In this document: positions 1 through 64,000 of the stretch, piece by piece | Layout: each line of letters opens with the position of its first letter | Position numbering within the stretch: position 1 is the stretch's first letter | Origin: a virus | IMG/VR virus record: IMGVR_UViG_3300012954_000007 | Strand: one strand, 5' to 3' | DNA: 64,000 nt | Position numbers and translations under genes: made by a program | The notes under the pieces: generated by a model | The model's database searches: none | What the model was told of the DNA's origin: nothing | The model's input: the letters and a program-made list of their open reading frames with translations, nothing else

Positions 1-56
1 CTAAAAAGGTGGATAGTTTATTAAGTGAATAGATATTTATTGTTAAAGACAATAAT

Positions 57-785
57 ATGTTCGGAAAAACAAAAAATAGAATAGATAGTATTTTAGTTAA
101 TACATTTTCACAAAAATCCAAGTTCAAAAAAGCTTTTCACACACTAATGGAAAGTTTGAAGGATAATCCGACCAACCGAGAATTTTTTGTTTTGTACTCA
201 CAAATTGAAAATAAATCGTTTGTTTCATCTAAAGATGCCGAAGATTATCTTAACGAATCTATCAAGACTTTAAAATCTAAAAAGAATAAAGTAAATCTAA
301 GAAAAGTTAACAATTCAATAAAAAAATATAGTTCTTATATCGGTAAACAATCCAATAAACTTTATGAGAGTATGGACACTCTAATATTTAATGAAAATGT
401 TTTAGATATTGAAAAGCGTATTGAAGCTAAAAAGGTAGTTTTAAACAATTTACAAACTCCAAAAACTAAATCAATATCGGAGAATAAAGTCCCTACTTCT
501 TTATTAATTAATTTATCTACTAAAAACTTTAATAAAAAGTATGGTAATTTAACAGAAAATGACAAAGTTAAATTTAAAACTTTAATGAATAAAGATATAA
601 ATAAACTAGAAAAAGAAATTAATACTTTAGTCGAGGAAGTAAGTGGGAAACTAGATAAGTTAATTAGTGAGTCCAGTGATAGTAAGTTACTAATCAAATT
701 AGAAGAAACTAAGAAAAAAATACAAGAAACTAAAAAAAATAAAGTTTCTTTTTATAAAATAAAAGAATTAAACAAAACACTTTAA
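57..785 (+). CDS. Head-module protein, basic and coiled-coil (possible prohead core component)
   Basis: 242-aa Lys-rich ORF with TATTTAT at 34-40; several L/I-x-E sites (LMES, LNES, ISE); lies upstream of protease, scaffold and capsid. Confidence 0.45.
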   Translation: MFGKTKNRIDSILVNTFSQKSKFKKAFHTLMESLKDNPTNREFFVLYSQIENKSFVSSKDAEDYLNESIKTLKSKKNKVNLRKVNNSIKKYSSYIGKQSNKLYESMDTLIFNENVLDIEKRIEAKKVVLNNLQTPKTKSISENKVPTSLLINLSTKNFNKKYGNLTENDKVKFKTLMNKDINKLEKEINTLVEEVSGKLDKLISESSDSKLLIKLEETKKKIQETKKNKVSFYKIKELNKTL

Positions 786-786
786 A

Positions 787-1080
787 ATGAAATTTATTCA
801 AAATATGTTAAGTAGTGAGGGTAAAATCTCTAGTAAGAGATTTGTAACTTTTACTTGTCTATTATTTATGTTAATAGGTTATACAGCTAATCTTTTTTGG
901 GGCTTTGACGTTAAAGACTCATTATTTGAAGCTTTACAATGGATTGTAATGGCTGGATTAGGTTTTACAGCATCTGAAAATTTTGCTGGTAAAAAAGAAG
1001 AACCTAAAGAAGAAACTTCACCATCACACACAACCATCACTCATGAATATGACTATGGTGATGAAGAAGAGGAAGTCTAA
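787..1080 (+). CDS. Small two-TM membrane protein (holin-like)
   Basis: Two hydrophobic segments after SSKR and an acidic C-terminal tail. Confidence 0.45.
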   Translation: MKFIQNMLSSEGKISSKRFVTFTCLLFMLIGYTANLFWGFDVKDSLFEALQWIVMAGLGFTASENFAGKKEEPKEETSPSHTTITHEYDYGDEEEEV

Positions 1081-1141
1081 AGTTAATTTTGACACTAAAA
1101 TAAAATGCTGTTATATTTAGGTATATAACAGTATTTTTATT

Positions 1142-1573
1142 ATGAAAACAGGAAAACAATTTAAATTAAATTTAAACAAAGACTTTAACACTTACTACGG
1201 TAGTGTAGATTACAAAAAACCTAAATCAGTATACATTAACATATCATCATGGTTTTCACCTTTAAAAGAATGTGAAAACTGGGATAGAGCAGTTAGTAAT
1301 TTAAAAAGGAATATACAATACCATATTTCTTCTACTGATATGAATAATTTATTTTTAGAAAAAAAACAAATAGTAGATTTAGATATTAGGACTAGTGGTA
1401 TTAGAAAAAATAAAAGAAGTTACATGAATTGTGAGATAACTTTATTTTTAAGTAAAGAAGAACCAATCAAATCTACCAATATTAAAACAGCCGTACAAAG
1501 TCTTTTAAGTAATGTCATAACAGACAGTTTAAAAGTTTCACCATACTTTAATTTTTACAAGACAAAAAAGTAA
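1142..1573 (+). CDS. Hypothetical phage protein
   Basis: 143-aa ORF with its own TTTGAC...TATATTTAG promoter-like element at 1088-1120. Confidence 0.6.
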   Translation: MKTGKQFKLNLNKDFNTYYGSVDYKKPKSVYINISSWFSPLKECENWDRAVSNLKRNIQYHISSTDMNNLFLEKKQIVDLDIRTSGIRKNKRSYMNCEITLFLSKEEPIKSTNIKTAVQSLLSNVITDSLKVSPYFNFYKTKK

Positions 1574-1618
1574 CCCCGAGTTTTATTACTCATTAACTAT
1601 TTATAGTTAAAAGTAATA

Positions 1619-2335
1619 ATGGAAATATTAAGACCGGGTAAAGTAGGGACAGGAATTTTAATAGAATATGACGCAGGTCATATATCCCCTAAAAATAATA
1701 ACAATAAAAAAGTTATTAAAGAAATGACTGATAGGTCCATCCAAGAAGGTCCCATCATTTTTCATGCCATCCTCCAAAAAAGTGGAGTAGAAAATAGAAA
1801 CGGCAGAGTATATCCAGATAACATTTTAAAAAGAGAAGTAGATAACTACCAAAAACTAATTGAGAAGGGTAGTGCCCTTTCCGAGCTAAATCATCCAGAA
1901 TCTTCACTAGTAGATTTAGAAAGAAGTTCTCATAGAGTTTTAGAAACTTGGTGGGACGGAAATATATTAATGGGTAAATTAGAAATTTTAACTTCTCCCG
2001 CATACCACCAAACAGGTGTAATTTCTTGTGTGGGAGATATAGCAGCAAATTTATTAAGACATGATGTCACTCTAGGTATATCATCTAGAGGAGTTGGTTC
2101 TCTAGAAAGGGAGAATGGTAAAAATATGGTACAAGATGATTTTGAATTAATTTGTTTTGATTTAGTTTCATCACCATCTACACCAGGAGCATATTTGTTT
2201 AAAAATGCTGAAGATAAAGAACTATATGACGAATCTTTAAACCATGATACGTCGAATGAAGAAGTAACTAGTCAAGCACTAAGTGGTTCATTAAAACTAA
2301 TGGATAAGTTAGATAACTTTTTATCTGGTTACTAA
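1619..2335 (+). CDS. Prohead protease (T4 gp21-like)
   Basis: Motifs NRNGRVY, ELNHP, GISSRGVGS, FDLVSSPSTPGA; position upstream of scaffold and capsid. Confidence 0.93.
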   Translation: MEILRPGKVGTGILIEYDAGHISPKNNNNKKVIKEMTDRSIQEGPIIFHAILQKSGVENRNGRVYPDNILKREVDNYQKLIEKGSALSELNHPESSLVDLERSSHRVLETWWDGNILMGKLEILTSPAYHQTGVISCVGDIAANLLRHDVTLGISSRGVGSLERENGKNMVQDDFELICFDLVSSPSTPGAYLFKNAEDKELYDESLNHDTSNEEVTSQALSGSLKLMDKLDNFLSGY

Positions 2336-2439
2336 AAAAAATATTTTATGGGTTATTTATCTGTGGATTAAAGGTTTTTCCACTATTGATAATATTTATA
2401 AAACAAATAAAACTTTAAAAAGCGCGTAATAAAAAAGAT

Positions 2440-4107
2440 ATGGCAGATAAAAAATCAGTCTTAGAGGAAGCCCTACTAGAGGCACAACAGCTTGAAGAAG
2501 CTGTTAAATCTAATGCAAAAGAAATACTTGCAGCAACTATGAAGCAAGAAATTGAAGAGTTAGTTAAAGAATCATTAAACGAACAAGAAGAAGATGACTT
2601 TGTCGATATGGAAGACGAAGAAGAAGTTTCTACAGATTTTGTTGATGAGGATGATGACGAAGAATATGAAGACCAAGAAGAAGAGGAGTTTGTAGCTCCT
2701 GAAGGAGAAGAAGAAGCAATGGTATCCATGACAATGGGTGCGGATGAACCAGCACTCGACCTAACATCAGCATCTGACGATGAAGTATTAAAAGTTTTCA
2801 AATCTATGGGAGCTGAAGATGGAATCGTTGTTACACAGGATGGTGATACAATTGATATTGAGGACCAGGAAGCTGGTACTGAATATAAAATTGAGTTAGC
2901 AGAGAGCAAACTTAGAAATAATCTTTTAATTACAGAGGATTATGATAAAAACGATTCAATGGACGAAAGTTACGTTGATGATGAAGAAATGAACGAAATG
3001 TATAAAGATAAAGAGTCTAACGAAGGTTACGGTAAAAAGCACATGGACGAAAACGGTGAAAAAGAAATGTATGAAATGGGAATGGACGAACCAACTTACG
3101 AAATTACCTTAGCGGGTGTTGATGAAGAAGGTCTAGATGAAATGGAAGACATGGATGATGAAATGATGGAAATGGAAGACATGGATGATGAAATGATGGA
3201 AATGGAAGACATGGACGTTGAAGAACTTAATGAGCTTGAAGACGAACTAGAAGAAGGACACGACTGGGGTGGAAACAAACATGACTACCACAGAGAAATG
3301 GGTACAGACGGACATAGACATAGAACTGGTGATGTTGGTGGTGGAAAATACGGAAAAGGTGGACACTACAAAGATTACGAAATGGGTGAAATGGACCATA
3401 TGGAAGATGAAACTAACGAAGGAGCTAACTGGGGTGGAAACAAAGGTGACTATCACAGAGAAATGGGTGCTGATGGGCACAGACATAGAACAGGCGACAT
3501 CGGTGGTGGAAAATATGGTAAAGGAGGTCATTATAAAGACTACGAAATGGGTGAAATGAATTCTGACGAAGAAATGGAAGAAGCTTCAAGAACCTATGGT
3601 TTTGGTTCTAAATCCGGTAGAGGTCTTAGAAAAGGTATTACTAATAACAGAAACCTAGAATTCCCTATAAATGAATCTACTAAAAGTTCAATGAGTAAAA
3701 TCATCAAAACAGCGAAACAACTACAGACAGAAAATCGTCAATTCAGAGAGAAAAACAAGGAATATAGACAAGCTCTTAAAGTATTCAGAGATAAATTAAA
3801 TGAAGTAGCAGTATTTAACGCGAACTTGGCGTACTCTACTAAGTTATTCACTGAACACACAACAACTAAAAAAGAGAAGGTTAATATCCTTAGACGTTTT
3901 GATGGCGTCACAACTTTGAATGAAAGTAAAAACTTGTTTAATTCATTTGATAGAGAATTAAATTCTAAATCTAATAAACTAAATGAGTCGGTTCAAAAAA
4001 CCATTACAAAAACACCTTCTGGTGGTTCTTCAGTCAATTTGATTGAGAGCAAAACTTACGAAAGTCCTCAAATCACTAGGATGAGAGAGATTATGGGTAA
4101 GTTATAA
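2440..4107 (+). CDS. Prohead scaffold/core protein (gp22-like), highly acidic
   Basis: E/D-rich with a C-terminal coiled coil and many L/I/M-x-E sites; lies between protease and capsid genes. Confidence 0.8.
   Translation: MADKKSVLEEALLEAQQLEEAVKSNAKEILAATMKQEIEELVKESLNEQEEDDFVDMEDEEEVSTDFVDEDDDEEYEDQEEEEFVAPEGEEEAMVSMTMGADEPALDLTSASDDEVLKVFKSMGAEDGIVVTQDGDTIDIEDQEAGTEYKIELAESKLRNNLLITEDYDKNDSMDESYVDDEEMNEMYKDKESNEGYGKKHMDENGEKEMYEMGMDEPTYEITLAGVDEEGLDEMEDMDDEMMEMEDMDDEMMEMEDMDVEELNELEDELEEGHDWGGNKHDYHREMGTDGHRHRTGDVGGGKYGKGGHYKDYEMGEMDHMEDETNEGANWGGNKGDYHREMGADGHRHRTGDIGGGKYGKGGHYKDYEMGEMNSDEEMEEASRTYGFGSKSGRGLRKGITNNRNLEFPINESTKSSMSKIIKTAKQLQTENRQFREKNKEYRQALKVFRDKLNEVAVFNANLAYSTKLFTEHTTTKKEKVNILRRFDGVTTLNESKNLFNSFDRELNSKSNKLNESVQKTITKTPSGGSSVNLIESKTYESPQITRMREIMGKL
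3137..3215 (+). repeat. 30-nt tandem repeat (~2.6 copies) encoding EMEDMDDEMM
   Basis: gaaatggaagacatggatgatgaaatgatg at 3139 and 3169, partial copy at 3199. Confidence 0.95.
3253..3558 (+). repeat. Two diverged copies of a 47-aa Gly/His-rich module
   Basis: EG..WGGNK.DYHREMG.DGHRHRTGD.GGGKYGKGGHYKDYEMGEM at 3253-3393 and 3418-3558. Confidence 0.95.
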
Positions 4108-4144
4108 TAATTAAATAAACGCTAACTAAAAACATAAATTAAAA

Positions 4145-5977
4145 ATGGGAGCATTATTAGAATCTGGTATGGTCGGTAACATAGGGTTAAAACACCTTAA
4201 AGTTATTCGCGAAGATACTATTGGAAAATGGAACAAGCTTGGGTTCCTTAACGGATTAAATGGGCACACAAAAGAAAACATCGCTCAATTATACGAAAAT
4301 CAAGCTACACACTTAATAAACGAGGCTACGTCATCTGACGCTTCAGGTTCGTTCGAAACAGTTGTTTTCCCAATCATTAGGAGAGTATTCTCTAAATTAT
4401 TGGCAAACGATATCGTTTCTGTACAAGCTATGAACTTACCAATTGGTAAATTGTTCTACTTTGTACCTAAAATTTCAGAAAGAAGAACTGGTACTGTTGG
4501 AGACCCTTCATTTACAGGTGAAGGACACTACAACCCAATCGGTGGAGCGTTTTCTAACGATAACACTCAGTTTGACCCAGTAAACCTTTATGACGCATTC
4601 TACGAAGGTGACGGAAGAGAAGGTTTATTTGACCGTTCAAAAGGAGCTTATTCAGCTGTAACAGAACCAACTACGGTTCAAGTATGGAATTCAGCTACTG
4701 GAGATGGTCGTTCATTAGTAGACGCGAGTGTTAACACTCTTGGTGCTCTTGCAGTATCAGGTGGAACTGAAGCTTGTGTTAACGGTGGTTTAAGGTCAGC
4801 AATCGTTGTATTGTCAAATTTCCTTAACGATGGAGCTGGTAAATTAATCGGTCCTTCAGGTAACCAAATGGATACTGAAGAGTTCTTAGCATCTCTTGAG
4901 TTATCACCATCTACATCTTTAGAATGTTGTGCTGATACAGGTAAAACTGCTTATACAACAGCTACAAAATTACCATTTAGAGTTGTTACTCAAAAATACG
5001 GAAAACAAATCGTAAGTTACGGTAAGTCTAGTGGTACATTGTTCCCAGGTGGTTCTTACAATGATATTTGTGACGCTGATGGTAAAATTTATCTTGAGGT
5101 AGACCTTTCATGTCCAGCATGTATCGACTGTAATTCAGTTGATGGATATATGGGTGTTGATGTAAGAGATAGTTCTCCTACAACAATTTCTGCTTCATAC
5201 AGAATTTACCAAGACTTGGAATTTGAAACTGAACTTGCTGAAGTTTCTTTTGACCTTGAAGCTGTTACAGTTTCGGTTACTGAAAGAAAATTAAGAGCTC
5301 AGTGGTCTCCAGAATTGGCACAAGACGTTAGTGCATTCCATAACATCGATGCTGAAGCTGAATTAACAGCTTTATTATCTGAAGAGGTTGCAGCTGAAAT
5401 TGATAGAGAAATCTTGAAAGACCTTAGAAAAGGTGCAGCATGGCAACTAAGATGGGATTACAACGGATGGAAGAGATTCTCAGCTGGTCAAGCACCATAC
5501 ACTCAAAAAGATTGGAATCAAACATTGATTACTGCGATTAACCAAATCTCAGCTCAGATTCACAAGTCTACATTGAGAGGTGGAGCTAACTGGATTGTAT
5601 GTTCTTCTGAAGTTTCTGCAATCTTTGATGATTTAGAATACTTCCACGTTTCTAACGCGTCTCCAGAGCAAGACCAATATAACATGGGTATCGAGAAAGT
5701 AGGTACACTTTCTGGACGTTACACAGTATACAGAGACCCTTACTTCCCAGCAAACAAATGTTTGTTAGGTCACAAAGGAACATCTCTACTTGATACTGGT
5801 TATGTATACGCACCATACGTACCATTACAACTTACACCAACAATGTATAACCCATTCAACTTCGCACCAATCAAAGGTATTATGACCAGATACGCGAAGA
5901 AGATGGTTAACAACAGATTCTATGGTCTTATCACTATAGACGGAGTAAGAACTTTCGATATCAGAGAGTTAAGATAA
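4145..5977 (+). CDS. Major capsid protein (T4 gp23-like)
   Basis: Motifs IIRRVFSKLLANDIVSVQAM, ERKLRAQWSPELAQD, AEIDREI, YAPYVPLQ, KGIMTRYA; highly expressed codon bias. Confidence 0.97.
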   Translation: MGALLESGMVGNIGLKHLKVIREDTIGKWNKLGFLNGLNGHTKENIAQLYENQATHLINEATSSDASGSFETVVFPIIRRVFSKLLANDIVSVQAMNLPIGKLFYFVPKISERRTGTVGDPSFTGEGHYNPIGGAFSNDNTQFDPVNLYDAFYEGDGREGLFDRSKGAYSAVTEPTTVQVWNSATGDGRSLVDASVNTLGALAVSGGTEACVNGGLRSAIVVLSNFLNDGAGKLIGPSGNQMDTEEFLASLELSPSTSLECCADTGKTAYTTATKLPFRVVTQKYGKQIVSYGKSSGTLFPGGSYNDICDADGKIYLEVDLSCPACIDCNSVDGYMGVDVRDSSPTTISASYRIYQDLEFETELAEVSFDLEAVTVSVTERKLRAQWSPELAQDVSAFHNIDAEAELTALLSEEVAAEIDREILKDLRKGAAWQLRWDYNGWKRFSAGQAPYTQKDWNQTLITAINQISAQIHKSTLRGGANWIVCSSEVSAIFDDLEYFHVSNASPEQDQYNMGIEKVGTLSGRYTVYRDPYFPANKCLLGHKGTSLLDTGYVYAPYVPLQLTPTMYNPFNFAPIKGIMTRYAKKMVNNRFYGLITIDGVRTFDIRELR

Positions 5978-6002
5978 TAAGTATTTTATACTTTATCATA
6001 AT

Positions 6003-6032
6003 AAAAAACCCCTCATTAGAGGGGTTTTTTTT
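6003..6032. terminator. Bidirectional intrinsic terminator
   Basis: AAAAAA-CCCCTC-atta-GAGGGG-TTTTTTTT between convergent genes. Confidence 0.92.
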
Positions 6033-6551
6033 TTAATCTATAACAAAGGAGTCCTCGTATTCAGTAAAGACCGTTAGAGTACAGAATATCCAGTCATACT
6101 CGTTTTTAGACCACTTATAGTTTCTACCTTTTAAACAACTTATAGCTCCTACTTCCGCATCATCAGGATTTAACAATAATTTATTATGGGCTGGAGACTT
6201 TTTCCATAAATAAAGTATTCTTTCCGCTATTTCTTCATTAGTACGAGATGTACTCTCAACAACAGCTACATTTTCACCAGAATAAACCCACTTAATGTCA
6301 TAATAATTTAACCTAGACGTTGGTCGGGGTGTTACGGTATTTTCTGTATGACTCATCTCCCCCACTTTAACTTGATATTTAGAGTGGTGTTCTGCTGGGT
6401 CAAAAGCTTTGTCTGACCATTTCCATTCTTTTAGACCATTTTGTCTCCTATATTCATTACATTTATTAAATAACAAATAATCTAAATACGTTTGAGAAAA
6501 CGTGGTTAAACTTATTATTAATAAAAGTGTGGTTAAGAGTATTTTTTTCAT
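6033..6551 (-). CDS. CAP/SCP-domain secreted protein
   Basis: Signal-peptide-like N-terminus; motifs NEYRRQNGL, HSKY...MSH, GENVA, WKKSPAHNKLLL. Confidence 0.85.
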   Translation of the reverse strand: MKKILLTTLLLIISLTTFSQTYLDYLLFNKCNEYRRQNGLKEWKWSDKAFDPAEHHSKYQVKVGEMSHTENTVTPRPTSRLNYYDIKWVYSGENVAVVESTSRTNEEIAERILYLWKKSPAHNKLLLNPDDAEVGAISCLKGRNYKWSKNEYDWIFCTLTVFTEYEDSFVID

Positions 6552-6583
6552 AGGTAATATTTTTTTTTTTAATGATTATAGTA

Positions 6584-6614
6584 CAAATATACTAAAAAAA
6601 TATTAAACTACAAA
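6584..6614 (-). promoter_or_regulatory. Bacteroidota-type primary sigma promoter
   Basis: Minus strand reads TTTG (6611-6614), 19-nt spacer, TATATTTG (6584-6591), upstream of the CAP gene. Confidence 0.8.
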
Positions 6615-6628
6615 ATTAAATTAAAAAA

Positions 6629-8194
6629 TTATTGTCTATAATCTGCAGGAGGATTACCAAAGTAGTTAGCTTGATTTACTACTTGGAATTTTAAAGTTTG
6701 GTAGTAGGTGTTTACTTCTAAATCTGAAATAGCCTGAATATCTAAATAATATTCGTTAGGTATCATATCACCAGTATCTATTAAAAAATAGTTTTGATTA
6801 TTTGCCCTATTTACTTTAGTCCATGGATGTGTTTCTACTTCAGTGGTTCCTTGTTTGACATAAAGTCGGTATTGAATATTCGATATCGGTTGAGGCACTT
6901 CTGTACTATATTCTTTTCTAGCTGAAACAATAACTTTTCTGATATCACCATTAACTATTTTTTCATCTCTTTTTATTCCTGATACGGAATAACCATAATG
7001 TTTAGGTAAACCCACATGTGTACCTATTTCAAAATACTGGGAATTAGCTTTTAATGTAAATTTGTTATTAACGTCAGTTTGACAATTTCCATCTATAGAC
7101 AATCCTGACCACCTATCAATAAAAATACAAGGTGTAGAATATGTGTCACATGGTATAGAAAAACAAACACAGTAAACACCAGTAGTTACTTGAGAAGCTT
7201 GTAAAGTATATAATAATGTTCCCGAACTATTGTATATTGTAACAGTAGGTAGAGAATCTAGGTTAGTTGGTACCCCTCCAGCATTAACATAAAGATAGAG
7301 ACAATTAGTTTTACCTTCATAGAAAAAGTTTCTAGCGTCATTTATGTAGTCATCGTAATTAGTTTCTAAAAATGGTTCAAAAAATGTTTGTGTATACTTG
7401 GTAAAAAATCCTGTGGAGTAACTCTCAGTTAAACCAGTTAGGTATTCTAATTCTTTAACAAAACCAATAGCATACCCAATACTGTGAGTATTAGCAGTTA
7501 ATATTTCATTAACTACTGTAGTCATATCCATCTCTATATTCTCATTACCATTATCAAAAGTTTGTCTAGCTATTATGTGTGGAGTAACACAACCAGCAGC
7601 TGTCCAGTCATAAGCACCATTACAATTCCATTTATTTAAAGTACTTTCATAGTACCAATTACTAGGTCTTTCAGAAAAAGATTTATCCTCCAAACCCTCA
7701 AATTCAGAAGAGGCATCTACATAATCATAACCCACACCTTCAGACCATGTACTAGCTGTTGTTGCTCCTGTTAACTGTACTAGAACTAATTCAAAAGAAG
7801 TAGCTCTTCTATTACCTTTAGATGTAGTTGTATTTAATAATTCCTCATCAAAAGTTGAGGTATTGACCATCCGTAATGTGTGGGTAGCAGCAGAGTTTAA
7901 ACAACCGCCAACTAAATTAATTGTACCGTTTTGATATTTTTCAATTAAGTCGGACAAATCTAAATCAAATAAAAATCTACTAAAGGAGTTATTTACTCTG
8001 GTTCTAGTAAAACCTGTAATAGTTTGTCCTTGTTCATTTAAACAAGTGTCTCCTGTAAAATTAGTAGCGATACACGTATATCTAGAATTTTTACCACCAT
8101 AATAAATTTCAGTTACTGGATTTTTTGCAGTGTTAGTGTGACTATTAGACAATAGTGTATTGTTTTTATTAAAGTATGATTTATGTGTACTCAT
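6629..8194 (-). CDS. Virion structural protein (Cys/Thr-rich, beta-rich C-terminus)
   Basis: 521 aa; TATTTAT upstream (8209-8215, minus); [ST]Gx[ST] motifs. Confidence 0.55.
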   Translation of the reverse strand: MSTHKSYFNKNNTLLSNSHTNTAKNPVTEIYYGGKNSRYTCIATNFTGDTCLNEQGQTITGFTRTRVNNSFSRFLFDLDLSDLIEKYQNGTINLVGGCLNSAATHTLRMVNTSTFDEELLNTTTSKGNRRATSFELVLVQLTGATTASTWSEGVGYDYVDASSEFEGLEDKSFSERPSNWYYESTLNKWNCNGAYDWTAAGCVTPHIIARQTFDNGNENIEMDMTTVVNEILTANTHSIGYAIGFVKELEYLTGLTESYSTGFFTKYTQTFFEPFLETNYDDYINDARNFFYEGKTNCLYLYVNAGGVPTNLDSLPTVTIYNSSGTLLYTLQASQVTTGVYCVCFSIPCDTYSTPCIFIDRWSGLSIDGNCQTDVNNKFTLKANSQYFEIGTHVGLPKHYGYSVSGIKRDEKIVNGDIRKVIVSARKEYSTEVPQPISNIQYRLYVKQGTTEVETHPWTKVNRANNQNYFLIDTGDMIPNEYYLDIQAISDLEVNTYYQTLKFQVVNQANYFGNPPADYRQ

Positions 8195-8216
8195 AATAGG
8201 CTTTAATAATAAATAT

Positions 8217-9884
8217 CTAATTGATTCTTATATTCTTATTTAAATAATTACCTTGTTTGATTAAATCATCTATTTCAGATAATAGTTGTACACCATCCGC
8301 TATTGGAGGTGTATTTGCTTCTCCATGGACATGAGTTTTTAAAAATTCAACTATTTTAGTAAGTAAGATAGTAAGTTGGTCCCCCCTAACAGTGGGTTCA
8401 GTCTCTTGGTCATTAACTTTTATTAGTGATTCCTGTGAAAGACCTAGGTTATCACCAACCTCGTTATTATTTTCGTTTTCCGTAATTGGATTTGTTGTAG
8501 ACTTATTTAATATTGAACTATCGTATGAGTACAATACAATTTTATTAGACAATGCACTTATAACCCCTTGTCTTGTAGAAGTATCAAAATCTCTATTTAT
8601 TTCTACCGTTTGTAATTTTTCTAAAGTAGGTTCAGGTTGTTCCTTACTCAACACAAAACCGTAGTATTTTTTATTATTGACTCCACTTATACCTACATTT
8701 TTAATTATATTATTTGCTATATCTATTTGTGGTCCTAATGAATTATCTTGGCTAGTTATAATCTCAGTAAATCCTTTTGTTGGTCTAAAATAAAAAGGAA
8801 ATAAGTTTAAATTTTGGTCTTGTCCCGAAGCGGGTGATGAAAAATCATCTATATAATCTCCCCTTTTTTCAAAAGCACCACTCGTAATACCACTTAATGT
8901 ACCTTCATTAAATGGTGGGTCAGTGAGTGTTTTATCATTAAAAGTACCCACCTCTTCTAAAAATTCATTTATAAGATATGTCGCTCCACTTATTGCTTGA
9001 TTTGTAAAATTAAGTTCAGCTCTTATTTTTAAATCTGACTGGGACTGAAAATTCGTAGTAAGTCCTGGACTATCTAAATTAGTAGGTAAACTAAATGGAG
9101 ATTTAACTTTAAGTTCGTATAGTTTTATATTTCCATTTAAACTATCTGGGGTATCGAGACCAAAAACATCATATTCTACTAAATATTTTATTTCAGCTTC
9201 TACAGGTTTTTCAAAAATTTTCTGTTCTTCATTTAAAGACAATTTAGTGGGAAAATTATTTAATTGTATTGTAGTTGGTTTTGGGTTAAATATTGGAAAA
9301 GCTGGTTGAGAGGCGTTGGGTATAAATTTACCAGCTCTCATTGTTATCTCTCCATCTTCTCCCTCAGTACCACTAAAAACAATATCTGCATTACTTCTTC
9401 CGTCTATACTTACTTTAGTAGGTTCCGCAAAGGTATTGTCAGATATATCAGAGTCACTTATATTTTCTGTTGCGGATACTCTAGTACCTTTAGAGGTGTG
9501 GAGTCTACCTGTAGTGTATTTTTCATAAGGATATTTTTCTGGACTAGATATAGTAGGTCCTAAGTATTCTTTATTTTGTGTATCGTTGTCACTATCAAAA
9601 AATATTATTTTTACGTTTTCATCTTCTTGAGGTACTACATTTATAAAAACTGGAAGAAATGGGGAAAAAAGGTGTGGGTCATCTTTTGACCATTTAAGTT
9701 GTTCTACAGTAGAATACATACTATATTTTTCCTGTGTCAATAAATCTTTAAGTGTAATTTCATCGTAGTCTTTAGGGGTTTGTGTACCCTTGTAATCTTC
9801 ATCTAATACGGCTCTAATCCTACCTGACTTCGCAGGGTCAATAGAATCAACACATACACCAAAAAAAATAATTTTATTAGCCAT
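8217..9884 (-). CDS. Baseplate central spike/hub protein (gp5/gpV-like)
   Basis: N-terminal OB-fold-type motif GVCVDSIDPAKSGRIRA; C-terminal THVH metal-binding apex motif. Confidence 0.7.
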   Translation of the reverse strand: MANKIIFFGVCVDSIDPAKSGRIRAVLDEDYKGTQTPKDYDEITLKDLLTQEKYSMYSTVEQLKWSKDDPHLFSPFLPVFINVVPQEDENVKIIFFDSDNDTQNKEYLGPTISSPEKYPYEKYTTGRLHTSKGTRVSATENISDSDISDNTFAEPTKVSIDGRSNADIVFSGTEGEDGEITMRAGKFIPNASQPAFPIFNPKPTTIQLNNFPTKLSLNEEQKIFEKPVEAEIKYLVEYDVFGLDTPDSLNGNIKLYELKVKSPFSLPTNLDSPGLTTNFQSQSDLKIRAELNFTNQAISGATYLINEFLEEVGTFNDKTLTDPPFNEGTLSGITSGAFEKRGDYIDDFSSPASGQDQNLNLFPFYFRPTKGFTEIITSQDNSLGPQIDIANNIIKNVGISGVNNKKYYGFVLSKEQPEPTLEKLQTVEINRDFDTSTRQGVISALSNKIVLYSYDSSILNKSTTNPITENENNNEVGDNLGLSQESLIKVNDQETEPTVRGDQLTILLTKIVEFLKTHVHGEANTPPIADGVQLLSEIDDLIKQGNYLNKNIRIN

Positions 9885-10074
9885 TACCTTTTAATCTGTT
9901 TTCATATTCACTATAAAGTTTTTTATAATCTTTTTCTATAGCGTCCATTTGATGAGTTATTTCTACAACTCTACTTTTATCATTTTCAAAACGTTCCTTT
10001 AAAAAATTTAAAGCGTCAAATAAATCATTATTAGATGCTTTTTTAGGTCCTTCTATAATTTTTTTTAAATCCAT
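9877..10074 (-). CDS. Small coiled-coil hypothetical protein
   Basis: 65-aa ORF tightly packed in the operon. Confidence 0.6.
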   Translation of the reverse strand: MDLKKIIEGPKKASNNDLFDALNFLKERFENDKSRVVEITHQMDAIEKDYKKLYSEYENRLKGNG

Positions 10075-10076
10075 AA

Positions 10077-11996
10077 TTATAACATTATACCTACACCTTC
10101 TCCTTGGTCCGTAACACCGGGTCCACTCGAGGTATTTACACTTGAAGGAAAAGTAGTAATTTGTACCTTTCCATTTTTATTACGTTCTTCTTCAACACCC
10201 TTAATCATACTGTACGCCATTTTTACATTAACGTTAGGTGAACCATCTGGCATAGGTTCTGTATTAATCCCAGACTCAGAAAAATTCTTGATGACATTTT
10301 GTAGTGCTCTAACATCACTAAAACCAGGTCTTAATTCTGCAGCAGCAACTAAATTTTTAGGTATATTAATTGGTGGTACAGGTGGTAATTTTATATATTT
10401 AAGTAAAGTATCTAACAAACTTCTACAATCAGAAATATTATCTAGACTTTCACTAGCGGCGAGTAGGGCTTGAATTAATGAGTTAATTATAGCGGATTGC
10501 TTAACGTCATTTTCTCTTAAAACCTTTTGTATAATATATGATACTAATTGAATTATAAATTTTTTAACTTCCTCCCAAACATACTCTAAAATTAGTTCAC
10601 CAATTCTTTTAACTATTTTAAATATTATTCTAAAAAATTTCTTAACTAAATCCATAATATCTAAACTAGCTATAAAACCACCAACAGCTTTTAAAGCTAT
10701 AGATATACCTAAAATTACTTTAGGTGTTAAAATTAAACTTATAAGAATTAAAGGTAATTTTTTAATAATATTAAAATCAAAGTCTACTTTTAAATTAGGG
10801 AGTTTAAAACCTAAACCTAATTCTTTATCCACACTCATTCCATTTATAGCATTTTCAATAGCTGTGTTTAACATGACTCCTTCTACAGTACCATTATTTT
10901 CATTAATTAACGCATCTATCGCACTATTCATTTCATCTATATTAATTTCACCTTCTATATCATCACACGTCACAAATTTAATTAAACCTTTTAATTGTAA
11001 ATTTACATTTTCATTTAAATTCCTCAATTCCTGGTCGTTAAACTTAAAAAATTTATCAATATCCTCATCTCCACCGTCTTCTGATAAATGCCCCACACCT
11101 GAAGAATTTATATTACCCCCTAAAGAACCATCACCCTCATCACCACAAATATTTAATAGTTTGTTTATAACTTGAGCAAATTTTCCTTTTAATTCTACAT
11201 CGGGTCCACTCATATCAGCTTGTATGGATAGAAATCCAGACATAGAATCTAGTAATACAGCTAAAAAGTTATGAGGTTCAAAAATTTTAATAGAGTCGTA
11301 GTAATCTCTTAAAAATGTAGTGATTTTTCTATCATTATCATTAGTAATGGTATTATCGTTGAACGTATTGTCTAAACCTACTGGTTTTACTAAAAAATTT
11401 TCTGTACCGTCAAATTCAATTGTAAACAATCTTTCACCAGAAGCACCAAAATAGTCTTGGGGAGCCGTAGGGTTTTCAACTCTACTATATAATTCTTTAT
11501 TAGCAGCGTAAGGAAAATTTAATTGGACCGGGTCATCTTTTTCATAAGTGGCTTTACCTACCTTAGTGGTTGGAGCGTTTTTAAGTAATTTAAATGGGTC
11601 TACACTTTTAACTGGAATTTCCATAGTATTATCGGAACCACCACTACCATCAGCTGACGGAATTACAAAATCTAAATTACAATTTATAAACTGTATTAAC
11701 TCCTCAAATAAAATTTCTTTACATTCCTCACCAATCTTACCACCAATCTCCTTACTTATTTTTTTACGTACTTTTTTTACAGAATCGTCACCACCCAAAT
11801 TTTGTAATAGGTCCATAAAATATTGTATCATATTACCTTCACCCTCTTCTACATTTGCACTTACCGAATCTAAAGAAGACATTAAACTACCTAGTTTAGC
11901 GTCTTTATCTAAAGATTCTATCGCGTCTTTTGTGTTGGTAAGATTCTGAATACCCTCTAGACCTTTCTTTTTAGTATCTCCAATATCTTGTGCCAT
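10077..11996 (-). CDS. Hypothetical, probably virion-associated protein with a hydrophobic/amphipathic helical segment
   Basis: 639 aa in a late operon next to the spike gene; hydrophobic stretch LPLILISLILTPKVILGISIAL. Confidence 0.5.
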   Translation of the reverse strand: MAQDIGDTKKKGLEGIQNLTNTKDAIESLDKDAKLGSLMSSLDSVSANVEEGEGNMIQYFMDLLQNLGGDDSVKKVRKKISKEIGGKIGEECKEILFEELIQFINCNLDFVIPSADGSGGSDNTMEIPVKSVDPFKLLKNAPTTKVGKATYEKDDPVQLNFPYAANKELYSRVENPTAPQDYFGASGERLFTIEFDGTENFLVKPVGLDNTFNDNTITNDNDRKITTFLRDYYDSIKIFEPHNFLAVLLDSMSGFLSIQADMSGPDVELKGKFAQVINKLLNICGDEGDGSLGGNINSSGVGHLSEDGGDEDIDKFFKFNDQELRNLNENVNLQLKGLIKFVTCDDIEGEINIDEMNSAIDALINENNGTVEGVMLNTAIENAINGMSVDKELGLGFKLPNLKVDFDFNIIKKLPLILISLILTPKVILGISIALKAVGGFIASLDIMDLVKKFFRIIFKIVKRIGELILEYVWEEVKKFIIQLVSYIIQKVLRENDVKQSAIINSLIQALLAASESLDNISDCRSLLDTLLKYIKLPPVPPINIPKNLVAAAELRPGFSDVRALQNVIKNFSESGINTEPMPDGSPNVNVKMAYSMIKGVEEERNKNGKVQITTFPSSVNTSSGPGVTDQGEGVGIML

Positions 11997-12367
11997 TACA
12001 TTTTATATTCTGTTGGGTTATCACCCTCTTCCTTATCTTTATTTAATAGTGAATTTAAAGTTTCTCTATCTTCTAAAGAGAATCCCGTACCTGTATTACT
12101 GTTAGTTAAATCTTTTTGTACTAAAGCACTTTGTATTTTGGCTAGTTGTATTTTTTTCTCTAACGCTGAGTCAATAACTTTTTGTTGTTCTTTAATTACA
12201 GGACCTAGTTGTTGTAAATCGTCAGGTCCTTGCATAAAGCTCAACATTTTATTTTGAATACGAATAGCTGTTGTTCTTTGTTCTACACATTCATTGTAGA
12301 CTTCCTGTAATAAAGCTAATACACTTTCTTGGTCTAACTTTATTTCTTTCTTTTTAGGTCTAGGCAT
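11996..12367 (-). CDS. Hypothetical helical protein
   Basis: 123 aa; TATTTAT at 12386-12392 (minus). Confidence 0.6.
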   Translation of the reverse strand: MPRPKKKEIKLDQESVLALLQEVYNECVEQRTTAIRIQNKMLSFMQGPDDLQQLGPVIKEQQKVIDSALEKKIQLAKIQSALVQKDLTNSNTGTGFSLEDRETLNSLLNKDKEEGDNPTEYKM

Positions 12368-12409
12368 AGTAAATTTATTTATTGCATAAATACTTCAACA
12401 ATAAAAACC

Positions 12410-13114
12410 TTAGTCCTTATACCCGTCTATAACCCCTTTATAGATGATTTTAAATTTCTTTAAAGAACTTCGAATTTCTTTTGTAGATAAATTAGTCATT
12501 TCTCTTAAATTTAAGAGAACTAAATTTTTATTAAACTTGTTACCGTCACCATGGATAAAAATTTCATCATAATTAGTAAAAACTTCTATGAGTGCAGAAC
12601 CAATTTTAACCTCATTTTCATTAAGAGGTGTTATAGACATAAATTCCTCAATTTCATCTACTAAATCTATAAAAAATCTAGAAGTGTCCGTTTCCTCACC
12701 ATTATTCATATAATAAACTTGGTCGGGTCTTTCTTCTATCGACTTTGATATGTCTTCATAAGAAACATTTCTATTTTGTAGTTTCTGGTCTTTAATTATT
12801 TGACCCATCAAATAATTTTTACAAATAGTACCAAAATAAGAATAAGCTTTTTTACCTTTAGCTGGTTTAAATTTTTCGGCTTTTGTAATTAAAAAAGATA
12901 ATACATCCGCGTGAATATCCCTAAATTCCAAACCTTTACGGTATAATTTATATCTCCTAATTATACTGTCAATCATCTTATTTAAAGGAGAATATAAATA
13001 AGTGCTATATATTTCATTTCTTTCAGTTAGGGTAGTAGCCGTTAAAAACATTTTAACGGCATATTCCTGTTCTTCCCCGAAATACATAGTATTTTTAGAT
13101 TTAGGTCTAGGCAT
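12410..13114 (-). CDS. Phage sigma-like factor (T4 gp55-like late sigma)
   Basis: Region-2-like segment FLITKAEKFKPAKGKKAYSYFGTICKNYL; size 234 aa. Confidence 0.65.
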   Translation of the reverse strand: MPRPKSKNTMYFGEEQEYAVKMFLTATTLTERNEIYSTYLYSPLNKMIDSIIRRYKLYRKGLEFRDIHADVLSFLITKAEKFKPAKGKKAYSYFGTICKNYLMGQIIKDQKLQNRNVSYEDISKSIEERPDQVYYMNNGEETDTSRFFIDLVDEIEEFMSITPLNENEVKIGSALIEVFTNYDEIFIHGDGNKFNKNLVLLNLREMTNLSTKEIRSSLKKFKIIYKGVIDGYKD

Positions 13115-13117
13115 AAT

Positions 13118-13933
13118 CTAGACAGTTTCTGGTGTATATTTTATTTCTCTATCTGAAGTGAAAAAATATTCTTTTTTAGCTGTTTCAATCCAAAAATTAG
13201 CCTCAACAGCGTCAATCAATTCTTCTTTGTTAAATTTGTAATTCCAAAATAAAGAATCTGGTCGCATATTAGTGTGTTTGTAACCAACCTTAGGAATTGT
13301 AAATACTTTTAAATCATTGTAAGTAGCTCTTAATAAGAATTCGTATACAAAAGTTAAACGAATAGTACTTTTAAAACCACCTACTTCCTCAAATTTTTCT
13401 TTATTGATTACCATTCCACTTGTTTGAAAATTAGGATACCTTAATAGACATTGGTTATCTAAGTAACCCATTTTGTCACTAAAATTCATAGCCCAAACTG
13501 CTTCATTTGTAAAATTAATAAATTCTCCTTCAGCAGTTACGTCGACAACAAGAGGTAAGAAAATATCTACGTCTTCGTAGTGAGATAAATATTTTTCAAC
13601 ATTTTTAAACCATATTGTAGCATATTCATCGTCATACTCTAAAATAGAAAACCATTTAGTTTTAGTATTTTCAACACCGAAATTAACTTGTCCCATAAAC
13701 GAAGTGTCTCCAGTGTTTTCCATAATTTCTACTTCTAACCCACTAAAGTCAAAAGTTTCTAAATAATTTTTAACTTTAACGTCACTACTTCTAACTACAA
13801 GTAAACTAGGTTTATTTTCTACCGTTTGAGTAGAAATACTTTTGATTGCATTTTTAAATAAATCATCTGTTTTTTCATCCATTAAATGGATTGGTAATAT
13901 AATTGTTAAATCTTTCATTTTAATTTTCTTCAT
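13118..13933 (-). CDS. Glycosyltransferase, GT-A fold (GT2-like)
   Basis: Motifs LTIILPIH, SILEYDDEY, FEEVGGF. Confidence 0.85.
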   Translation of the reverse strand: MKKIKMKDLTIILPIHLMDEKTDDLFKNAIKSISTQTVENKPSLLVVRSSDVKVKNYLETFDFSGLEVEIMENTGDTSFMGQVNFGVENTKTKWFSILEYDDEYATIWFKNVEKYLSHYEDVDIFLPLVVDVTAEGEFINFTNEAVWAMNFSDKMGYLDNQCLLRYPNFQTSGMVINKEKFEEVGGFKSTIRLTFVYEFLLRATYNDLKVFTIPKVGYKHTNMRPDSLFWNYKFNKEELIDAVEANFWIETAKKEYFFTSDREIKYTPETV

Positions 13934-15014
13934 TTACTGTAAGTTTATTAATAGCGTTTTCTAGTTCTTCTTCTTTTTCTTTCATCAACTCTTCCATAAA
14001 AGTTTGAACTCCTTCTTTTTGTTTCTCTAGTGTGTAAGGTTTTACAGTCTCTTCCATTTTTTCAAAAAGTGTGGTAGGTACAGAGTCCTCCAACCAAGTT
14101 TTCATATAAGCGTTAATTACGTCCACTATTTGGTTAAATTCATAACTCCAGAAACCATTTTCTTCAGCTAACCACTCAGGTTTAAGGTTAGGTATCTTAC
14201 CTATGACAGGAACTCCACTTTTCATACACTCCAAAGGGAATGTACCAAAACCTGAAATGTCATCAACCCACACACCTACAGCTACATCCTGTAAAGTCTC
14301 TGCAAAATTTTCCAAACTCATACCTCTCATATCTCTAAATGTCACCCATTTAAATTGTGGATATCTAGCATAAAATGTTTTAACTATTTTCATCGTATCT
14401 CTAGGTTCTCTAGTATGAATAGCTACCAAAGGTGTACCTGGTTTATCACTATTTTTAAATAGAGGTGATATGGTTGGTGGTACTATCGATACATTTAAAT
14501 CTGGAAAAACTGATAATATATATTCTTTAGAAATTTCAGAAGTTGTAATCACATGAGTATACCCATAATTAATCCATTGTACCCCTGGTTGTAACATTTC
14601 AAAAATGTAGTCATAGGATTGACATAAGACGACCTTTGTACATGCCATCTCTTTAGTTTGTTCCATAACATGACCAAACAGTTCAGGGACTATAAGAACG
14701 TCTGATGGACCTACTGATAACCCACCTGTACTAACACAGGAATGAGGTAGAGAAGAGTACTCTTCACCCAACCACTCACTAATTGGCATCCATTCTCCAT
14801 TTTGAGAATCGGTAATTTTATAGTCTTCATTTTCATGTAAAATAGACGCATTATAACCATTATCGATTAGAATTTTTACTAAACTATAATTGTAAGCTAC
14901 AGAAGCTTTAGGGTTACCTTTAGTGTCTTGAGTTAAAACAAAAATTTTAGATTGCTTTGATTTGACTAAATCTAAAGCTTCCTCAATTTTTTTAATGTGA
15001 TTGTTGTCTGTCAT
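13920..15014 (-). CDS. Glycosyltransferase, GT-B fold (GT4-like)
   Basis: Motifs DVLIVPE and SGFGTFPLECMKSGVPVIG. Confidence 0.8.
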   Translation of the reverse strand: MTDNNHIKKIEEALDLVKSKQSKIFVLTQDTKGNPKASVAYNYSLVKILIDNGYNASILHENEDYKITDSQNGEWMPISEWLGEEYSSLPHSCVSTGGLSVGPSDVLIVPELFGHVMEQTKEMACTKVVLCQSYDYIFEMLQPGVQWINYGYTHVITTSEISKEYILSVFPDLNVSIVPPTISPLFKNSDKPGTPLVAIHTREPRDTMKIVKTFYARYPQFKWVTFRDMRGMSLENFAETLQDVAVGVWVDDISGFGTFPLECMKSGVPVIGKIPNLKPEWLAEENGFWSYEFNQIVDVINAYMKTWLEDSVPTTLFEKMEETVKPYTLEKQKEGVQTFMEELMKEKEEELENAINKLTVNEEN

Positions 15015-15024
15015 TTTAGTTATT

Positions 15025-15351
15025 TTAATTTACTTCTTTTATTATTTTATATTCAATTAAGGTATTAAAAGACAATTTAAATGGAAAACTTAAATTATCA
15101 AGACTTTTATACCCCATCTTTTCATCAATTTCTTCATCGGTAGATAATATAACATCTAAAAATAACCTTAACATTTCATATTTTGCAGCGTTTATGGCCA
15201 AATTATCTGTCACCTCTTCTCCCTCTTTATTTTTAGATTCTTTTTCAAGTGTTATACAGTTCATTAACTCGTTCAAGTCAACAACCATTTTAGTTCCCAT
15301 AATTTCCACTTGAAAATCTTTAAGCGAACTCATTTCTCTCAATATACTCAT
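15025..15351 (-). CDS. Hypothetical phage protein
   Basis: 108-aa ORF in the operon. Confidence 0.6.
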   Translation of the reverse strand: MSILREMSSLKDFQVEIMGTKMVVDLNELMNCITLEKESKNKEGEEVTDNLAINAAKYEMLRLFLDVILSTDEEIDEKMGYKSLDNLSFPFKLSFNTLIEYKIIKEVN

Positions 15352-15913
15352 TTTCTACTAAATCTTTAATCGAGGAGACACATAGAACATTATCGTGGTA
15401 GTTACCCGTCTGATTGTCTTTATCGTATTCCTCTTTGTTTATTTTTATATACTTAGTTTTTTTATACTTAGTGATGTTTAAATTATTTGTAATTATTATA
15501 TCTGCCTTCTCATTAACAGATTCAAAATCCTCCAAAGGAAAAAACTCAATCTTATCTATTAAGATACCCATCCTAGCTAAAAACATTAAAGTAGCTGGTT
15601 TAGATTTTTCAATTTCATTAGAAAAGAGGACAATATTGTGGGTATCTCTATATTTTTTATAAAATTCATTAACCATGTACGATGTCCCTTCCTCACACTC
15701 GTTAGAATAACCAAAAATTCTCATAGGACATTCTATATACATATATTCTATTAATTCCTCTTTAGTTTTAAAACCTAAATACTCTTGTAGGTCTTGCCCC
15801 ACGTACTCGTCTTCAAACTCTTTTTCTAAGTTATCTGCTTTATATACGATTATTGTTTTACTAACAATATCTCTAATAATATTATTTAACTCTATGTAAA
15901 TATTTTTTTTCAT
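15320..15913 (-). CDS. HAD/5'-nucleotidase-like protein with degenerate catalytic motif
   Basis: N-terminal IYIELNNIIRD resembles HAD motif I but lacks the Asp residues. Confidence 0.4.
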   Translation of the reverse strand: MKKNIYIELNNIIRDIVSKTIIVYKADNLEKEFEDEYVGQDLQEYLGFKTKEELIEYMYIECPMRIFGYSNECEEGTSYMVNEFYKKYRDTHNIVLFSNEIEKSKPATLMFLARMGILIDKIEFFPLEDFESVNEKADIIITNNLNITKYKKTKYIKINKEEYDKDNQTGNYHDNVLCVSSIKDLVENEYIERNEFA

Positions 15914-15950
15914 TAATTAAAATTACTTTAAATTATTAAGTAGTAAACTA

Positions 15951-16616
15951 TTAATAACCAGTTAATAGAGTTAATACTTCGTCTATAGCTTCGTGTCTAT
16001 GATTATCCTCTAATACGACTTTGAAAACAAATTCAGAGTCTTTAATTTTAGGTATTTCATGTATTGCTGAATAATTTTTATCTTTTAGGTCTATTTGTTG
16101 ATTATCACCACAAAATATCATGGTAGAACCTTTACCTAATCTACCTAATGCCATATTAAGTTGTGATTTAGTTAAATTTTGAAATTCATCCACTATCACT
16201 ACACAATTCTCAAAGGTCCTACCTCTAAAGTGAGCTAAAGACACTAGTTCAATACTTTCATCTTCCTCCATTTTTTCTAATATGGTTGGTTTGTTATAGA
16301 CCTTTCTCATATTACTTCTAATCGGTACTAACCAAGGTTCCATTTTCTCTTTTTCTGAACCAGGTAAAAAACCGTTATCTTCTGTAGAAACTGTAGGTCG
16401 TGTTATAATAATTTTATTAACCATCCTTTTAAAAAACATGTCTAAAGCAGTTTGACACGCTAATAAAGTTTTACCTGAACCAGCTTTACCTACAATAAAA
16501 TTAAACGGTTTATTAAGTATTGAGGCTTTTGATTTTTTTTGTTCTTCAGATAAAGTTATTGAAAATCGTACTGGTCCTTTAGGTGGTACCTTATCTATAT
16601 TTTGTTTTGGAGCCAT
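15951..16616 (-). CDS. phoH: PhoH-like ATPase
   Basis: Motifs GKAGSGKT, ITRP, GFLPG, RGRTF, IVDEFQN, GDNQQID. Confidence 0.95.
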   Translation of the reverse strand: MAPKQNIDKVPPKGPVRFSITLSEEQKKSKASILNKPFNFIVGKAGSGKTLLACQTALDMFFKRMVNKIIITRPTVSTEDNGFLPGSEKEKMEPWLVPIRSNMRKVYNKPTILEKMEEDESIELVSLAHFRGRTFENCVVIVDEFQNLTKSQLNMALGRLGKGSTMIFCGDNQQIDLKDKNYSAIHEIPKIKDSEFVFKVVLEDNHRHEAIDEVLTLLTGY

Positions 16617-17614
16617 TAATATTGTTTTTGTAAAACCATTTTATTAATTCTAACCTGTTCGTCCCAATACTGAATCATATCATCCATTAGAGTTTCAAAA
16701 GTGTACTTAGGCTCCCAACCTAAAACTGTCCTAGCTTTAGTTGAATCACCTTTCAGATATTTTAATTCTTCTGGTCTTAAAAATTTAGGGTTTTGTGTTA
16801 CGTAGTCTTTATAGTCCATGTCTAGTGCGTTAAATACATAATCACACATATCTCTCACTGAGTGAGTTACCATTGTAGAAATTACAAAATCATCTGGTGT
16901 TTCATGATTAATTATTTTATGCATAGCTCTTACATAATCATAAGAGTGACCCCAGTCACGATAAGCATCCATATTACCCAACTCTAATTTATCTTTTAAA
17001 CCGTGTTTAATTTCTAAAGCTGTTTTAACTACTTTACTAGTTACAAAATTAGACCCTCTTCTAGGTGATTCATGGTTAAATAAAATACCATTAGTTGCGT
17101 GAAGATTATAAGCTCTACGATAATTTCTAACAATAGAATAACCAAATAATTTAGAACAACCATAAGGACTAACTGGAGTCATAGGTGTTGACTCTCTTTG
17201 AAATCCGTCTTCATCTATAGAATTACCGAACATTTCCGAAGAACTTGCTTGGTAAAATTTAGCTTGTGGACACGCTCGTCTATAAGCTTCTAAAATATTT
17301 AACACTCCTAGAGCGTTAGTTTGCACAGTAAATTGAGGAATTTCAAAACTAATCCTGACATGTGACTGAGCCGCTATATTGTATATTTCATCAGGTTGTA
17401 TTTTATCCAATAACCTTTCTAACCCTGATTGGTCTAACATATCTCCGTAGTAAGTGTGTATTTCACCCTCCAATTCAGAGATTCGTGTATCTTGATTTTC
17501 AGGTGTTGAGTTTCTCCTAATAATTCCGTGAACCTCATATCCTAAATCTACTAAATATTCAGCTAGGTAACTACCATCTTGGCCTCCAATACCTGTAATA
17601 AATGCTTTTTTCAT
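16616..17614 (-). CDS. gmd: GDP-mannose 4,6-dehydratase
   Basis: Motifs ITGIGGQDGSYLAE, AAQSHV, FYQASSSEMFG, NGILFNHESPRRG, RDWGH. Confidence 0.97.
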   Translation of the reverse strand: MKKAFITGIGGQDGSYLAEYLVDLGYEVHGIIRRNSTPENQDTRISELEGEIHTYYGDMLDQSGLERLLDKIQPDEIYNIAAQSHVRISFEIPQFTVQTNALGVLNILEAYRRACPQAKFYQASSSEMFGNSIDEDGFQRESTPMTPVSPYGCSKLFGYSIVRNYRRAYNLHATNGILFNHESPRRGSNFVTSKVVKTALEIKHGLKDKLELGNMDAYRDWGHSYDYVRAMHKIINHETPDDFVISTMVTHSVRDMCDYVFNALDMDYKDYVTQNPKFLRPEELKYLKGDSTKARTVLGWEPKYTFETLMDDMIQYWDEQVRINKMVLQKQY

Positions 17615-17616
17615 GT

Positions 17617-17883
17617 TTATTTTATTTTTTCTCTATTATTATAATCACCAAAATTCCTACTGTAAACAGTTTTCCCTCCGTCTGGTGATTCATAAATTTT
17701 AACGGTAGGGTCAGTCTCTATATTTTTTTTACTGTTATTAACAAAAATAACAGTTGGGTTTTTTTGTTTTATATGTTTTCCATAAATTTCTTCAAAACTA
17801 AAAGATTCAGATAATAAAGTAAAAGGGACCATGGGTTCTCCATGACCATAACTTACCATATCCCATAATTCATATTTTATCAT
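17617..17883 (-). CDS. Small hypothetical phage protein
   Basis: 88 aa with IYESPDGGKTVYSR motif; ATGA overlap with the upstream fcl gene. Confidence 0.6.
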   Translation of the reverse strand: MIKYELWDMVSYGHGEPMVPFTLLSESFSFEEIYGKHIKQKNPTVIFVNNSKKNIETDPTVKIYESPDGGKTVYSRNFGDYNNREKIK

Positions 17884-18830
17884 AATTTTATAATTTTAGA
17901 ATAGTGTTTTATTGTATTTTTAATACCTTCTTCTGGTTTAGTGAATAAAAAATTAGGAAAATATTTTTTAAATAATTTATTACACATTATTTTTTTAGGT
18001 GCTCCTTCTGTTTTACTTAAATCATTATTGATTAGAAAATCAGTACCTAAAATATTTTGTACCATGTCTACGGATTCCTTAATAGAAAAACCAAATTCTT
18101 GGCCTAAATTTAAAGGATTGGGTATTTCTACTTCTCCCGAAATAATTTTTTCATCCTCTATAATAGATTTAATAATTTTAGCAACATCTTCCATATAAAT
18201 CCATTCCCTAATAGGGTTCCCAGTACCCCATATTGTAAATTCTTTTTTATTTTCTTTTATAGTTTTAAGTAATCTAATTATAATACCATTTAATGCGTGT
18301 GTTTTATTTTCATCGGAAGAATCAAAAGGACCATAAGCGTTAGGTACTAATAAATTTATGGTTTTAATATTATACTGTTTTTTATAACATTCCGACAATA
18401 TAAATCCTGTTTTTTTAGAACTACCGTATGATTCTACTGATGGGTGTATTGCTCCCTTCCACCAGTCCTCTTCTTTTAAAACATCTAAAGTATCTCCAGG
18501 GTATGAACAATTAGCTAGTGGGTTAATTAACAAAATATCTTTATTATGTTCCTTTATCGCTTTAAAAAGATTAATATACATTTCAACATTCTCACTACAA
18601 ACTGTTGCAGCGTACTTACTAACATAACCCACCCCACCTACATGTGCGGAAGCATTAATTATAATATTAGGATTAATTTTTTTAAGTGTATTATTAATAC
18701 TGGATAATTTAGTTAAATCACAACCAGTTTTTCTACTTTCATTGAAAACGATATACTTTTCACCTGTAAAAACTTTGTTTAAATTTTTACCCATAAATCC
18801 ATTCCCACCTAGTATTAGTATTTTTTTCAT
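17880..18830 (-). CDS. fcl: GDP-L-fucose synthase (epimerase/reductase)
   Basis: Motifs GGNGFMG, SAHVGG, CSYP, YGSSK, NAYGP, IWGTGNPIREWIY; adjacent to gmd. Confidence 0.85.
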   Translation of the reverse strand: MKKILILGGNGFMGKNLNKVFTGEKYIVFNESRKTGCDLTKLSSINNTLKKINPNIIINASAHVGGVGYVSKYAATVCSENVEMYINLFKAIKEHNKDILLINPLANCSYPGDTLDVLKEEDWWKGAIHPSVESYGSSKKTGFILSECYKKQYNIKTINLLVPNAYGPFDSSDENKTHALNGIIIRLLKTIKENKKEFTIWGTGNPIREWIYMEDVAKIIKSIIEDEKIISGEVEIPNPLNLGQEFGFSIKESVDMVQNILGTDFLINNDLSKTEGAPKKIMCNKLFKKYFPNFLFTKPEEGIKNTIKHYSKIIKL

Positions 18831-18861
18831 CTTCTCTTTTTTAAAATATAAAAAAATTTAA

Positions 18862-19413
18862 TCAAAATTCAATGCCTAATCGTTTAAAGAATTCATCTTT
18901 ACCAGTACGTTCTTTAATAAACTTAGCTGGTATACCAGCATATAATGAATAAGGTAAATATTTAATTTTTTTAATTAAAGAATGTGCACCAGAAGCAAAT
19001 CCATCAGGTATGTTAGTGCCAGGTAAAATACAAGTGTGTGCACCTATAACACAATATTTACCTATATTAACATCCTCATAAGTCCCACCAAACCGTAATT
19101 TTTCTGGAACAGAAGGTAAATCTAAAGAAAGAGTATCATATTCCGATGAGGCACAGTGGATTGAGGAGTGGTGAGATATAGTAGTATAATCACCGACATA
19201 TAGATGAGCTAAACTTCCAGAAATAGAAACATTAGAAGCTATATGACAATTTTTACCTACCGTTATCCCACAAGAAATATATGTAAAATCATCTATAATT
19301 GTACCGTCACCTATTGAAACCTCTTCTGGTTTACGGATACGAACAGTTTTACCTATTATAACATTTTCCCCACAATACTTTAGTTTACTTCTATCAAAAA
19401 AGATATTTTCCAT
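18862..19413 (-). CDS. Hexapeptide-repeat sugar O/N-acyltransferase
   Basis: Left-handed beta-helix repeats (IGDGTIID, VGKNCHIA, IGKYCVIG) and YAGIPAKFIK. Confidence 0.9.
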   Translation of the reverse strand: MENIFFDRSKLKYCGENVIIGKTVRIRKPEEVSIGDGTIIDDFTYISCGITVGKNCHIASNVSISGSLAHLYVGDYTTISHHSSIHCASSEYDTLSLDLPSVPEKLRFGGTYEDVNIGKYCVIGAHTCILPGTNIPDGFASGAHSLIKKIKYLPYSLYAGIPAKFIKERTGKDEFFKRLGIEF

Positions 19414-19415
19414 TT

Positions 19416-20222
19416 TTATTTAATATAGTTTTGGTACATGTAGTCTTCGGCTATAGGTAAATTAAGAGACCTTTCAAAATTATCTTCCATAGCTTCTTTT
19501 TTACTAAAATACAAATCTGGTGTTAAAGAATCAATATTAAAATTTTCATCTAAAATGATAATCCCATCAGTGTTAAAAAATTTATCTATACTAGGCATTC
19601 CCCAAAAAACTGGAATTGTACCAGTAACAAAACAATCTGTTATTTTTTCCGTAAAAATATTATCGTAGTTATCATTTTCCATAGCTATAGAAAATCTATA
19701 ATCTTTTAAAGCATCCTCTTTATGGGTTAAATTACCGAACCCCCAACCAAAATGGTCTAAATGGTTCCTATACTTATTTAATATTTGATGACGGTAATGA
19801 TGTCCAGGGCACATTCTTTTGTGTGAGGCAATCATTGAAAGATTTTTACTTTTATTGTAAATTTTGGGTTTGGTGACCCAGGGAACAGAGTTAGTTATAA
19901 TCTCCTTAAATTTAGGAGATAGGGATAACAACCTTTCATCGTGAGTGAAAATTAACTCAAAATCCTCTTCTAATCTAGAGATATTATTTTTTACCCATTC
20001 TATAACTTCTGGTATAATAGCGGAAGATTCTAAAATCCACGCGTAATTTTTTTTATTTGGGTTGGGTTTACACTCTATTAAAGCGTTATCTATGTAAACA
20101 CTTATAGGAGCACTTTCACCTTTTTTTACCCACTCTACATACTTAGGTATAGAATAACCCGAAGAAGAATCAGCATGATGAAATCCCCCACCTATTAAAT
20201 TAATTTGTTGTTTTATATTCAT
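19416..20222 (-). CDS. Fucosyltransferase-like glycosyltransferase (GT10-like)
   Basis: YRFSIAMEN...FTEKITDCFVTGTIPVFWG matches the GT10 signature. Confidence 0.8.
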   Translation of the reverse strand: MNIKQQINLIGGGFHHADSSSGYSIPKYVEWVKKGESAPISVYIDNALIECKPNPNKKNYAWILESSAIIPEVIEWVKNNISRLEEDFELIFTHDERLLSLSPKFKEIITNSVPWVTKPKIYNKSKNLSMIASHKRMCPGHHYRHQILNKYRNHLDHFGWGFGNLTHKEDALKDYRFSIAMENDNYDNIFTEKITDCFVTGTIPVFWGMPSIDKFFNTDGIIILDENFNIDSLTPDLYFSKKEAMEDNFERSLNLPIAEDYMYQNYIK

Positions 20223-20908
20223 TCGAAAGTATATTTAAAAGTATCAATATCCTTTTCATAAAGTTTAGATACTATTTTTTTGGTTTTATCATTATAAAAC
20301 TGTGTGTATGGTACATGGTAAGAGGTATTACGTTTAGGGGGTACAGGTAAATTTAATCCTGTTGACAGATTAACATTTTTAATTATATCTTCAAAATTTT
20401 CCATTTTACCAATAAAATCTACCATAAGTTTGTCTTTATCATCATATACCCAATTATATTGATTTAAAGTTAAATAGTTAATGTTAGATTCGTTTAGGTT
20501 GTTAGGCATTGTAGAAAATGTTGGGGTCATGTAAACATCACCCCTACCTTGACTAATAAAATTAACTTTACTAACAAAATCATCAAAAGAGGTACATTTT
20601 AATTTATCAAACCAGACATGTTCAGGAGGAGTTCTTAAACCTCCTGTTGTGTGGGTGGGTAAAACCTCCGAACCATTTTTACAAAAACTGTAAACAGAAA
20701 CTAACCTATCCCAAGGATTACGAGTATGTGCAAATTTAAAATAATCGTCAAAATTATCATTTAAAATATTTTTAATATTACGTGCAAAAGTATGTCCATA
20801 AGGTTGGGGTGGGAAGTCTAATTCCTCTAGTAATGATTGTATAGTCCACCCCCCAGTTTTAGGTATGTGTATATGTAATAATTTTTTATTTTTTATTTGG
20901 GTTTCCAT
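20219..20908 (-). CDS. Carbohydrate sulfotransferase (Sulfotransfer_2-like)
   Basis: 5'-PSB motif HIPKTGG and 3'-PB motif RNPWDRLVSVY. Confidence 0.88.
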   Translation of the reverse strand: METQIKNKKLLHIHIPKTGGWTIQSLLEELDFPPQPYGHTFARNIKNILNDNFDDYFKFAHTRNPWDRLVSVYSFCKNGSEVLPTHTTGGLRTPPEHVWFDKLKCTSFDDFVSKVNFISQGRGDVYMTPTFSTMPNNLNESNINYLTLNQYNWVYDDKDKLMVDFIGKMENFEDIIKNVNLSTGLNLPVPPKRNTSYHVPYTQFYNDKTKKIVSKLYEKDIDTFKYTFE

Positions 20909-20911
20909 TTT

Positions 20912-21511
20912 TTATTGAAATATTTTATTTTTAGTTAAGTCAGGCCAATCTTCTAATTTCCATTTTTTAGGGGGAGTTTCAATAGCTGACTTTAGTTTAT
21001 TCAATCCCAACTGAGCTGTTTCTGGAGTCATGTAGTAATGGTAACCAGTTACTTCTATATTTTGTTCTCTCCAGGGTATGTTTGGTATTCTACCATCGTA
21101 AACCATTTTTCTTAAATGAGTAGCAGCTTCTAGGTTGTCAGTTAAAATCATCCCACCCCTACCTAAACTTAAATGTTTTTGGTATTGAAAACTTAAAGAC
21201 ATAAAAGTATTCGGTATGTAACTATCTTTTTTCCACAGAATTGCAGAATCTATAATGTTATCTGTTAAATAATAGTAATCCTCCCACTTTTCGTCCTTCC
21301 AGTTTAATTCTATATTAAGTTTGTCAGCTAAAAAAGGAATAGAAAGGTAAGTTCTTTTAGGAACACTAATTTTTCTACTTTTATGGTATCTTAAACAAAG
21401 TTCTATTCCGTGTGTACAACTATCAACCGCTATCCCATAAGGAGCACCAAAAAACTCAGCTACTTCCTTTTCAAATTTACTTACCGTACTAAAATCTATT
21501 TTTTTAATCAT
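20912..21511 (-). CDS. Short DegT/DnrJ/EryC1/StrS-family PLP-dependent protein
   Basis: Motifs FEKEVAEFFG, AVDSCTHG, SFQYQKHL...GRGGMIL; only 199 aa. Confidence 0.8.
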   Translation of the reverse strand: MIKKIDFSTVSKFEKEVAEFFGAPYGIAVDSCTHGIELCLRYHKSRKISVPKRTYLSIPFLADKLNIELNWKDEKWEDYYYLTDNIIDSAILWKKDSYIPNTFMSLSFQYQKHLSLGRGGMILTDNLEAATHLRKMVYDGRIPNIPWREQNIEVTGYHYYMTPETAQLGLNKLKSAIETPPKKWKLEDWPDLTKNKIFQ

Positions 21512-22053
21512 TTTTTTGCTTTTACATTTAAACTTATTAGGGTTCCCTTATCTTTATCCCCCTTGGGGTCTAGGTATGCTTGTGAGTGGTCGTCATTTTG
21601 TCTATGTACTTCATAATGTCTCCAATCGTATCTTTCAATATTATTATATGCTAATTCATATAAAAGATTATATAGTGATTCAAAATCATAAGTTGTTTTA
21701 TGATATATGGTTTCATCTCCCATAGGCATTTTACCATAAAGAGGACCTGTAATATCTTTTAATTTTACCCTTCCGTTGTGGTATAGTGTGTTCATCATTT
21801 CAAAATCTGGAACCGCAATTCTTAACTCCCCACCTGGTTTTAATACCCGACGCCATTCACGAAGTACTTCCTTTACTTCAACAATATCAAAATATTCTAA
21901 AACATGACTAGCATAAATTAAATCTACACTATCATCTTTATAGGGAAGATTTAATATGTCTTTAGAGTCTAGATGTGGGTAATCCCCACCATCTACGTGG
22001 TCCCAGTCCGAACCAAAATTTCTCCAACCACAACCCATATTAATTTTAATCAT
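21508..22053 (-). CDS. Class I SAM-dependent methyltransferase
   Basis: Motifs NMGCG, DLIYASHVLE, RVLKPGG. Confidence 0.9.
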   Translation of the reverse strand: MIKINMGCGWRNFGSDWDHVDGGDYPHLDSKDILNLPYKDDSVDLIYASHVLEYFDIVEVKEVLREWRRVLKPGGELRIAVPDFEMMNTLYHNGRVKLKDITGPLYGKMPMGDETIYHKTTYDFESLYNLLYELAYNNIERYDWRHYEVHRQNDDHSQAYLDPKGDKDKGTLISLNVKAKK

Positions 22054-22829
22054 AATTTTATTTTTTTTATTGTGTTATTAGTTGCTATTGAAAGTTTGTT
22101 TTCATCTTTATAATTTACATCACTACAAAAGCGTGTGTATAAAACTTTTTGAGGTAATGGGGTTTTTTGATAAATTAGTGGAAACTCACTTTCAAAAAAA
22201 TACCTATTATATTGTTGTCCGTCTACCCCACACATGTGTGTTATATTTTCAGTTAAAAAGTTTTGTCCATGATTATTTAAAAAGTACTCAATAACTTCCC
22301 CAAAGTGTACCCAAAAAGTGTATAATGAGGTTAATTGATTAACTTTTCTAGTGTGGGTAAGAAGTGGTGATAATAAATTTTCACCATAACCTGGAGGGTT
22401 CAGAGTAACGTAAGGAGAATATAAGGAAGCGGTTTCTTTTAACATTTTGGATTCTATTTTTTCTCTATTGTCCCAAAATAAATCAAATACTTCTTTTCTA
22501 AAATCGTCATCTCCACTAGTAGCTCCTTTAGTGTGACCAAACCAACAAAATTTATATTTTTTATTATTCTTTTTAAGTAATCGTAATGCTGTTTGAAAAG
22601 CTGAACAATCGCTATCTACTAATAAATTTTCGGGTGTTATGTCATATTTTAAATTTAATTTTTTACTATATTCATCTAAAAGATTAACCCATTCATTACA
22701 CGAATTGTTTACCCCAACATAAATGTCATAATCGTAAAATAACTTATAAAATTTATCTAAAAATTCTTTACCTATGTATAATTTGTCAGGACTAGGTATG
22801 TGAGAAGCAAAAATTATACAATTTTTCAC
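22050..22829 (-). CDS. Putative glycosyltransferase-like protein
   Basis: WFGHTKG motif and cluster context. Confidence 0.45.
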   Translation of the reverse strand: MKNCIIFASHIPSPDKLYIGKEFLDKFYKLFYDYDIYVGVNNSCNEWVNLLDEYSKKLNLKYDITPENLLVDSDCSAFQTALRLLKKNNKKYKFCWFGHTKGATSGDDDFRKEVFDLFWDNREKIESKMLKETASLYSPYVTLNPPGYGENLLSPLLTHTRKVNQLTSLYTFWVHFGEVIEYFLNNHGQNFLTENITHMCGVDGQQYNRYFFESEFPLIYQKTPLPQKVLYTRFCSDVNYKDENKLSIATNNTIKKIKL

Positions 22830-22839
22830 GGTAAATTTT

Positions 22840-23430
22840 TTACAAATAAATTATTCCTATACCAAAACAGTTCTTTTCTTCCATAATTTCGTCCGTGTTA
22901 GGGTATTGTTCTTTTATTTCTTCCCACAAAATATCAACCCTACACCCTAGTTGGATGTGTAGTGGGGTTTTTTTAATATCATGAAGTATAATTACCCCTC
23001 CCTCTTTCATAAGTTCTTTGTATACCTTAAAATCTTGTTTCGCTCCCTCATAACTATGGTCCCCATCAATGTAGAGTACATCCAAATTTAATTCTTTTAC
23101 GCTATTAAAAGTAGTTTCATCATGACTATTAGCACCAATGTACGTATAGTTTTTACAAATTTCTTTAATTATATTTAAACTTCTTTCCGAATTTTCTATA
23201 CCACCACCAAACCTACATTTTATATTGTCATCAATAGTGACTAACGATTTTGCAAAATTTGCAAGGCAAAAGGTTGAACCCCCATCATAAGCACCTATTT
23301 CTAAAATATCTAAGTGTCCTTTTTCTTTTTGTAGTTTTTCTAAAATTTTTAAGATATACATCCATTCTTTTTTATTTTGTTGTATAAAAAAAGTTTTTTC
23401 ACTAATATCCCATATTTGTTCTAAATTCAT
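22840..23430 (-). CDS. SAM-dependent methyltransferase (Methyltransf_24-like)
   Basis: Motifs LEIGAYDGGS, LYIDGDHSYEG, GGVIILHD. Confidence 0.9.
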   Translation of the reverse strand: MNLEQIWDISEKTFFIQQNKKEWMYILKILEKLQKEKGHLDILEIGAYDGGSTFCLANFAKSLVTIDDNIKCRFGGGIENSERSLNIIKEICKNYTYIGANSHDETTFNSVKELNLDVLYIDGDHSYEGAKQDFKVYKELMKEGGVIILHDIKKTPLHIQLGCRVDILWEEIKEQYPNTDEIMEEKNCFGIGIIYL

Positions 23431-23440
23431 ATATTTTTTT

Positions 23441-23851
23441 TTAAATAAAAGTTTTATCTAATTCCTGTCCTTCATATGGACCAGTTTTATATTCATACAC
23501 TATAGTATTTTCTTCTAAAATTTCATATGTGTGCCCACCATAAAGGGTAAAACTAGCGTCTCCAGGTAATAAAATAGGTTCCGCAATTACACTATTATCT
23601 AAATCATATAAAATACATTTTACTTTACCTTTAATAACAACCCAACTTTCTTGGGCTATTTGATTTTTATAAGTCCTTTCTTTTTCAATATGTTTGTGCG
23701 GTGGAAACGTCTTTTGATTTTCTAATTTCATAGCCGCACATTGAATAAAATGTTCAGAGGGAACAATATTAACTCTACCGTCAATATCTGTTAATCTATT
23801 AACAATATGTAAAAGTCTTTCGGGTTCTATTTTAGAATAAATTTTTTCCAT
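23441..23851 (-). CDS. Cupin-fold sugar-modifying protein (WbuC-like)
   Basis: PHKH...QESWVVIKG...GGHTYE cupin metal motif. Confidence 0.7.
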   Translation of the reverse strand: MEKIYSKIEPERLLHIVNRLTDIDGRVNIVPSEHFIQCAAMKLENQKTFPPHKHIEKERTYKNQIAQESWVVIKGKVKCILYDLDNSVIAEPILLPGDASFTLYGGHTYEILEENTIVYEYKTGPYEGQELDKTFI

Positions 23852-24513
23852 TATAAGGTTGTATTTTTAAGTATAACATTACCAAAATTCCCTAAAAAAT
23901 TAAACACTTTAATCTTTTCAAAATTAGGTAACATTTTTAAAGTTTCTTCTAAGTTAGAGGAACCTTCGTAAAGTTCCACCTCTTCAAATTCAGTGATTAG
24001 TATTTTGGTTTTCTCGTTTAAGGTTTTTACAGCTCCTTCAATAAACTCTTTTGTAGCTCCATTTACATCCACCCACATAATATCAATTATGTCTACATTA
24101 TTTTCACTATACCAGGTGTCTAATTTTTTAGATTTTACTGTGGTAGGTTGTTTAAAATAAACGTCTGTAAAAGTGGTAAGATGTTCTTTAGGTTTTTTCA
24201 TAGAAGATGAAGCGGACCATGATTTTTGGTCGTCATAATGTCTTCTGGTCTCGCTCTCACTTTCATACCAAGAAATTGTACCATCTACATTAGATATAGC
24301 TGTTTCAATTAAATGTATATTATCACTTTTAACGTTCTTATTAAATAACTCTATACTTCTCTGGTCTGGTTCAAAAGAATATATCTGAGCCTTTGGAAAT
24401 ACCTTTAGAAAATCCTTACTATCACTGCCGTCGTAACACCCCACATCAAATATTGTAGGTGTTTCTGAAACAACATACTCTTTTAAAGTCTCTTTATTAA
24501 ATTCTCCTCCCAT
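23851..24513 (-). CDS. FkbM-family methyltransferase
   Basis: Motifs FDVGCYDG, IYSFEP, IDIMWVDVNG. Confidence 0.88.
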   Translation of the reverse strand: MGGEFNKETLKEYVVSETPTIFDVGCYDGSDSKDFLKVFPKAQIYSFEPDQRSIELFNKNVKSDNIHLIETAISNVDGTISWYESESETRRHYDDQKSWSASSSMKKPKEHLTTFTDVYFKQPTTVKSKKLDTWYSENNVDIIDIMWVDVNGATKEFIEGAVKTLNEKTKILITEFEEVELYEGSSNLEETLKMLPNFEKIKVFNFLGNFGNVILKNTTL

Positions 24514-25226
24514 TATACTATCTTTTTTTCAACTAATTCTTTTATGGTTTCATGGTCTAACCCATTTAAGTTTAAGTGATTTATATTATTCACTCTCACA
24601 CCCTCTATTTTATGTACACACACACCTTCATTTTCTATTGTACCTAATACTAGAACGTCTGTATTTCTAACATTTTCAGAATTAGTTACTTCAAATTCCC
24701 AAGGAGAAAAATTAGGTTGTAAATATTTAATAAATTGTTTGGTTGGCCAAATAGAAGCCTGAGTATTAACTATATAATCGGACTTTGGGTCAAGTTTATA
24801 AATGTTAATGTCATTTATTTTTTTATACGGTATTACCCCTTTATATATGCCAGAGTGATTGACTATCATATCATTAGTTAAATCTACTCGGTCTACCCCA
24901 TCATCTTTAACTACTTCCATTAAAGCTTTAAGAATGTTAAAATTAATCGGACGAATTATAAATTGGTCTTCCATAATGTATATAAAATATTCTTCATCTA
25001 TAGACTCAAAATATTTTTTTAAGTCATTAGACCAATCGTCAGGACCTGTTTGTGTGCCCATAGAAACAAAACTAAAGTTTACGGGTAAATCAAATTCTGG
25101 GGTTTTATACCCCAATACAACCACTTCCCACTCATTACCCCAAAACTTATTAAAAGTATGACAAAACACTTTTAATGCGTGGTGGTAATTGTCAGAAGTA
25201 GTACAATATATTTTTAATTTATTCAT
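24513..25226 (-). CDS. Putative glycosyltransferase (GT-A-like)
   Basis: Motifs FIYIMEDQF, QASIW, SPWEFE; cluster context. Confidence 0.55.
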   Translation of the reverse strand: MNKLKIYCTTSDNYHHALKVFCHTFNKFWGNEWEVVVLGYKTPEFDLPVNFSFVSMGTQTGPDDWSNDLKKYFESIDEEYFIYIMEDQFIIRPINFNILKALMEVVKDDGVDRVDLTNDMIVNHSGIYKGVIPYKKINDINIYKLDPKSDYIVNTQASIWPTKQFIKYLQPNFSPWEFEVTNSENVRNTDVLVLGTIENEGVCVHKIEGVRVNNINHLNLNGLDHETIKELVEKKIV

Positions 25227-25227
25227 T

Positions 25228-25842
25228 TTATTTTTTTAAAAAGTCGTAATTCATATACCCACCTTGAATGTCAGAAAATCCGTCTTTCTGCCACGCTAAA
25301 TGTGGTCTAAAAACATAACTAGGAAATACTGCTTGTAGTTGAGCGTAGGTAACATCAACTTGAGTTTTTTCTTTTTTAAGTAATTCTAAAATATGGTCAA
25401 AAAGATTACTTTTTATACAAATTGCGTGGATAGCGTAAGAGTGTCTTATTTTAGCTACCTTATCATTAACTGGGGTAATACCACCTACATGATTTCCACC
25501 CATGTAAATAAAAGACCAATCCTCAGGAACAGAAGAATAAAAAGAAAAGAATTTTTCTTTAAATTCTGGGTCTAATTCCACATCATCTTCAAAAATAACT
25601 ATTTGTTTATAACCATTATCTTTAGCGTCTTTTACAACATTGTAGTTACTCCTAATTACACCTACCTCACCAGGTAATAATTCACCCACACCCTCAGGGG
25701 CAACTTCTTTACCATTTATTGCAGAAAACCTATCAACCACAATACCGTGTTTTGTGAAGTGTGTTTTACATTCCTCCCACCTATCCTTTCTATGGTCTAA
25801 GTTTATACAATAGGCTTTATCAAAAAGTTGGTTTAATTCCAT
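25228..25842 (-). CDS. Glycosyltransferase family 25-like
   Basis: Motifs YCINLDHRKDRW, RFSAING, GEVG..RS, IFEDD. Confidence 0.88.
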   Translation of the reverse strand: MELNQLFDKAYCINLDHRKDRWEECKTHFTKHGIVVDRFSAINGKEVAPEGVGELLPGEVGVIRSNYNVVKDAKDNGYKQIVIFEDDVELDPEFKEKFFSFYSSVPEDWSFIYMGGNHVGGITPVNDKVAKIRHSYAIHAICIKSNLFDHILELLKKEKTQVDVTYAQLQAVFPSYVFRPHLAWQKDGFSDIQGGYMNYDFLKK

Positions 25843-26609
25843 GAGTCAAATAATTTTTCTGTTTTTACTATTTTATAAAAGGTGTCTGGAGCTCCTCCCA
25901 TTAAAGCGTCTTTCGGGTACTCCCAGTTATTAAAGTAATCACATAGTTTATCAATACTTTTAAAGTTAGGTGAAGCTGAAGAATTTGTCAATTTAACTTT
26001 TAAATCTTTTCTAACATAACTCATGTGGTGCATTTCAATTTCGTCTCTAGTAAATATTTTACATTTACCCGCTTCCATTCTACGAGTTGGGTCTACTAGG
26101 GTTGGGAAGGGTAGTCCCATAACATATTGTTTACCGTTTTGTATTTTATAAATTAAGGATACATAGTAATCTTCTTTAGGGTCTAACCTATAGTTAGATT
26201 CTTTATAGTAAGTTACCATTTGACAACATGAAGAATCGTAATCACCTTCTATCATTTCTTTTTTCAAAAATTTAAATTGTTCGTCAGTGTAAAACTCGTC
26301 TGAATCCATTGCCATATGGTGAGTACACTTAGCTCCTTCCGATAATAACAAACCTATATTTCTTTTATTTATTTCATTAAAATGTCCCCCTCTTTGTGGT
26401 TGGGGTTTATATTTAAAAACCTCATCTACAAGACCTTCCGTTTTTAATTTGTTTATTAAAGGAATTAAATTTTCGTTACATGCATTACCAAAATTAGATA
26501 TCTCTTGGTATACTACTGAAATATAATCTACATTATCCCTAATACTTTTTATAGAATTCTCTAACAATTCTTCACCATCAAATATGTTATAACTTACCCC
26601 TAATTTCAT
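25833..26609 (-). CDS. Glycosyltransferase, GT-A fold
   Basis: Motifs SYNIFDGEELL, KRN, MDSDEFY (DxD). Confidence 0.75.
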   Translation of the reverse strand: MKLGVSYNIFDGEELLENSIKSIRDNVDYISVVYQEISNFGNACNENLIPLINKLKTEGLVDEVFKYKPQPQRGGHFNEINKRNIGLLLSEGAKCTHHMAMDSDEFYTDEQFKFLKKEMIEGDYDSSCCQMVTYYKESNYRLDPKEDYYVSLIYKIQNGKQYVMGLPFPTLVDPTRRMEAGKCKIFTRDEIEMHHMSYVRKDLKVKLTNSSASPNFKSIDKLCDYFNNWEYPKDALMGGAPDTFYKIVKTEKLFDSWN

Positions 26610-26737
26610 GTTGTTAATGTTTTATATTTATTTTTTATTATTAAAGACAAATTATTTTTATCTATGTTAGAAAAATGATTATGACACATCCTACTCCCTA
26701 TTATTTTAGGTAATAGTCTTTGGGTATAATCCTCATA

Positions 26738-28144
26738 TTATCTTTTTAATTTTTCTTTGTCTTTATTTCTTGTTTGACTTTCATAGTGGTATGCTACTGC
26801 ACTCCCCACTAAATAATTTTTAAGTCTTTTATTTAAACACTCAATATTTAATTCCACATCTTCAAAACATTCATTATATGTTTCTTTAAATCCACCTATT
26901 TGGTTAAATAAAGTTTTTTTAATCATCATAAATGCCGCCGTATTTCCAAAAACTTCTTTTCTTCCCTGGTGGTAGTTAAAGTAACTACCAATACCATGAT
27001 GACTTATTCTAATATTATAATCTTTATCTACAAATGCGACTACCCCTGAGTGTTGTATTTTATTATCTTCAAAATGTAGTCTTATACCTACAGTACCAGT
27101 TTGTTTGTTTGTGTTAAATACCTCAACCATTTGAGTAATGGCGTTATTTAATAATTTTATATCATTATTACAAAATAATAATAATTCAACGTCCTCCTCT
27201 ACATGATTAGAAACCATATCATTATTAATACTAGCAAAATTATAGTAGTTATATTCTATTAATTTAATATTTGGTTTGTCCTGTATGTAATTTTTTATTT
27301 CTTCTAACTCCTCCAATGAAGAACCAGTGTCACCTATGTAAATTTTTAAATTAGAATAATTATCCATAGTAACTAAGGAACTAACACATTCCTTTAAAAG
27401 AGAAACATTTCCTTTTGTGGGTATCACCACACCTACGGTTGGATTTTTTTTAAGTGTAATTTTCTTATCTTTTACTAGTATAGGTGGTTTTAACGAATAG
27501 GGTAAATTTTTAGAGTGATTTTCTACAAACTGTCTTCTATTTTTTTCCCACTCTTCATTTGTTTGACCTATAGATTTGTGTGTTATAGTAATATTAGTAA
27601 TTACACCCACTTTGGTGCCACCCAAATGGTTTTTAAAACAAAAGTCCACTTCATAAAAATGGAACCCTTTTATATCTTCATCAAAAGAATTTTTTAATCT
27701 ATCTTTGTGTACCGCAAAAAATAAACCATCTACCAGTATACTTTCCAGTATCTCATCCCCAAACTTAGGTGAATAAGCACTATTCCAAGTTTTACCTTCA
27801 TGAGTGTGTTTAACCTGACCTAACATTAAAGAAGGATTTTGCCACCATCTCCCTGTTGATTGCATTTCAGTAGTACCAGCTACACCTAGTATACCAAATC
27901 TACTGTCATTAAAATGTGAAATAAGTTTTTTACCCCAGTTTTTGGTATTGAATATAATATCGTTGTGACAAAAAACTACTATTTTGTTTTTAGTTTGTTT
28001 TAAAGCTTTATTGTAAAATTTTGTGAGTGGCTCTCCTTTATTTATATATTCAATAATTTCTGCGTCTTTAATACCCACAGTTTTTTTTATGTGGTCTATA
28101 TGTGAAGACATCGGTTCGGGACTACAATAAACTACACTTATCAT
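26738..28144 (-). CDS. Two-domain glycosyltransferase (two GT2-like domains); may extend to 26606 past an internal TAA
   Basis: Domain 1 VFCHND and FHFYEVDF; domain 2 VVIPTK, FCNNDI, FEDVELN, YHYESQTR. Confidence 0.88.
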   Translation of the reverse strand: MISVVYCSPEPMSSHIDHIKKTVGIKDAEIIEYINKGEPLTKFYNKALKQTKNKIVVFCHNDIIFNTKNWGKKLISHFNDSRFGILGVAGTTEMQSTGRWWQNPSLMLGQVKHTHEGKTWNSAYSPKFGDEILESILVDGLFFAVHKDRLKNSFDEDIKGFHFYEVDFCFKNHLGGTKVGVITNITITHKSIGQTNEEWEKNRRQFVENHSKNLPYSLKPPILVKDKKITLKKNPTVGVVIPTKGNVSLLKECVSSLVTMDNYSNLKIYIGDTGSSLEELEEIKNYIQDKPNIKLIEYNYYNFASINNDMVSNHVEEDVELLLFCNNDIKLLNNAITQMVEVFNTNKQTGTVGIRLHFEDNKIQHSGVVAFVDKDYNIRISHHGIGSYFNYHQGRKEVFGNTAAFMMIKKTLFNQIGGFKETYNECFEDVELNIECLNKRLKNYLVGSAVAYHYESQTRNKDKEKLKR

Positions 28145-29112
28145 TACAAATAAGAATTTACGGTTTCAGTAATACCTAAATTAAAGTTGATTTCTGGTTT
28201 CCACCTTAATTTAGTATATATTTTATCATAGTTAATAGAATACCTTAAATCATGACCTGGACGGTCACCCACAAAAGATATTAATCTAGAAGAGGTACCA
28301 GGAACTAAACCTTTTATATTATCATAGGTTAAACAAATTTTTTTAATTAGTTCTAAGTTAGTTAACTCATTACCACTCCCAACATTATATCTTTCACCAC
28401 TTTTACCAGAATGAAAAACTTTATCTATAGCTTTAACATGGTCCTCTACATGTATCCAATCCCGAATGTTACTACCATCACCATAAACAGGTATTTGATT
28501 ATTTTCTTTTAAACAATTTATAACTTTCGGTATTAATTTTTCCTCGTGTTGGTTTGGACCATAATTATTTGAACAATGGGTTATACAACCAGGTAAGTTA
28601 TACGTTCTATAAGCGGCTAAAACTAAAAAATCTGCTGACGCTTTAGATGCGGAGTAAGGTGAACTAGGAGCGAATGGTGTAAACTCATAAAAAGTTCTAC
28701 CGTCATTAAAATCTAAACTACCATAAACTTCATCAGTAGAAACCTGCATAAATTTATTTGTTTTATGTTTTAATGAAGCGTTTATTAATGTCTGAGTACC
28801 GATAACATTAGTTTCTAAAAAAATGTCTGGGTCATTTATCGAGTTATCAACATGAGTTTCTGCAGCAACGTTTATGACGCCATCAAAACCATGTAATTCA
28901 AAAAGATTATTTACAAATCTTTTATTGGTTATGGATATATGATGAAAAGTAATTTTATCTATACAGCTTTTTAAATTTTCTTTATTACCAGCATATGTTA
29001 AGGAATCTAGGACATGAATATCATATAGTGGGTATTCTTTTACCATATGTTTTACCAGATGTGACCCAATAAATCCAGCTCCTCCCGTTATTAAAATAGT
29101 TCTTTTTTGCAT
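28144..29112 (-). CDS. rfbB: dTDP-glucose 4,6-dehydratase
   Basis: Motifs TGGAGFIGS, LTYAGN, AAETHVD, VSTDEVYG, YSASK, SNNYGP, DRPGHD.RY. Confidence 0.95.
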   Translation of the reverse strand: MQKRTILITGGAGFIGSHLVKHMVKEYPLYDIHVLDSLTYAGNKENLKSCIDKITFHHISITNKRFVNNLFELHGFDGVINVAAETHVDNSINDPDIFLETNVIGTQTLINASLKHKTNKFMQVSTDEVYGSLDFNDGRTFYEFTPFAPSSPYSASKASADFLVLAAYRTYNLPGCITHCSNNYGPNQHEEKLIPKVINCLKENNQIPVYGDGSNIRDWIHVEDHVKAIDKVFHSGKSGERYNVGSGNELTNLELIKKICLTYDNIKGLVPGTSSRLISFVGDRPGHDLRYSINYDKIYTKLRWKPEINFNLGITETVNSYL

Positions 29113-29119
29113 AATACTT

Positions 29120-29752
29120 TTATTTTATACCAGTACTACCAAAACCCCCTTTTTCTCTATTAGAAGTGTTTAATGTACTTACTTTATTTAATTCTCCCCA
29201 CACTTTATCTAATACTGGAGATATTACTCCTTGAGCTACTCGGTCACTATTTTCTATAATAAAATTTTCATTACTTAAGTTAATTAATATAATTTTAATT
29301 TCACCTCTATAATTACTATCTACAGTACCTGGAGTATTAAGTACTGTAATCCCGTTTTTTAAAGCTAAACCACTACGTGGTCTGACTTGTAATTCATAAC
29401 CTCTGGGAACCTCAAAGTAAAGGCCTGTAGGAACTAATTTTCTTTCACCTGGCCCTAAAGTCATTTTTTCATTTTCAGGTAAATCAGCTCTAAAGTCAAA
29501 TCCACTATCTCCCTCATGAAAATAATCTGGGTCTACATTATTGCTTTTATTTAAGAATTTTATTTCTATTTTAGGTGTCATTACTGGTGAACTGGTAAAA
29601 AACTCTGAAGATTTTTTTTCGTGTTCTTTAAATTTTTCTAAAAGTTTTGCAGTTTCCGGTAAAGCATCTGCTGTTGGTATTAAATCATTAATTTCACTTA
29701 TAGTTTCTTTTAATTTTTTAATGTCCTTTATTATTTTTTCTTTCCCCATCAT
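29120..29752 (-). CDS. dut: Trimeric dUTPase with N-terminal extension
   Basis: Motifs SGFD, RPRSGLA, GTVDSNYRGEI, RVAQ, GGFGSTG. Confidence 0.96.
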   Translation of the reverse strand: MMGKEKIIKDIKKLKETISEINDLIPTADALPETAKLLEKFKEHEKKSSEFFTSSPVMTPKIEIKFLNKSNNVDPDYFHEGDSGFDFRADLPENEKMTLGPGERKLVPTGLYFEVPRGYELQVRPRSGLALKNGITVLNTPGTVDSNYRGEIKIILINLSNENFIIENSDRVAQGVISPVLDKVWGELNKVSTLNTSNREKGGFGSTGIK

Positions 29753-30438
29753 GTAATCTTTTTGACTAATTTTATTGTGGCAGTAACATCATTTTCACAA
29801 TAAGTTTTTATTTTATTTATATCTTTTTTTTCACTATAATAAAATTGGTGTAGCAGGTCCCCCTTTAAATCTCCACTTTTAGGTGAATCAATTCCCAACG
29901 AAGCACAAATTAAGTCTAGTGACGATAACCCAATATACGAATTAAAACCCCAAACCTCCTTGGTGTCGACAACTCTAGTCTCCCAAGGTTTATCATTATA
30001 GGTGGGTAAAATCTTAGGTAGGTCTATACCATGTACTAACATTTTTTTGCCAATATAAGGTAAATCAAAGTTTTTTATATTATGTCCACAAATTTTAAAT
30101 CCTAATTTGTCGACCCTATTAAATAACTCACAAACGTTACCTAAAATGTCCTTTTCATCACCAACAAAACTATCTAATTTAATTTGACCATTAGGTGATA
30201 TAAACCCCACAGAGATACAAACTATTTTACCAAACTCAGGAAGTAAAGCTGCTTTTTTAATAAACATTTCGTTACTATACAGGTCTTCGTTTGGGTACCT
30301 TCTTTTACAGTAATCGTATCCAGTTTCATCCCACATTTTACTTAAATGTGGAAACTCTATATGTAAAGAATCCAAATCTTCCTCAATACCTACCGTTTCT
30401 ATGTCTAGAAATAAAAGTTTATTTATATCTTTAATCAT
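29749..30438 (-). CDS. PolB-type 3'-5' exonuclease (DEDD)
   Basis: Motifs FLDIET, GHNIKNFDLP, YCENDV. Confidence 0.88.
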   Translation of the reverse strand: MIKDINKLLFLDIETVGIEEDLDSLHIEFPHLSKMWDETGYDYCKRRYPNEDLYSNEMFIKKAALLPEFGKIVCISVGFISPNGQIKLDSFVGDEKDILGNVCELFNRVDKLGFKICGHNIKNFDLPYIGKKMLVHGIDLPKILPTYNDKPWETRVVDTKEVWGFNSYIGLSSLDLICASLGIDSPKSGDLKGDLLHQFYYSEKKDINKIKTYCENDVTATIKLVKKIT

Positions 30439-30668
30439 TGTTGATAATACTTAGGTGTTAGTGTTGGGTGTAAAATATCTTCATAAGGTGCTTTAATTAA
30501 AGACACTATTTCAGAATCTCTAGTATCTTCAGCAAGATATTTGCTTACTCTTGTAGTAGCTTCATAAACTGATTCTGATTCTACAATATATTTAAATTTT
30601 TTAACTTTAGGATTTCCATTACCGTCTAAAGCTCCGGTTTCAAATGCTACAATTGCTTGATAATACAT
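30435..30668 (-). CDS. Small protein resembling Bacteroidota DUF4494
   Basis: KYIVESESVYEATTRV pattern. Confidence 0.5.
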   Translation of the reverse strand: MYYQAIVAFETGALDGNGNPKVKKFKYIVESESVYEATTRVSKYLAEDTRDSEIVSLIKAPYEDILHPTLTPKYYQQ

Positions 30669-30680
30669 GTTTTTTCTTTT

Positions 30681-31904
30681 TTAATGTGATTTTATTATTT
30701 GTTTATATAATTCTGCTCTTTCTTCAGTTACCCTATCTATATGATATTTTTGTACTGATTCGTAGAGTCTTTCACCTAAGTCTTCTATTAATGAAGGGTT
30801 GGTGACTAATCTTTTTATGTGTTGTGCCCATTGTTTGTGGTTACGAGAAGCGTCTATAAGAAGTGAATTTCCTTTACTATTGAATGTACCACCTTTTTCG
30901 TAAGCGTTTATACAATCAATTTGATAAGGGCCAAAATCTTGAGCTATTAACGCTTTTTTATGGAACCCCGCTTCAATGACTTTAAGTTGGGATTTAACCC
31001 TATTAAAAGTATGATGTTTTAGAGGTGCTAAACTAATATCGAATTTATTATAGTTACTAGCGTATGTTGTGATGGGTTTTGTCCAGACTCTTCTATATGG
31101 CGTGTCCGAGTCACCAAACTCCTCCCCAAACTTAAATTGCATTAATTGGGACATTTGTTTTTTATCAACAGTTTTATAATTTCCTGTAAATATTTTTTCA
31201 TACTCGTACCATACAGACTCAGTTGGTTTAATTTTTCGTGTTCTTTCTTCACGGGTTTGGGGGTTCATTTCAGTTATACTTCCTCTCGTGTCAAACCCAC
31301 AAAGTACAAACTGCATTTTATCTTTTAAAGAACTTAATTTATCTACAGTACCTCTTAATATTTCTAAATCTGCTAAATGAGAAGAACCACCTAACCAACC
31401 CACCCTTACACGACCACTTTTTTCTGGGTTGGGTGTAAACTGTTTTTCACTAGGGTCCACACAGTTAGGTAAGACATGGACATTAGGGCATATTTTTTTA
31501 ATTTCTTGTGCAAATAAAGGGGTAGTTGTAGTAACATAATCCGCTAATTTTAAATTACCTAATATAAGTTCGTCCATTTTTTTATTACGTATTATCATAT
31601 AAGCAGGATGTTCTGGATTTGGTAACCAATAATCATCTAAATCCATAATAGAAGGAATACCTAACTTTTTAATTTTAGGCATTACTTCCCTAGATAAATT
31701 ATAATCTGGATGTAAAGTCCTATGGTAATGAATTAAATCATATTGTTTAAGGTAGTTTTCATCATTTAATTTAGGACTGTAATCGATGTCTATCCAAAAA
31801 TCATCACCAAACTTTTCTTGTAATTTTAAATGTTGGTCTATTGACCTAAATTTTGATACCCCAGTTCTATCACTAGGTAAAACTAATATTTTGTACTTTG
31901 CCAT
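30681..31904 (-). CDS. Glycosyltransferase, GT-B fold
   Basis: Motifs MDLDDYW, VGWLGGSSHLADL, DISLAPL...FNRVKSQLKVIEAG. Confidence 0.85.
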   Translation of the reverse strand: MAKYKILVLPSDRTGVSKFRSIDQHLKLQEKFGDDFWIDIDYSPKLNDENYLKQYDLIHYHRTLHPDYNLSREVMPKIKKLGIPSIMDLDDYWLPNPEHPAYMIIRNKKMDELILGNLKLADYVTTTTPLFAQEIKKICPNVHVLPNCVDPSEKQFTPNPEKSGRVRVGWLGGSSHLADLEILRGTVDKLSSLKDKMQFVLCGFDTRGSITEMNPQTREERTRKIKPTESVWYEYEKIFTGNYKTVDKKQMSQLMQFKFGEEFGDSDTPYRRVWTKPITTYASNYNKFDISLAPLKHHTFNRVKSQLKVIEAGFHKKALIAQDFGPYQIDCINAYEKGGTFNSKGNSLLIDASRNHKQWAQHIKRLVTNPSLIEDLGERLYESVQKYHIDRVTEERAELYKQIIKSH

Positions 31905-31964
31905 ATATTTTCTTGTGTTTTATGTGAGAAAAAGATACGGACAATAATAGAAATAGTCAAACAA

Positions 31965-31990
31965 AAAAAGAGAGGAAAACCTCTCTTTTT
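31965..31990. terminator. Intrinsic terminator (bidirectional-type hairpin)
   Basis: AAAAAGAGAGG-aaaa-CCTCTCTTTTT separating the late block from the glycosylation operon. Confidence 0.88.
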
Positions 31991-32012
31991 AAAATACAGT
32001 AAATTGTTAATT

Positions 32013-32654
32013 TTATTTTTTAGTACGTTTAACTGACTTGATGGATTTTATATTACCGACAAATATTTTATTACCTACTCTAATTTGTAAATTTTCTTTA
32101 ATGTTTTTAGATTCCATTAATAAATTTTCTTCTACCATGATTTCTTTAATACATTCTTTAATGGTATCCTTTAATGTATTAGTGTCTAGACTCTGTGATT
32201 CAAAGGGAGACGGTATTGGGTCATTTGATTTATTTTCTACAATACGAGTTTTTTCTTTTAAATTAACGTTAACATTACTATTAGCTTTGTTTCTCATATT
32301 TTGTACACTATATTCTTCCGAGTTCATTTTTTGACTAACTTTTTCCATAAATGATTCTGATAAATTTGGTGTTGGGGAAATATCGGGAATTGGTGTATTA
32401 ATCATGGCTTGTTTAATAGCGTCAGGTAATCTAGAGTTTCTAATTGATTCCTCTGTCATATTTGCTTTAGGATTCATATTAGGAGTACTCGGTCCAGGTA
32501 TTGATGTATTATTAACCGTGTTTACTTGTTGTTGCATATTAACGGATTCCGTTCGTATATTTGGGGTTCTAGGTAACCCACCATTATTTTTATTCATGGC
32601 ATCATGTTCCATAAATTTTTTAGCATTTAATAAAGATTGTTCTAAATTTTTCAT
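32013..32654 (-). CDS. Hypothetical late protein (possible internal head protein)
   Basis: Sites LSES, IVE, IKECIKEIMVEENLLMES; low-complexity centre. Confidence 0.55.
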   Translation of the reverse strand: MKNLEQSLLNAKKFMEHDAMNKNNGGLPRTPNIRTESVNMQQQVNTVNNTSIPGPSTPNMNPKANMTEESIRNSRLPDAIKQAMINTPIPDISPTPNLSESFMEKVSQKMNSEEYSVQNMRNKANSNVNVNLKEKTRIVENKSNDPIPSPFESQSLDTNTLKDTIKECIKEIMVEENLLMESKNIKENLQIRVGNKIFVGNIKSIKSVKRTKK

Positions 32655-33020
32655 TTAATCAAATTTTGCATTAATCCATACTTGATTCATACTCTTATCG
32701 CCGTTTGGGTTGTAGTTAGGTCTAGCTTCATTAAAATTTTCAGTTGTAGGGTTCCAATTTCTAACTCTATCTAACCTAAAAAATTTCCATCCAGGTACTT
32801 CCGTATCCGTAGCACCTTCAGTTTGCCAAGCTCTAACAACAGGGTTATTCTTTTTAGTCGTACCCGCACACACTGGTTCTATTGTTCTCCATCCAGGATT
32901 ATTAACCGTATCACCTTCATAGTATATAACAGTAGCATTCTTGTTTTTTATAGCTTTCTGGACTTCGTCCCTATTAGCTACTTCAAGTATAATAGAATGT
33001 AGTGTGTTGTAAAGTTTCAT
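32655..33020 (-). CDS. Stand-alone WYL-domain protein
   Basis: IYYEG...RTIEP...VRAWQ...GWKFFRLDRV. Confidence 0.75.
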   Translation of the reverse strand: MKLYNTLHSIILEVANRDEVQKAIKNKNATVIYYEGDTVNNPGWRTIEPVCAGTTKKNNPVVRAWQTEGATDTEVPGWKFFRLDRVRNWNPTTENFNEARPNYNPNGDKSMNQVWINAKFD

Positions 33021-33030
33021 AATAAAAAAC

Positions 33031-33354
33031 TTAAGAAGGTGTTAATCCAATAGTTCCAGTTGTAATATTTTCATCAGGAACACTATAACCGTTTCCAGAA
33101 TTATAAGAATTACTTTTTAGATTTTCTTTTCTAGTAAGTACATCAGTTTTTGTCCCCGTGTCTTGGTCTCTCACACCTAAAAATACTGAAGTACCCCTAC
33201 CTTTTTCATCCCCATCACTTAGTGCGTGTGGGTGTTGAGGTCCGTATTTATCAGACTTAGGACTATAAATGTTTTTAGGGAATAATTTATCCCTTTCTGC
33301 TTGAGCAAATTCTGATAGTTTTGCTCCTGGTTGCATTTGTTGTTCTCCTGCCAT
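33031..33354 (-). CDS. Hypothetical late/virion protein
   Basis: 107 aa; TATTTAT at 33368-33374 (minus). Confidence 0.6.
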   Translation of the reverse strand: MAGEQQMQPGAKLSEFAQAERDKLFPKNIYSPKSDKYGPQHPHALSDGDEKGRGTSVFLGVRDQDTGTKTDVLTRKENLKSNSYNSGNGYSVPDENITTGTIGLTPS

Positions 33355-33391
33355 AACTTTTTATTTTATAAATATTTTATTTTATCTTTAT

Positions 33392-33562
33392 TTACAGTTC
33401 AAAACCAAGATTTAATACCATAAATCTAAATTTGGAACATTTGTCGGTACTACACGGACAAATTTTAATTTCAAACACAGTTAACTTACCTAATCTTAGG
33501 GTTAAACTATACTTTTCTTTTTTATTTCCACTTTTCCAGGAATTAATCCAATCAATTTTCAT
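33392..33562 (-). CDS. Small hypothetical protein (56 aa), absent from the ORF track
   Basis: MKIDWINSWKSGNKKEKYSLTLRLGKLTVFEIKICPCSTDKCSKFRFMVLNLGFEL; starts 2 nt after the upstream stop and fills the gap co-directionally. Confidence 0.65.
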   Translation of the reverse strand: MKIDWINSWKSGNKKEKYSLTLRLGKLTVFEIKICPCSTDKCSKFRFMVLNLGFEL

Positions 33563-33564
33563 AA

Positions 33565-34023
33565 TTAATAATTTATTAGTTTATTCATTCTTTTTATTGT
33601 TTCACTTAAATTTGTCATACTGTCCACATTATCTGGTCTAGGAACACTAACCTGTGTTGGGTTCCTGTTTCCGTCTTTTTCATGTTCATCATAATGGGTG
33701 TTCATCATACCACCATTCATTTTACTTTTCCTACCAGAAGCTTTACCATCTCTAAGTTGTTTTTCCAGTTCAAAGAAAACTTTTTTCCCATAATCACCTC
33801 CAGTTAAATTATATGGGTGTGTACCTTCTTCTTCATTTCTAAAAAAATTATTTATCTTTTTTAGTAATTCCATACTAATTACTGGATTTTTAATAATGTT
33901 AAGTGCACGTTCATAACCTTCAGTGGTTTTAGGGCCATTAAAGTCTTGCACCGCAATCTTAATATGTTTAACACATTTATTGGGTACTTTAATTTGATGT
34001 CCTTTAAGGGATTTATCAGGCAT
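33565..34023 (-). CDS. Hypothetical late protein with C-terminal LSETIKRMNKLI tag
   Basis: 152 aa; abuts the upstream gene. Confidence 0.6.
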   Translation of the reverse strand: MPDKSLKGHQIKVPNKCVKHIKIAVQDFNGPKTTEGYERALNIIKNPVISMELLKKINNFFRNEEEGTHPYNLTGGDYGKKVFFELEKQLRDGKASGRKSKMNGGMMNTHYDEHEKDGNRNPTQVSVPRPDNVDSMTNLSETIKRMNKLINY

Positions 34024-34689
34024 TTAAAATTTATTTAGTATTTCGTTTGGGTCCACTCCTTGTGCATCACACGCTCTTTTAAATTTAGAACCCATTTTAT
34101 CTAGTATTGGATAGTTATTCATATCTCGTAACTCCATCTCAATACCCGGTTTAATATCCTCAACTTCGTCCTTTTTAGTCAAAATAACTTCTAACATATC
34201 TTTCATTTTTTTGTTAGACAATTCTACTAATCTTTTTCTTTCATCATTTTCAGCTTTCTCTTGTGATACATTAGTAGAATAACCGTTTTCTTCACATTTT
34301 TTTACAGCTCTTTCTCTAGTTAAACCATAGTTGCCCATAAAATATTCCATACATTCATTAGTTGTCTCAACATCACTATCTAACTCTTCATTATCACCTA
34401 GACCACCACCAAGATAAGCCTCACCCCAGTATCTTTTATAATAGTAACCAAACCCATTACCTTTTTGATGTGCGGTTTTTACCATATCATCACTAGTACT
34501 CCTACTAATTTTATTACTTTTATTAATACCTAAAGGAATTTTTGAATTAAGCATAGAACCATCATAATCAACTAATTCTTCTAGTTCTTCTTCACTTTTA
34601 CCGTCTAACTGCTCAGTTTCCCACATTTCGTGGTCATTGTTAGGGTGTACTTCTTCACAACTTTTGCCTTTATGTTCTAATCTATTCAT
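34024..34689 (-). CDS. Acidic hypothetical late protein with N-terminal His/Cys motif
   Basis: HKGKSCEEVHPNNDH; TATTTAT at 34705-34711 (minus). Confidence 0.6.
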   Translation of the reverse strand: MNRLEHKGKSCEEVHPNNDHEMWETEQLDGKSEEELEELVDYDGSMLNSKIPLGINKSNKISRSTSDDMVKTAHQKGNGFGYYYKRYWGEAYLGGGLGDNEELDSDVETTNECMEYFMGNYGLTRERAVKKCEENGYSTNVSQEKAENDERKRLVELSNKKMKDMLEVILTKKDEVEDIKPGIEMELRDMNNYPILDKMGSKFKRACDAQGVDPNEILNKF

Positions 34690-34741
34690 AGTTTCTTTTT
34701 ATCTATAAATATTAATGCATTCATTAAATATTTATTTATGT

Positions 34742-37522
34742 ATGGGACCACAGAATTTAAATAACTATTATTTCAATAAATTAGACGCTAGACTAGATTA
34801 TAGTAGCTACTATGACATATTTTTAACGTCTGATGAACGGGATTACAACAGAGAAGTTGTATTTTCCCCTTATCTTATTTGTGTGGGTGACCACATTAAT
34901 AATTATCTAAGTGGTAAAACTTGGTGTTCAGATTGTTTACCTCTTTGGATTGATTTAAGTAATCCACAGTCTAGTAGACAGTTATATCCTTATTTATGTA
35001 CAGAATATGACGAAAATAACACATTATTAAGTTTACCATACTGGTGTTCTGCTAGCCCAAATTCGGGTGATACCCAATGTACTTGTCCTAAATGTGAAAA
35101 CAGAGAGTTTACAGGAAATACCTCATTTATAGAATCCATATGTGATGTTGGATTAACTGGTGTAGATAATGGTTTGGTACAATATATGAGTGGAAACACT
35201 ACAGAATATGATTTATGTAAGTTAGAGTTTATTACAGTTTCAGCATACACCGCCACGATGAGTGGAGCTACAGGTACTAATTGTGTAGGTCAGTGGAAAG
35301 GCTTTATAACAGGAGATAGTCCAGCCACAGTAATATTAGATTTAGCGAGTGGTTCAATACCCCTTAAATACCCCTGTACTGGTACTACTACATCAGTAAC
35401 TAGTGGAATGACCATAGAGTGGAATAATTTTTTTTCTGGGTCATCTAACATTGGAGCAGCAGCACCTTATATGAGCTTATCTGGATGTTGTAATTTTCAA
35501 ACCTCCCCAAATAGTGGATACTTATTAAAGTTTAGTAATTTTCAGTCCACCCTTAGTGGGGATTCATTTACTTTTGACCTAGTTACCAATAAAGGATACT
35601 GGCAAGCACCTTGTCAACTAGAATCTATAAAGTTATGGACTGATATGCCAGAACAATACAAATGGGACCACTTACATTATGATAGAAGATTTAAAATGAA
35701 ACAAGTTACTGGCTTAACTCACCAGTACAGTTATGGTATAGAATCTGTTTCAGGGGTTACCGAAGGATATTATAATAATTTAAGAGGTGGATTCTACCAA
35801 GGATTTTATGAACTTTATGGTTATCCTTACCAGGTTTTACCAGAACGGGTTGAGTGTGGTTGGACCGTGGAATCTTTATTAAAGTTTGATGTTAAGTGTG
35901 TAACCGAGTGTATCATTCCTGGAACCAAAACACTTAATGATGTATACCCTAACAATAAAGGAATATATTTCTATATGGGTACTAGAGCAGAAAATAAATT
36001 TCATAATTTTTACTCAGCAGAAACCCACCTCCAAACTTGTGACCAGGGAGACTTTAGTTGTTCTGGAATCCCAACACCAATTATAACAACAGGAACTACC
36101 GGACATTGTGGTACTGAAGTACAAGTTATAACATCAACATATGATGAAAAAATAGATTCTTTAAGTAATGCTTTTGCTTTAAGACTTACTGATGATGGAA
36201 GAGTAGGATATAGAGCTTTATATTATACAGGGAATTGTATAACTACGTTTTCTGAGAAAAAAGTTTTAAACTGTGAAACTAACGAGTACTATACAGTTGA
36301 GGATTGTGTAACTGGTTTGACATACAGTTCTGGTTTCACTGTCGTAGAAAAATATAGTGATATTGTGTGTGGATTAACTGGTTCTACTTTTGTGGAAACT
36401 TGTCCATGGTTACTAGTTAGTGCAAGATTTAAACGAGACTACTGTTATGAAGGTTGTGATTTAGAAAATATGGGTGGGGTTAACGACTTAATAGACATTC
36501 CCGTCATAGATACACCAGGTTATATAGATTCTGGGTTAAATACCACCTCCACAACCTTGGTAAGGGAAGCTCCACTAATGCCAGGATGGAATGACCACGG
36601 TAACAAGGTTGTGGTTACTGGACAATATTTGGGTTCTGGTGAAATAGCTACTGGGTGTACTGAAAACGAATGTTGTTCTGGGTGCACACAACCTAGTTGT
36701 ACTACTTGTGGTCCCGCTAGTGGTTGTACTACAAACTATACTAAACTGGTGGAAAAAATAAAATTTTCTAAAAAATGGTCTGATGAAAGATTTTTAAGAA
36801 AGGGGACATTAACGATTTTTGTTAATGGTAGACCAGTATTTACTGACCCTGATTTTGAAGAAATAATTCCTAGAAGATTAAATACCGAAAAACAAAAACA
36901 GGTGGGTGTACCCTTTAACATTTCGTGGGGTGGTGGAACCCAGGGATTGATTGACAATCAAACTTTCTCTGCTGATACTAGTGGGAATACTATAACTTGT
37001 CCTCCTTATGCACAAGACCCAGCAGATTTAGAGTTGTTAATAGAAAAGAATTTTGCAGGGACCTATATAGGTGGAATATCCCAACTAAGATACTATATAC
37101 GACCACTAGGGGTAGATGAAATATTCCACAATTTCTTAGTTAACAAAGACCGATATGATTTAGTTGATTGTGCTGGTGGTTGTACTAACGGGTGTGGCCC
37201 TTGTCCAGCTATTATAATAAGAGATTGTGATTCACTAGACATTATCTTAGACTTTGCGGTAGGACAAACTACAACTTCTGTAGATAGTTTGTCACAATTT
37301 ATAGTCCCACCAGAATACGTCTCAGTTAAGTTTACTGGAGTATTAGTAGATAATGTTACTAGTTACACAATAACACTAATAGAAAATATGGGAACAGGAC
37401 CTAGTACAGTAGTAACCACACCATTTTTAGCAACACCTACCGATGTAATAAAAGTAGACATTGTAAAATTTGATAACACCAAGGAATCAAAAGTTACTAT
37501 TATAGGCAACTTAACTAAGTAA
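34742..37522 (+). CDS. Large Cys-rich virion protein with LamG/ConA-like C-terminal segment
   Basis: Start placed at ATG 34742 after TATTTAT 34729-34735; LTIFVNG...FAGTYIGGISQLRYY; ~20 [ST]Gx[ST] motifs. Confidence 0.6.
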   Translation: MGPQNLNNYYFNKLDARLDYSSYYDIFLTSDERDYNREVVFSPYLICVGDHINNYLSGKTWCSDCLPLWIDLSNPQSSRQLYPYLCTEYDENNTLLSLPYWCSASPNSGDTQCTCPKCENREFTGNTSFIESICDVGLTGVDNGLVQYMSGNTTEYDLCKLEFITVSAYTATMSGATGTNCVGQWKGFITGDSPATVILDLASGSIPLKYPCTGTTTSVTSGMTIEWNNFFSGSSNIGAAAPYMSLSGCCNFQTSPNSGYLLKFSNFQSTLSGDSFTFDLVTNKGYWQAPCQLESIKLWTDMPEQYKWDHLHYDRRFKMKQVTGLTHQYSYGIESVSGVTEGYYNNLRGGFYQGFYELYGYPYQVLPERVECGWTVESLLKFDVKCVTECIIPGTKTLNDVYPNNKGIYFYMGTRAENKFHNFYSAETHLQTCDQGDFSCSGIPTPIITTGTTGHCGTEVQVITSTYDEKIDSLSNAFALRLTDDGRVGYRALYYTGNCITTFSEKKVLNCETNEYYTVEDCVTGLTYSSGFTVVEKYSDIVCGLTGSTFVETCPWLLVSARFKRDYCYEGCDLENMGGVNDLIDIPVIDTPGYIDSGLNTTSTTLVREAPLMPGWNDHGNKVVVTGQYLGSGEIATGCTENECCSGCTQPSCTTCGPASGCTTNYTKLVEKIKFSKKWSDERFLRKGTLTIFVNGRPVFTDPDFEEIIPRRLNTEKQKQVGVPFNISWGGGTQGLIDNQTFSADTSGNTITCPPYAQDPADLELLIEKNFAGTYIGGISQLRYYIRPLGVDEIFHNFLVNKDRYDLVDCAGGCTNGCGPCPAIIIRDCDSLDIILDFAVGQTTTSVDSLSQFIVPPEYVSVKFTGVLVDNVTSYTITLIENMGTGPSTVVTTPFLATPTDVIKVDIVKFDNTKESKVTIIGNLTK

Positions 37523-37547
37523 AAAACTATTTATAAAATAAAAAAAT

Positions 37548-39380
37548 ATGTCTTGTAAATGTAAAAATATTATAGAAAACTTCCAAGGGGGCACTATTCC
37601 ATTAACCACAACCTTTAATGGGGACATACATGTGTGTGGGGATATTTTAGGTTGTTCACCAGTAACCATAGGTAATGATAGTGGGTGTACATCTGGTAAT
37701 ACAACTTTAGTTGTTAGTGGAAGTTCGATATTTAGTTGTGATGTCGATATAGTAGGTAATATATACAGTGGTGGTACAAATTTATTAGATATTTTTTCCA
37801 CTACCACCTCATCAGGTTCAACAGGAGGAGGGGGAACCTTTACAGGAAATACTTCAGCTACCTGTATTAATGAATTATGGGTGTCTAATATTTCTGGATG
37901 TAGTCCAGTTACTATCGGAACAGAAGCAGAATTTTCACAAGACGTATCGGTCTCACAATACATCAGACATACGGGTGATGCTGACACACATATTCAATTT
38001 TTAGATAATAAACTTCAGTTACATGCTGGTAACATACCTTTTATTCAACTTGATAAAGATGCAGCAACACCTTACCCTCTTACAATTAATCATGGTGGTA
38101 ATAGAGTTAACTTGAGGGTTCTAGATAAAGATAGTAACCTACTTTTAAAAACCGATTCTGAAGCATCTAAGGTAAATTTATACCATGCTGGTAGTATGAA
38201 ATTAGAAACACAAATCGGAGGTATTGATGTAATAGGTGAACTTAATGTGACTAGTGGTTTAACTGTAACGGGAGACACTATAGTAAAGGGGGGGAAAATA
38301 TTACTGGGTGATGGTGACGTTAGTAATAACTATGCTGGATTTGGTAATAATGATGACCTAAAAATATTTCACAACGGAGCCCACTCAATAATAAGAGAAA
38401 CAGGAACAGGAAACTTATACCTACAAAGTGATAATAATGTTATACTTTCTAAGGATAATAGTACAGAACCTATGGTGAAGGGTATTGCCGATGGAGCAGT
38501 TGAACTTTATTATGACAATATTAAAAAGTTTGAAACCACAACGGATGGAGCAAAAGTTTCAGGTGAACTTAATGTGACTAGTGGTTTAACTGTAACAAGT
38601 TCAGGTACAAATACTTCAGATACGGTATTTTTAGTACAAGATAGTGTCGGTAATCATATCATAGAAGGTTTAGATACTGGACAAGTTCATGTTGGAGACT
38701 TAGTTAATAGTGCCCTACCAACAAATCCAACACTTTTGATTGGTGCGGGTAAAACACCAAACGATAGAGGTTCGTTAGCCTTTACTTCTTCAGGTATAGG
38801 TATCGGGGGAGATAATGATACAATTGGAGATTATCTACACTTCCTTTTACCAGGAAGTGATAACAGTAGATGGAAATTTGATACTTCTTCCGCATTTGGT
38901 TTTACCTTAGTAAGTAGACAAAATAATACTTTTGGTTCGGGTTCGGGAACTAGAAGTAGTTTTTACACTAGTAGAACATACGGAGTAGATTTTTTACTGG
39001 GTTATGCTAGTAGTCTAGGTGTTACAGATACCGTCGGATATAGATTTAACACTAAAGATAGTACTAGTGCAGGTGCAAATGATATAGAAAGATTTGTTAT
39101 TGAAAACGGTGCAGCTGAAACTAAATCTTATTTTGATAATATTAGTGTGTTGGGTATCGGGACATATAATCCAGACACCAATGTTAAAGTACACATTAGT
39201 GGAGATACTTTAATGAGTGGTAGTTTTACAGCAAGTACCATGACACTTAGTAATGTTCCTGCTTTTGCAGATGATAGTGCTGCGGGGACTGGTGGATTAT
39301 CGGTTGGGGACGTTTATCAAACCTCTGGAACGGGAGCTGCTCCTTTAAATGTGGCGGGAATATTAATGATAAAACAATAA
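37548..39380 (+). CDS. Tail fibre-like modular protein
   Basis: Gly/Thr-rich beta repeats; fibre-type module DDLKIFHNG..SIIRETGTGNL..GAVELYYDNIKKFETT; TATTTAT at 37528-37534. Confidence 0.72.
   Translation: MSCKCKNIIENFQGGTIPLTTTFNGDIHVCGDILGCSPVTIGNDSGCTSGNTTLVVSGSSIFSCDVDIVGNIYSGGTNLLDIFSTTTSSGSTGGGGTFTGNTSATCINELWVSNISGCSPVTIGTEAEFSQDVSVSQYIRHTGDADTHIQFLDNKLQLHAGNIPFIQLDKDAATPYPLTINHGGNRVNLRVLDKDSNLLLKTDSEASKVNLYHAGSMKLETQIGGIDVIGELNVTSGLTVTGDTIVKGGKILLGDGDVSNNYAGFGNNDDLKIFHNGAHSIIRETGTGNLYLQSDNNVILSKDNSTEPMVKGIADGAVELYYDNIKKFETTTDGAKVSGELNVTSGLTVTSSGTNTSDTVFLVQDSVGNHIIEGLDTGQVHVGDLVNSALPTNPTLLIGAGKTPNDRGSLAFTSSGIGIGGDNDTIGDYLHFLLPGSDNSRWKFDTSSAFGFTLVSRQNNTFGSGSGTRSSFYTSRTYGVDFLLGYASSLGVTDTVGYRFNTKDSTSAGANDIERFVIENGAAETKSYFDNISVLGIGTYNPDTNVKVHISGDTLMSGSFTASTMTLSNVPAFADDSAAGTGGLSVGDVYQTSGTGAAPLNVAGILMIKQ
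38234..38596 (+). repeat. Exact 36-nt direct repeat pair, 327 bp apart
   Basis: aggtgaacttaatgtgactagtggtttaactgtaac at 38234-38269 and 38561-38596. Confidence 0.95.
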
Positions 39381-39408
39381 AATCGGTATTTATAACTAAA
39401 ACACACAT

Positions 39409-39783
39409 ATGGAATTTTTTATAAGAAAAGACTCATTAGAACCAGTATTAAAAATGCAATTAATACAAGACGGTAGGAACGATTTTAGAAAGTTTTACCA
39501 AGGACTAGAAAACGCTATGTTAAGTTTTTCTATGAAAAAAGTGGATACTGGAGAATATGTTATTTTAAATAAAGCCGCTGGTATTGTACAGAAAACTGAA
39601 ATAGACCCGATTAATGACCCAGAGTATTATATCTACTATAGGTGGCAACCAACAGATGTAATGGAATCGGGAAGGTACCAAGGTCAGTTTTTAATCGAAT
39701 TTTTAACTGATGGTACACAATTAGTTGCTCCAGTTAGAGAAGATTTATTTATCAATATTCAAGAGAGTTTCGGAATCATTTAA
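39409..39783 (+). CDS. BppU N-terminal-like baseplate/fibre adaptor
   Basis: FFIRKDSLEPVLKMQL...YYRWQPTD..ESGRYQGQF pattern; TATTTAT at 39387-39393. Confidence 0.6.
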   Translation: MEFFIRKDSLEPVLKMQLIQDGRNDFRKFYQGLENAMLSFSMKKVDTGEYVILNKAAGIVQKTEIDPINDPEYYIYYRWQPTDVMESGRYQGQFLIEFLTDGTQLVAPVREDLFINIQESFGII

Positions 39784-39881
39784 ATTGACATCTCACAAAT
39801 AGTTTCTTATATTTTAATTAATGTTAAGTAAAATTCACCAAGAGGGTGAAGCTAATATTACAAACGAAAATTATTATATAC

Positions 39882-42593
39882 ATGAAACCCACACAAGAAG
39901 AAATCCAACAATTTTTAGAAGGGAGTGACCCAGAAAAACACATAGTAGCGGTAGAATATGACTATCGTAGTAGTTCTATATTTAAAATCAAAGAAGACCC
40001 AATTAATGGTAAACAGATAGTTAAAGATACTTTCGTACCTTTTGCTTGGGTTGGGGATTTAAGACCATACAATTTTTATTCTAATAGTAAGGCTAGGCAA
40101 AAAGAAGCTATGAGTAAACACGGGATTCTCATAGAAAAATTAAATAATCACGACCAACCAAGATTAGTAGATGGTTTAAATTTTATAATTAAAACCACTA
40201 AAACATATCAGAATTTAGTTTCCTTTTTCAGGGAAGGTGGTGTAAACCCTTGGGGTGAAAATAGTAGGTCTTCAATCATCATACTTAGTCCCGTAGAACA
40301 ATATCTAATTCAAAAAGAAAAAAGACTGTTTAAAGGTTTTGAAGACTATAATGACATACATAGATTAGTTTTCGATATTGAAACTACCGCACTTAGACCT
40401 ACAGACGGTATGATATTTTTAGTAGGTATATTAGATAATAGAGGAAATAGTGAAATATTTTATGCTCACGATGATGAAAGTGAAAGACAATTAATTATTA
40501 ATTTTTTTGAAACTCTTAACAGAGTTAGACCTACGATAATAGGTGGTTATAACTCTGCGTCCTTCGACTGGGAATGGATGTTTAAAAGAGCAGAAATATT
40601 AGGATTAAACATAAATGAAATTTCACACACACTACATCCAAATATTAATATTAGAAGAAAAGAATCTATACTTAAGTTAGGTGCAGAAATAGAAGATTAT
40701 ATGTCTACAAATATGTGGGGTTATAATGTTATTGATATTGCACACGCAGTGAGAAGAGCACAAACAATTAATTCTGACATTAAGTCTTGGGGACTTAAAT
40801 ATATCACACAATTTATTGGAGCTAATAAGGGTAGTCGAGTTTATGTTCCAGGAGATAAAATATCTTCAATATATGAAGAAAATAAAGATTATTATTTTAA
40901 CCCTAGAACAGGTAAATATAAATTAAAAGATACCGAAGGGTTAGAAAACTTACTTCAAAGACACCCAAATGTTTATGAAGAAGTAAACGGACAACACATT
41001 ATAAAAAAATATTTAGAAGGTGATATAGAAGAAACACTAACTGTAGATGAAGAATTCAATCAAGCGTCATTCCTTCTTGCCTCTATGGTACCCACAACCT
41101 ATGAAAGAGTTTCTACAATGGGAACAGCTACTCTTTGGAAAATGTTGATGTTAGCTTGGTCTTATAAACATGGTTTAGCTATACCTAAAAAAGATGAAAA
41201 AAGACCTTTTGTCGGTGGGTTATCAAGACTACTTAAAACAGGTTACTCTACTAATGTTCTTAAATTAGACTTTAGTTCCCTATACCCATCCATACAATTA
41301 GTTCATAAAGTTTTTCCAGAATGTGACGTTACAGGAGCTATGGAATCTATGTTAAAATATTTTAGAGACACTAGAATAAAATATAAAAAATTAGCTGCGG
41401 AATATTATGGGGTAGATGATAAAAAATCTTCTTCTTATGGTAGAAAACAATTACCTATCAAAATTTTTATTAACTCCATGTTTGGTTCTTTATCAGCTCC
41501 CCAAGTATTTCCATGGGGTGAAATGGATAGTGGGGAAATGGTAACTTGTACAGGAAGACAGTATTTGCGTCATATGATTAGATGGTTTATGGAAAGAGAA
41601 TACTCACCTTTAGTACTAGATACGGATGGTGTAAACTTTTCATCACCAGCAGGAGTAGAGGAACGTTTATATATTGGTAAGGGACATAATGAGTTAGTTG
41701 TGGAAGGTAAAGAGTATAGAGGTGCTGACGCTGATGTAGCTGAATACAATGATTTATACATGAGAGATGAAATGGGATTAGATACTGATGGAACTTGGCC
41801 ATCATGTATAAATGTAGCTAGAAAAAATTACGCACTTTTGACGGATAAGGGAAAGGTTAAATTAACTGGAAACTCTATTAAATCAAAAACATTACAAGGG
41901 TTTTTGGTGGAATTTATAGATGAGGGTCTACAAATGCTTTTAAAAGGTGATGGTAAATCTTTTATAGAACACTATTATTCTTATGTGGAAAAAATTTATA
42001 ATAAACAAATTCCCTTATCTAAAATAGCAAATAAATCTAGAGTCAAACTAACTGTGGCAGAATACAAAGAAAGAGCTAAAAAAGTCACTAAAGCTGGAAA
42101 TCCGATGTCGAAAATGGCACATATGGAATTAGTTTTAAAAGAAAATCTTAGAGTTAATTTAGGTGATACCATTTATTATGTGAATAACGGAACCGCTATG
42201 TCTCACGGTGATGTACAAAATAAAAAGTTAAAAGATGGGACTAAAGAAACTATTTTAAGGTGTTATAGAATCCCTGAAAAAGATATAGAGGAAAAACCAG
42301 ATATGTGTGGAGAATATAACGTAGCTAGATATATGAATACATTTAATAAAAGGGTAGAACCACTTTTAGTTGTTTTTAAACAAGAAGTTAGAGACACTTT
42401 AATCGTATCAAAACCAGAAGACAGACAATTTTTTACAACTAAACAATGTGAATTAATAAACGGTTTAGCTAGGAAAGAAGGTGACCAAGATGATTTAAAA
42501 GAAGTTCTTTCTATTTCGGACGAAGAGGAAGTTTTCTGGAATAAAGTAAAACAGGACCCAGAAAAATTTTTAGAACCTTTAGGAATTTTTTAA
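39882..42593 (+). CDS. DNA polymerase family B
   Basis: Exonuclease FDIET and GYNSASFD; polymerase DFSSLYPS, KIFINSMFG, DTDG, KNYA; ATG 39882 preferred over GTG 39846. Confidence 0.96.
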   Translation: MKPTQEEIQQFLEGSDPEKHIVAVEYDYRSSSIFKIKEDPINGKQIVKDTFVPFAWVGDLRPYNFYSNSKARQKEAMSKHGILIEKLNNHDQPRLVDGLNFIIKTTKTYQNLVSFFREGGVNPWGENSRSSIIILSPVEQYLIQKEKRLFKGFEDYNDIHRLVFDIETTALRPTDGMIFLVGILDNRGNSEIFYAHDDESERQLIINFFETLNRVRPTIIGGYNSASFDWEWMFKRAEILGLNINEISHTLHPNINIRRKESILKLGAEIEDYMSTNMWGYNVIDIAHAVRRAQTINSDIKSWGLKYITQFIGANKGSRVYVPGDKISSIYEENKDYYFNPRTGKYKLKDTEGLENLLQRHPNVYEEVNGQHIIKKYLEGDIEETLTVDEEFNQASFLLASMVPTTYERVSTMGTATLWKMLMLAWSYKHGLAIPKKDEKRPFVGGLSRLLKTGYSTNVLKLDFSSLYPSIQLVHKVFPECDVTGAMESMLKYFRDTRIKYKKLAAEYYGVDDKKSSSYGRKQLPIKIFINSMFGSLSAPQVFPWGEMDSGEMVTCTGRQYLRHMIRWFMEREYSPLVLDTDGVNFSSPAGVEERLYIGKGHNELVVEGKEYRGADADVAEYNDLYMRDEMGLDTDGTWPSCINVARKNYALLTDKGKVKLTGNSIKSKTLQGFLVEFIDEGLQMLLKGDGKSFIEHYYSYVEKIYNKQIPLSKIANKSRVKLTVAEYKERAKKVTKAGNPMSKMAHMELVLKENLRVNLGDTIYYVNNGTAMSHGDVQNKKLKDGTKETILRCYRIPEKDIEEKPDMCGEYNVARYMNTFNKRVEPLLVVFKQEVRDTLIVSKPEDRQFFTTKQCELINGLARKEGDQDDLKEVLSISDEEEVFWNKVKQDPEKFLEPLGIF

Positions 42594-43451
42594 ACCATCA
42601 GAAGAAAGTATAAACCAGTTAGTGTTGTCCGATAACACTTCAATACTACTTTGTGGGCCCATATTAATTTCTTCCCACTCACCGTCTATTTTACCAGATT
42701 GTGTTTTGACTGTTATGTTAGCCATAGATTTAATATAAAAACGGTTAAGATTAGTATCGTTAAGTGTGATAGTTAAATCTTCTGTGGCTATAATATATCT
42801 TGTATTAAGGGTAATATAGTCTGTATTTATACTTACAGGTATATCCTCCGTATTCTCAACTGATTTTTCAACCACAGGGATTTTACCTTGTTTTAATACA
42901 CCAATTAATGCTATAGTAAGTAATTTATAATTTATACCGTCAGGTTCACCATTTTCATCATAAATTACAAAATCTTTAAGACCTACAGAATCTACTTCTT
43001 CAGCAATTAATCCTACCGAAGATTTTCCATTATTTATCCATTTAAATTTTACTGGTGTTAATTCTAAAATAGAATTTAATTCAGTAAGATTTATTGGTTT
43101 TATGTCTTTTTTATATTTTAAAGATGAAGCTACTCTAAATACTTCGTTAGTAGAAACATCTATTTCTAAGTCTGCTCCAGTACCTGTTGGGATTAGGTCT
43201 GAATTAATTTGTATAGCAGATTTACCAAACGTTAAATCTGGGTCTAACCCCATAGAAAAAACAGCGGTGTTAGCCGATGTTGAGGTAAAATTAAAGTTAT
43301 AGGTAGACGATGTTCCAGATTTATTAATTAAAACATTTTGTTGTAATCTACTACTACCCGACATTTCTGCGGTTGTATCACAATTTTGATAGACTTGTCT
43401 AGAAAAATCTACTTTAGTCCTAAGACCATATCCTGGATAATCGTACCCCAT
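42579..43451 (-). CDS. Short fibre/structural protein with peptidase S74-like chaperone domain
   Basis: SSLKYKKDI...LTPVKFKW...VGLIAEEV...GINYKLL. Confidence 0.75.
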   Translation of the reverse strand: MGYDYPGYGLRTKVDFSRQVYQNCDTTAEMSGSSRLQQNVLINKSGTSSTYNFNFTSTSANTAVFSMGLDPDLTFGKSAIQINSDLIPTGTGADLEIDVSTNEVFRVASSLKYKKDIKPINLTELNSILELTPVKFKWINNGKSSVGLIAEEVDSVGLKDFVIYDENGEPDGINYKLLTIALIGVLKQGKIPVVEKSVENTEDIPVSINTDYITLNTRYIIATEDLTITLNDTNLNRFYIKSMANITVKTQSGKIDGEWEEINMGPQSSIEVLSDNTNWFILSSDGLKNS

Positions 43452-43452
43452 A

Positions 43453-44574
43453 TTATATTACATTATAGGGGTCTTGGAACGGCCTATACCCCAGAGCTTT
43501 ATTAAGATTTTCAGCTACTAGAGCTTTTCTTTCCATTAGTTTATCTTCCCTTAATCTTTCTAATCTACCCATTAACTCTTCTGTTAATTTTGTTTTTTCA
43601 TCTTGTGATTCACTAAACAGGGATGAATAGTCCATTGTAAGTTCACTATCAGGAACTTTTAACGCTCCACTAAATTTACCTCTTACTCTACCTAATGTTT
43701 CTTTTGCTAGAGCTGTAAAATATCTCCTAACCCAAGCTCTCGCTGGTGAGTTTAAATCAATCCATTCTATATCATTTATAGGTGCGTCCGAAGGAACTCT
43801 AATAATATCTTTATTTTCAGCTAAACAATCGTTTACATTATCAGGATTAACATCGTAATACCAATACCAAACTCTACCACCTTTCATTTCAGCATTACCA
43901 AAATCAAAATTACCACCAGGTACATTATATAAATGTAGATATCTAGTACCTTCAGGTCCAGCGGTAACACGATAAGTTAAATCAGAACCAATAAGTCTAT
44001 TTTTAATATTCCTGTCTTGCATTCTTAAAAGAATATCATAAGCTGGCATCATGTAATAAGAACCAACAATACCCATTTGTGCAAAACCACCAGCTCCACC
44101 CATACCGATACCACCAAAACCACCAAAACCACCCAAAAATGGGTCAACTAACATTTCATTTAGTTCTGGTCTATTAAACCACATTATTTCATTTATTTCT
44201 CTACCCGCGGGTATTTGATATATTTGTTGGTTGGGTACCAGTTCTACGTAATCCTTTTTTAGTATCCATGGACCCATAGTCTGTAATCCTACAATTTTAG
44301 AGTAAGCATAAGTAAAAGAACTTTCCCAGTCTAAACTTCTAGTTGTGTAAGCTCTAGCTAAATCCGCTTCGTCCACATTAATACCATCTAAAGAAGCCCA
44401 TTGATTTTCAATTAACCAATCATTTACATACATAGCATAATCTTGTATCGCTATTTCTAATAACGAGTCTAACATGTCGTCTTCTAATTCAACGCCTACT
44501 ATGGGTGCACCTAATTGGTGTTTTAGTTGAGTGTAAAGTCTTTGTTTATCTGTTACTGAAATATTAGTTGGCAT
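43453..44574 (-). CDS. Neck/head-tail adaptor protein (gp13-like)
   Basis: Motifs LGAPIVGVEL and WVRRYFTALAKETLGRVRGKF; TATTTAT at 44588-44594 (minus). Confidence 0.75.
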   Translation of the reverse strand: MPTNISVTDKQRLYTQLKHQLGAPIVGVELEDDMLDSLLEIAIQDYAMYVNDWLIENQWASLDGINVDEADLARAYTTRSLDWESSFTYAYSKIVGLQTMGPWILKKDYVELVPNQQIYQIPAGREINEIMWFNRPELNEMLVDPFLGGFGGFGGIGMGGAGGFAQMGIVGSYYMMPAYDILLRMQDRNIKNRLIGSDLTYRVTAGPEGTRYLHLYNVPGGNFDFGNAEMKGGRVWYWYYDVNPDNVNDCLAENKDIIRVPSDAPINDIEWIDLNSPARAWVRRYFTALAKETLGRVRGKFSGALKVPDSELTMDYSSLFSESQDEKTKLTEELMGRLERLREDKLMERKALVAENLNKALGYRPFQDPYNVI

Positions 44575-44612
44575 ATTCTTTTTTTATATAAATATTACCA
44601 ATTCTATTAGTT

Positions 44613-46373
44613 TCAAATATTATGTAACTCATTGAATAATTCTGTCATAATATCTGTCTCTGGATGAGAGGATATGTCACCCATCACCGTATCTATTACA
44701 TTTTTCTTTTTTTGAAGTATGTTATAAATTATTCTTTCAATGGTGTTATCAAAGGTAGGATAAAAACAAGAAACGTTTTTTTTCTGTCCTATTCTAAAAG
44801 CTCTATCTTCAGCTTGTGAATGGTCCGAAGGAACAAAACTTAAGTCGTTCATTATTACTGCTTCAGCAGCGGTCAACGTAATTCCAACACCACCAGCTTT
44901 TAAATTAGAAATAAAAATTTTAACTTCTGGATTGTTTTGAAATTCGTCTACAGATTTTTGTCTTTCTTCTTTAGACATTTGGCCATTTAAAATTACAGAA
45001 TTTTTAGGGTAATGGGAGTGTAATTCCATGAGTGGAGCCGTAAAATTTGTAAAAACTATTACTTTTTTGTCTTGTTCTAATATATCATTAATTATTTGTC
45101 TAGTGTGAGTAATTTTAGCAGAGGCAATAATCTGCCTTACCTTTGTTAATTTCGCTAAATGTATAGTTATACTTTCATTTTGATTTTCATCTGACCAAGA
45201 TAAATACTCACCCATTTCTTTTTCATATTCAGAAGATATTAACTCCAGATAAACGGGTGTAATAATTTTATCTGGTAAATCTAAAACGTCTTCTTTTAGT
45301 CTTCTAGTTATTTTATCTTGTGTACGGTCTCGTAACTCTTCTAGGTTAGAAGCTCCATTAACATTCCAGATTTTCATACCGTTCGGGGCTCTGAATTGTC
45401 TACCCTCGCAGTACCTACTAACATAAGTAATCCAATTGTTAGCCACCCTACTATTAACTAATTTTAATAAATTATAATAATTAATTGGTCTGGATGTCAT
45501 CGGTGTACCAGTTAGTAACCAAACTTTCCCTAACTTATTAGATATTTGATTTATTATTTTAGTTCTTTGTGCCTTAGAGTTAGATATGTAGTGAGCCTCG
45601 TCTATTATTATTCTTTCTATACCCGAATTTAACAAGGTTCTAATACTGTCATCTTTAAATGAGTGAAAGTTTTTTAAAATGTCATAATTTACTATAATAA
45701 ACTTCCCTTCTTTCCATTTCTTACCTTCAATAATTACAACTTCTTCATCGGTATAATTTTCTATTTCTCTTTTCCAGTTAATTTTTAATGAAGCGGGACA
45801 TACGACTAGGGTACGATTACTATTTTCTATTATACTAGCTAAAACAGCGGAAGTAGTTTTACCTAAACCCATATCATCCGCTAAAATATACATATCGTTT
45901 TTTAAAAGTGATTCTATAGCGGGTATTTGATGTTCCATTGGGGGTCTATGTGAAAAAGGTGTGTAGTCCACTTCTATTTTTTTATTACTGGAGGGGACCA
46001 CTTGAGACTTGGGTACCCAAAACGCATAAAGATTTTCTGAATCTATTACTTTACCCCATATGTGATATGATTTATCACCTTCCACTAATATTTTTTCTAC
46101 CCATATGTCTTTAGGTGCCTTTGGTAATAATTTCTTTTCTTGTAATTGTTCTGATAGATATGGGTCTATATTAACTCTTTTTCTAGCTATTTTAGGTATT
46201 ATGTTGTAGTTACTTAACACATAATCAGCTTGTTTTCTAGTTAGATTAAAATACTTACTTTTAATTTTTTCTTTTAAATCTAATATAAAATTATTTGCTC
46301 CACTATAAGTAGAGAGTTTAGTACGTGCTTCAACTTCAGGTATTTTTATTTCCACAATATGATAATTATCCAA
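44613..46373 (-). CDS. SNF2-family helicase/ATPase
   Basis: Motifs LADDMGLGKT, DEAH, LTGTP, GVGITL, QAEDRAFRIGQ. Confidence 0.95.
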   Translation of the reverse strand: MDNYHIVEIKIPEVEARTKLSTYSGANNFILDLKEKIKSKYFNLTRKQADYVLSNYNIIPKIARKRVNIDPYLSEQLQEKKLLPKAPKDIWVEKILVEGDKSYHIWGKVIDSENLYAFWVPKSQVVPSSNKKIEVDYTPFSHRPPMEHQIPAIESLLKNDMYILADDMGLGKTTSAVLASIIENSNRTLVVCPASLKINWKREIENYTDEEVVIIEGKKWKEGKFIIVNYDILKNFHSFKDDSIRTLLNSGIERIIIDEAHYISNSKAQRTKIINQISNKLGKVWLLTGTPMTSRPINYYNLLKLVNSRVANNWITYVSRYCEGRQFRAPNGMKIWNVNGASNLEELRDRTQDKITRRLKEDVLDLPDKIITPVYLELISSEYEKEMGEYLSWSDENQNESITIHLAKLTKVRQIIASAKITHTRQIINDILEQDKKVIVFTNFTAPLMELHSHYPKNSVILNGQMSKEERQKSVDEFQNNPEVKIFISNLKAGGVGITLTAAEAVIMNDLSFVPSDHSQAEDRAFRIGQKKNVSCFYPTFDNTIERIIYNILQKKKNVIDTVMGDISSHPETDIMTELFNELHNI

Positions 46374-46421
46374 CCTAAATATAAGTAAAAACTAGATATT
46401 TATAAATAAAAAACCATAGTA

Positions 46422-46937
46422 ATGAGTGAAAAAAGAGTACCTATAACCAGAGTAAACAAATTTTTTGCGGACGAAGATTTCAGACTCCAAGAGTCTATGG
46501 GTATGGAATACCTGCACGGTAATCTAAATTTTACATTAGTTTTATATAGTGTAGATAGAGATAAAAGTGTTACCGATGATGTTTATGGTGAAGCTGCTCA
46601 AGAAGAAATAAGATTTTTTCCCCCAGTAGAATTTAAAGCTCTGGTTAATATATCAGGACCGACTAATGATAGTTATGCTGGTGGTTTAATGAGATATATG
46701 GAAAGTGGTAACCTTACTATTAGTGTTTATAAAAAAGAATTAGAACAGTTGGGTATAGACATAAAATATGGTGATTACATCGGTTATCCAGAAACTGAAG
46801 ATTTTACAAGATATTTTACAGTATCTAATGATGGTAGAGTTGCGGGTGATAATGCTCATACCATACTGGGGTATAAATCTTTTTACAGAACAATAACTTG
46901 TGTACCAACTAGTGAAAACGAATTTAAAGGAATTTAA
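46422..46937 (+). CDS. Head closure/neck protein (gp14-like)
   Basis: DDVYGEA..RFFPPVE motif; synteny; TATTTAT at 46397-46403. Confidence 0.6.
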   Translation: MSEKRVPITRVNKFFADEDFRLQESMGMEYLHGNLNFTLVLYSVDRDKSVTDDVYGEAAQEEIRFFPPVEFKALVNISGPTNDSYAGGLMRYMESGNLTISVYKKELEQLGIDIKYGDYIGYPETEDFTRYFTVSNDGRVAGDNAHTILGYKSFYRTITCVPTSENEFKGI

Positions 46938-46939
46938 TT

Positions 46940-48040
46940 ATGGGTAAGATTAATAAAAAAATCAAAAAAACACTTAATATGTACCCTGTGGTTAGAAATC
47001 AACCACAATACCCTTCTGGTTATGATGGTTTATCCACACCTAAAAGAAGAAAACAATTAGCAGAATTTATTAGTGAAGATGGGACTTTCTTACCTAAAAG
47101 TGTATTACATGCAGATTTAGACAGAGGAATGTTAGATTTCGTAAAAGACCGTTTAAAAATAACCGTAGACGGTAAACCCATTTCTGTAGTAGACCAAATA
47201 CTAACCATCCAAAGGTGGGCAGAGTTTTCTAATACCTGGTCTTTTTCTGATAAAGATTTAAATCCAGAAATACCATTTTTAGTTACAGTTAGAAATCCAG
47301 CGGTACAATATGGTTCTAATCCTTCGTTAATTTATACTATCCCAGATAGAAGAACTTTTCATTATGCTAAGGTACCAACTTGGGACGGACAAAGAAAAGG
47401 TATGGATTTATACAAAATACCACAACCTGTACCTGTAGATATTACATACAACCTTAAAATTGTTTGTAACAGAATGAGGGAATTAAACCAGTTTAATAAA
47501 GTAATGATGCAAACATTTACTTCTAGACAAGCGTATACGTTTGTTAAAGGCCATTACATTCCTATAATTTTAGAAACTTTAAGTGATGAAAGTCAAATTA
47601 CTGATAACGAAAAAAGAAAGTTTTACACACAAGACTACCAATTACAATTACAAGGATTTTTGATAGATGAAGAAGAATTTGAAATTACTCCCGCAGTTAC
47701 AAGAAAGTTATTAGTCTTTGAAACTGATTTAAAAACTAAGAAGAAAAAAATGGAACCCACAAAAGAAAATCCAAAAAGTATTTTTACAGAAACATTTACT
47801 CTTGATGCTGGTTCAGGTGCACTGATTATTCCTTTTGAGTTCGATGCTAATGTGGAGGTTACTGAGACCACCAATAACGATAGTTATACAGTGGGTATTG
47901 AAATTGATGGGGTCACAGATTTAGTAAGTGACGAATTTACAACTTACTACATATCTAGAGGTCAAAATCTAAGGTTCTCTCTAAACGCAATAGACGCGTC
48001 TCAACCACAAACAATTACCCTACAAACAAAATTTATTTAA
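46940..48040 (+). CDS. Tail terminator/sheath stabiliser (gp15-like)
   Basis: PQPVPVDITYNLKI..NRMRELNQ motif; immediately upstream of the sheath gene. Confidence 0.65.
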   Translation: MGKINKKIKKTLNMYPVVRNQPQYPSGYDGLSTPKRRKQLAEFISEDGTFLPKSVLHADLDRGMLDFVKDRLKITVDGKPISVVDQILTIQRWAEFSNTWSFSDKDLNPEIPFLVTVRNPAVQYGSNPSLIYTIPDRRTFHYAKVPTWDGQRKGMDLYKIPQPVPVDITYNLKIVCNRMRELNQFNKVMMQTFTSRQAYTFVKGHYIPIILETLSDESQITDNEKRKFYTQDYQLQLQGFLIDEEEFEITPAVTRKLLVFETDLKTKKKKMEPTKENPKSIFTETFTLDAGSGALIIPFEFDANVEVTETTNNDSYTVGIEIDGVTDLVSDEFTTYYISRGQNLRFSLNAIDASQPQTITLQTKFI

Positions 48041-48198
48041 TGGTCTCCATATATATCTTTTTTAGGAGAACATTTTTCTTTTATTAGTTTTTCAACAAAT
48101 TGAAACATTTTTAAACCTTTTTGTTCACAATAGTCCTTTAACAGTTTGTGAACCCCACTATCTATTTTTATGTTTTTTATCTTTTTAGAGTAAGCCAT
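48037..48198 (-). CDS. Small ribbon-helix-helix DNA-binding protein (53 aa), absent from the ORF track
   Basis: MAYSKKIKNIKIDSGVHKLLKDYCEQKGLKMFQFVEKLIKEKCSPKKDIYGDH has a strand-helix-G-helix pattern. Confidence 0.7.
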   Translation of the reverse strand: MAYSKKIKNIKIDSGVHKLLKDYCEQKGLKMFQFVEKLIKEKCSPKKDIYGDH

Positions 48199-48206
48199 AA
48201 CCATAA

Positions 48207-48235
48207 GTATGAAAAAAGTATGTTTTTTTTCATAC
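48207..48235. promoter_or_regulatory. 11-bp inverted repeat, candidate operator
   Basis: GTATGAAAAAA-gtatgtt-TTTTTTCATAC between the divergent RHH and sheath genes. Confidence 0.5.
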
Positions 48236-48285
48236 CAGAACTTGTAATAGTCAAAAATGTGGTAATCTTTTGGGATTAGAGATAA

Positions 48286-48292
48286 TATTTAT
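48286..48292 (+). promoter_or_regulatory. Representative of the recurrent late-promoter motif TATTTAT
   Basis: Same heptamer on the coding strand upstream of about 18 structural/late genes on both strands. Confidence 0.75.
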
Positions 48293-48330
48293 TAATAAAA
48301 TAAAAACAAAACACAAAAAAATTAATTAAC

Positions 48331-51300
48331 ATGGCAGCAGACGGAAAAGTTTTTGTATCCCCAGGGGTATACACGTCAGAAAAAGATTTAAGTTTCGTAG
48401 CATCAAGTGTGGGAGTAACCACATTAGGGTTAGCTGGTGAAACTCTTCAGGGTCCAGCTTTTGAACCTATTTTTATAAGTTCATACGGTGAGTTCCAAAC
48501 ATATTTTGGTAGTTTAAATCCAGAAAAGTTTACTGAAACTCAAATCCCGAAATACGAATTATCATATATTGCAAAAGCATATCTACAACAATCCAACCAA
48601 TTATTCGTAACTAGAGTATTAGGTTATTCAGGGTATGACGCAGGACCTTCTTGGTCTATAACCACTGTCGGGAATCCTGATTGTGAAACAATAAGAACAC
48701 AATGTGCGGACACGGTAGGGACATTATATAGTGCTTCGACATGTAATACTGGTACTCCTTTTGAGTCTACCACTGGTTCTACAGCACAAGTTTATACAGG
48801 AGCTCTTTCTCTGTATTTTACTGGAGCTACTGATGTGTTTAGTGATTCTAGTACATTAACAAAACCTGCTTCTCAATTACCTTGGCCTATTTCAGAAAAA
48901 ATAAATAGCACTTTGACTAAAACAGACGGTAGTAATACTACAATTTCTAATGAATTAGATAGTCTATTGTCAACTTACTATAATTCACTTCCACCTCACG
49001 ATACTGGTTTAGGATGTGCGACTGGAACAACACCTTGTTTTGCTGTTATGACTGGTGGAACAAGTCAAGAAATTGCTTTTGGTTGTAATTATGATGGTGA
49101 TGAAGTTTCTGGTAATACTTTATATAATGGAACTTTCTTAGAAAACGCTGGAAACCCTACAACTTCAGGTGTTACTTACCAAACTAAATTTAGTGGAGTA
49201 ACAGAAACACAAGTTTTAGGTTCTTCATGTAACCCTAAACCATCAGTATTCTGTAATGACATTAATGACCCATGGTTATATGGATTCTTCGATATTATTC
49301 CTGGAACCGACCAATATACAGGATTCTCTTTAAGTATTGGTGTTAACACTAACGATGTGTTAGATGTTAGTACTTCTGCTGAAACAACCTTATACTCAGG
49401 AGCTTCTGCTTTAAGATATTCTTACACATTATATACTGGAGAAACTTTCTGTAACTATAACGATTTAGTTGTAGCGACATTCCGTTCTAGAGGTGTAAGT
49501 ACACAAACATCTGGTGGACCAATTTACCAAGTTACTGGAGGAACAGACGTTACTATGGTTTGTACGGGTAATACCTTCGCAAATATAAATACAGACCCAT
49601 TTGCTACTTTTGGTATTGACGTAACCGATGTTGACGGTGATACATTTAGATTTGAAACATCACTAGCTTCGTCATCTAAAGACTTTGTAAAAAGAGTGTT
49701 CGGTGTAGCACCATTCGATAAAGACATGGAACAAGTTCCAATTTTTGTAGAGGAAGCTTACCCTAACATGTTAACATACGCATATAAGAAAGGTTATATT
49801 AAAGGGTTAAACTGTAGTTTATTAGATTTACCTTCATATAGAGACTCGAATAACACAGGGACTATAGGTTTCTATCAAGAACAATGGCAAACACCAGTTA
49901 CTCCTTATGTTGTTTCTGAATTAAGAGGTACTAAAGTATACAAACTATTTAGATTCATTTCTATATGTGATGGTAACGCTGCAAATACACAAGTTAAAAT
50001 ATCTATAGTTAACATTTCTTTCGAAAGAAACGAGTTTGATATTTTAGTTAGAAGTTTCTACGACACAGACGCTTCACCAGTAGTATTAGAAAGATATACA
50101 AGATGTAGTATGAATCCTAATTTAAACTCTTTCGTTGGAGTTAAGGTTGGTACAGCTAACGGTGAATATGAATTGAAGAGTAGATACATAATGGTAGACT
50201 TAGACCCAGAACAAGAAACTGACACTAACCGTCACGATGCTGTTCCTTGTGGATTTGAGGGTTATGTGACTAGAAATTACTTAGGAGAACAGAGTCCTAC
50301 TTTATATTATAAAACAAAATACAATAAACCTGGAGATATAATCTGGAACCCTCCTTTCGCGATAAGTTCTACTGTTGATAATTCTACAATTAGTGCGGGA
50401 GACAAAATCAGGAGAGTCTACTTAGGTATTTCAGATACTGCAGCATCAGCTTACGATGATGATTTCTTCCAGTATAAAGGAAAACAAGCACCAACAGACA
50501 AGTGTACTGATTTAGACGGTACAGATTGGAACTGTTTAACACAAGGATTCCATATGGATAGTGGAGCAACTTGTATCAACACATTAGGTGAATTATGTAT
50601 TACTACTCTTTGTAAAAATTGTGGTAGTGGAACTACTACTGAGGACCAATACTCTGTAGGTGTGGCACCGTTTAGAAGTGAACCTACAAGTGCAACTGAC
50701 CCTTACTACACTTTACAGTCTAGAAAATTCACGTTAGTACCTTATGGTGGTTTCGATGGTTGGGACATTTATAGAAAATCACGAAGTAATGGTGATAGTT
50801 ACGTTAGAGGTAAATCAGGTTTCTTAAACGGAGCTTGTACTTCAACTACATTCCCTAACGCGAGTGGTGATGGTTCATTTAAACTATTATCTAGTACTCC
50901 TTGGGGTGAGTCTGGTTTCTTCGCAACGACTGACTATTACGCTTACTACTTCGGTATTAGAACATTTAGAAACCCAGAAGCGGTTAATGTGAACGTATTA
51001 GCGACACCAGGTATTGACTACGTAAACAATAGTAACCTTGTAGAGGAGACGATTGATATGGTTGAAACTGAAAGAGCTGATTCATTGTATGTTACTACAA
51101 CACCTGACTACAACTTATTTGTACCAGGAGCAACAATAGCATCAAACATAATCCAACCTACTGAAGCGGTAGATAACTTAGACTTAACAGCAATTGATTC
51201 TAACTACACCGCTACTTACTACCCATGGGTACAGTACAACGACCAAGAAAACAATACAAGAGTATGGTTACCACCTACTTATGATGTAATGAGAAACATC

Positions 51301-51819
51301 GCTTTAACAGATAACATCTCATTCCCTTGGTTCGCGTCCGCTGGTTACACTAGAGGTATTGTAAACGCGGTTAAAGCTAGAAAGAAACTTACTCTTGATG
51401 AAAGAGATACGTTATACGCTGGTAGAATTAACCCAATCGCAACTTACTCAGATGTTGGTACTATTATCTGGGGTAACAAAACACTACAAAGTAGACAATC
51501 TGCATTAGACAGAATTAACGTTAGAAGATTGTTATTACAGGCTAGAAAATTAATTTCGGCAGTCGCAGTTAAATTGTTATTCGAACAAAATGACGAACAA
51601 GTAAGAAACGAATTCTTAGACTTAGTTAACCCAATCTTAGACTCTATTAGAAGAGAGAGAGGTTTAACAGACTTTAGAGTTGTTCTTTCTGACGACCCAC
51701 AATTGATTGACCAAAATACATTAGAAGGTAAGATTTACATAAAACCAACTAGGTCTCTAGAATTTATTGATATCGAATTCTTAATTACACCTACTGGAGC
51801 ATCATTTGAAAATGTATAA
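48331..51819 (+). CDS. Contractile tail sheath protein (gp18-like) with large insertions
   Basis: Motifs SPGVYTSE, TYYPWV, PWFASAGYTRG, RINPI, WGNKT, RINVRRL, LFEQND, KPTRSLEFI. Confidence 0.96.
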   Translation: MAADGKVFVSPGVYTSEKDLSFVASSVGVTTLGLAGETLQGPAFEPIFISSYGEFQTYFGSLNPEKFTETQIPKYELSYIAKAYLQQSNQLFVTRVLGYSGYDAGPSWSITTVGNPDCETIRTQCADTVGTLYSASTCNTGTPFESTTGSTAQVYTGALSLYFTGATDVFSDSSTLTKPASQLPWPISEKINSTLTKTDGSNTTISNELDSLLSTYYNSLPPHDTGLGCATGTTPCFAVMTGGTSQEIAFGCNYDGDEVSGNTLYNGTFLENAGNPTTSGVTYQTKFSGVTETQVLGSSCNPKPSVFCNDINDPWLYGFFDIIPGTDQYTGFSLSIGVNTNDVLDVSTSAETTLYSGASALRYSYTLYTGETFCNYNDLVVATFRSRGVSTQTSGGPIYQVTGGTDVTMVCTGNTFANINTDPFATFGIDVTDVDGDTFRFETSLASSSKDFVKRVFGVAPFDKDMEQVPIFVEEAYPNMLTYAYKKGYIKGLNCSLLDLPSYRDSNNTGTIGFYQEQWQTPVTPYVVSELRGTKVYKLFRFISICDGNAANTQVKISIVNISFERNEFDILVRSFYDTDASPVVLERYTRCSMNPNLNSFVGVKVGTANGEYELKSRYIMVDLDPEQETDTNRHDAVPCGFEGYVTRNYLGEQSPTLYYKTKYNKPGDIIWNPPFAISSTVDNSTISAGDKIRRVYLGISDTAASAYDDDFFQYKGKQAPTDKCTDLDGTDWNCLTQGFHMDSGATCINTLGELCITTLCKNCGSGTTTEDQYSVGVAPFRSEPTSATDPYYTLQSRKFTLVPYGGFDGWDIYRKSRSNGDSYVRGKSGFLNGACTSTTFPNASGDGSFKLLSSTPWGESGFFATTDYYAYYFGIRTFRNPEAVNVNVLATPGIDYVNNSNLVEETIDMVETERADSLYVTTTPDYNLFVPGATIASNIIQPTEAVDNLDLTAIDSNYTATYYPWVQYNDQENNTRVWLPPTYDVMRNIALTDNISFPWFASAGYTRGIVNAVKARKKLTLDERDTLYAGRINPIATYSDVGTIIWGNKTLQSRQSALDRINVRRLLLQARKLISAVAVKLLFEQNDEQVRNEFLDLVNPILDSIRRERGLTDFRVVLSDDPQLIDQNTLEGKIYIKPTRSLEFIDIEFLITPTGASFENV

Positions 51820-51844
51820 TAAGAAAAGATAAAAAAAGGTAAAA

Positions 51845-53554
51845 ATGAAACTTAATTATAAAAAACAAAAATTAGTAGAAAGTTTAGGTTTTAACGTCAA
51901 TTTTAAAAACCATTACGGTAATAAACCACAAAATGTTAAAGTTACATCAGACCAGTTTAAGCGATTGATGGAGTCTTACTTAGTATATGAGGAAGAAATG
52001 CACAAGGAAGAGGAGGATTTAGAGTTAGCAGAGTTCGCTGACTCTTTCCAAGATGAACTTGACCAAGATATCTTAGACGAAATGAACTTTGGTGATGATG
52101 GTGGTGATAATTTACCAGCAGGTGTTAATATGGACACTGAAAATGACAATAACCCAATCGATTTAGATGAATATGGTTATCAGTCTATTGACCATTCTGA
52201 TAGAGACGAGTTCGATGGTAGAAAATCTAGAGTTGTTGGGGTATATTCAGACATTAACAAACAACGTTATGGGATGAATGAAGATTCTGAAGGTGAGGAA
52301 ACATATCACTACGATGAGGATTTACACCACGATAAAGATGAATTACATCATTTAGAACGTGAGAGAAGTCACGCTCATGGTGGACACAAATCTGACTTAG
52401 ACCAACATATCGCAGCTTTGATTGATTCAATGAAATATGACGATAAAAGAGGTGTAGGTAGAGATGATAAGTATAGAAGAGAACCAGGAACACATTTTTA
52501 TCATGAAGGAAACGGTTTAGCTGAATCTGTTGATAAAACTTTTAGAATGATTAGAGAATCTATTAGAAGAGAAAGACCAAGAGGTTTAAGAATGAGTAAC
52601 TATAGTAGAAAAACTTTAAATGAACAGTTTATAGGTTACAGTGAAATGGGTGAACAGTTTTATGGTGGTAGAGGTAACTACAACAACCCTGGGGTAAACG
52701 CAGCAAGAGGTGTTGAAGAGTTAGTCAAAAACATTAAAAAAGCTTATAACTTTATTAAAGACTCGAAAACTAGAAAACAAATTGAAAATACATTGGTTAA
52801 GTTACAAAACTTTATGGCTATTACAGCTGACGCGGTTATGGCAGGTAAACAACAAAGAGCACCTAGAAGAAACGACCAATTAACTAGACCATTACCTTAC
52901 CCTGAATTAGACGAACCAGAAGATTTGGAAGATATAGATGATGAATTAGACTTAGATTCACTTAACGAGTCTTACAAACGTAATTTACTTAGAGAAGCTA
53001 AAAGAGAGTTAAAAAGAAGAAGTTTAATTGAGGAACTTGATTTACTTAACGAACAAGATGCAAAAGATAAAATTAAACAATTAAAGGACGCTTTAAAAAG
53101 AGAAAGACAAGCTAAAAAAGATTTAAAAAAATTAGGAAGAAAAGAAAAGAAAGAAGCAAGACAAAAAGCTAGAGAACAAAGAAAAACACTTAGACAATTT
53201 AACCAGTTATGTTCTAAATTTCCAGACGCTCCAGAATGTGCCGATAAAGAAGCATTTGTAAAAGAAACTGAACAAGAAATCAAAAACGTAGAAGTTGCAA
53301 CAAAAGATGTTGAAAAACCTGTTGATTCGGCTGGTGGAGAAGAAAGTACTAAACAAGAATCAAAGTTATGTCAACTAAAAGGAGACAAAACCTATGAGTA
53401 TAAAGTAGAAAAGGAAGTGTGGTACGCTAGAAGAAGAGGTACAACTAAATGGAACTCATTAGCTGGAGATAAGTATGCTGGAGCAAGAGCAAAGTTAGAT
53501 AAAGGTTGTCCAGGATTTAGAAAAACTAAAGAAAAAACACCTCTAACTCAATAA
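51845..53554 (+). CDS. Acidic, His-rich, coiled-coil late protein (candidate internal head protein)
   Basis: Many L/I/M-x-E sites (LVES, LMES, LAES, IRES, LNEQ, LNES, LLRE, LIEE); follows the sheath gene. Confidence 0.55.
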   Translation: MKLNYKKQKLVESLGFNVNFKNHYGNKPQNVKVTSDQFKRLMESYLVYEEEMHKEEEDLELAEFADSFQDELDQDILDEMNFGDDGGDNLPAGVNMDTENDNNPIDLDEYGYQSIDHSDRDEFDGRKSRVVGVYSDINKQRYGMNEDSEGEETYHYDEDLHHDKDELHHLERERSHAHGGHKSDLDQHIAALIDSMKYDDKRGVGRDDKYRREPGTHFYHEGNGLAESVDKTFRMIRESIRRERPRGLRMSNYSRKTLNEQFIGYSEMGEQFYGGRGNYNNPGVNAARGVEELVKNIKKAYNFIKDSKTRKQIENTLVKLQNFMAITADAVMAGKQQRAPRRNDQLTRPLPYPELDEPEDLEDIDDELDLDSLNESYKRNLLREAKRELKRRSLIEELDLLNEQDAKDKIKQLKDALKRERQAKKDLKKLGRKEKKEARQKAREQRKTLRQFNQLCSKFPDAPECADKEAFVKETEQEIKNVEVATKDVEKPVDSAGGEESTKQESKLCQLKGDKTYEYKVEKEVWYARRRGTTKWNSLAGDKYAGARAKLDKGCPGFRKTKEKTPLTQ

Positions 53555-53578
53555 TAACTTATAACATTTTTATTATTT

Positions 53579-53605
53579 AAAAAGGGTCCTAATGGACCCT
53601 TTTTT
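53579..53605. terminator. Bidirectional intrinsic terminator
   Basis: AAAAAGGGTCC-taat-GGACCCTTTTTT. Confidence 0.92.
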
Positions 53606-53838
53606 TATTCATCTATTTTTCCTCCGTTTCCAAGGATTAGTAAAAATATCATAGGAAACATTAATGGAGCTTTTAAGATGTGGGTAAATATGTAGAAGTT
53701 GAACCACCCGTTTGACGGTTCCCCTGAATTTTCTTCCTCAATCTCCAAGTAGTTTTTTTCTAATTGTTTTTTATTGTTTTCAATAAAAAAAATCATAGTA
53801 ATAATCGAGATGGTAAGGTAGGTGATAATATATGTCAT
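53605..53838 (-). CDS. Small membrane protein
   Basis: Two hydrophobic segments; own Bacteroidota-type promoter. Confidence 0.65.
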   Translation of the reverse strand: MTYIITYLTISIITMIFFIENNKKQLEKNYLEIEEENSGEPSNGWFNFYIFTHILKAPLMFPMIFLLILGNGGKIDE

Positions 53839-53864
53839 TGGTTTATATTTTAATAATTATGTTA

Positions 53865-53896
53865 CAAAGATAATAAATTCGGTGGGACTACACAAA
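53865..53896 (-). promoter_or_regulatory. Bacteroidota-type primary sigma promoter
   Basis: Minus strand TTTG (53893-53896), 20-nt spacer, TATCTTTG (53865-53872). Confidence 0.75.
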
Positions 53897-53922
53897 TATA
53901 TACGTAATTAGTTTACGTGATG

Positions 53923-54705
53923 TTACGAAAAACTGAAACGTCTTTTGCTGTAAATTCTCCAAGCCTCGTTGTCGTCATATTTCTCATTGATTTTACTAAC
54001 AACTTCTGTAGGTAATTCTTCTTCAATTAAACTTTTTTTGGTTATGTCACATTTAATATTTGTGATTTTACTGTTTAATGAAGACATTTTAGACCTTAAC
54101 TCATCAATTTGTTTTTCCAACTCTTCTTTTTCTTTTTGAACTTTTGTCAACTCTTCACTACCATTAAACTCTTTTTCCCAAGCGTCTTCATAAGTATCGT
54201 CAGTAAATAACTCAACGTGATTTTTAGTGTATCTTTCGTTTATTTTAGATACTTGACCTTCAAGGTAATCGTTAATAATATCCAAAAGTTTATTTGTAAA
54301 AATTTCAGTTATCCTAGGAATGTCCTGAATAAAAGTATCATAGATACCATCGTACTTTTCAATTTTCTTTGTTCTTGTACGAATTCCAGTAAATTTAAAT
54401 TCTACTCTATGTGTTTCGTGCATGTTATAACATTCTGACTCTTCTCTCAGAATTTGAGAAAGTTTAACAGCTTTTAATAATTGTGGGTTGATAGACTCCA
54501 GTGTTTCTACAATTTCTGGTTTAAGAACAACATAAACACTCATCCAAAGTGAACGGTCAAAAGAATATTTAGCGTCAACTGCTCTGTCCACGTTTTTTTC
54601 TGAATGTGAAGTTTTTACTATCACATCATCTTGTGTAATTCCTTCTACAATTGTTAAGTATTCTTTGTCGTTAGTAAATAAGCTTTCTGTTTTTTCTATG
54701 TTCAT
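53923..54705 (-). CDS. Hypothetical early protein with coiled coil
   Basis: Start moved to ATG 54705 because the track start overlaps the promoter -7 element. Confidence 0.65.
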   Translation of the reverse strand: MNIEKTESLFTNDKEYLTIVEGITQDDVIVKTSHSEKNVDRAVDAKYSFDRSLWMSVYVVLKPEIVETLESINPQLLKAVKLSQILREESECYNMHETHRVEFKFTGIRTRTKKIEKYDGIYDTFIQDIPRITEIFTNKLLDIINDYLEGQVSKINERYTKNHVELFTDDTYEDAWEKEFNGSEELTKVQKEKEELEKQIDELRSKMSSLNSKITNIKCDITKKSLIEEELPTEVVSKINEKYDDNEAWRIYSKRRFSFS

Positions 54706-54732
54706 GTTCTTCTTTTTTGGTTTTGTTATACA

Positions 54733-54764
54733 CAAATATAAGAGCTTTATATGAAACTACCAAA
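54733..54764 (-). promoter_or_regulatory. Bacteroidota-type primary sigma promoter
   Basis: Minus strand TTTG (54761-54764), 20-nt spacer, TATATTTG (54733-54740). Confidence 0.8.
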
Positions 54765-54784
54765 TTAAATTTAAACTTTTTTTA

Positions 54785-54815
54785 TTTGTTTACTAAATAT
54801 TTTTTATTATATTTG
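54785..54815 (+). promoter_or_regulatory. Bacteroidota-type primary sigma promoter
   Basis: TTTG (54785-54788), 19-nt spacer, TATATTTG (54808-54815). Confidence 0.8.
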
Positions 54816-54838
54816 TATCGAACTTTAAAACACAATAA

Positions 54839-55279
54839 ATGAAATTAGCACTTTTTGATTTTGATAATACCTTATTCAAAACCCCATATGATGAAGACCC
54901 TGATTATATGGATAAACCAGCAAGTTTATCTATACGTAAATGGAAATTCGAACCAATACTTGAGACTATAAAAAAGTTTAAAGAATGTAAAAAAGAAAAG
55001 AATACAAAAGTTATTTTACTTACAAATAGAATTGACAGTGTTCACCCACAGTTAAAATCTTTATTAGAAGAATACGGTCTAATATTTGACGATTACAAGA
55101 TGATTGTTGGTGTTGATGGTGATAGGTCTAAAGGTAAACGAGTAAAAGATTTAATATTAAATAATAGTGTAGGTTCTATAGAATATTGGGAAGATAAAGA
55201 TAAACATATAGAGGACGTTAAAAATACAATGGACTTTTTTCCAGAAATAGAATTAAAAATAAATAAAGTCGTTATTTAA
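54839..55279 (+). CDS. HAD-superfamily phosphatase (RNA-repair 'Swiss army knife' HAD-like)
   Basis: Motifs LFDFDNTLFKTP, LLTNR, K, YWEDKDKH. Confidence 0.8.
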   Translation: MKLALFDFDNTLFKTPYDEDPDYMDKPASLSIRKWKFEPILETIKKFKECKKEKNTKVILLTNRIDSVHPQLKSLLEEYGLIFDDYKMIVGVDGDRSKGKRVKDLILNNSVGSIEYWEDKDKHIEDVKNTMDFFPEIELKINKVVI

Positions 55280-55925
55280 TTCGATGTATACTACCAGTAG
55301 CTCTCTCACCAAAAGGCAAATCTTTTGTGTTATCTACAATCCAATAATTGTCTACCATAGGTATTAAATCTTTAACCACTCTCCTAACTTTGTCATGGTA
55401 ATCTATAACCATATCAGTAGGTAAACTACGGTCTCGCTGTAAATTTCTTTCTAAAGCTTTATCTAAATCAGTAACCACATGAACTATAGTTACGTTATAA
55501 CCATTTTCTTTAGCTAAGTTAATAACATCATTCATAACTTCTCTTTGTCCCCCTCCGGCGTCATAAACTATATTAGGCATCTCATTCCTTTCGGTATCCA
55601 GAAAGTTCTTTAAAAACCTAATAGTTAGGTTTCTTGGGTCGGAAGTTGTATAAGACATATCCAGAATTTTTTGGTATCCTTCATCGGTAGATATGTTTTC
55701 TTTCCACTGGTCACCCCATATTTTTTTAGCTAATGCCACTCTGTAATTATCTACATTAAACTGTTTGTAATTTGGTAAATCTATAAAATTTTGTGTTACG
55801 AAACTTTTACCCGCTCCAGGTCCACCAGCTATGATTACAAAATTACCTTGTGGATTGTCAAAACCTACAACTCTGGACTCTATAAGCATTAACTTTTTAA
55901 TTTTACTAATTTCTTTCAATAACAT
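55272..55925 (-). CDS. P-loop kinase (zeta-toxin/polynucleotide-kinase-like)
   Basis: Motifs AGGPGAGKS, NVD, IVYDAGG, ALERNLQRDR; start placed at ATG 55925 after TATTTAT (55930-55936, minus). Confidence 0.8.
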   Translation of the reverse strand: MLLKEISKIKKLMLIESRVVGFDNPQGNFVIIAGGPGAGKSFVTQNFIDLPNYKQFNVDNYRVALAKKIWGDQWKENISTDEGYQKILDMSYTTSDPRNLTIRFLKNFLDTERNEMPNIVYDAGGGQREVMNDVINLAKENGYNVTIVHVVTDLDKALERNLQRDRSLPTDMVIDYHDKVRRVVKDLIPMVDNYWIVDNTKDLPFGERATGSIHRIK

Positions 55926-56021
55926 ACATATAAATATATTTATTGTTAGGAATATTGGATTAAGTATTTTACAGATATTTATTACATGTGTGATAACACC
56001 TAATACTAAAATTTTAAATAA

Positions 56022-56690
56022 ATGAACTACATTAGAAGAATTCTTAGGGAGTATACTGAACAATCTCTAAATGAGTTAGCTAAAACTAACCGTTTAATCC
56101 TTTTAGATGTCGATGATACACTTCTTAAACCAACAGGTGTTTACATATATAGGAATTTACCTTCAGACAGACAGGAAGTAGCTTTAACACCATACGAGTA
56201 CGGTTTAGAACACGTCACCCCAGACACAAAACAATATTATGATTACAGAGATTTTATGGACCCTGTAAAAACACAACAATCAATAGAAAAAGCAGAACCT
56301 ATAGTAGCTAACCTATCGGTTATGGATGACTATTTAAAATTAGGACATCAAATAGCAATATTAACAGCTAGGTCTAATGAAGATGTGGTATTCGACGGTT
56401 TGAGACAATTTTTAATGTATAAAGATAGTAAGGGTAATTTAGTCCCTATAGGAGATAGGTTGTCTAGAGAAAACGTTTACGCTATCAACGATGTGGATAG
56501 AGTTAAGACACTTGAATCTGAAACGGACTATGAGAAAAAAGCGGAGGTTGTAGAAAAATTACTAACCACGTATGATGAAATAGTTTTTATAGATGACGAT
56601 ATGAAAAATGTAAAAGCTATGAGATTATTAAAAAGAGATTTACCGGAAGAGCTTGCTAGTAAATTATTTGTAATGCATGCTAAAGAATAA
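56022..56690 (+). CDS. HAD-superfamily phosphatase with N-terminal tag
   Basis: Motifs LLDVDDTL, ILTAR, KK, FIDDDMKN; TATTTAT at 55976-55982. Confidence 0.8.
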   Translation: MNYIRRILREYTEQSLNELAKTNRLILLDVDDTLLKPTGVYIYRNLPSDRQEVALTPYEYGLEHVTPDTKQYYDYRDFMDPVKTQQSIEKAEPIVANLSVMDDYLKLGHQIAILTARSNEDVVFDGLRQFLMYKDSKGNLVPIGDRLSRENVYAINDVDRVKTLESETDYEKKAEVVEKLLTTYDEIVFIDDDMKNVKAMRLLKRDLPEELASKLFVMHAKE

Positions 56691-56836
56691 TTAACATTAT
56701 AATATTTATATTATATAATAGCTTTTATGCTATATGTATATAAAATTAGAAAAATAAAGTAAAGGGTTAATTTTGTCGATTTTTAAAAACCCGTATATTT
56801 ATTAAGAAATAAGATAACAAAACAAAAAAATTTAAC

Positions 56837-57325
56837 ATGGCTGACTTATTAATGAAAATGCCCATACCGTATGAACCTAAAAAGAAGAATAGGTTTATCT
56901 TAAGATTCCCATCGTCTTTGGGTATTAATGAGTGGTATGTGGAAAGTACTTCTAGACCTGCTGTTAACATTAACCCAGTAGAAATTCCTTTTTTAAATAC
57001 CTCTACTTATGTAGCTGGTAGATTTACTTGGAACACAATTAGTGTAACCTTTAGAGACCCGATTGGTCCATCAGCAGCACAAGCTCTAATGGAATGGGTA
57101 AGATTACACGCAGAATCAGTAACAGGTAGAATGGGTTATGCTGCGGGATATAAAAAAGATATCGATTTAGAGATGTTAGACCCTACAGGTGTTGTGGTTG
57201 AAAAGTGGATAATGCAAGGAACGTTCTTAACAGATGTTAACTTTGACAGTTTAGGCTATAGTGATGATGCAATTGCTACTATATCAGCTACTCTAAGACC
57301 AGATAGATGTATATTAGTTTACTAA
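56837..57325 (+). CDS. Tail tube protein (gp19-like)
   Basis: YEPKKKNRF..., AGRFTW, YKKDI.LEMLDPTG.VVEKW pattern; TATTTAT at 56796-56802. Confidence 0.88.
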   Translation: MADLLMKMPIPYEPKKKNRFILRFPSSLGINEWYVESTSRPAVNINPVEIPFLNTSTYVAGRFTWNTISVTFRDPIGPSAAQALMEWVRLHAESVTGRMGYAAGYKKDIDLEMLDPTGVVVEKWIMQGTFLTDVNFDSLGYSDDAIATISATLRPDRCILVY

Positions 57326-57346
57326 TCTAAATTTTACAAAACTTAT

Positions 57347-57375
57347 AAAACCCGTACTTATTGTATGGGTTTTTT
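57347..57375. terminator. Intrinsic terminator after the tail tube gene
   Basis: AAAACCCGTAC-ttatt-GTATGGGTTTTTT (stem includes a G-U pair). Confidence 0.75.
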
Positions 57376-57987
57376 GTTTAATGGGGCTTTATTTTTACTT
57401 TTTGGGTACGGTTGTCTTTCCCACAAACACGTTAGGGATTCATCAAAAACTAGTAAATAACGGTGTTTACGGTCACGATTTCTCCATTCCCCTTTTTTTC
57501 CTTTCACAGGTCCTCTCTGGTGTTTTATAAAAGAACCATCATCCATCTCAAACCAAAAATCTTTTTTCTGGTCAGTTAGACCATAATAACCAAAATTAGT
57601 AGCTTGATAAATAAACCCTGTATGTAATGACGAATCCGCGTATGATAAAATAGCTTTTACCTCAGTTTGTTTTTTTAACAATCTAATACAAACTGAAACA
57701 AACCAAGAAAGCGTGTTCTTTTCAGTTATATTAGGGTTTAAACACAACCTACCCAGTTCGTAAATTCCACTTTGTTCATTTCTTTTAAGTCCAAAACAAC
57801 CCTTTAATGTTTCAGGTACTGAAGGTGAGTGAAAAATACACACACCGACTAGTACTCCTTCTTTAAATAAACCAAAATTAAACCCACTTCTAAAACCTTT
57901 ATTTTTTTTATTTAAATAATGGTGTGAAAAAAGTATGGACTTACATAGTTCTTTACTTATTATTTGTATGTTATAGATTTTATTCAT
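57358..57987 (-). CDS. Mom-like (GNAT-fold) DNA adenine modification enzyme
   Basis: Motifs HHYL, GLF...LVGVCIF, ELGRLCL, SYAD...HTGFIYQATNF, KHRY. Confidence 0.78.
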   Translation of the reverse strand: MNKIYNIQIISKELCKSILFSHHYLNKKNKGFRSGFNFGLFKEGVLVGVCIFHSPSVPETLKGCFGLKRNEQSGIYELGRLCLNPNITEKNTLSWFVSVCIRLLKKQTEVKAILSYADSSLHTGFIYQATNFGYYGLTDQKKDFWFEMDDGSFIKHQRGPVKGKKGEWRNRDRKHRYLLVFDESLTCLWERQPYPKSKNKAPLNKKPIQ

Positions 57988-58035
57988 TGTAATAATTATA
58001 GCAATAATAAACTAAAAAGTATATAAAATAAATAA

Positions 58036-58794
58036 ATGGACCCTAGAGAATACTCAGACCCAACACAAGCAAACATACCCTACGATGTTGTCACTTTACC
58101 ATCTAAAGGTATGTTTTACCAAAACAAATTAGAGTCGGTAAAAGTAACTTATTTAACTGCTTCAGATGAGAACTTATTAAGTTCACCTAATATAGTAGAA
58201 AATGGAAATTTAGTAGATGAACTTTTAAGAAGAAAAATATTAGGAAGTGAAGTCAATATTAATGAAATGTTAGAATGTGACAAACAAGCAATTTTAATAT
58301 TTTTACGTAATACAGCTTTCGGTTCAACATACGAATTTACACTAACTGACCCAGAAACAAAACAAAAATTTAAATATACACATGATTTAAGTAATGTGAG
58401 TATGAAAGACTTTACCTTAGTACCAGACGAAAAAGGAGAATTTTCATACACTTTACCAATTACAAAAAAAGTAGTTAAATTTAAATTTTTAAATTCTTCA
58501 CAAGAAAACGAACTGTCAAACATCGATTCACAATACCAAGGAAGGGTATCTCCCAAGGTAACTAAAAGATTAGAATATCTAATACAAGAAATAGAGGGTG
58601 AAAGAGATAAGGGTAATTTAGCACAAATGATTCAATCAATGCCCATAAAAGATTCTCAGGAGTTTAGAAACTACGTTAAAGATAACGAACCTGGGTTGGA
58701 TTTAAAAATAACAGTTAGGGCACCGTCAGGAGAAGAGGTTACAACTTCGGTTGTTCTTGGTGCCCATTTTTTTCGTCCTTTCTTCGGATTATAG
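58036..58794 (+). CDS. Baseplate hub assembly/tail assembly chaperone (gp26-like)
   Basis: Motifs VTLPSKG.FY, YLTASDENLL, LRNTAFG, C-terminal FFRP; between tube and tape-measure genes. Confidence 0.75.
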   Translation: MDPREYSDPTQANIPYDVVTLPSKGMFYQNKLESVKVTYLTASDENLLSSPNIVENGNLVDELLRRKILGSEVNINEMLECDKQAILIFLRNTAFGSTYEFTLTDPETKQKFKYTHDLSNVSMKDFTLVPDEKGEFSYTLPITKKVVKFKFLNSSQENELSNIDSQYQGRVSPKVTKRLEYLIQEIEGERDKGNLAQMIQSMPIKDSQEFRNYVKDNEPGLDLKITVRAPSGEEVTTSVVLGAHFFRPFFGL

Positions 58795-58969
58795 GCAAAG
58801 TGTGCTCGATGAAATCTACTATCTAGTAAAATTTGCAAGTTTTAACCATAGTGATTTATTAACTATGCCTGTGTATGAACGTAGGTACTATCTTAACAAA
58901 CTCATAGAAGAATTTGAAAAGAAAAAAGAAGCTATAGAAAAATCACAAAACAATTCTAGAAGCTTTTAA
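58751..58969 (+). CDS. gp51-like small chaperone; possibly the frameshifted C-terminal extension of the upstream gene
   Basis: EIYYLVK...SDLLTMPVYERRYYLNKL; no ATG at its 5' end; overlaps the upstream gene in the +1 frame. Confidence 0.7.
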   Translation: MFLVPIFFVLSSDYRQSVLDEIYYLVKFASFNHSDLLTMPVYERRYYLNKLIEEFEKKKEAIEKSQNNSRSF

Positions 58970-59002
58970 AATAGATAATCATCTATTTATATAAAAAAGA
59001 CT

Positions 59003-61081
59003 ATGGCTAACGAAGAATCAGGTAAATGGGATAGTAGGTGGGGACCAAAACCCCGTAATTGGGATTCTATGTCCCGACAAGACCAGATTAATGCTGCAGT
59101 CAACGCACAACAAGCAACTAATACCAAACAATCTGCACAATCCCAACAACAATTAAATAGTGAAATCGAGACTGGTAATAAACTATTAGATAATAGTTTA
59201 GATAAGTATAAAGATTTAGCTGGGTTCTTGGGTGATGCCACTCAAGAACAACAAGCACGAAACTCATTACAAGACATTGCTAAGGAAGCCTTAGAAAGAG
59301 AAACTAAAATTCGTAAGACTTTAGTAATTGAGATGGGCTTAATGGGTGGTCTACAAGACACTCAGAATGAAAAAATACAAAAAGCTGCTGTAGAAGCTCA
59401 AAGATATGGAGTTGAAATGGATGCTGTATTGAGAGTAATGGGAGACCTAAGTAACATTATGGGTCGAAACGTTTTAATTTCAGATGAAGATATAAGTAGA
59501 CTTGCTATATTTAAAGAGGCAATGCCTACCGCGGACGTTGAAGAGATGGTAAAATATTTTGACCAGATGGGATTCTCAGTACAAAAAGCTTTAGATTTTG
59601 GAAATGACATGGCGGGTGTCGCTAGAGGAATGGGTCTGAATATAGGTAAGTTTATGGGTACCGTTACTCGTAACATGAAAATGATGAATACCTATAATTT
59701 TGCAGATGGTGTTCAAGGATTTGCTAGAATGGCAGCTCAAGCACAAAAACTAGGTTTGGATATGTCTAATGTGTCTAGGATTGCTGATGACGTTATGGAC
59801 CCTGAAGGTGCTATCAGTTTAGCTGCTAATTTACAAGTGATTGGTGGTGCGGTAGGAGACTTAGCCGACCCGTTTAAAATGATGTATATGGCAACTAATG
59901 ACCTAGAAGGACTACAAAATGCAATAGTTCAAGCGGGTACAGATTTAGCTGTATTTAATGAAGAAACTGGTGAAATATCTTTCCCACCTACATCTCAAAG
60001 ACAATTAAAAGCATTAGCTGACGAATTAAAAATAGGTAAAGACGAATTAGCTTCTATGATTAAGTTACAAGCTAAGTTTGCGAATATGCAGAATCAGTTT
60101 TCTATGGCATTAGAAGCCACACCAGAAGTACAGGAGTTTGTGACCAGTATGGCCAATTTAAATGAAGATGGTAAATACGAAATTGATTTAAATGGTGATA
60201 CTGTCGAATTAGAAGACCTAACAGCACCACAGGTTGAAGAACTTAAAAAATTAAGGGAACAACAAATGCAAAAGGATAAAGAAATGGATGCTCTTACTGA
60301 AAAAGAAATTCTAATTCAATCCAGAGACGCACTAACCAATATTAACAACGCTATTAGAGCTACTGATACAGCAATATTAGGTGGTGTAGCGTCAGGTATT
60401 AATGCTTCAGAAATAACTACTGAACTTAATAAAGCTATAAGTAAAGCGTTTAGTAGTGGAGAACTAACCAACCTAAGTGGTCTTGTTGGAGATTTTACGA
60501 CTGCTGGTATAGAAACTATGTTTGGTGACGACATAAATAAATTAACTACAGGTATAAGTGAAGTGTCTAATGTCATACAAGCTTTTGTAGGTACAGGAGC
60601 TGGAGGTATAAATGACCTATTCAAAAAAATGACAGAAGCAACTGAAAAAGATTTTAAGTTACAAACTGGTTATTTTTATCTTAATAAAGTAGAAGGTGAA
60701 GCCGTTAATGACTTTAATTTAGAACCTGGAGAAACAAAAGCTGTTTTAAAATCAGATGGACAATTTTTAATACCCTCAATGAATGACACAGTAAGTGGTG
60801 TTGATTTAACCGCTGGAGCTAAGGGAGCTAACTTAGGGTCATTAGTTAATAATGTTGGAAGTGTAGGTGAAAAAATAGTAAAAGTACAATTTACTGGGAT
60901 ACCTTCTAGGATACCGATTGAGCTAAGTGGTAAAAACATGGGAGACTTTAACTTTATGGGATTAGTCGGTAATGAACTGTTTATGCAAAAGTTAAAATCC
61001 CAATTAATAGAAACTAATTTAACTACGGCTCCAGGAATGAACAATGAAAGAGAACTAGCTAGATACGATAGTATGACTTAG
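59003..61081 (+). CDS. Tape measure-like protein
   Basis: 692-aa helical Ala/Met/Gln-rich ORF directly after the chaperone pair; TATTTAT at 58984-58990. Confidence 0.7.
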   Translation: MANEESGKWDSRWGPKPRNWDSMSRQDQINAAVNAQQATNTKQSAQSQQQLNSEIETGNKLLDNSLDKYKDLAGFLGDATQEQQARNSLQDIAKEALERETKIRKTLVIEMGLMGGLQDTQNEKIQKAAVEAQRYGVEMDAVLRVMGDLSNIMGRNVLISDEDISRLAIFKEAMPTADVEEMVKYFDQMGFSVQKALDFGNDMAGVARGMGLNIGKFMGTVTRNMKMMNTYNFADGVQGFARMAAQAQKLGLDMSNVSRIADDVMDPEGAISLAANLQVIGGAVGDLADPFKMMYMATNDLEGLQNAIVQAGTDLAVFNEETGEISFPPTSQRQLKALADELKIGKDELASMIKLQAKFANMQNQFSMALEATPEVQEFVTSMANLNEDGKYEIDLNGDTVELEDLTAPQVEELKKLREQQMQKDKEMDALTEKEILIQSRDALTNINNAIRATDTAILGGVASGINASEITTELNKAISKAFSSGELTNLSGLVGDFTTAGIETMFGDDINKLTTGISEVSNVIQAFVGTGAGGINDLFKKMTEATEKDFKLQTGYFYLNKVEGEAVNDFNLEPGETKAVLKSDGQFLIPSMNDTVSGVDLTAGAKGANLGSLVNNVGSVGEKIVKVQFTGIPSRIPIELSGKNMGDFNFMGLVGNELFMQKLKSQLIETNLTTAPGMNNERELARYDSMT

Positions 61082-61127
61082 GTCTAATATTTCTATTATT
61101 GAATATTTATAATAAAAACAAGATAAT

Positions 61128-64000
61128 ATGCCAGGGTTACCACAAAATAATAATTTTTCTTCATTAAGTTTTTCAGGTACTAAAGCACTTAGAGACTTAC
61201 TTTTGACTAAGAATTTACCTAATCCAGAAGGTTTAGGACCCTATGGAAATTATACAAACGCAACATACTCCACCGCCTCACTAGCCGTTAAAGATGTAAT
61301 AGACCAACCCAGTGTTGAAGTTAACTCTGAAATGTATTTAAATAAACTATATTTAAATAACGCTTATGGACCCGAAGGTGGATATTCTGACTTTATTAAA
61401 ATTTACACAACCAGCCAAGGGGTAGCTAAAGTTAATGAAGGTCTTTACCCAGACTTTACTCCACCAGAAACAGGAACTGGATTATTTGGTGAAAATCCTT
61501 TTAGGTTAGTGGGAAGGTATTACTCACCGATAGATATATTGTTAGGTGTTTCCGCTGAAGGATTATTGTCACAAACACTATTAGAGGACAGTCCATTACA
61601 ACAAGCAGGAGCAATCCAACTAAGAGCAGAATTCCAAGAGAGAATAGCTCAAGAACTATATCAAGAAACTATTGGGAGATTAAGTTTTGTGGATGCTCTA
61701 CAAGACCCTGTAGACGCTTTAGAGATAGTTACTGGTAGACAACCCCTAATTAATAGAAATTACAGTATAACCCAACCTAAATCACTTGTAGGTCAAGGAT
61801 TAGATTTTGTATCTAGACTAACGGGTGTCTATGTCCCATATTCTTACATTCCTGGTGATTATTTTGAATTAGAACCACCTAGAGGATTGGGTATGGGTGG
61901 TAAAATACTTTCTGATATAACAGGAATTTTAGGTAGTTTAGTGGGCATACCTAGAAGAAGACAATCACCATCTCAAAGGTTCTTAGAATATACTGGAGGG
62001 GGCACTAAATCTAAATTATTTAAACATATAAGATACAATAAATACGGACCCCAATATGGTGAAGGTGCACAAGCTCAAACAGCTATAGGTGCTGGATTTG
62101 GAGAAGCTATAGATTTTATTGCTGGTGGTGTACTAGGATTTGGTAATTTTCCACCTAACCCACCTCAATATGTTGGAGGACCTAGAAATAGAATAGCGGA
62201 CATGACCAGTCCACCAGACAACACGTTTGCTGGTAAGAATTATGTTCCGATGTTTGGTCCAGACGCGGTAGCTAAAGAATTTGATTCAAATGAGTACGAG
62301 TTCGGTATGAAAGGTAGAACTTATACGAATCAAGGAAATGTTCCTGGTGGATTTACTTGGTTTACGGACAAAACTCCAGGAGGTGGATTTTTAAATAGTG
62401 TTGGGTCATTATTCAATAATAACGCTAATAACAATAGAATAGGACCACAAGAACCAGGAGCTACACAAGGTCCTGAAGGTTCTACCGACGATACCACGAG
62501 ATACCAAACCCCAAATAATTACGATAGTACTAAATCTACTAATTACGACTTTAGGGAAGACAGTATAATGGATACAACACAACAGATTATAGATTCTGTA
62601 CCCAAAGGAGGTGCAGCACTTAAATCTGTTTCTCACGCCATGAATCAAGTCAGTAAAGTTTTTAATGACGGTTATAAAGAATTAACAAAAGGTTCTAGAG
62701 TTAGAAAATTCGTAAATACTGACCCAACATCTGGAGAAGGTGTAGAAGAAGCTAGAGAATACTGTAGAGTTTGGACTAAAGACGTACCTTATTACACTTA
62801 TGATAGGTTAGTTAGATTTAATATGAACCACAGAAAAGAGACATACTCTGTATTAGATAGTCCTTACAATTTAAATATCGCACCTCACAGAACAGATGAA
62901 ACTGGAAAAGGCTCCAGTAATATTGTAGATGGTAAGGTTAAAAAATACATGTTTTCAATAGAAAACTTAGCTTGGAGAACTAGTGGAGAACCTGGATTTA
63001 CTTATGATGATTTACCTTCTTGTGAAAAAGGCCCTAACGGTGGAAGAATAATGTGGTTCCCCCCTTATGACTTAAGCGTGGACGAATCAAGTAACGCCAC
63101 TTGGACAGACAATAATTTTCTTGGAAGACCAGAACCTATATATACGTATAATAATACAAATAGAACTGGGAGTTTACGTTTTAAAATTGTTGTAGACCAC
63201 CCTAGTATTTTAAATTTATTAGTAAGGAAAGAGTTAGAAAAATTAGGTCCTGAAGAAACAGACGCTATTGTAGATTCTTTCTTTGCTGGATGTAAAAAAT
63301 ATGATATATTTGATTTAGCTAGAAAATGGCAACAATTTTCCGTAAATGAGTTACAAGAAATGTTAAATACCCCAGGATTATCCAGTGATGCTACCAGAGA
63401 AATTATTAACGAAGCGGCAACTGAAGAACCTGAACTAACTAACCCTACACCACTTCCAACACTAAAACCTAACCTATACTTTTATTTTGATAATGACTAT
63501 CCAGATAATAATACTAATTCTACCAAATCTACAGTAAGTTATGTGGCGTGTGCGGAAGGAAGTATGTCTAAGTTCGGTCAATATTTGGTACCACCTACAC
63601 CGACTGCTCCAGCTTCATTTCAAAAGTATATGAATAAAGCTCCCGACTCGGACGAACCTGGATTTAGTAATTTCTTTAAAGTAGATGCTGGTAAATCTGG
63701 TGGATTAGGTGGAGGTTCCGCTTACGACCAATACAACGTTGTTTGGCCTCAATTTGCTAGAGATTTAAAAGCGGTACTAGATTCTGGACTAAAAAAAGTA
63801 ATTTTAAAATTTGCTGGTTCCGCAAGTTCTATCGCGACTAGTTCTTATAATAAGAATTTATCTAAAAGAAGGTTAGATTCTGTATTACAAATGTTTAGAG
63901 CTTATGAAATAGACGGTAAAAACGCCTTCAAAGTGTATATGGAAAAAGGAATATTACAAATTCCTGTTGGTGAAGCTATGGGGGAAAGTAAATGTAATAC
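61128..64000 (+). CDS. Large baseplate hub/tube-initiator protein with OmpA-like domain (runs off the window; absent from the ORF track)
   Basis: ATG 61128 after TATTTAT 61104-61110; spot-checked in-frame motifs EYCRVWTKD, MWFPPYD, FLGRPEPIYTYNNTNR, FYFDNDYP, GSASS...YNKNLSKRRLDSV. Confidence 0.75.
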   Translation, partial: MPGLPQNNNFSSLSFSGTKALRDLLLTKNLPNPEGLGPYGNYTNATYSTASLAVKDVIDQPSVEVNSEMYLNKLYLNNAYGPEGGYSDFIKIYTTSQGVAKVNEGLYPDFTPPETGTGLFGENPFRLVGRYYSPIDILLGVSAEGLLSQTLLEDSPLQQAGAIQLRAEFQERIAQELYQETIGRLSFVDALQDPVDALEIVTGRQPLINRNYSITQPKSLVGQGLDFVSRLTGVYVPYSYIPGDYFELEPPRGLGMGGKILSDITGILGSLVGIPRRRQSPSQRFLEYTGGGTKSKLFKHIRYNKYGPQYGEGAQAQTAIGAGFGEAIDFIAGGVLGFGNFPPNPPQYVGGPRNRIADMTSPPDNTFAGKNYVPMFGPDAVAKEFDSNEYEFGMKGRTYTNQGNVPGGFTWFTDKTPGGGFLNSVGSLFNNNANNNRIGPQEPGATQGPEGSTDDTTRYQTPNNYDSTKSTNYDFREDSIMDTTQQIIDSVPKGGAALKSVSHAMNQVSKVFNDGYKELTKGSRVRKFVNTDPTSGEGVEEAREYCRVWTKDVPYYTYDRLVRFNMNHRKETYSVLDSPYNLNIAPHRTDETGKGSSNIVDGKVKKYMFSIENLAWRTSGEPGFTYDDLPSCEKGPNGGRIMWFPPYDLSVDESSNATWTDNNFLGRPEPIYTYNNTNRTGSLRFKIVVDHPSILNLLVRKELEKLGPEETDAIVDSFFAGCKKYDIFDLARKWQQFSVNELQEMLNTPGLSSDATREIINEAATEEPELTNPTPLPTLKPNLYFYFDNDYPDNNTNSTKSTVSYVACAEGSMSKFGQYLVPPTPTAPASFQKYMNKAPDSDEPGFSNFFKVDAGKSGGLGGGSAYDQYNVVWPQFARDLKAVLDSGLKKVILKFAGSASSIATSSYNKNLSKRRLDSVLQMFRAYEIDGKNAFKVYMEKGILQIPVGEAMGESKCN

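Follow-up and report, generated by a model that had tools for sequence, protein, structure and literature searches.

Among phages, mycobacteriophages reportedly O-glycosylate their virions by means of phage-encoded glycosyltransferases (GTs; Freeman et al. 2023, as cited in PMC12619734). Autonomous glycosylation is also found in giant viruses (the capsid protein of chlorovirus PBCV-1, the fibrils of mimivirus), where the gene sets are clade-specific and the sequons non-canonical. These viruses encode 4,6-dehydratases, an aminotransferase, acetyl- and methyltransferases and soluble GTs, and use no host-type export route; their hosts are eukaryotic and, in PBCV-1, the capsid sugars are N-linked. 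In bacteria, adhesins are glycosylated in the cytoplasm by HMW1C, which has an NX(S/T) sequon, and by TibC/AAH, which heptosylate the beta-helix repeats of AIDA-I/TibA. In the collagen-like region of Bacillus BclA, it is the G-x-T triplets that are O-glycosylated.

Here we describe an uncultured marine giant phage (IMG/VR record IMGVR_UViG_3300012954_000007) that carries a sugar-building gene island devoid of export parts. The stretch analysed, henceforth the window, comprises 64,000 nucleotides (features are listed in Table 1, and genes are referred to by their first coordinate). As is reportedly proposed for mycobacteriophages, soluble phage-encoded GTs could act in the cytoplasm to glycosylate structural proteins of the phage itself; here six GT proteins are predicted. 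Unlike the mycobacteriophage glycans, which are said to sit at the C-terminal ends of capsid and tail-tube subunits, the candidate sites here fall within the chain, at a defined motif five residues long, in the outer domain of the sheath, a lectin-fold tail protein and the fibres, while capsid and tube are not enriched in it. The present island also has a swappable cassette and is predicted to make its own unusual nucleotide sugars. It shares with giant viruses the virus-encoded synthesis of nucleotide sugars and the soluble GTs (no TM-like segment occurs in its GTs, in Gmd, RfbB or the Fcl-like SDR, or in its acyl-, methyl- and sulfotransferases), but the PBCV-1 sequons have no sequence relationship to the present motif. 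The resemblance to the adhesin and BclA systems would lie in a soluble GT that acts at numerous positions of beta-rich or repetitive surface proteins prior to their export or assembly, and in a tag that is short or structural. The adhesin enzymes belong, however, to families GT41 and BAHT and none uses hydrophobic-[ST]-[G/A]-x-T, and the proteins of the window are not collagen-like.

Table 1. Features of the window discussed in the text. Motif counts refer to [ST]-G-x-[ST], with the mean of shuffled sequences.
Feature	Coordinates	Strand	Evidence
Major capsid protein with insertion	4145..5977	+	phrog_138; motif not enriched, 2 vs 1.3 expected
521-aa virion-region protein, unassigned	6629..8194	-	5 motifs (shuffle mean 1.3, z 3.2); TATTTAT element upstream
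Two core GT genes	13118..15014	-	GT2-like 13118-13933 and GT-B-like 13920-15014
Swappable sugar-tailoring cassette	16616..25842	-	Pfam/NCBIfam matches and comparison with close relatives
Double GT-A protein (core), Glyco_tranf_2_5 + GT2	26738..28144	-	Pfam E 3e-33 and 8e-16
dTDP-glucose 4,6-dehydratase (RfbB)	28144..29112	-	TIGR01181, 396 bits, over the NCBIfam cut-off
Probable GT-B glycosyltransferase (core)	30681..31904	-	Weak Pfam Glyco_transf_4; Atlas virus-only GT1/RfaG clusters
Intrinsic terminator-like hairpin	31965..31990	-	11-bp stem, then T run
ConA-like lectin-fold tail protein, likely receptor-binding	34715..37522	+	21 motifs (shuffle mean 2.8, z 11.7); 4.5% Cys
Tail-fibre-like protein	37548..39380	+	PHROG tail-fibre families; 11 motifs (shuffle mean 3.7, z 4.2)
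T4 gp18-type tail sheath, ~760-residue outer insertion	48331..51819	+	PHROG, Pfam, Foldseek; 15 motifs (shuffle mean 3.6, z 6.4)

Glycan islands are also known from large aquatic myoviruses. Large T4-like cyanophages carry gene clusters described as 'LPS/cell-wall' (PMC12801897), and the 'moraphages', with predicted Bacteroidota hosts, have four core GT orthologous groups, whose target, according to PMC12619734, might be DNA, the host serotype or the virion. The island resembles these multi-GT, sugar-tailoring islands of undefined target; within the portions of the two sources covered by our term searches, neither a virion-protein motif nor a GT link to one was found. Clusters for the glycan hypermodification of phage DNA likewise contain GT-A and GT-B enzymes close to genes of DNA metabolism. 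According to bioRxiv 10.1101/2023.12.21.572611, however, they are anchored by 5mYOX/TET or by ThyS plus C5-methyltransferase genes, and no such gene was detected in the present island.

The island at 13118-31904 is borne out by Pfam and NCBIfam profile matches. Much of what a preliminary description of this DNA had listed there held up: the Gmd match was confirmed, an Fcl-like SDR matched weakly, and RfbB, a hexapeptide acyltransferase and a sulfotransferase (Pfam/NCBIfam) and three methyltransferases, all of small-molecule types by Pfam, are present. Its 'about nine' GTs came down to six proteins with seven domains (GT10, GT25, a double GT2, a weak GT2 and the two GT-B-like proteins 13920 and 30681). 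The supposed cupin (ORF 23441-23851) had no match in the profile search, and the DegT-like ORF, of 199 aa only and covering part of the fold, is a gene fragment. A simple hydropathy scan detected no TM-like segment in any ORF of the island, and no flippase, polymerase or initiating transferase was matched within it by Pfam; by the two approaches, membrane components of the Wzx/Wzy, ABC O-antigen/capsule or GtrABC types are absent from the island within the window.

Comparison with relatives divides the island into two parts, with four lineage-conserved GTs surrounding a cassette that varies among close relatives. The cassette contains Gmd, the Fcl-like SDR, the acyltransferase, GT10, the sulfotransferase, the DegT fragment, the three methyltransferases, GT25 and ORFs without assignment. 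Its genes are either missing from close relatives or only 28–60% identical, while the flanking genes are 80–95% identical; such swapping of the island's middle would be anticipated if the glycan is exposed. Conservation of the core GTs is similar to that of the sheath: 30681 is 52–92% identical across the phage family, and in the distant relative G003 the double GT-A protein is 44% and 13118 and 13920 are 46–48% identical. IMG/VR contains more than 600 homologues of the sheath and more than 230 of the 30681 GT.

Assignment of the core enzymes to folds varied in strength. The Pfam GT2 match of 13118 is weak; searches of PDB sequences with the island GTs were uninformative, while 13920 gave a PDB match to 8xsg, a putative glycosyltransferase (E 7e-4). 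For 30681, Pfam Glyco_transf_4 was matched at E 0.005, below the family cut-off, and the PDB profile search gave only E 0.13, to a GT1 protein; its Atlas feature score to virus-only GT1/RfaG clusters is 0.99, its Phapecoctavirus homologues carry a glycosyltransferase annotation, and its Glu310 is invariant.

The preliminary description had also drawn attention to a high density of the tetrapeptide [ST]-G-x-[ST] in virion proteins. Its counts, made by eye, proved exact (21 in 34715, 15 in the sheath, 11 in the 37548 fibre and 5 in 6629, with 2 each in the capsid protein and PolB), as did the packing of 12 sheath motifs, now placed at residues 148–412, with the same tetrapeptides. Comparison with shuffled controls, a check set beforehand, made use of whole-protein shuffles, shuffles inside 15–40-residue blocks and permuted residue orders. 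The excess persists under the block shuffles and is specific to the order of the residues (21 vs 0–7 and 15 vs 3–7 for permuted arrangements), ruling out overall or local composition as its cause. A DNA-level cause is ruled out by the variation of the codons at the motif, which is thus not a DNA word. The remaining 57 ORFs of the window have 19 motifs against 16 expected, and shuffle comparison revealed no enrichment in the tube, the tape-measure-region proteins or the enzymes, nor a significant one in the capsid protein.

The full form of the motif is hydrophobic-[ST]-[G/A]-x-[T/S], enriched 5–13-fold with its hydrophobic prefix (in 6629, 4 vs 0.36 expected) and 3–8-fold over shuffles without this requirement. 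Half-motifs are at or below expectation; the excess is thus both large and cooperative. The host-type Bacteroidota sequon D-[ST]-[AILVMT], from which the motif had been said to differ, is at expectation (3 vs 3.7, 6 vs 5.7 and 1 vs 1.8), with 8 vs 3.9 (p 0.03) in the fibre; the enriched motif has no Asp, and the host-type sequon was rejected as an explanation. At conserved sites S and T interchange freely and A often takes the place of G. The S/T of the motif are conserved above other S/T (0.67 vs 0.49, p 0.007; for the sheath, p 0.05), but its G is no better conserved than other G, a behaviour unexpected for a simple glycine turn.

The proteins that bear the motif are not related to one another by any search performed. 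Profile-profile comparison and blastp revealed neither a shared shuffled domain nor internal repeats among the motif proteins of the window, and between the sheath and 34715 families the hhalign probability was 0.6%, with nothing from blastp. The 34715 protein was modelled with AF2 (pLDDT 72), and the model is a beta-sandwich of the concanavalin A-like lectin/glucanase fold: in VIA-align the Pan3 tailspike and CBM/lectin domains scored Z 15 (9vyh_q aligned at Z 15.2 with an rmsd of 3.9 across 228 residues, and many CBM and lectin domains at Z 12–15), and Foldseek returned nothing significant. It is likely a receptor-binding tail protein, and the mean over 120 homologues is 13.3 motifs, compared with 3.2 when the residue order is permuted. 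The sheath has its core and fold identified by phrog_23 (E 3e-55), weak Pfam sheath domains and Foldseek matches to T4 gp18 chains (E 5e-7). Its outer part (residues 110–870) contains 14 of the 15 motifs, vs 3.4 expected, and its inner part one, vs 0.5. The G001 homologue of the fibre reaches 31 motifs vs 7.9 expected.

Taken together with the island, this suggests, at what we would call nearly an even chance, that the phage has its own means of glycosylating its tail in the cytoplasm and places the glycan on the hydrophobic-[ST]-[G/A]-x-[T/S] motif of outward-facing tail proteins. The most serious rival is a purely structural role: the motif would be an unmodified strand-end or turn cap in beta-rich outer domains and fibre rungs, and the island would serve a different acceptor, of which glycans of the host envelope, built on host lipid carriers, are the likeliest, e.g. 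to block superinfection or re-adsorption of progeny. We regard this as unlikely on balance, yet several observations speak for it. The motif columns are conserved among 81 sheath homologues, and the family's excess falls mostly on such columns (5.4 motifs per protein vs 0–2.5 for permuted orders), lineage-private motifs being at chance (1.1 vs 1.1–1.3); fixed sites could give this pattern equally well whether their role is structural or that of an acceptor. Among relatives, the fibres have the motif within regular rung repeats (e.g. 'lnvTGNT', 'TGGTy...nnSGGTfxvTGIT'), and some copies fall in SprB repeats. AF2 models, in which the motif-rich region of the sheath has low pLDDT, put most copies at strand ends or in loops. 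Another acceptor would also be in keeping with the capsid result and with the 'LPS/cell-wall' clusters of undefined target in large cyanophages (PMC12801897). Finally, a TATTTAT late-promoter-like element precedes 18 genes, mostly structural, but no gene of the island, and the terminator-like hairpin sits between the island and the upstream genes bearing the element, so that the island genes appear to be outside the late class.

Against a structural role, the bearer proteins are non-homologous and without internal repeats, A replaces G while the hydroxyls are the better-conserved positions, and placement relative to the strands, in the AF2 model of 34715, is not uniform. A host-envelope acceptor sits poorly with island proteins that have no membrane segment and no match to export or priming families. 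The virion glycan coat of the preliminary description is partly supported: in its favour are the all-soluble island without export parts and the order-specific motif, confined to outward-facing tail proteins; a capsid coat is not indicated (2 motifs vs 1.3), and the conserved sheath columns, the rung repeats and the missing late-promoter-like element weigh against the coat as a whole.

Co-variation of the motif with GTs across phages, also set beforehand as a check, bears on the same choice. A whole-genome excess is present in family members G001-G004, but co-variation inside the family is not informative because almost all fragments of adequate length have the 30681-type GT. Outside it, the excess recurs in LR756501, an unrelated 735-kb phage that shares no structural genes with the family but has a 34% full-length homologue of 30681, which argues against a merely structural motif. 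Five controls show no excess: Mel-JY01, P-SSP3 and PTm1, a cultured Tenacibaculum (Flavobacteriia) jumbo phage, all without the 30681 GT; ESCO5, with only a 26% homologue of it, a case that as a GT lacking the motif also speaks against a tail glycan; and LR756508, with homologues of Gmd, the Fcl-like SDR, GT10, the sulfotransferase and GT25 but none of the core GTs, a cassette without the motif that would again suit another acceptor. The structural homologues in Mel-JY01, LR756508, PTm1 and P-SSP3 are likewise without excess, which counts against a structural role. Mel-JY01 and P-SSP3, in comparisons that included a homologue of the fibre's repeat region, rule out a general property of myovirus or fibre proteins, and PTm1 rules out a property of Bacteroidota-infecting phages. 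Only for the 30681-type GT was occurrence seen to follow that of the motif in unrelated lineages; the predicted co-variation is thus seen, but thinly, with two independent positive lineages.

The motif is probably a tag for sugar-coating the phage tail, judging from these sequence comparisons. In such a system the four conserved soluble GTs (GT-B 30681, double GT-A 26738, GT-A 13118 and GT-B-like 13920) would build the glycan and the strain-variable cassette would provide outer sugars, supplying GDP-6-deoxyhexose (fucose-type), dTDP-4-keto-6-deoxyhexose, acetyl, methyl and sulfate groups. Ser/Thr of the tag would receive the glycan in the outer domain of the sheath, in the ConA-like tail protein and in the fibres. 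For recognition of the tag, the 30681-type GT-B is the most likely enzyme and the best candidate on present comparisons. That the motif is modified at all, at which residue and by which priming enzyme, we infer from this arrangement, and the coat might serve in shielding or in adhesion to the host or to particles. We propose more tentatively, and with some doubt, that the virus-specific 30681 family of GT-Bs recognises hydrophobic-[ST]-[G/A]-x-T as a genuine sequon for O-glycosylation, with which at least two unrelated jumbo-phage lineages coat their tail sheaths and fibres; the glycans would vary from strain to strain and might contain sulfate and fucose. A protein-glycosylation sequon would then have been defined for a bacterial virus for the first time and, more speculatively, the coat might mimic the algal sulfated fucans captured by marine Bacteroidota. 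Should the tag prove real, the tails of hundreds of uncultured aquatic jumbo phages would be coated with glycans differing between close strains, with consequences for adsorption and host range, for the stickiness of the particles and for their recognition by grazers or host defences. Cytoplasmic glycoengineering would also gain a short, portable acceptor tag together with a soluble transferase.

Two further readings fare less well than a tail glycan. The motif could be a functional tag whose reader is no GT but another modifying enzyme (e.g. a kinase) or a partner in assembly or binding, in which case the GT-B would accompany it by coincidence. It does behave as a sequence-read signal (cooperative, with conserved hydroxyls, on non-homologous bearers) and no chemical tie connects it to sugars, but no candidate reader was found in the window and only the 30681-type GT tracks it across unrelated lineages; we consider this improbable. 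Still less probable, and very unlikely indeed, is that the core GTs glycosylate hydroxymethylated bases of phage DNA and the motif is unrelated: PhoH, dUTPase and exonuclease genes are scattered through the island and interleaved with the core GTs, which are apparently outside the late class, and phage GT-A/GT-B enzymes do hypermodify DNA with diverse glycans (bioRxiv 10.1101/2023.12.21.572611), but profile searches found no base hydroxymethylase, 5mYOX/TET or DNA C5-methyltransferase in the window, itself a fragment, its methyltransferases are small-molecule types, and fucose-type, sulfate and methyl tailoring goes unmentioned in that preprint. Searches of the relatives add a little: TET/JBP (PF12851) had no match in G001 or G002, which says little as the same search matched none of the control genomes; the ThyA family (PF00303) had none in these two, a weak absence in fragments of 190 kb each, and two in G003, which does encode a ThyA-family protein, with ThyA ~90 kb from the island. 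LR756501, for its part, also encodes giant (GTS)n and (GPT)n proteins.

The 64-kb window (GC ~31%) has tightly packed ORFs and zero tRNA genes. Close relatives are IMG/VR contigs of 190-362 kb, and as CheckV places the 190-kb ones at ~60% completeness, it derives from a jumbo myovirus, aquatic and uncultured, with a genome of some 300 kb. The host is likely a member of the Bacteroidota; SprB repeats are present in a motif-rich protein of the distant relative G003. Four core glycosyltransferase (GT) groups are described for the 'moraphages', a Bacteroidota-associated lineage (PMC12619734), and four core GTs are found here as well.

The preliminary description had counted by eye the tetrapeptide [ST]-G-x-[ST] in virion proteins (among them the sheath, the 34715 tail protein, the 37548 fibre and the 6629 protein), and its counts proved exact on recount. 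The excess withstands block shuffles and five controls in which its residue classes were rearranged, and a DNA word as its origin was ruled out, codons at the motif being varied. Enrichment is cooperative: it is 3-8-fold for [ST]G.[ST], while neither [^ST]G.[ST] nor [ST]G.[^ST] exceeds expectation. With a hydrophobic residue at -1 it reaches 5-13-fold (e.g. 11 vs 0.9 expected, 8 vs 1.1 expected), and the motif is five residues long. Fourteen copies lie in the outer insertion of the sheath (3.4 expected), which by homology to T4 gp18 would face outward, and one in its conserved inner core. The other 57 ORFs of the window hold 19 motifs vs 16 expected.

In 80 sheath homologues the motif is about twice as frequent as permuted patterns, and homologues of the 34715 protein (n=120) have a mean of 13.3 vs 3.2 for permuted orders. 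Within the sheath family the excess resides in conserved columns, private instances being at chance level. At conserved sites S and T swap and G is frequently replaced by A. Conservation is higher for motif hydroxyls than for S/T elsewhere (0.67 vs 0.49, p 0.007; sheath p 0.05), whereas motif G shows no such advantage over other G. No homology between the two families was detectable (hhalign probability 0.6%), nor was any mutual similarity or internal repeat found among the motif proteins of the window.

AF2 models of the sheath and the 34715 protein were moderate (pLDDT 66 and 72) and place the motifs mainly in loops or at strand ends, with no single fixed position. The 34715 protein is modelled as a ConA-like lectin fold with insertions, and because this fold matches a cyanopodophage tailspike and carbohydrate-binding modules (Z 15), its probable role is that of a receptor-binding tail protein. 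Its database homologues begin nine codons downstream (926 aa), which makes 34742 the probable true start, as the preliminary description had taken it. Residues ~598-677 form a Cys-rich, low-confidence segment (e.g. 'CCSGCT...CTTCGPASGCT') resembling by eye the Thr/Cys-rich beta-helix antifreeze repeats; Cys makes up 4.5% of the protein and 3-5% of its homologues, an odd composition given assembly in the cytoplasm.

Features of the window; island genes were identified by Pfam and NCBIfam profile searches and most are given by their lower coordinate only.
Feature	Position	Strand	Evidence
Major capsid protein	4145-5977		PHROGs/Pfam/Foldseek
34715 tail protein	34715-37522		
Fibre-like protein	37548-39380		PHROGs/Pfam/Foldseek
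Tail sheath, T4 gp18-type, 1162 aa	48331-51819		PHROGs/Pfam/Foldseek
PolB and helicase	within window		PHROGs/Pfam/Foldseek
Glycan gene island	13118-31904	-	
GT2, weak	13118	-	Pfam/NCBIfam
Gmd	16616	-	Pfam/NCBIfam
Fcl-like SDR	17880	-	Pfam/NCBIfam, weak
Hexapeptide acyltransferase	18862	-	Pfam/NCBIfam
GT10 fucosyltransferase-like protein	19416	-	Pfam/NCBIfam
Sulfotransferase, carbohydrate-type	20219	-	Pfam/NCBIfam
DegT fragment, 199 aa	20912-21511	-	Pfam/NCBIfam
Methyltransferases (3), small-molecule type	21508-22053, 22840, 23851	-	Pfam/NCBIfam
GT25	25228	-	Pfam/NCBIfam
Double GT-A protein	26738	-	Pfam/NCBIfam
RfbB	28144	-	NCBIfam, exceeds equivalog cut-off
Strong terminator	31990-31965		
TATTTAT(A), examples among 18	2393-2400, 37528-37535, 46397-46408, 58984-58991, 61104-61111		

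In the island, the sugar enzymes named in the preliminary description were recovered; its 'about nine' GTs came down to six GT proteins, and its cupin found no confirmation. Gene 13920 matches the solved structure of a putative GT, and 30681 was placed in virus-only GT1/RfaG clusters. Genes for PhoH, dUTPase and exonuclease are scattered among them. A simple hydropathy scan gave no TM-like segment in any island protein, and Pfam named no flippase, polymerase or priming transferase there. The DegT-like ORF covers only profile positions ~165-237 of 360 and the methyltransferase ORF adjoining it aligns with no more than the C-terminal part of its domain; decay or rearrangement of cassette genes may account for both. 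Two gaps (30438-30681 and 17614-17880) look coding, with small ORFs <90 aa that were left out of the ORF list.

When all window proteins were compared with four related contigs (tblastn), GTs 13118, 13920, 26738 and 30681 kept their order, with 44-54% identity even in G003 (sheath identity to the window, 51%); PhoH, dUTPase and exonuclease also keep their order there (36-46%). The island middle (16.6-25.8 kb) is missing or just 28-60% identical where the flanking genes of relatives are 80-95% identical. Since the core GTs are conserved in order and the middle varies among close relatives, the island combines a conserved transferase scaffold with a swappable sugar-tailoring cassette in its middle. 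The 30681 GT also occurs in four of five further fragments at 52-55% identity, and in 239 IMG/VR stretches; the G005 homologue (55389-56606) has one in-frame TAA.

Eighteen start codons, most of them belonging to structural genes, are preceded at 19-47 nt by TATTTAT(A) in gene orientation (~2 such sites expected by chance), and in two divergent gene pairs a palindrome-like TATTTATAAATA or TATAAATA covers both genes. In the window the element is upstream of no island gene, and the terminator stands between the island and the upstream element-bearing genes.

Whole records were scored by motif statistics and by tblastn with all window proteins. In the same-family contigs G001-G004 the excess extends to many of the large proteins (e.g. 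43 vs 10 expected in one of 855 aa); core GTs are present in G001-G003, and G004 is a fragment without the island region. The complete Microcystis phage Mel-JY01 (190 kb) has capsid, sheath core and tube in common with the window, none of its GTs and no excess among its large proteins. LR756508 (484 kb), sharing capsid, sheath and tube, encodes homologues of Gmd, the Fcl-like protein, GT10, sulfotransferase, methyltransferase and GT25, none of the four core GTs, and has no excess (145 vs 119-173). The same lack of excess is seen in Tenacibaculum phage PTm1 (224 kb, Flavobacteriia host, no window GTs; 66 vs 44-83), in the E. coli phage ESCO5 (RfbB and a 30681 homologue at 26% only) and in the marine podovirus P-SSP3, including a fibre-repeat homologue (no GT, judged by its annotation). 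LR756501 (735 kb), with no structural genes in common, carries a full-length 30681 homologue (34%), none of the other core GTs, and a strong excess in non-repeat proteins (18 vs 2.0; 33 vs 6.4; 13 vs 1.8). The comparison of motif with GT cluster across phages, proposed earlier, thus has the motif tracking the 30681-type GT-B rather than the sugar cassette, an association that is suggestive, short of conclusive, because just two independent lineages are positive.

Mel-JY01 has one 180-aa ORF (9444-9986) with 11 [ST]G.[ST] vs 1.9 expected. LR756501 also encodes Gmd, GT10 and GT25, and giant collagen-like proteins with (GTS)n and (GPT)n (loci including 399879-410342, 102894-111344 and 391944-395495), one of 3487 aa being nearly all G-T/S-S/T triplets and a second (1183 aa) having GPT/GPQ/GPV triplets.

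Glycosylation of virion proteins is the best single explanation of motif and island together, held tentatively at a little under an even chance, and the comparative data single out one GT-B, 30681. Counted against it are the major capsid protein, which has no motif enrichment, the TATTTAT element that precedes no island gene and the terminator setting the island apart. A serious rival, if a somewhat unlikely one, is that the motif is structural and the island acts on an unrelated target; the fibres of relatives have the motif inside regular rung repeats and some copies fall within SprB repeats, both consistent with a structural role. Phage virion glycosylation is already known; a defined sequon on tail proteins was not found in the literature searched. 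Glycosylation of DNA by the core GTs stays a minor rival because these are interleaved with nucleotide-metabolism genes, although a hydroxymethylase was not found in the 190-kb relatives; the TET/JBP search is uninformative, as it matched no control genome. A thymidylate-synthase-family gene of G003 gave two separated matches (199944-200414 and 202266-202823; ORFs of 415 and 452 aa), pointing to an inserted intein or homing element, or else to a split gene.
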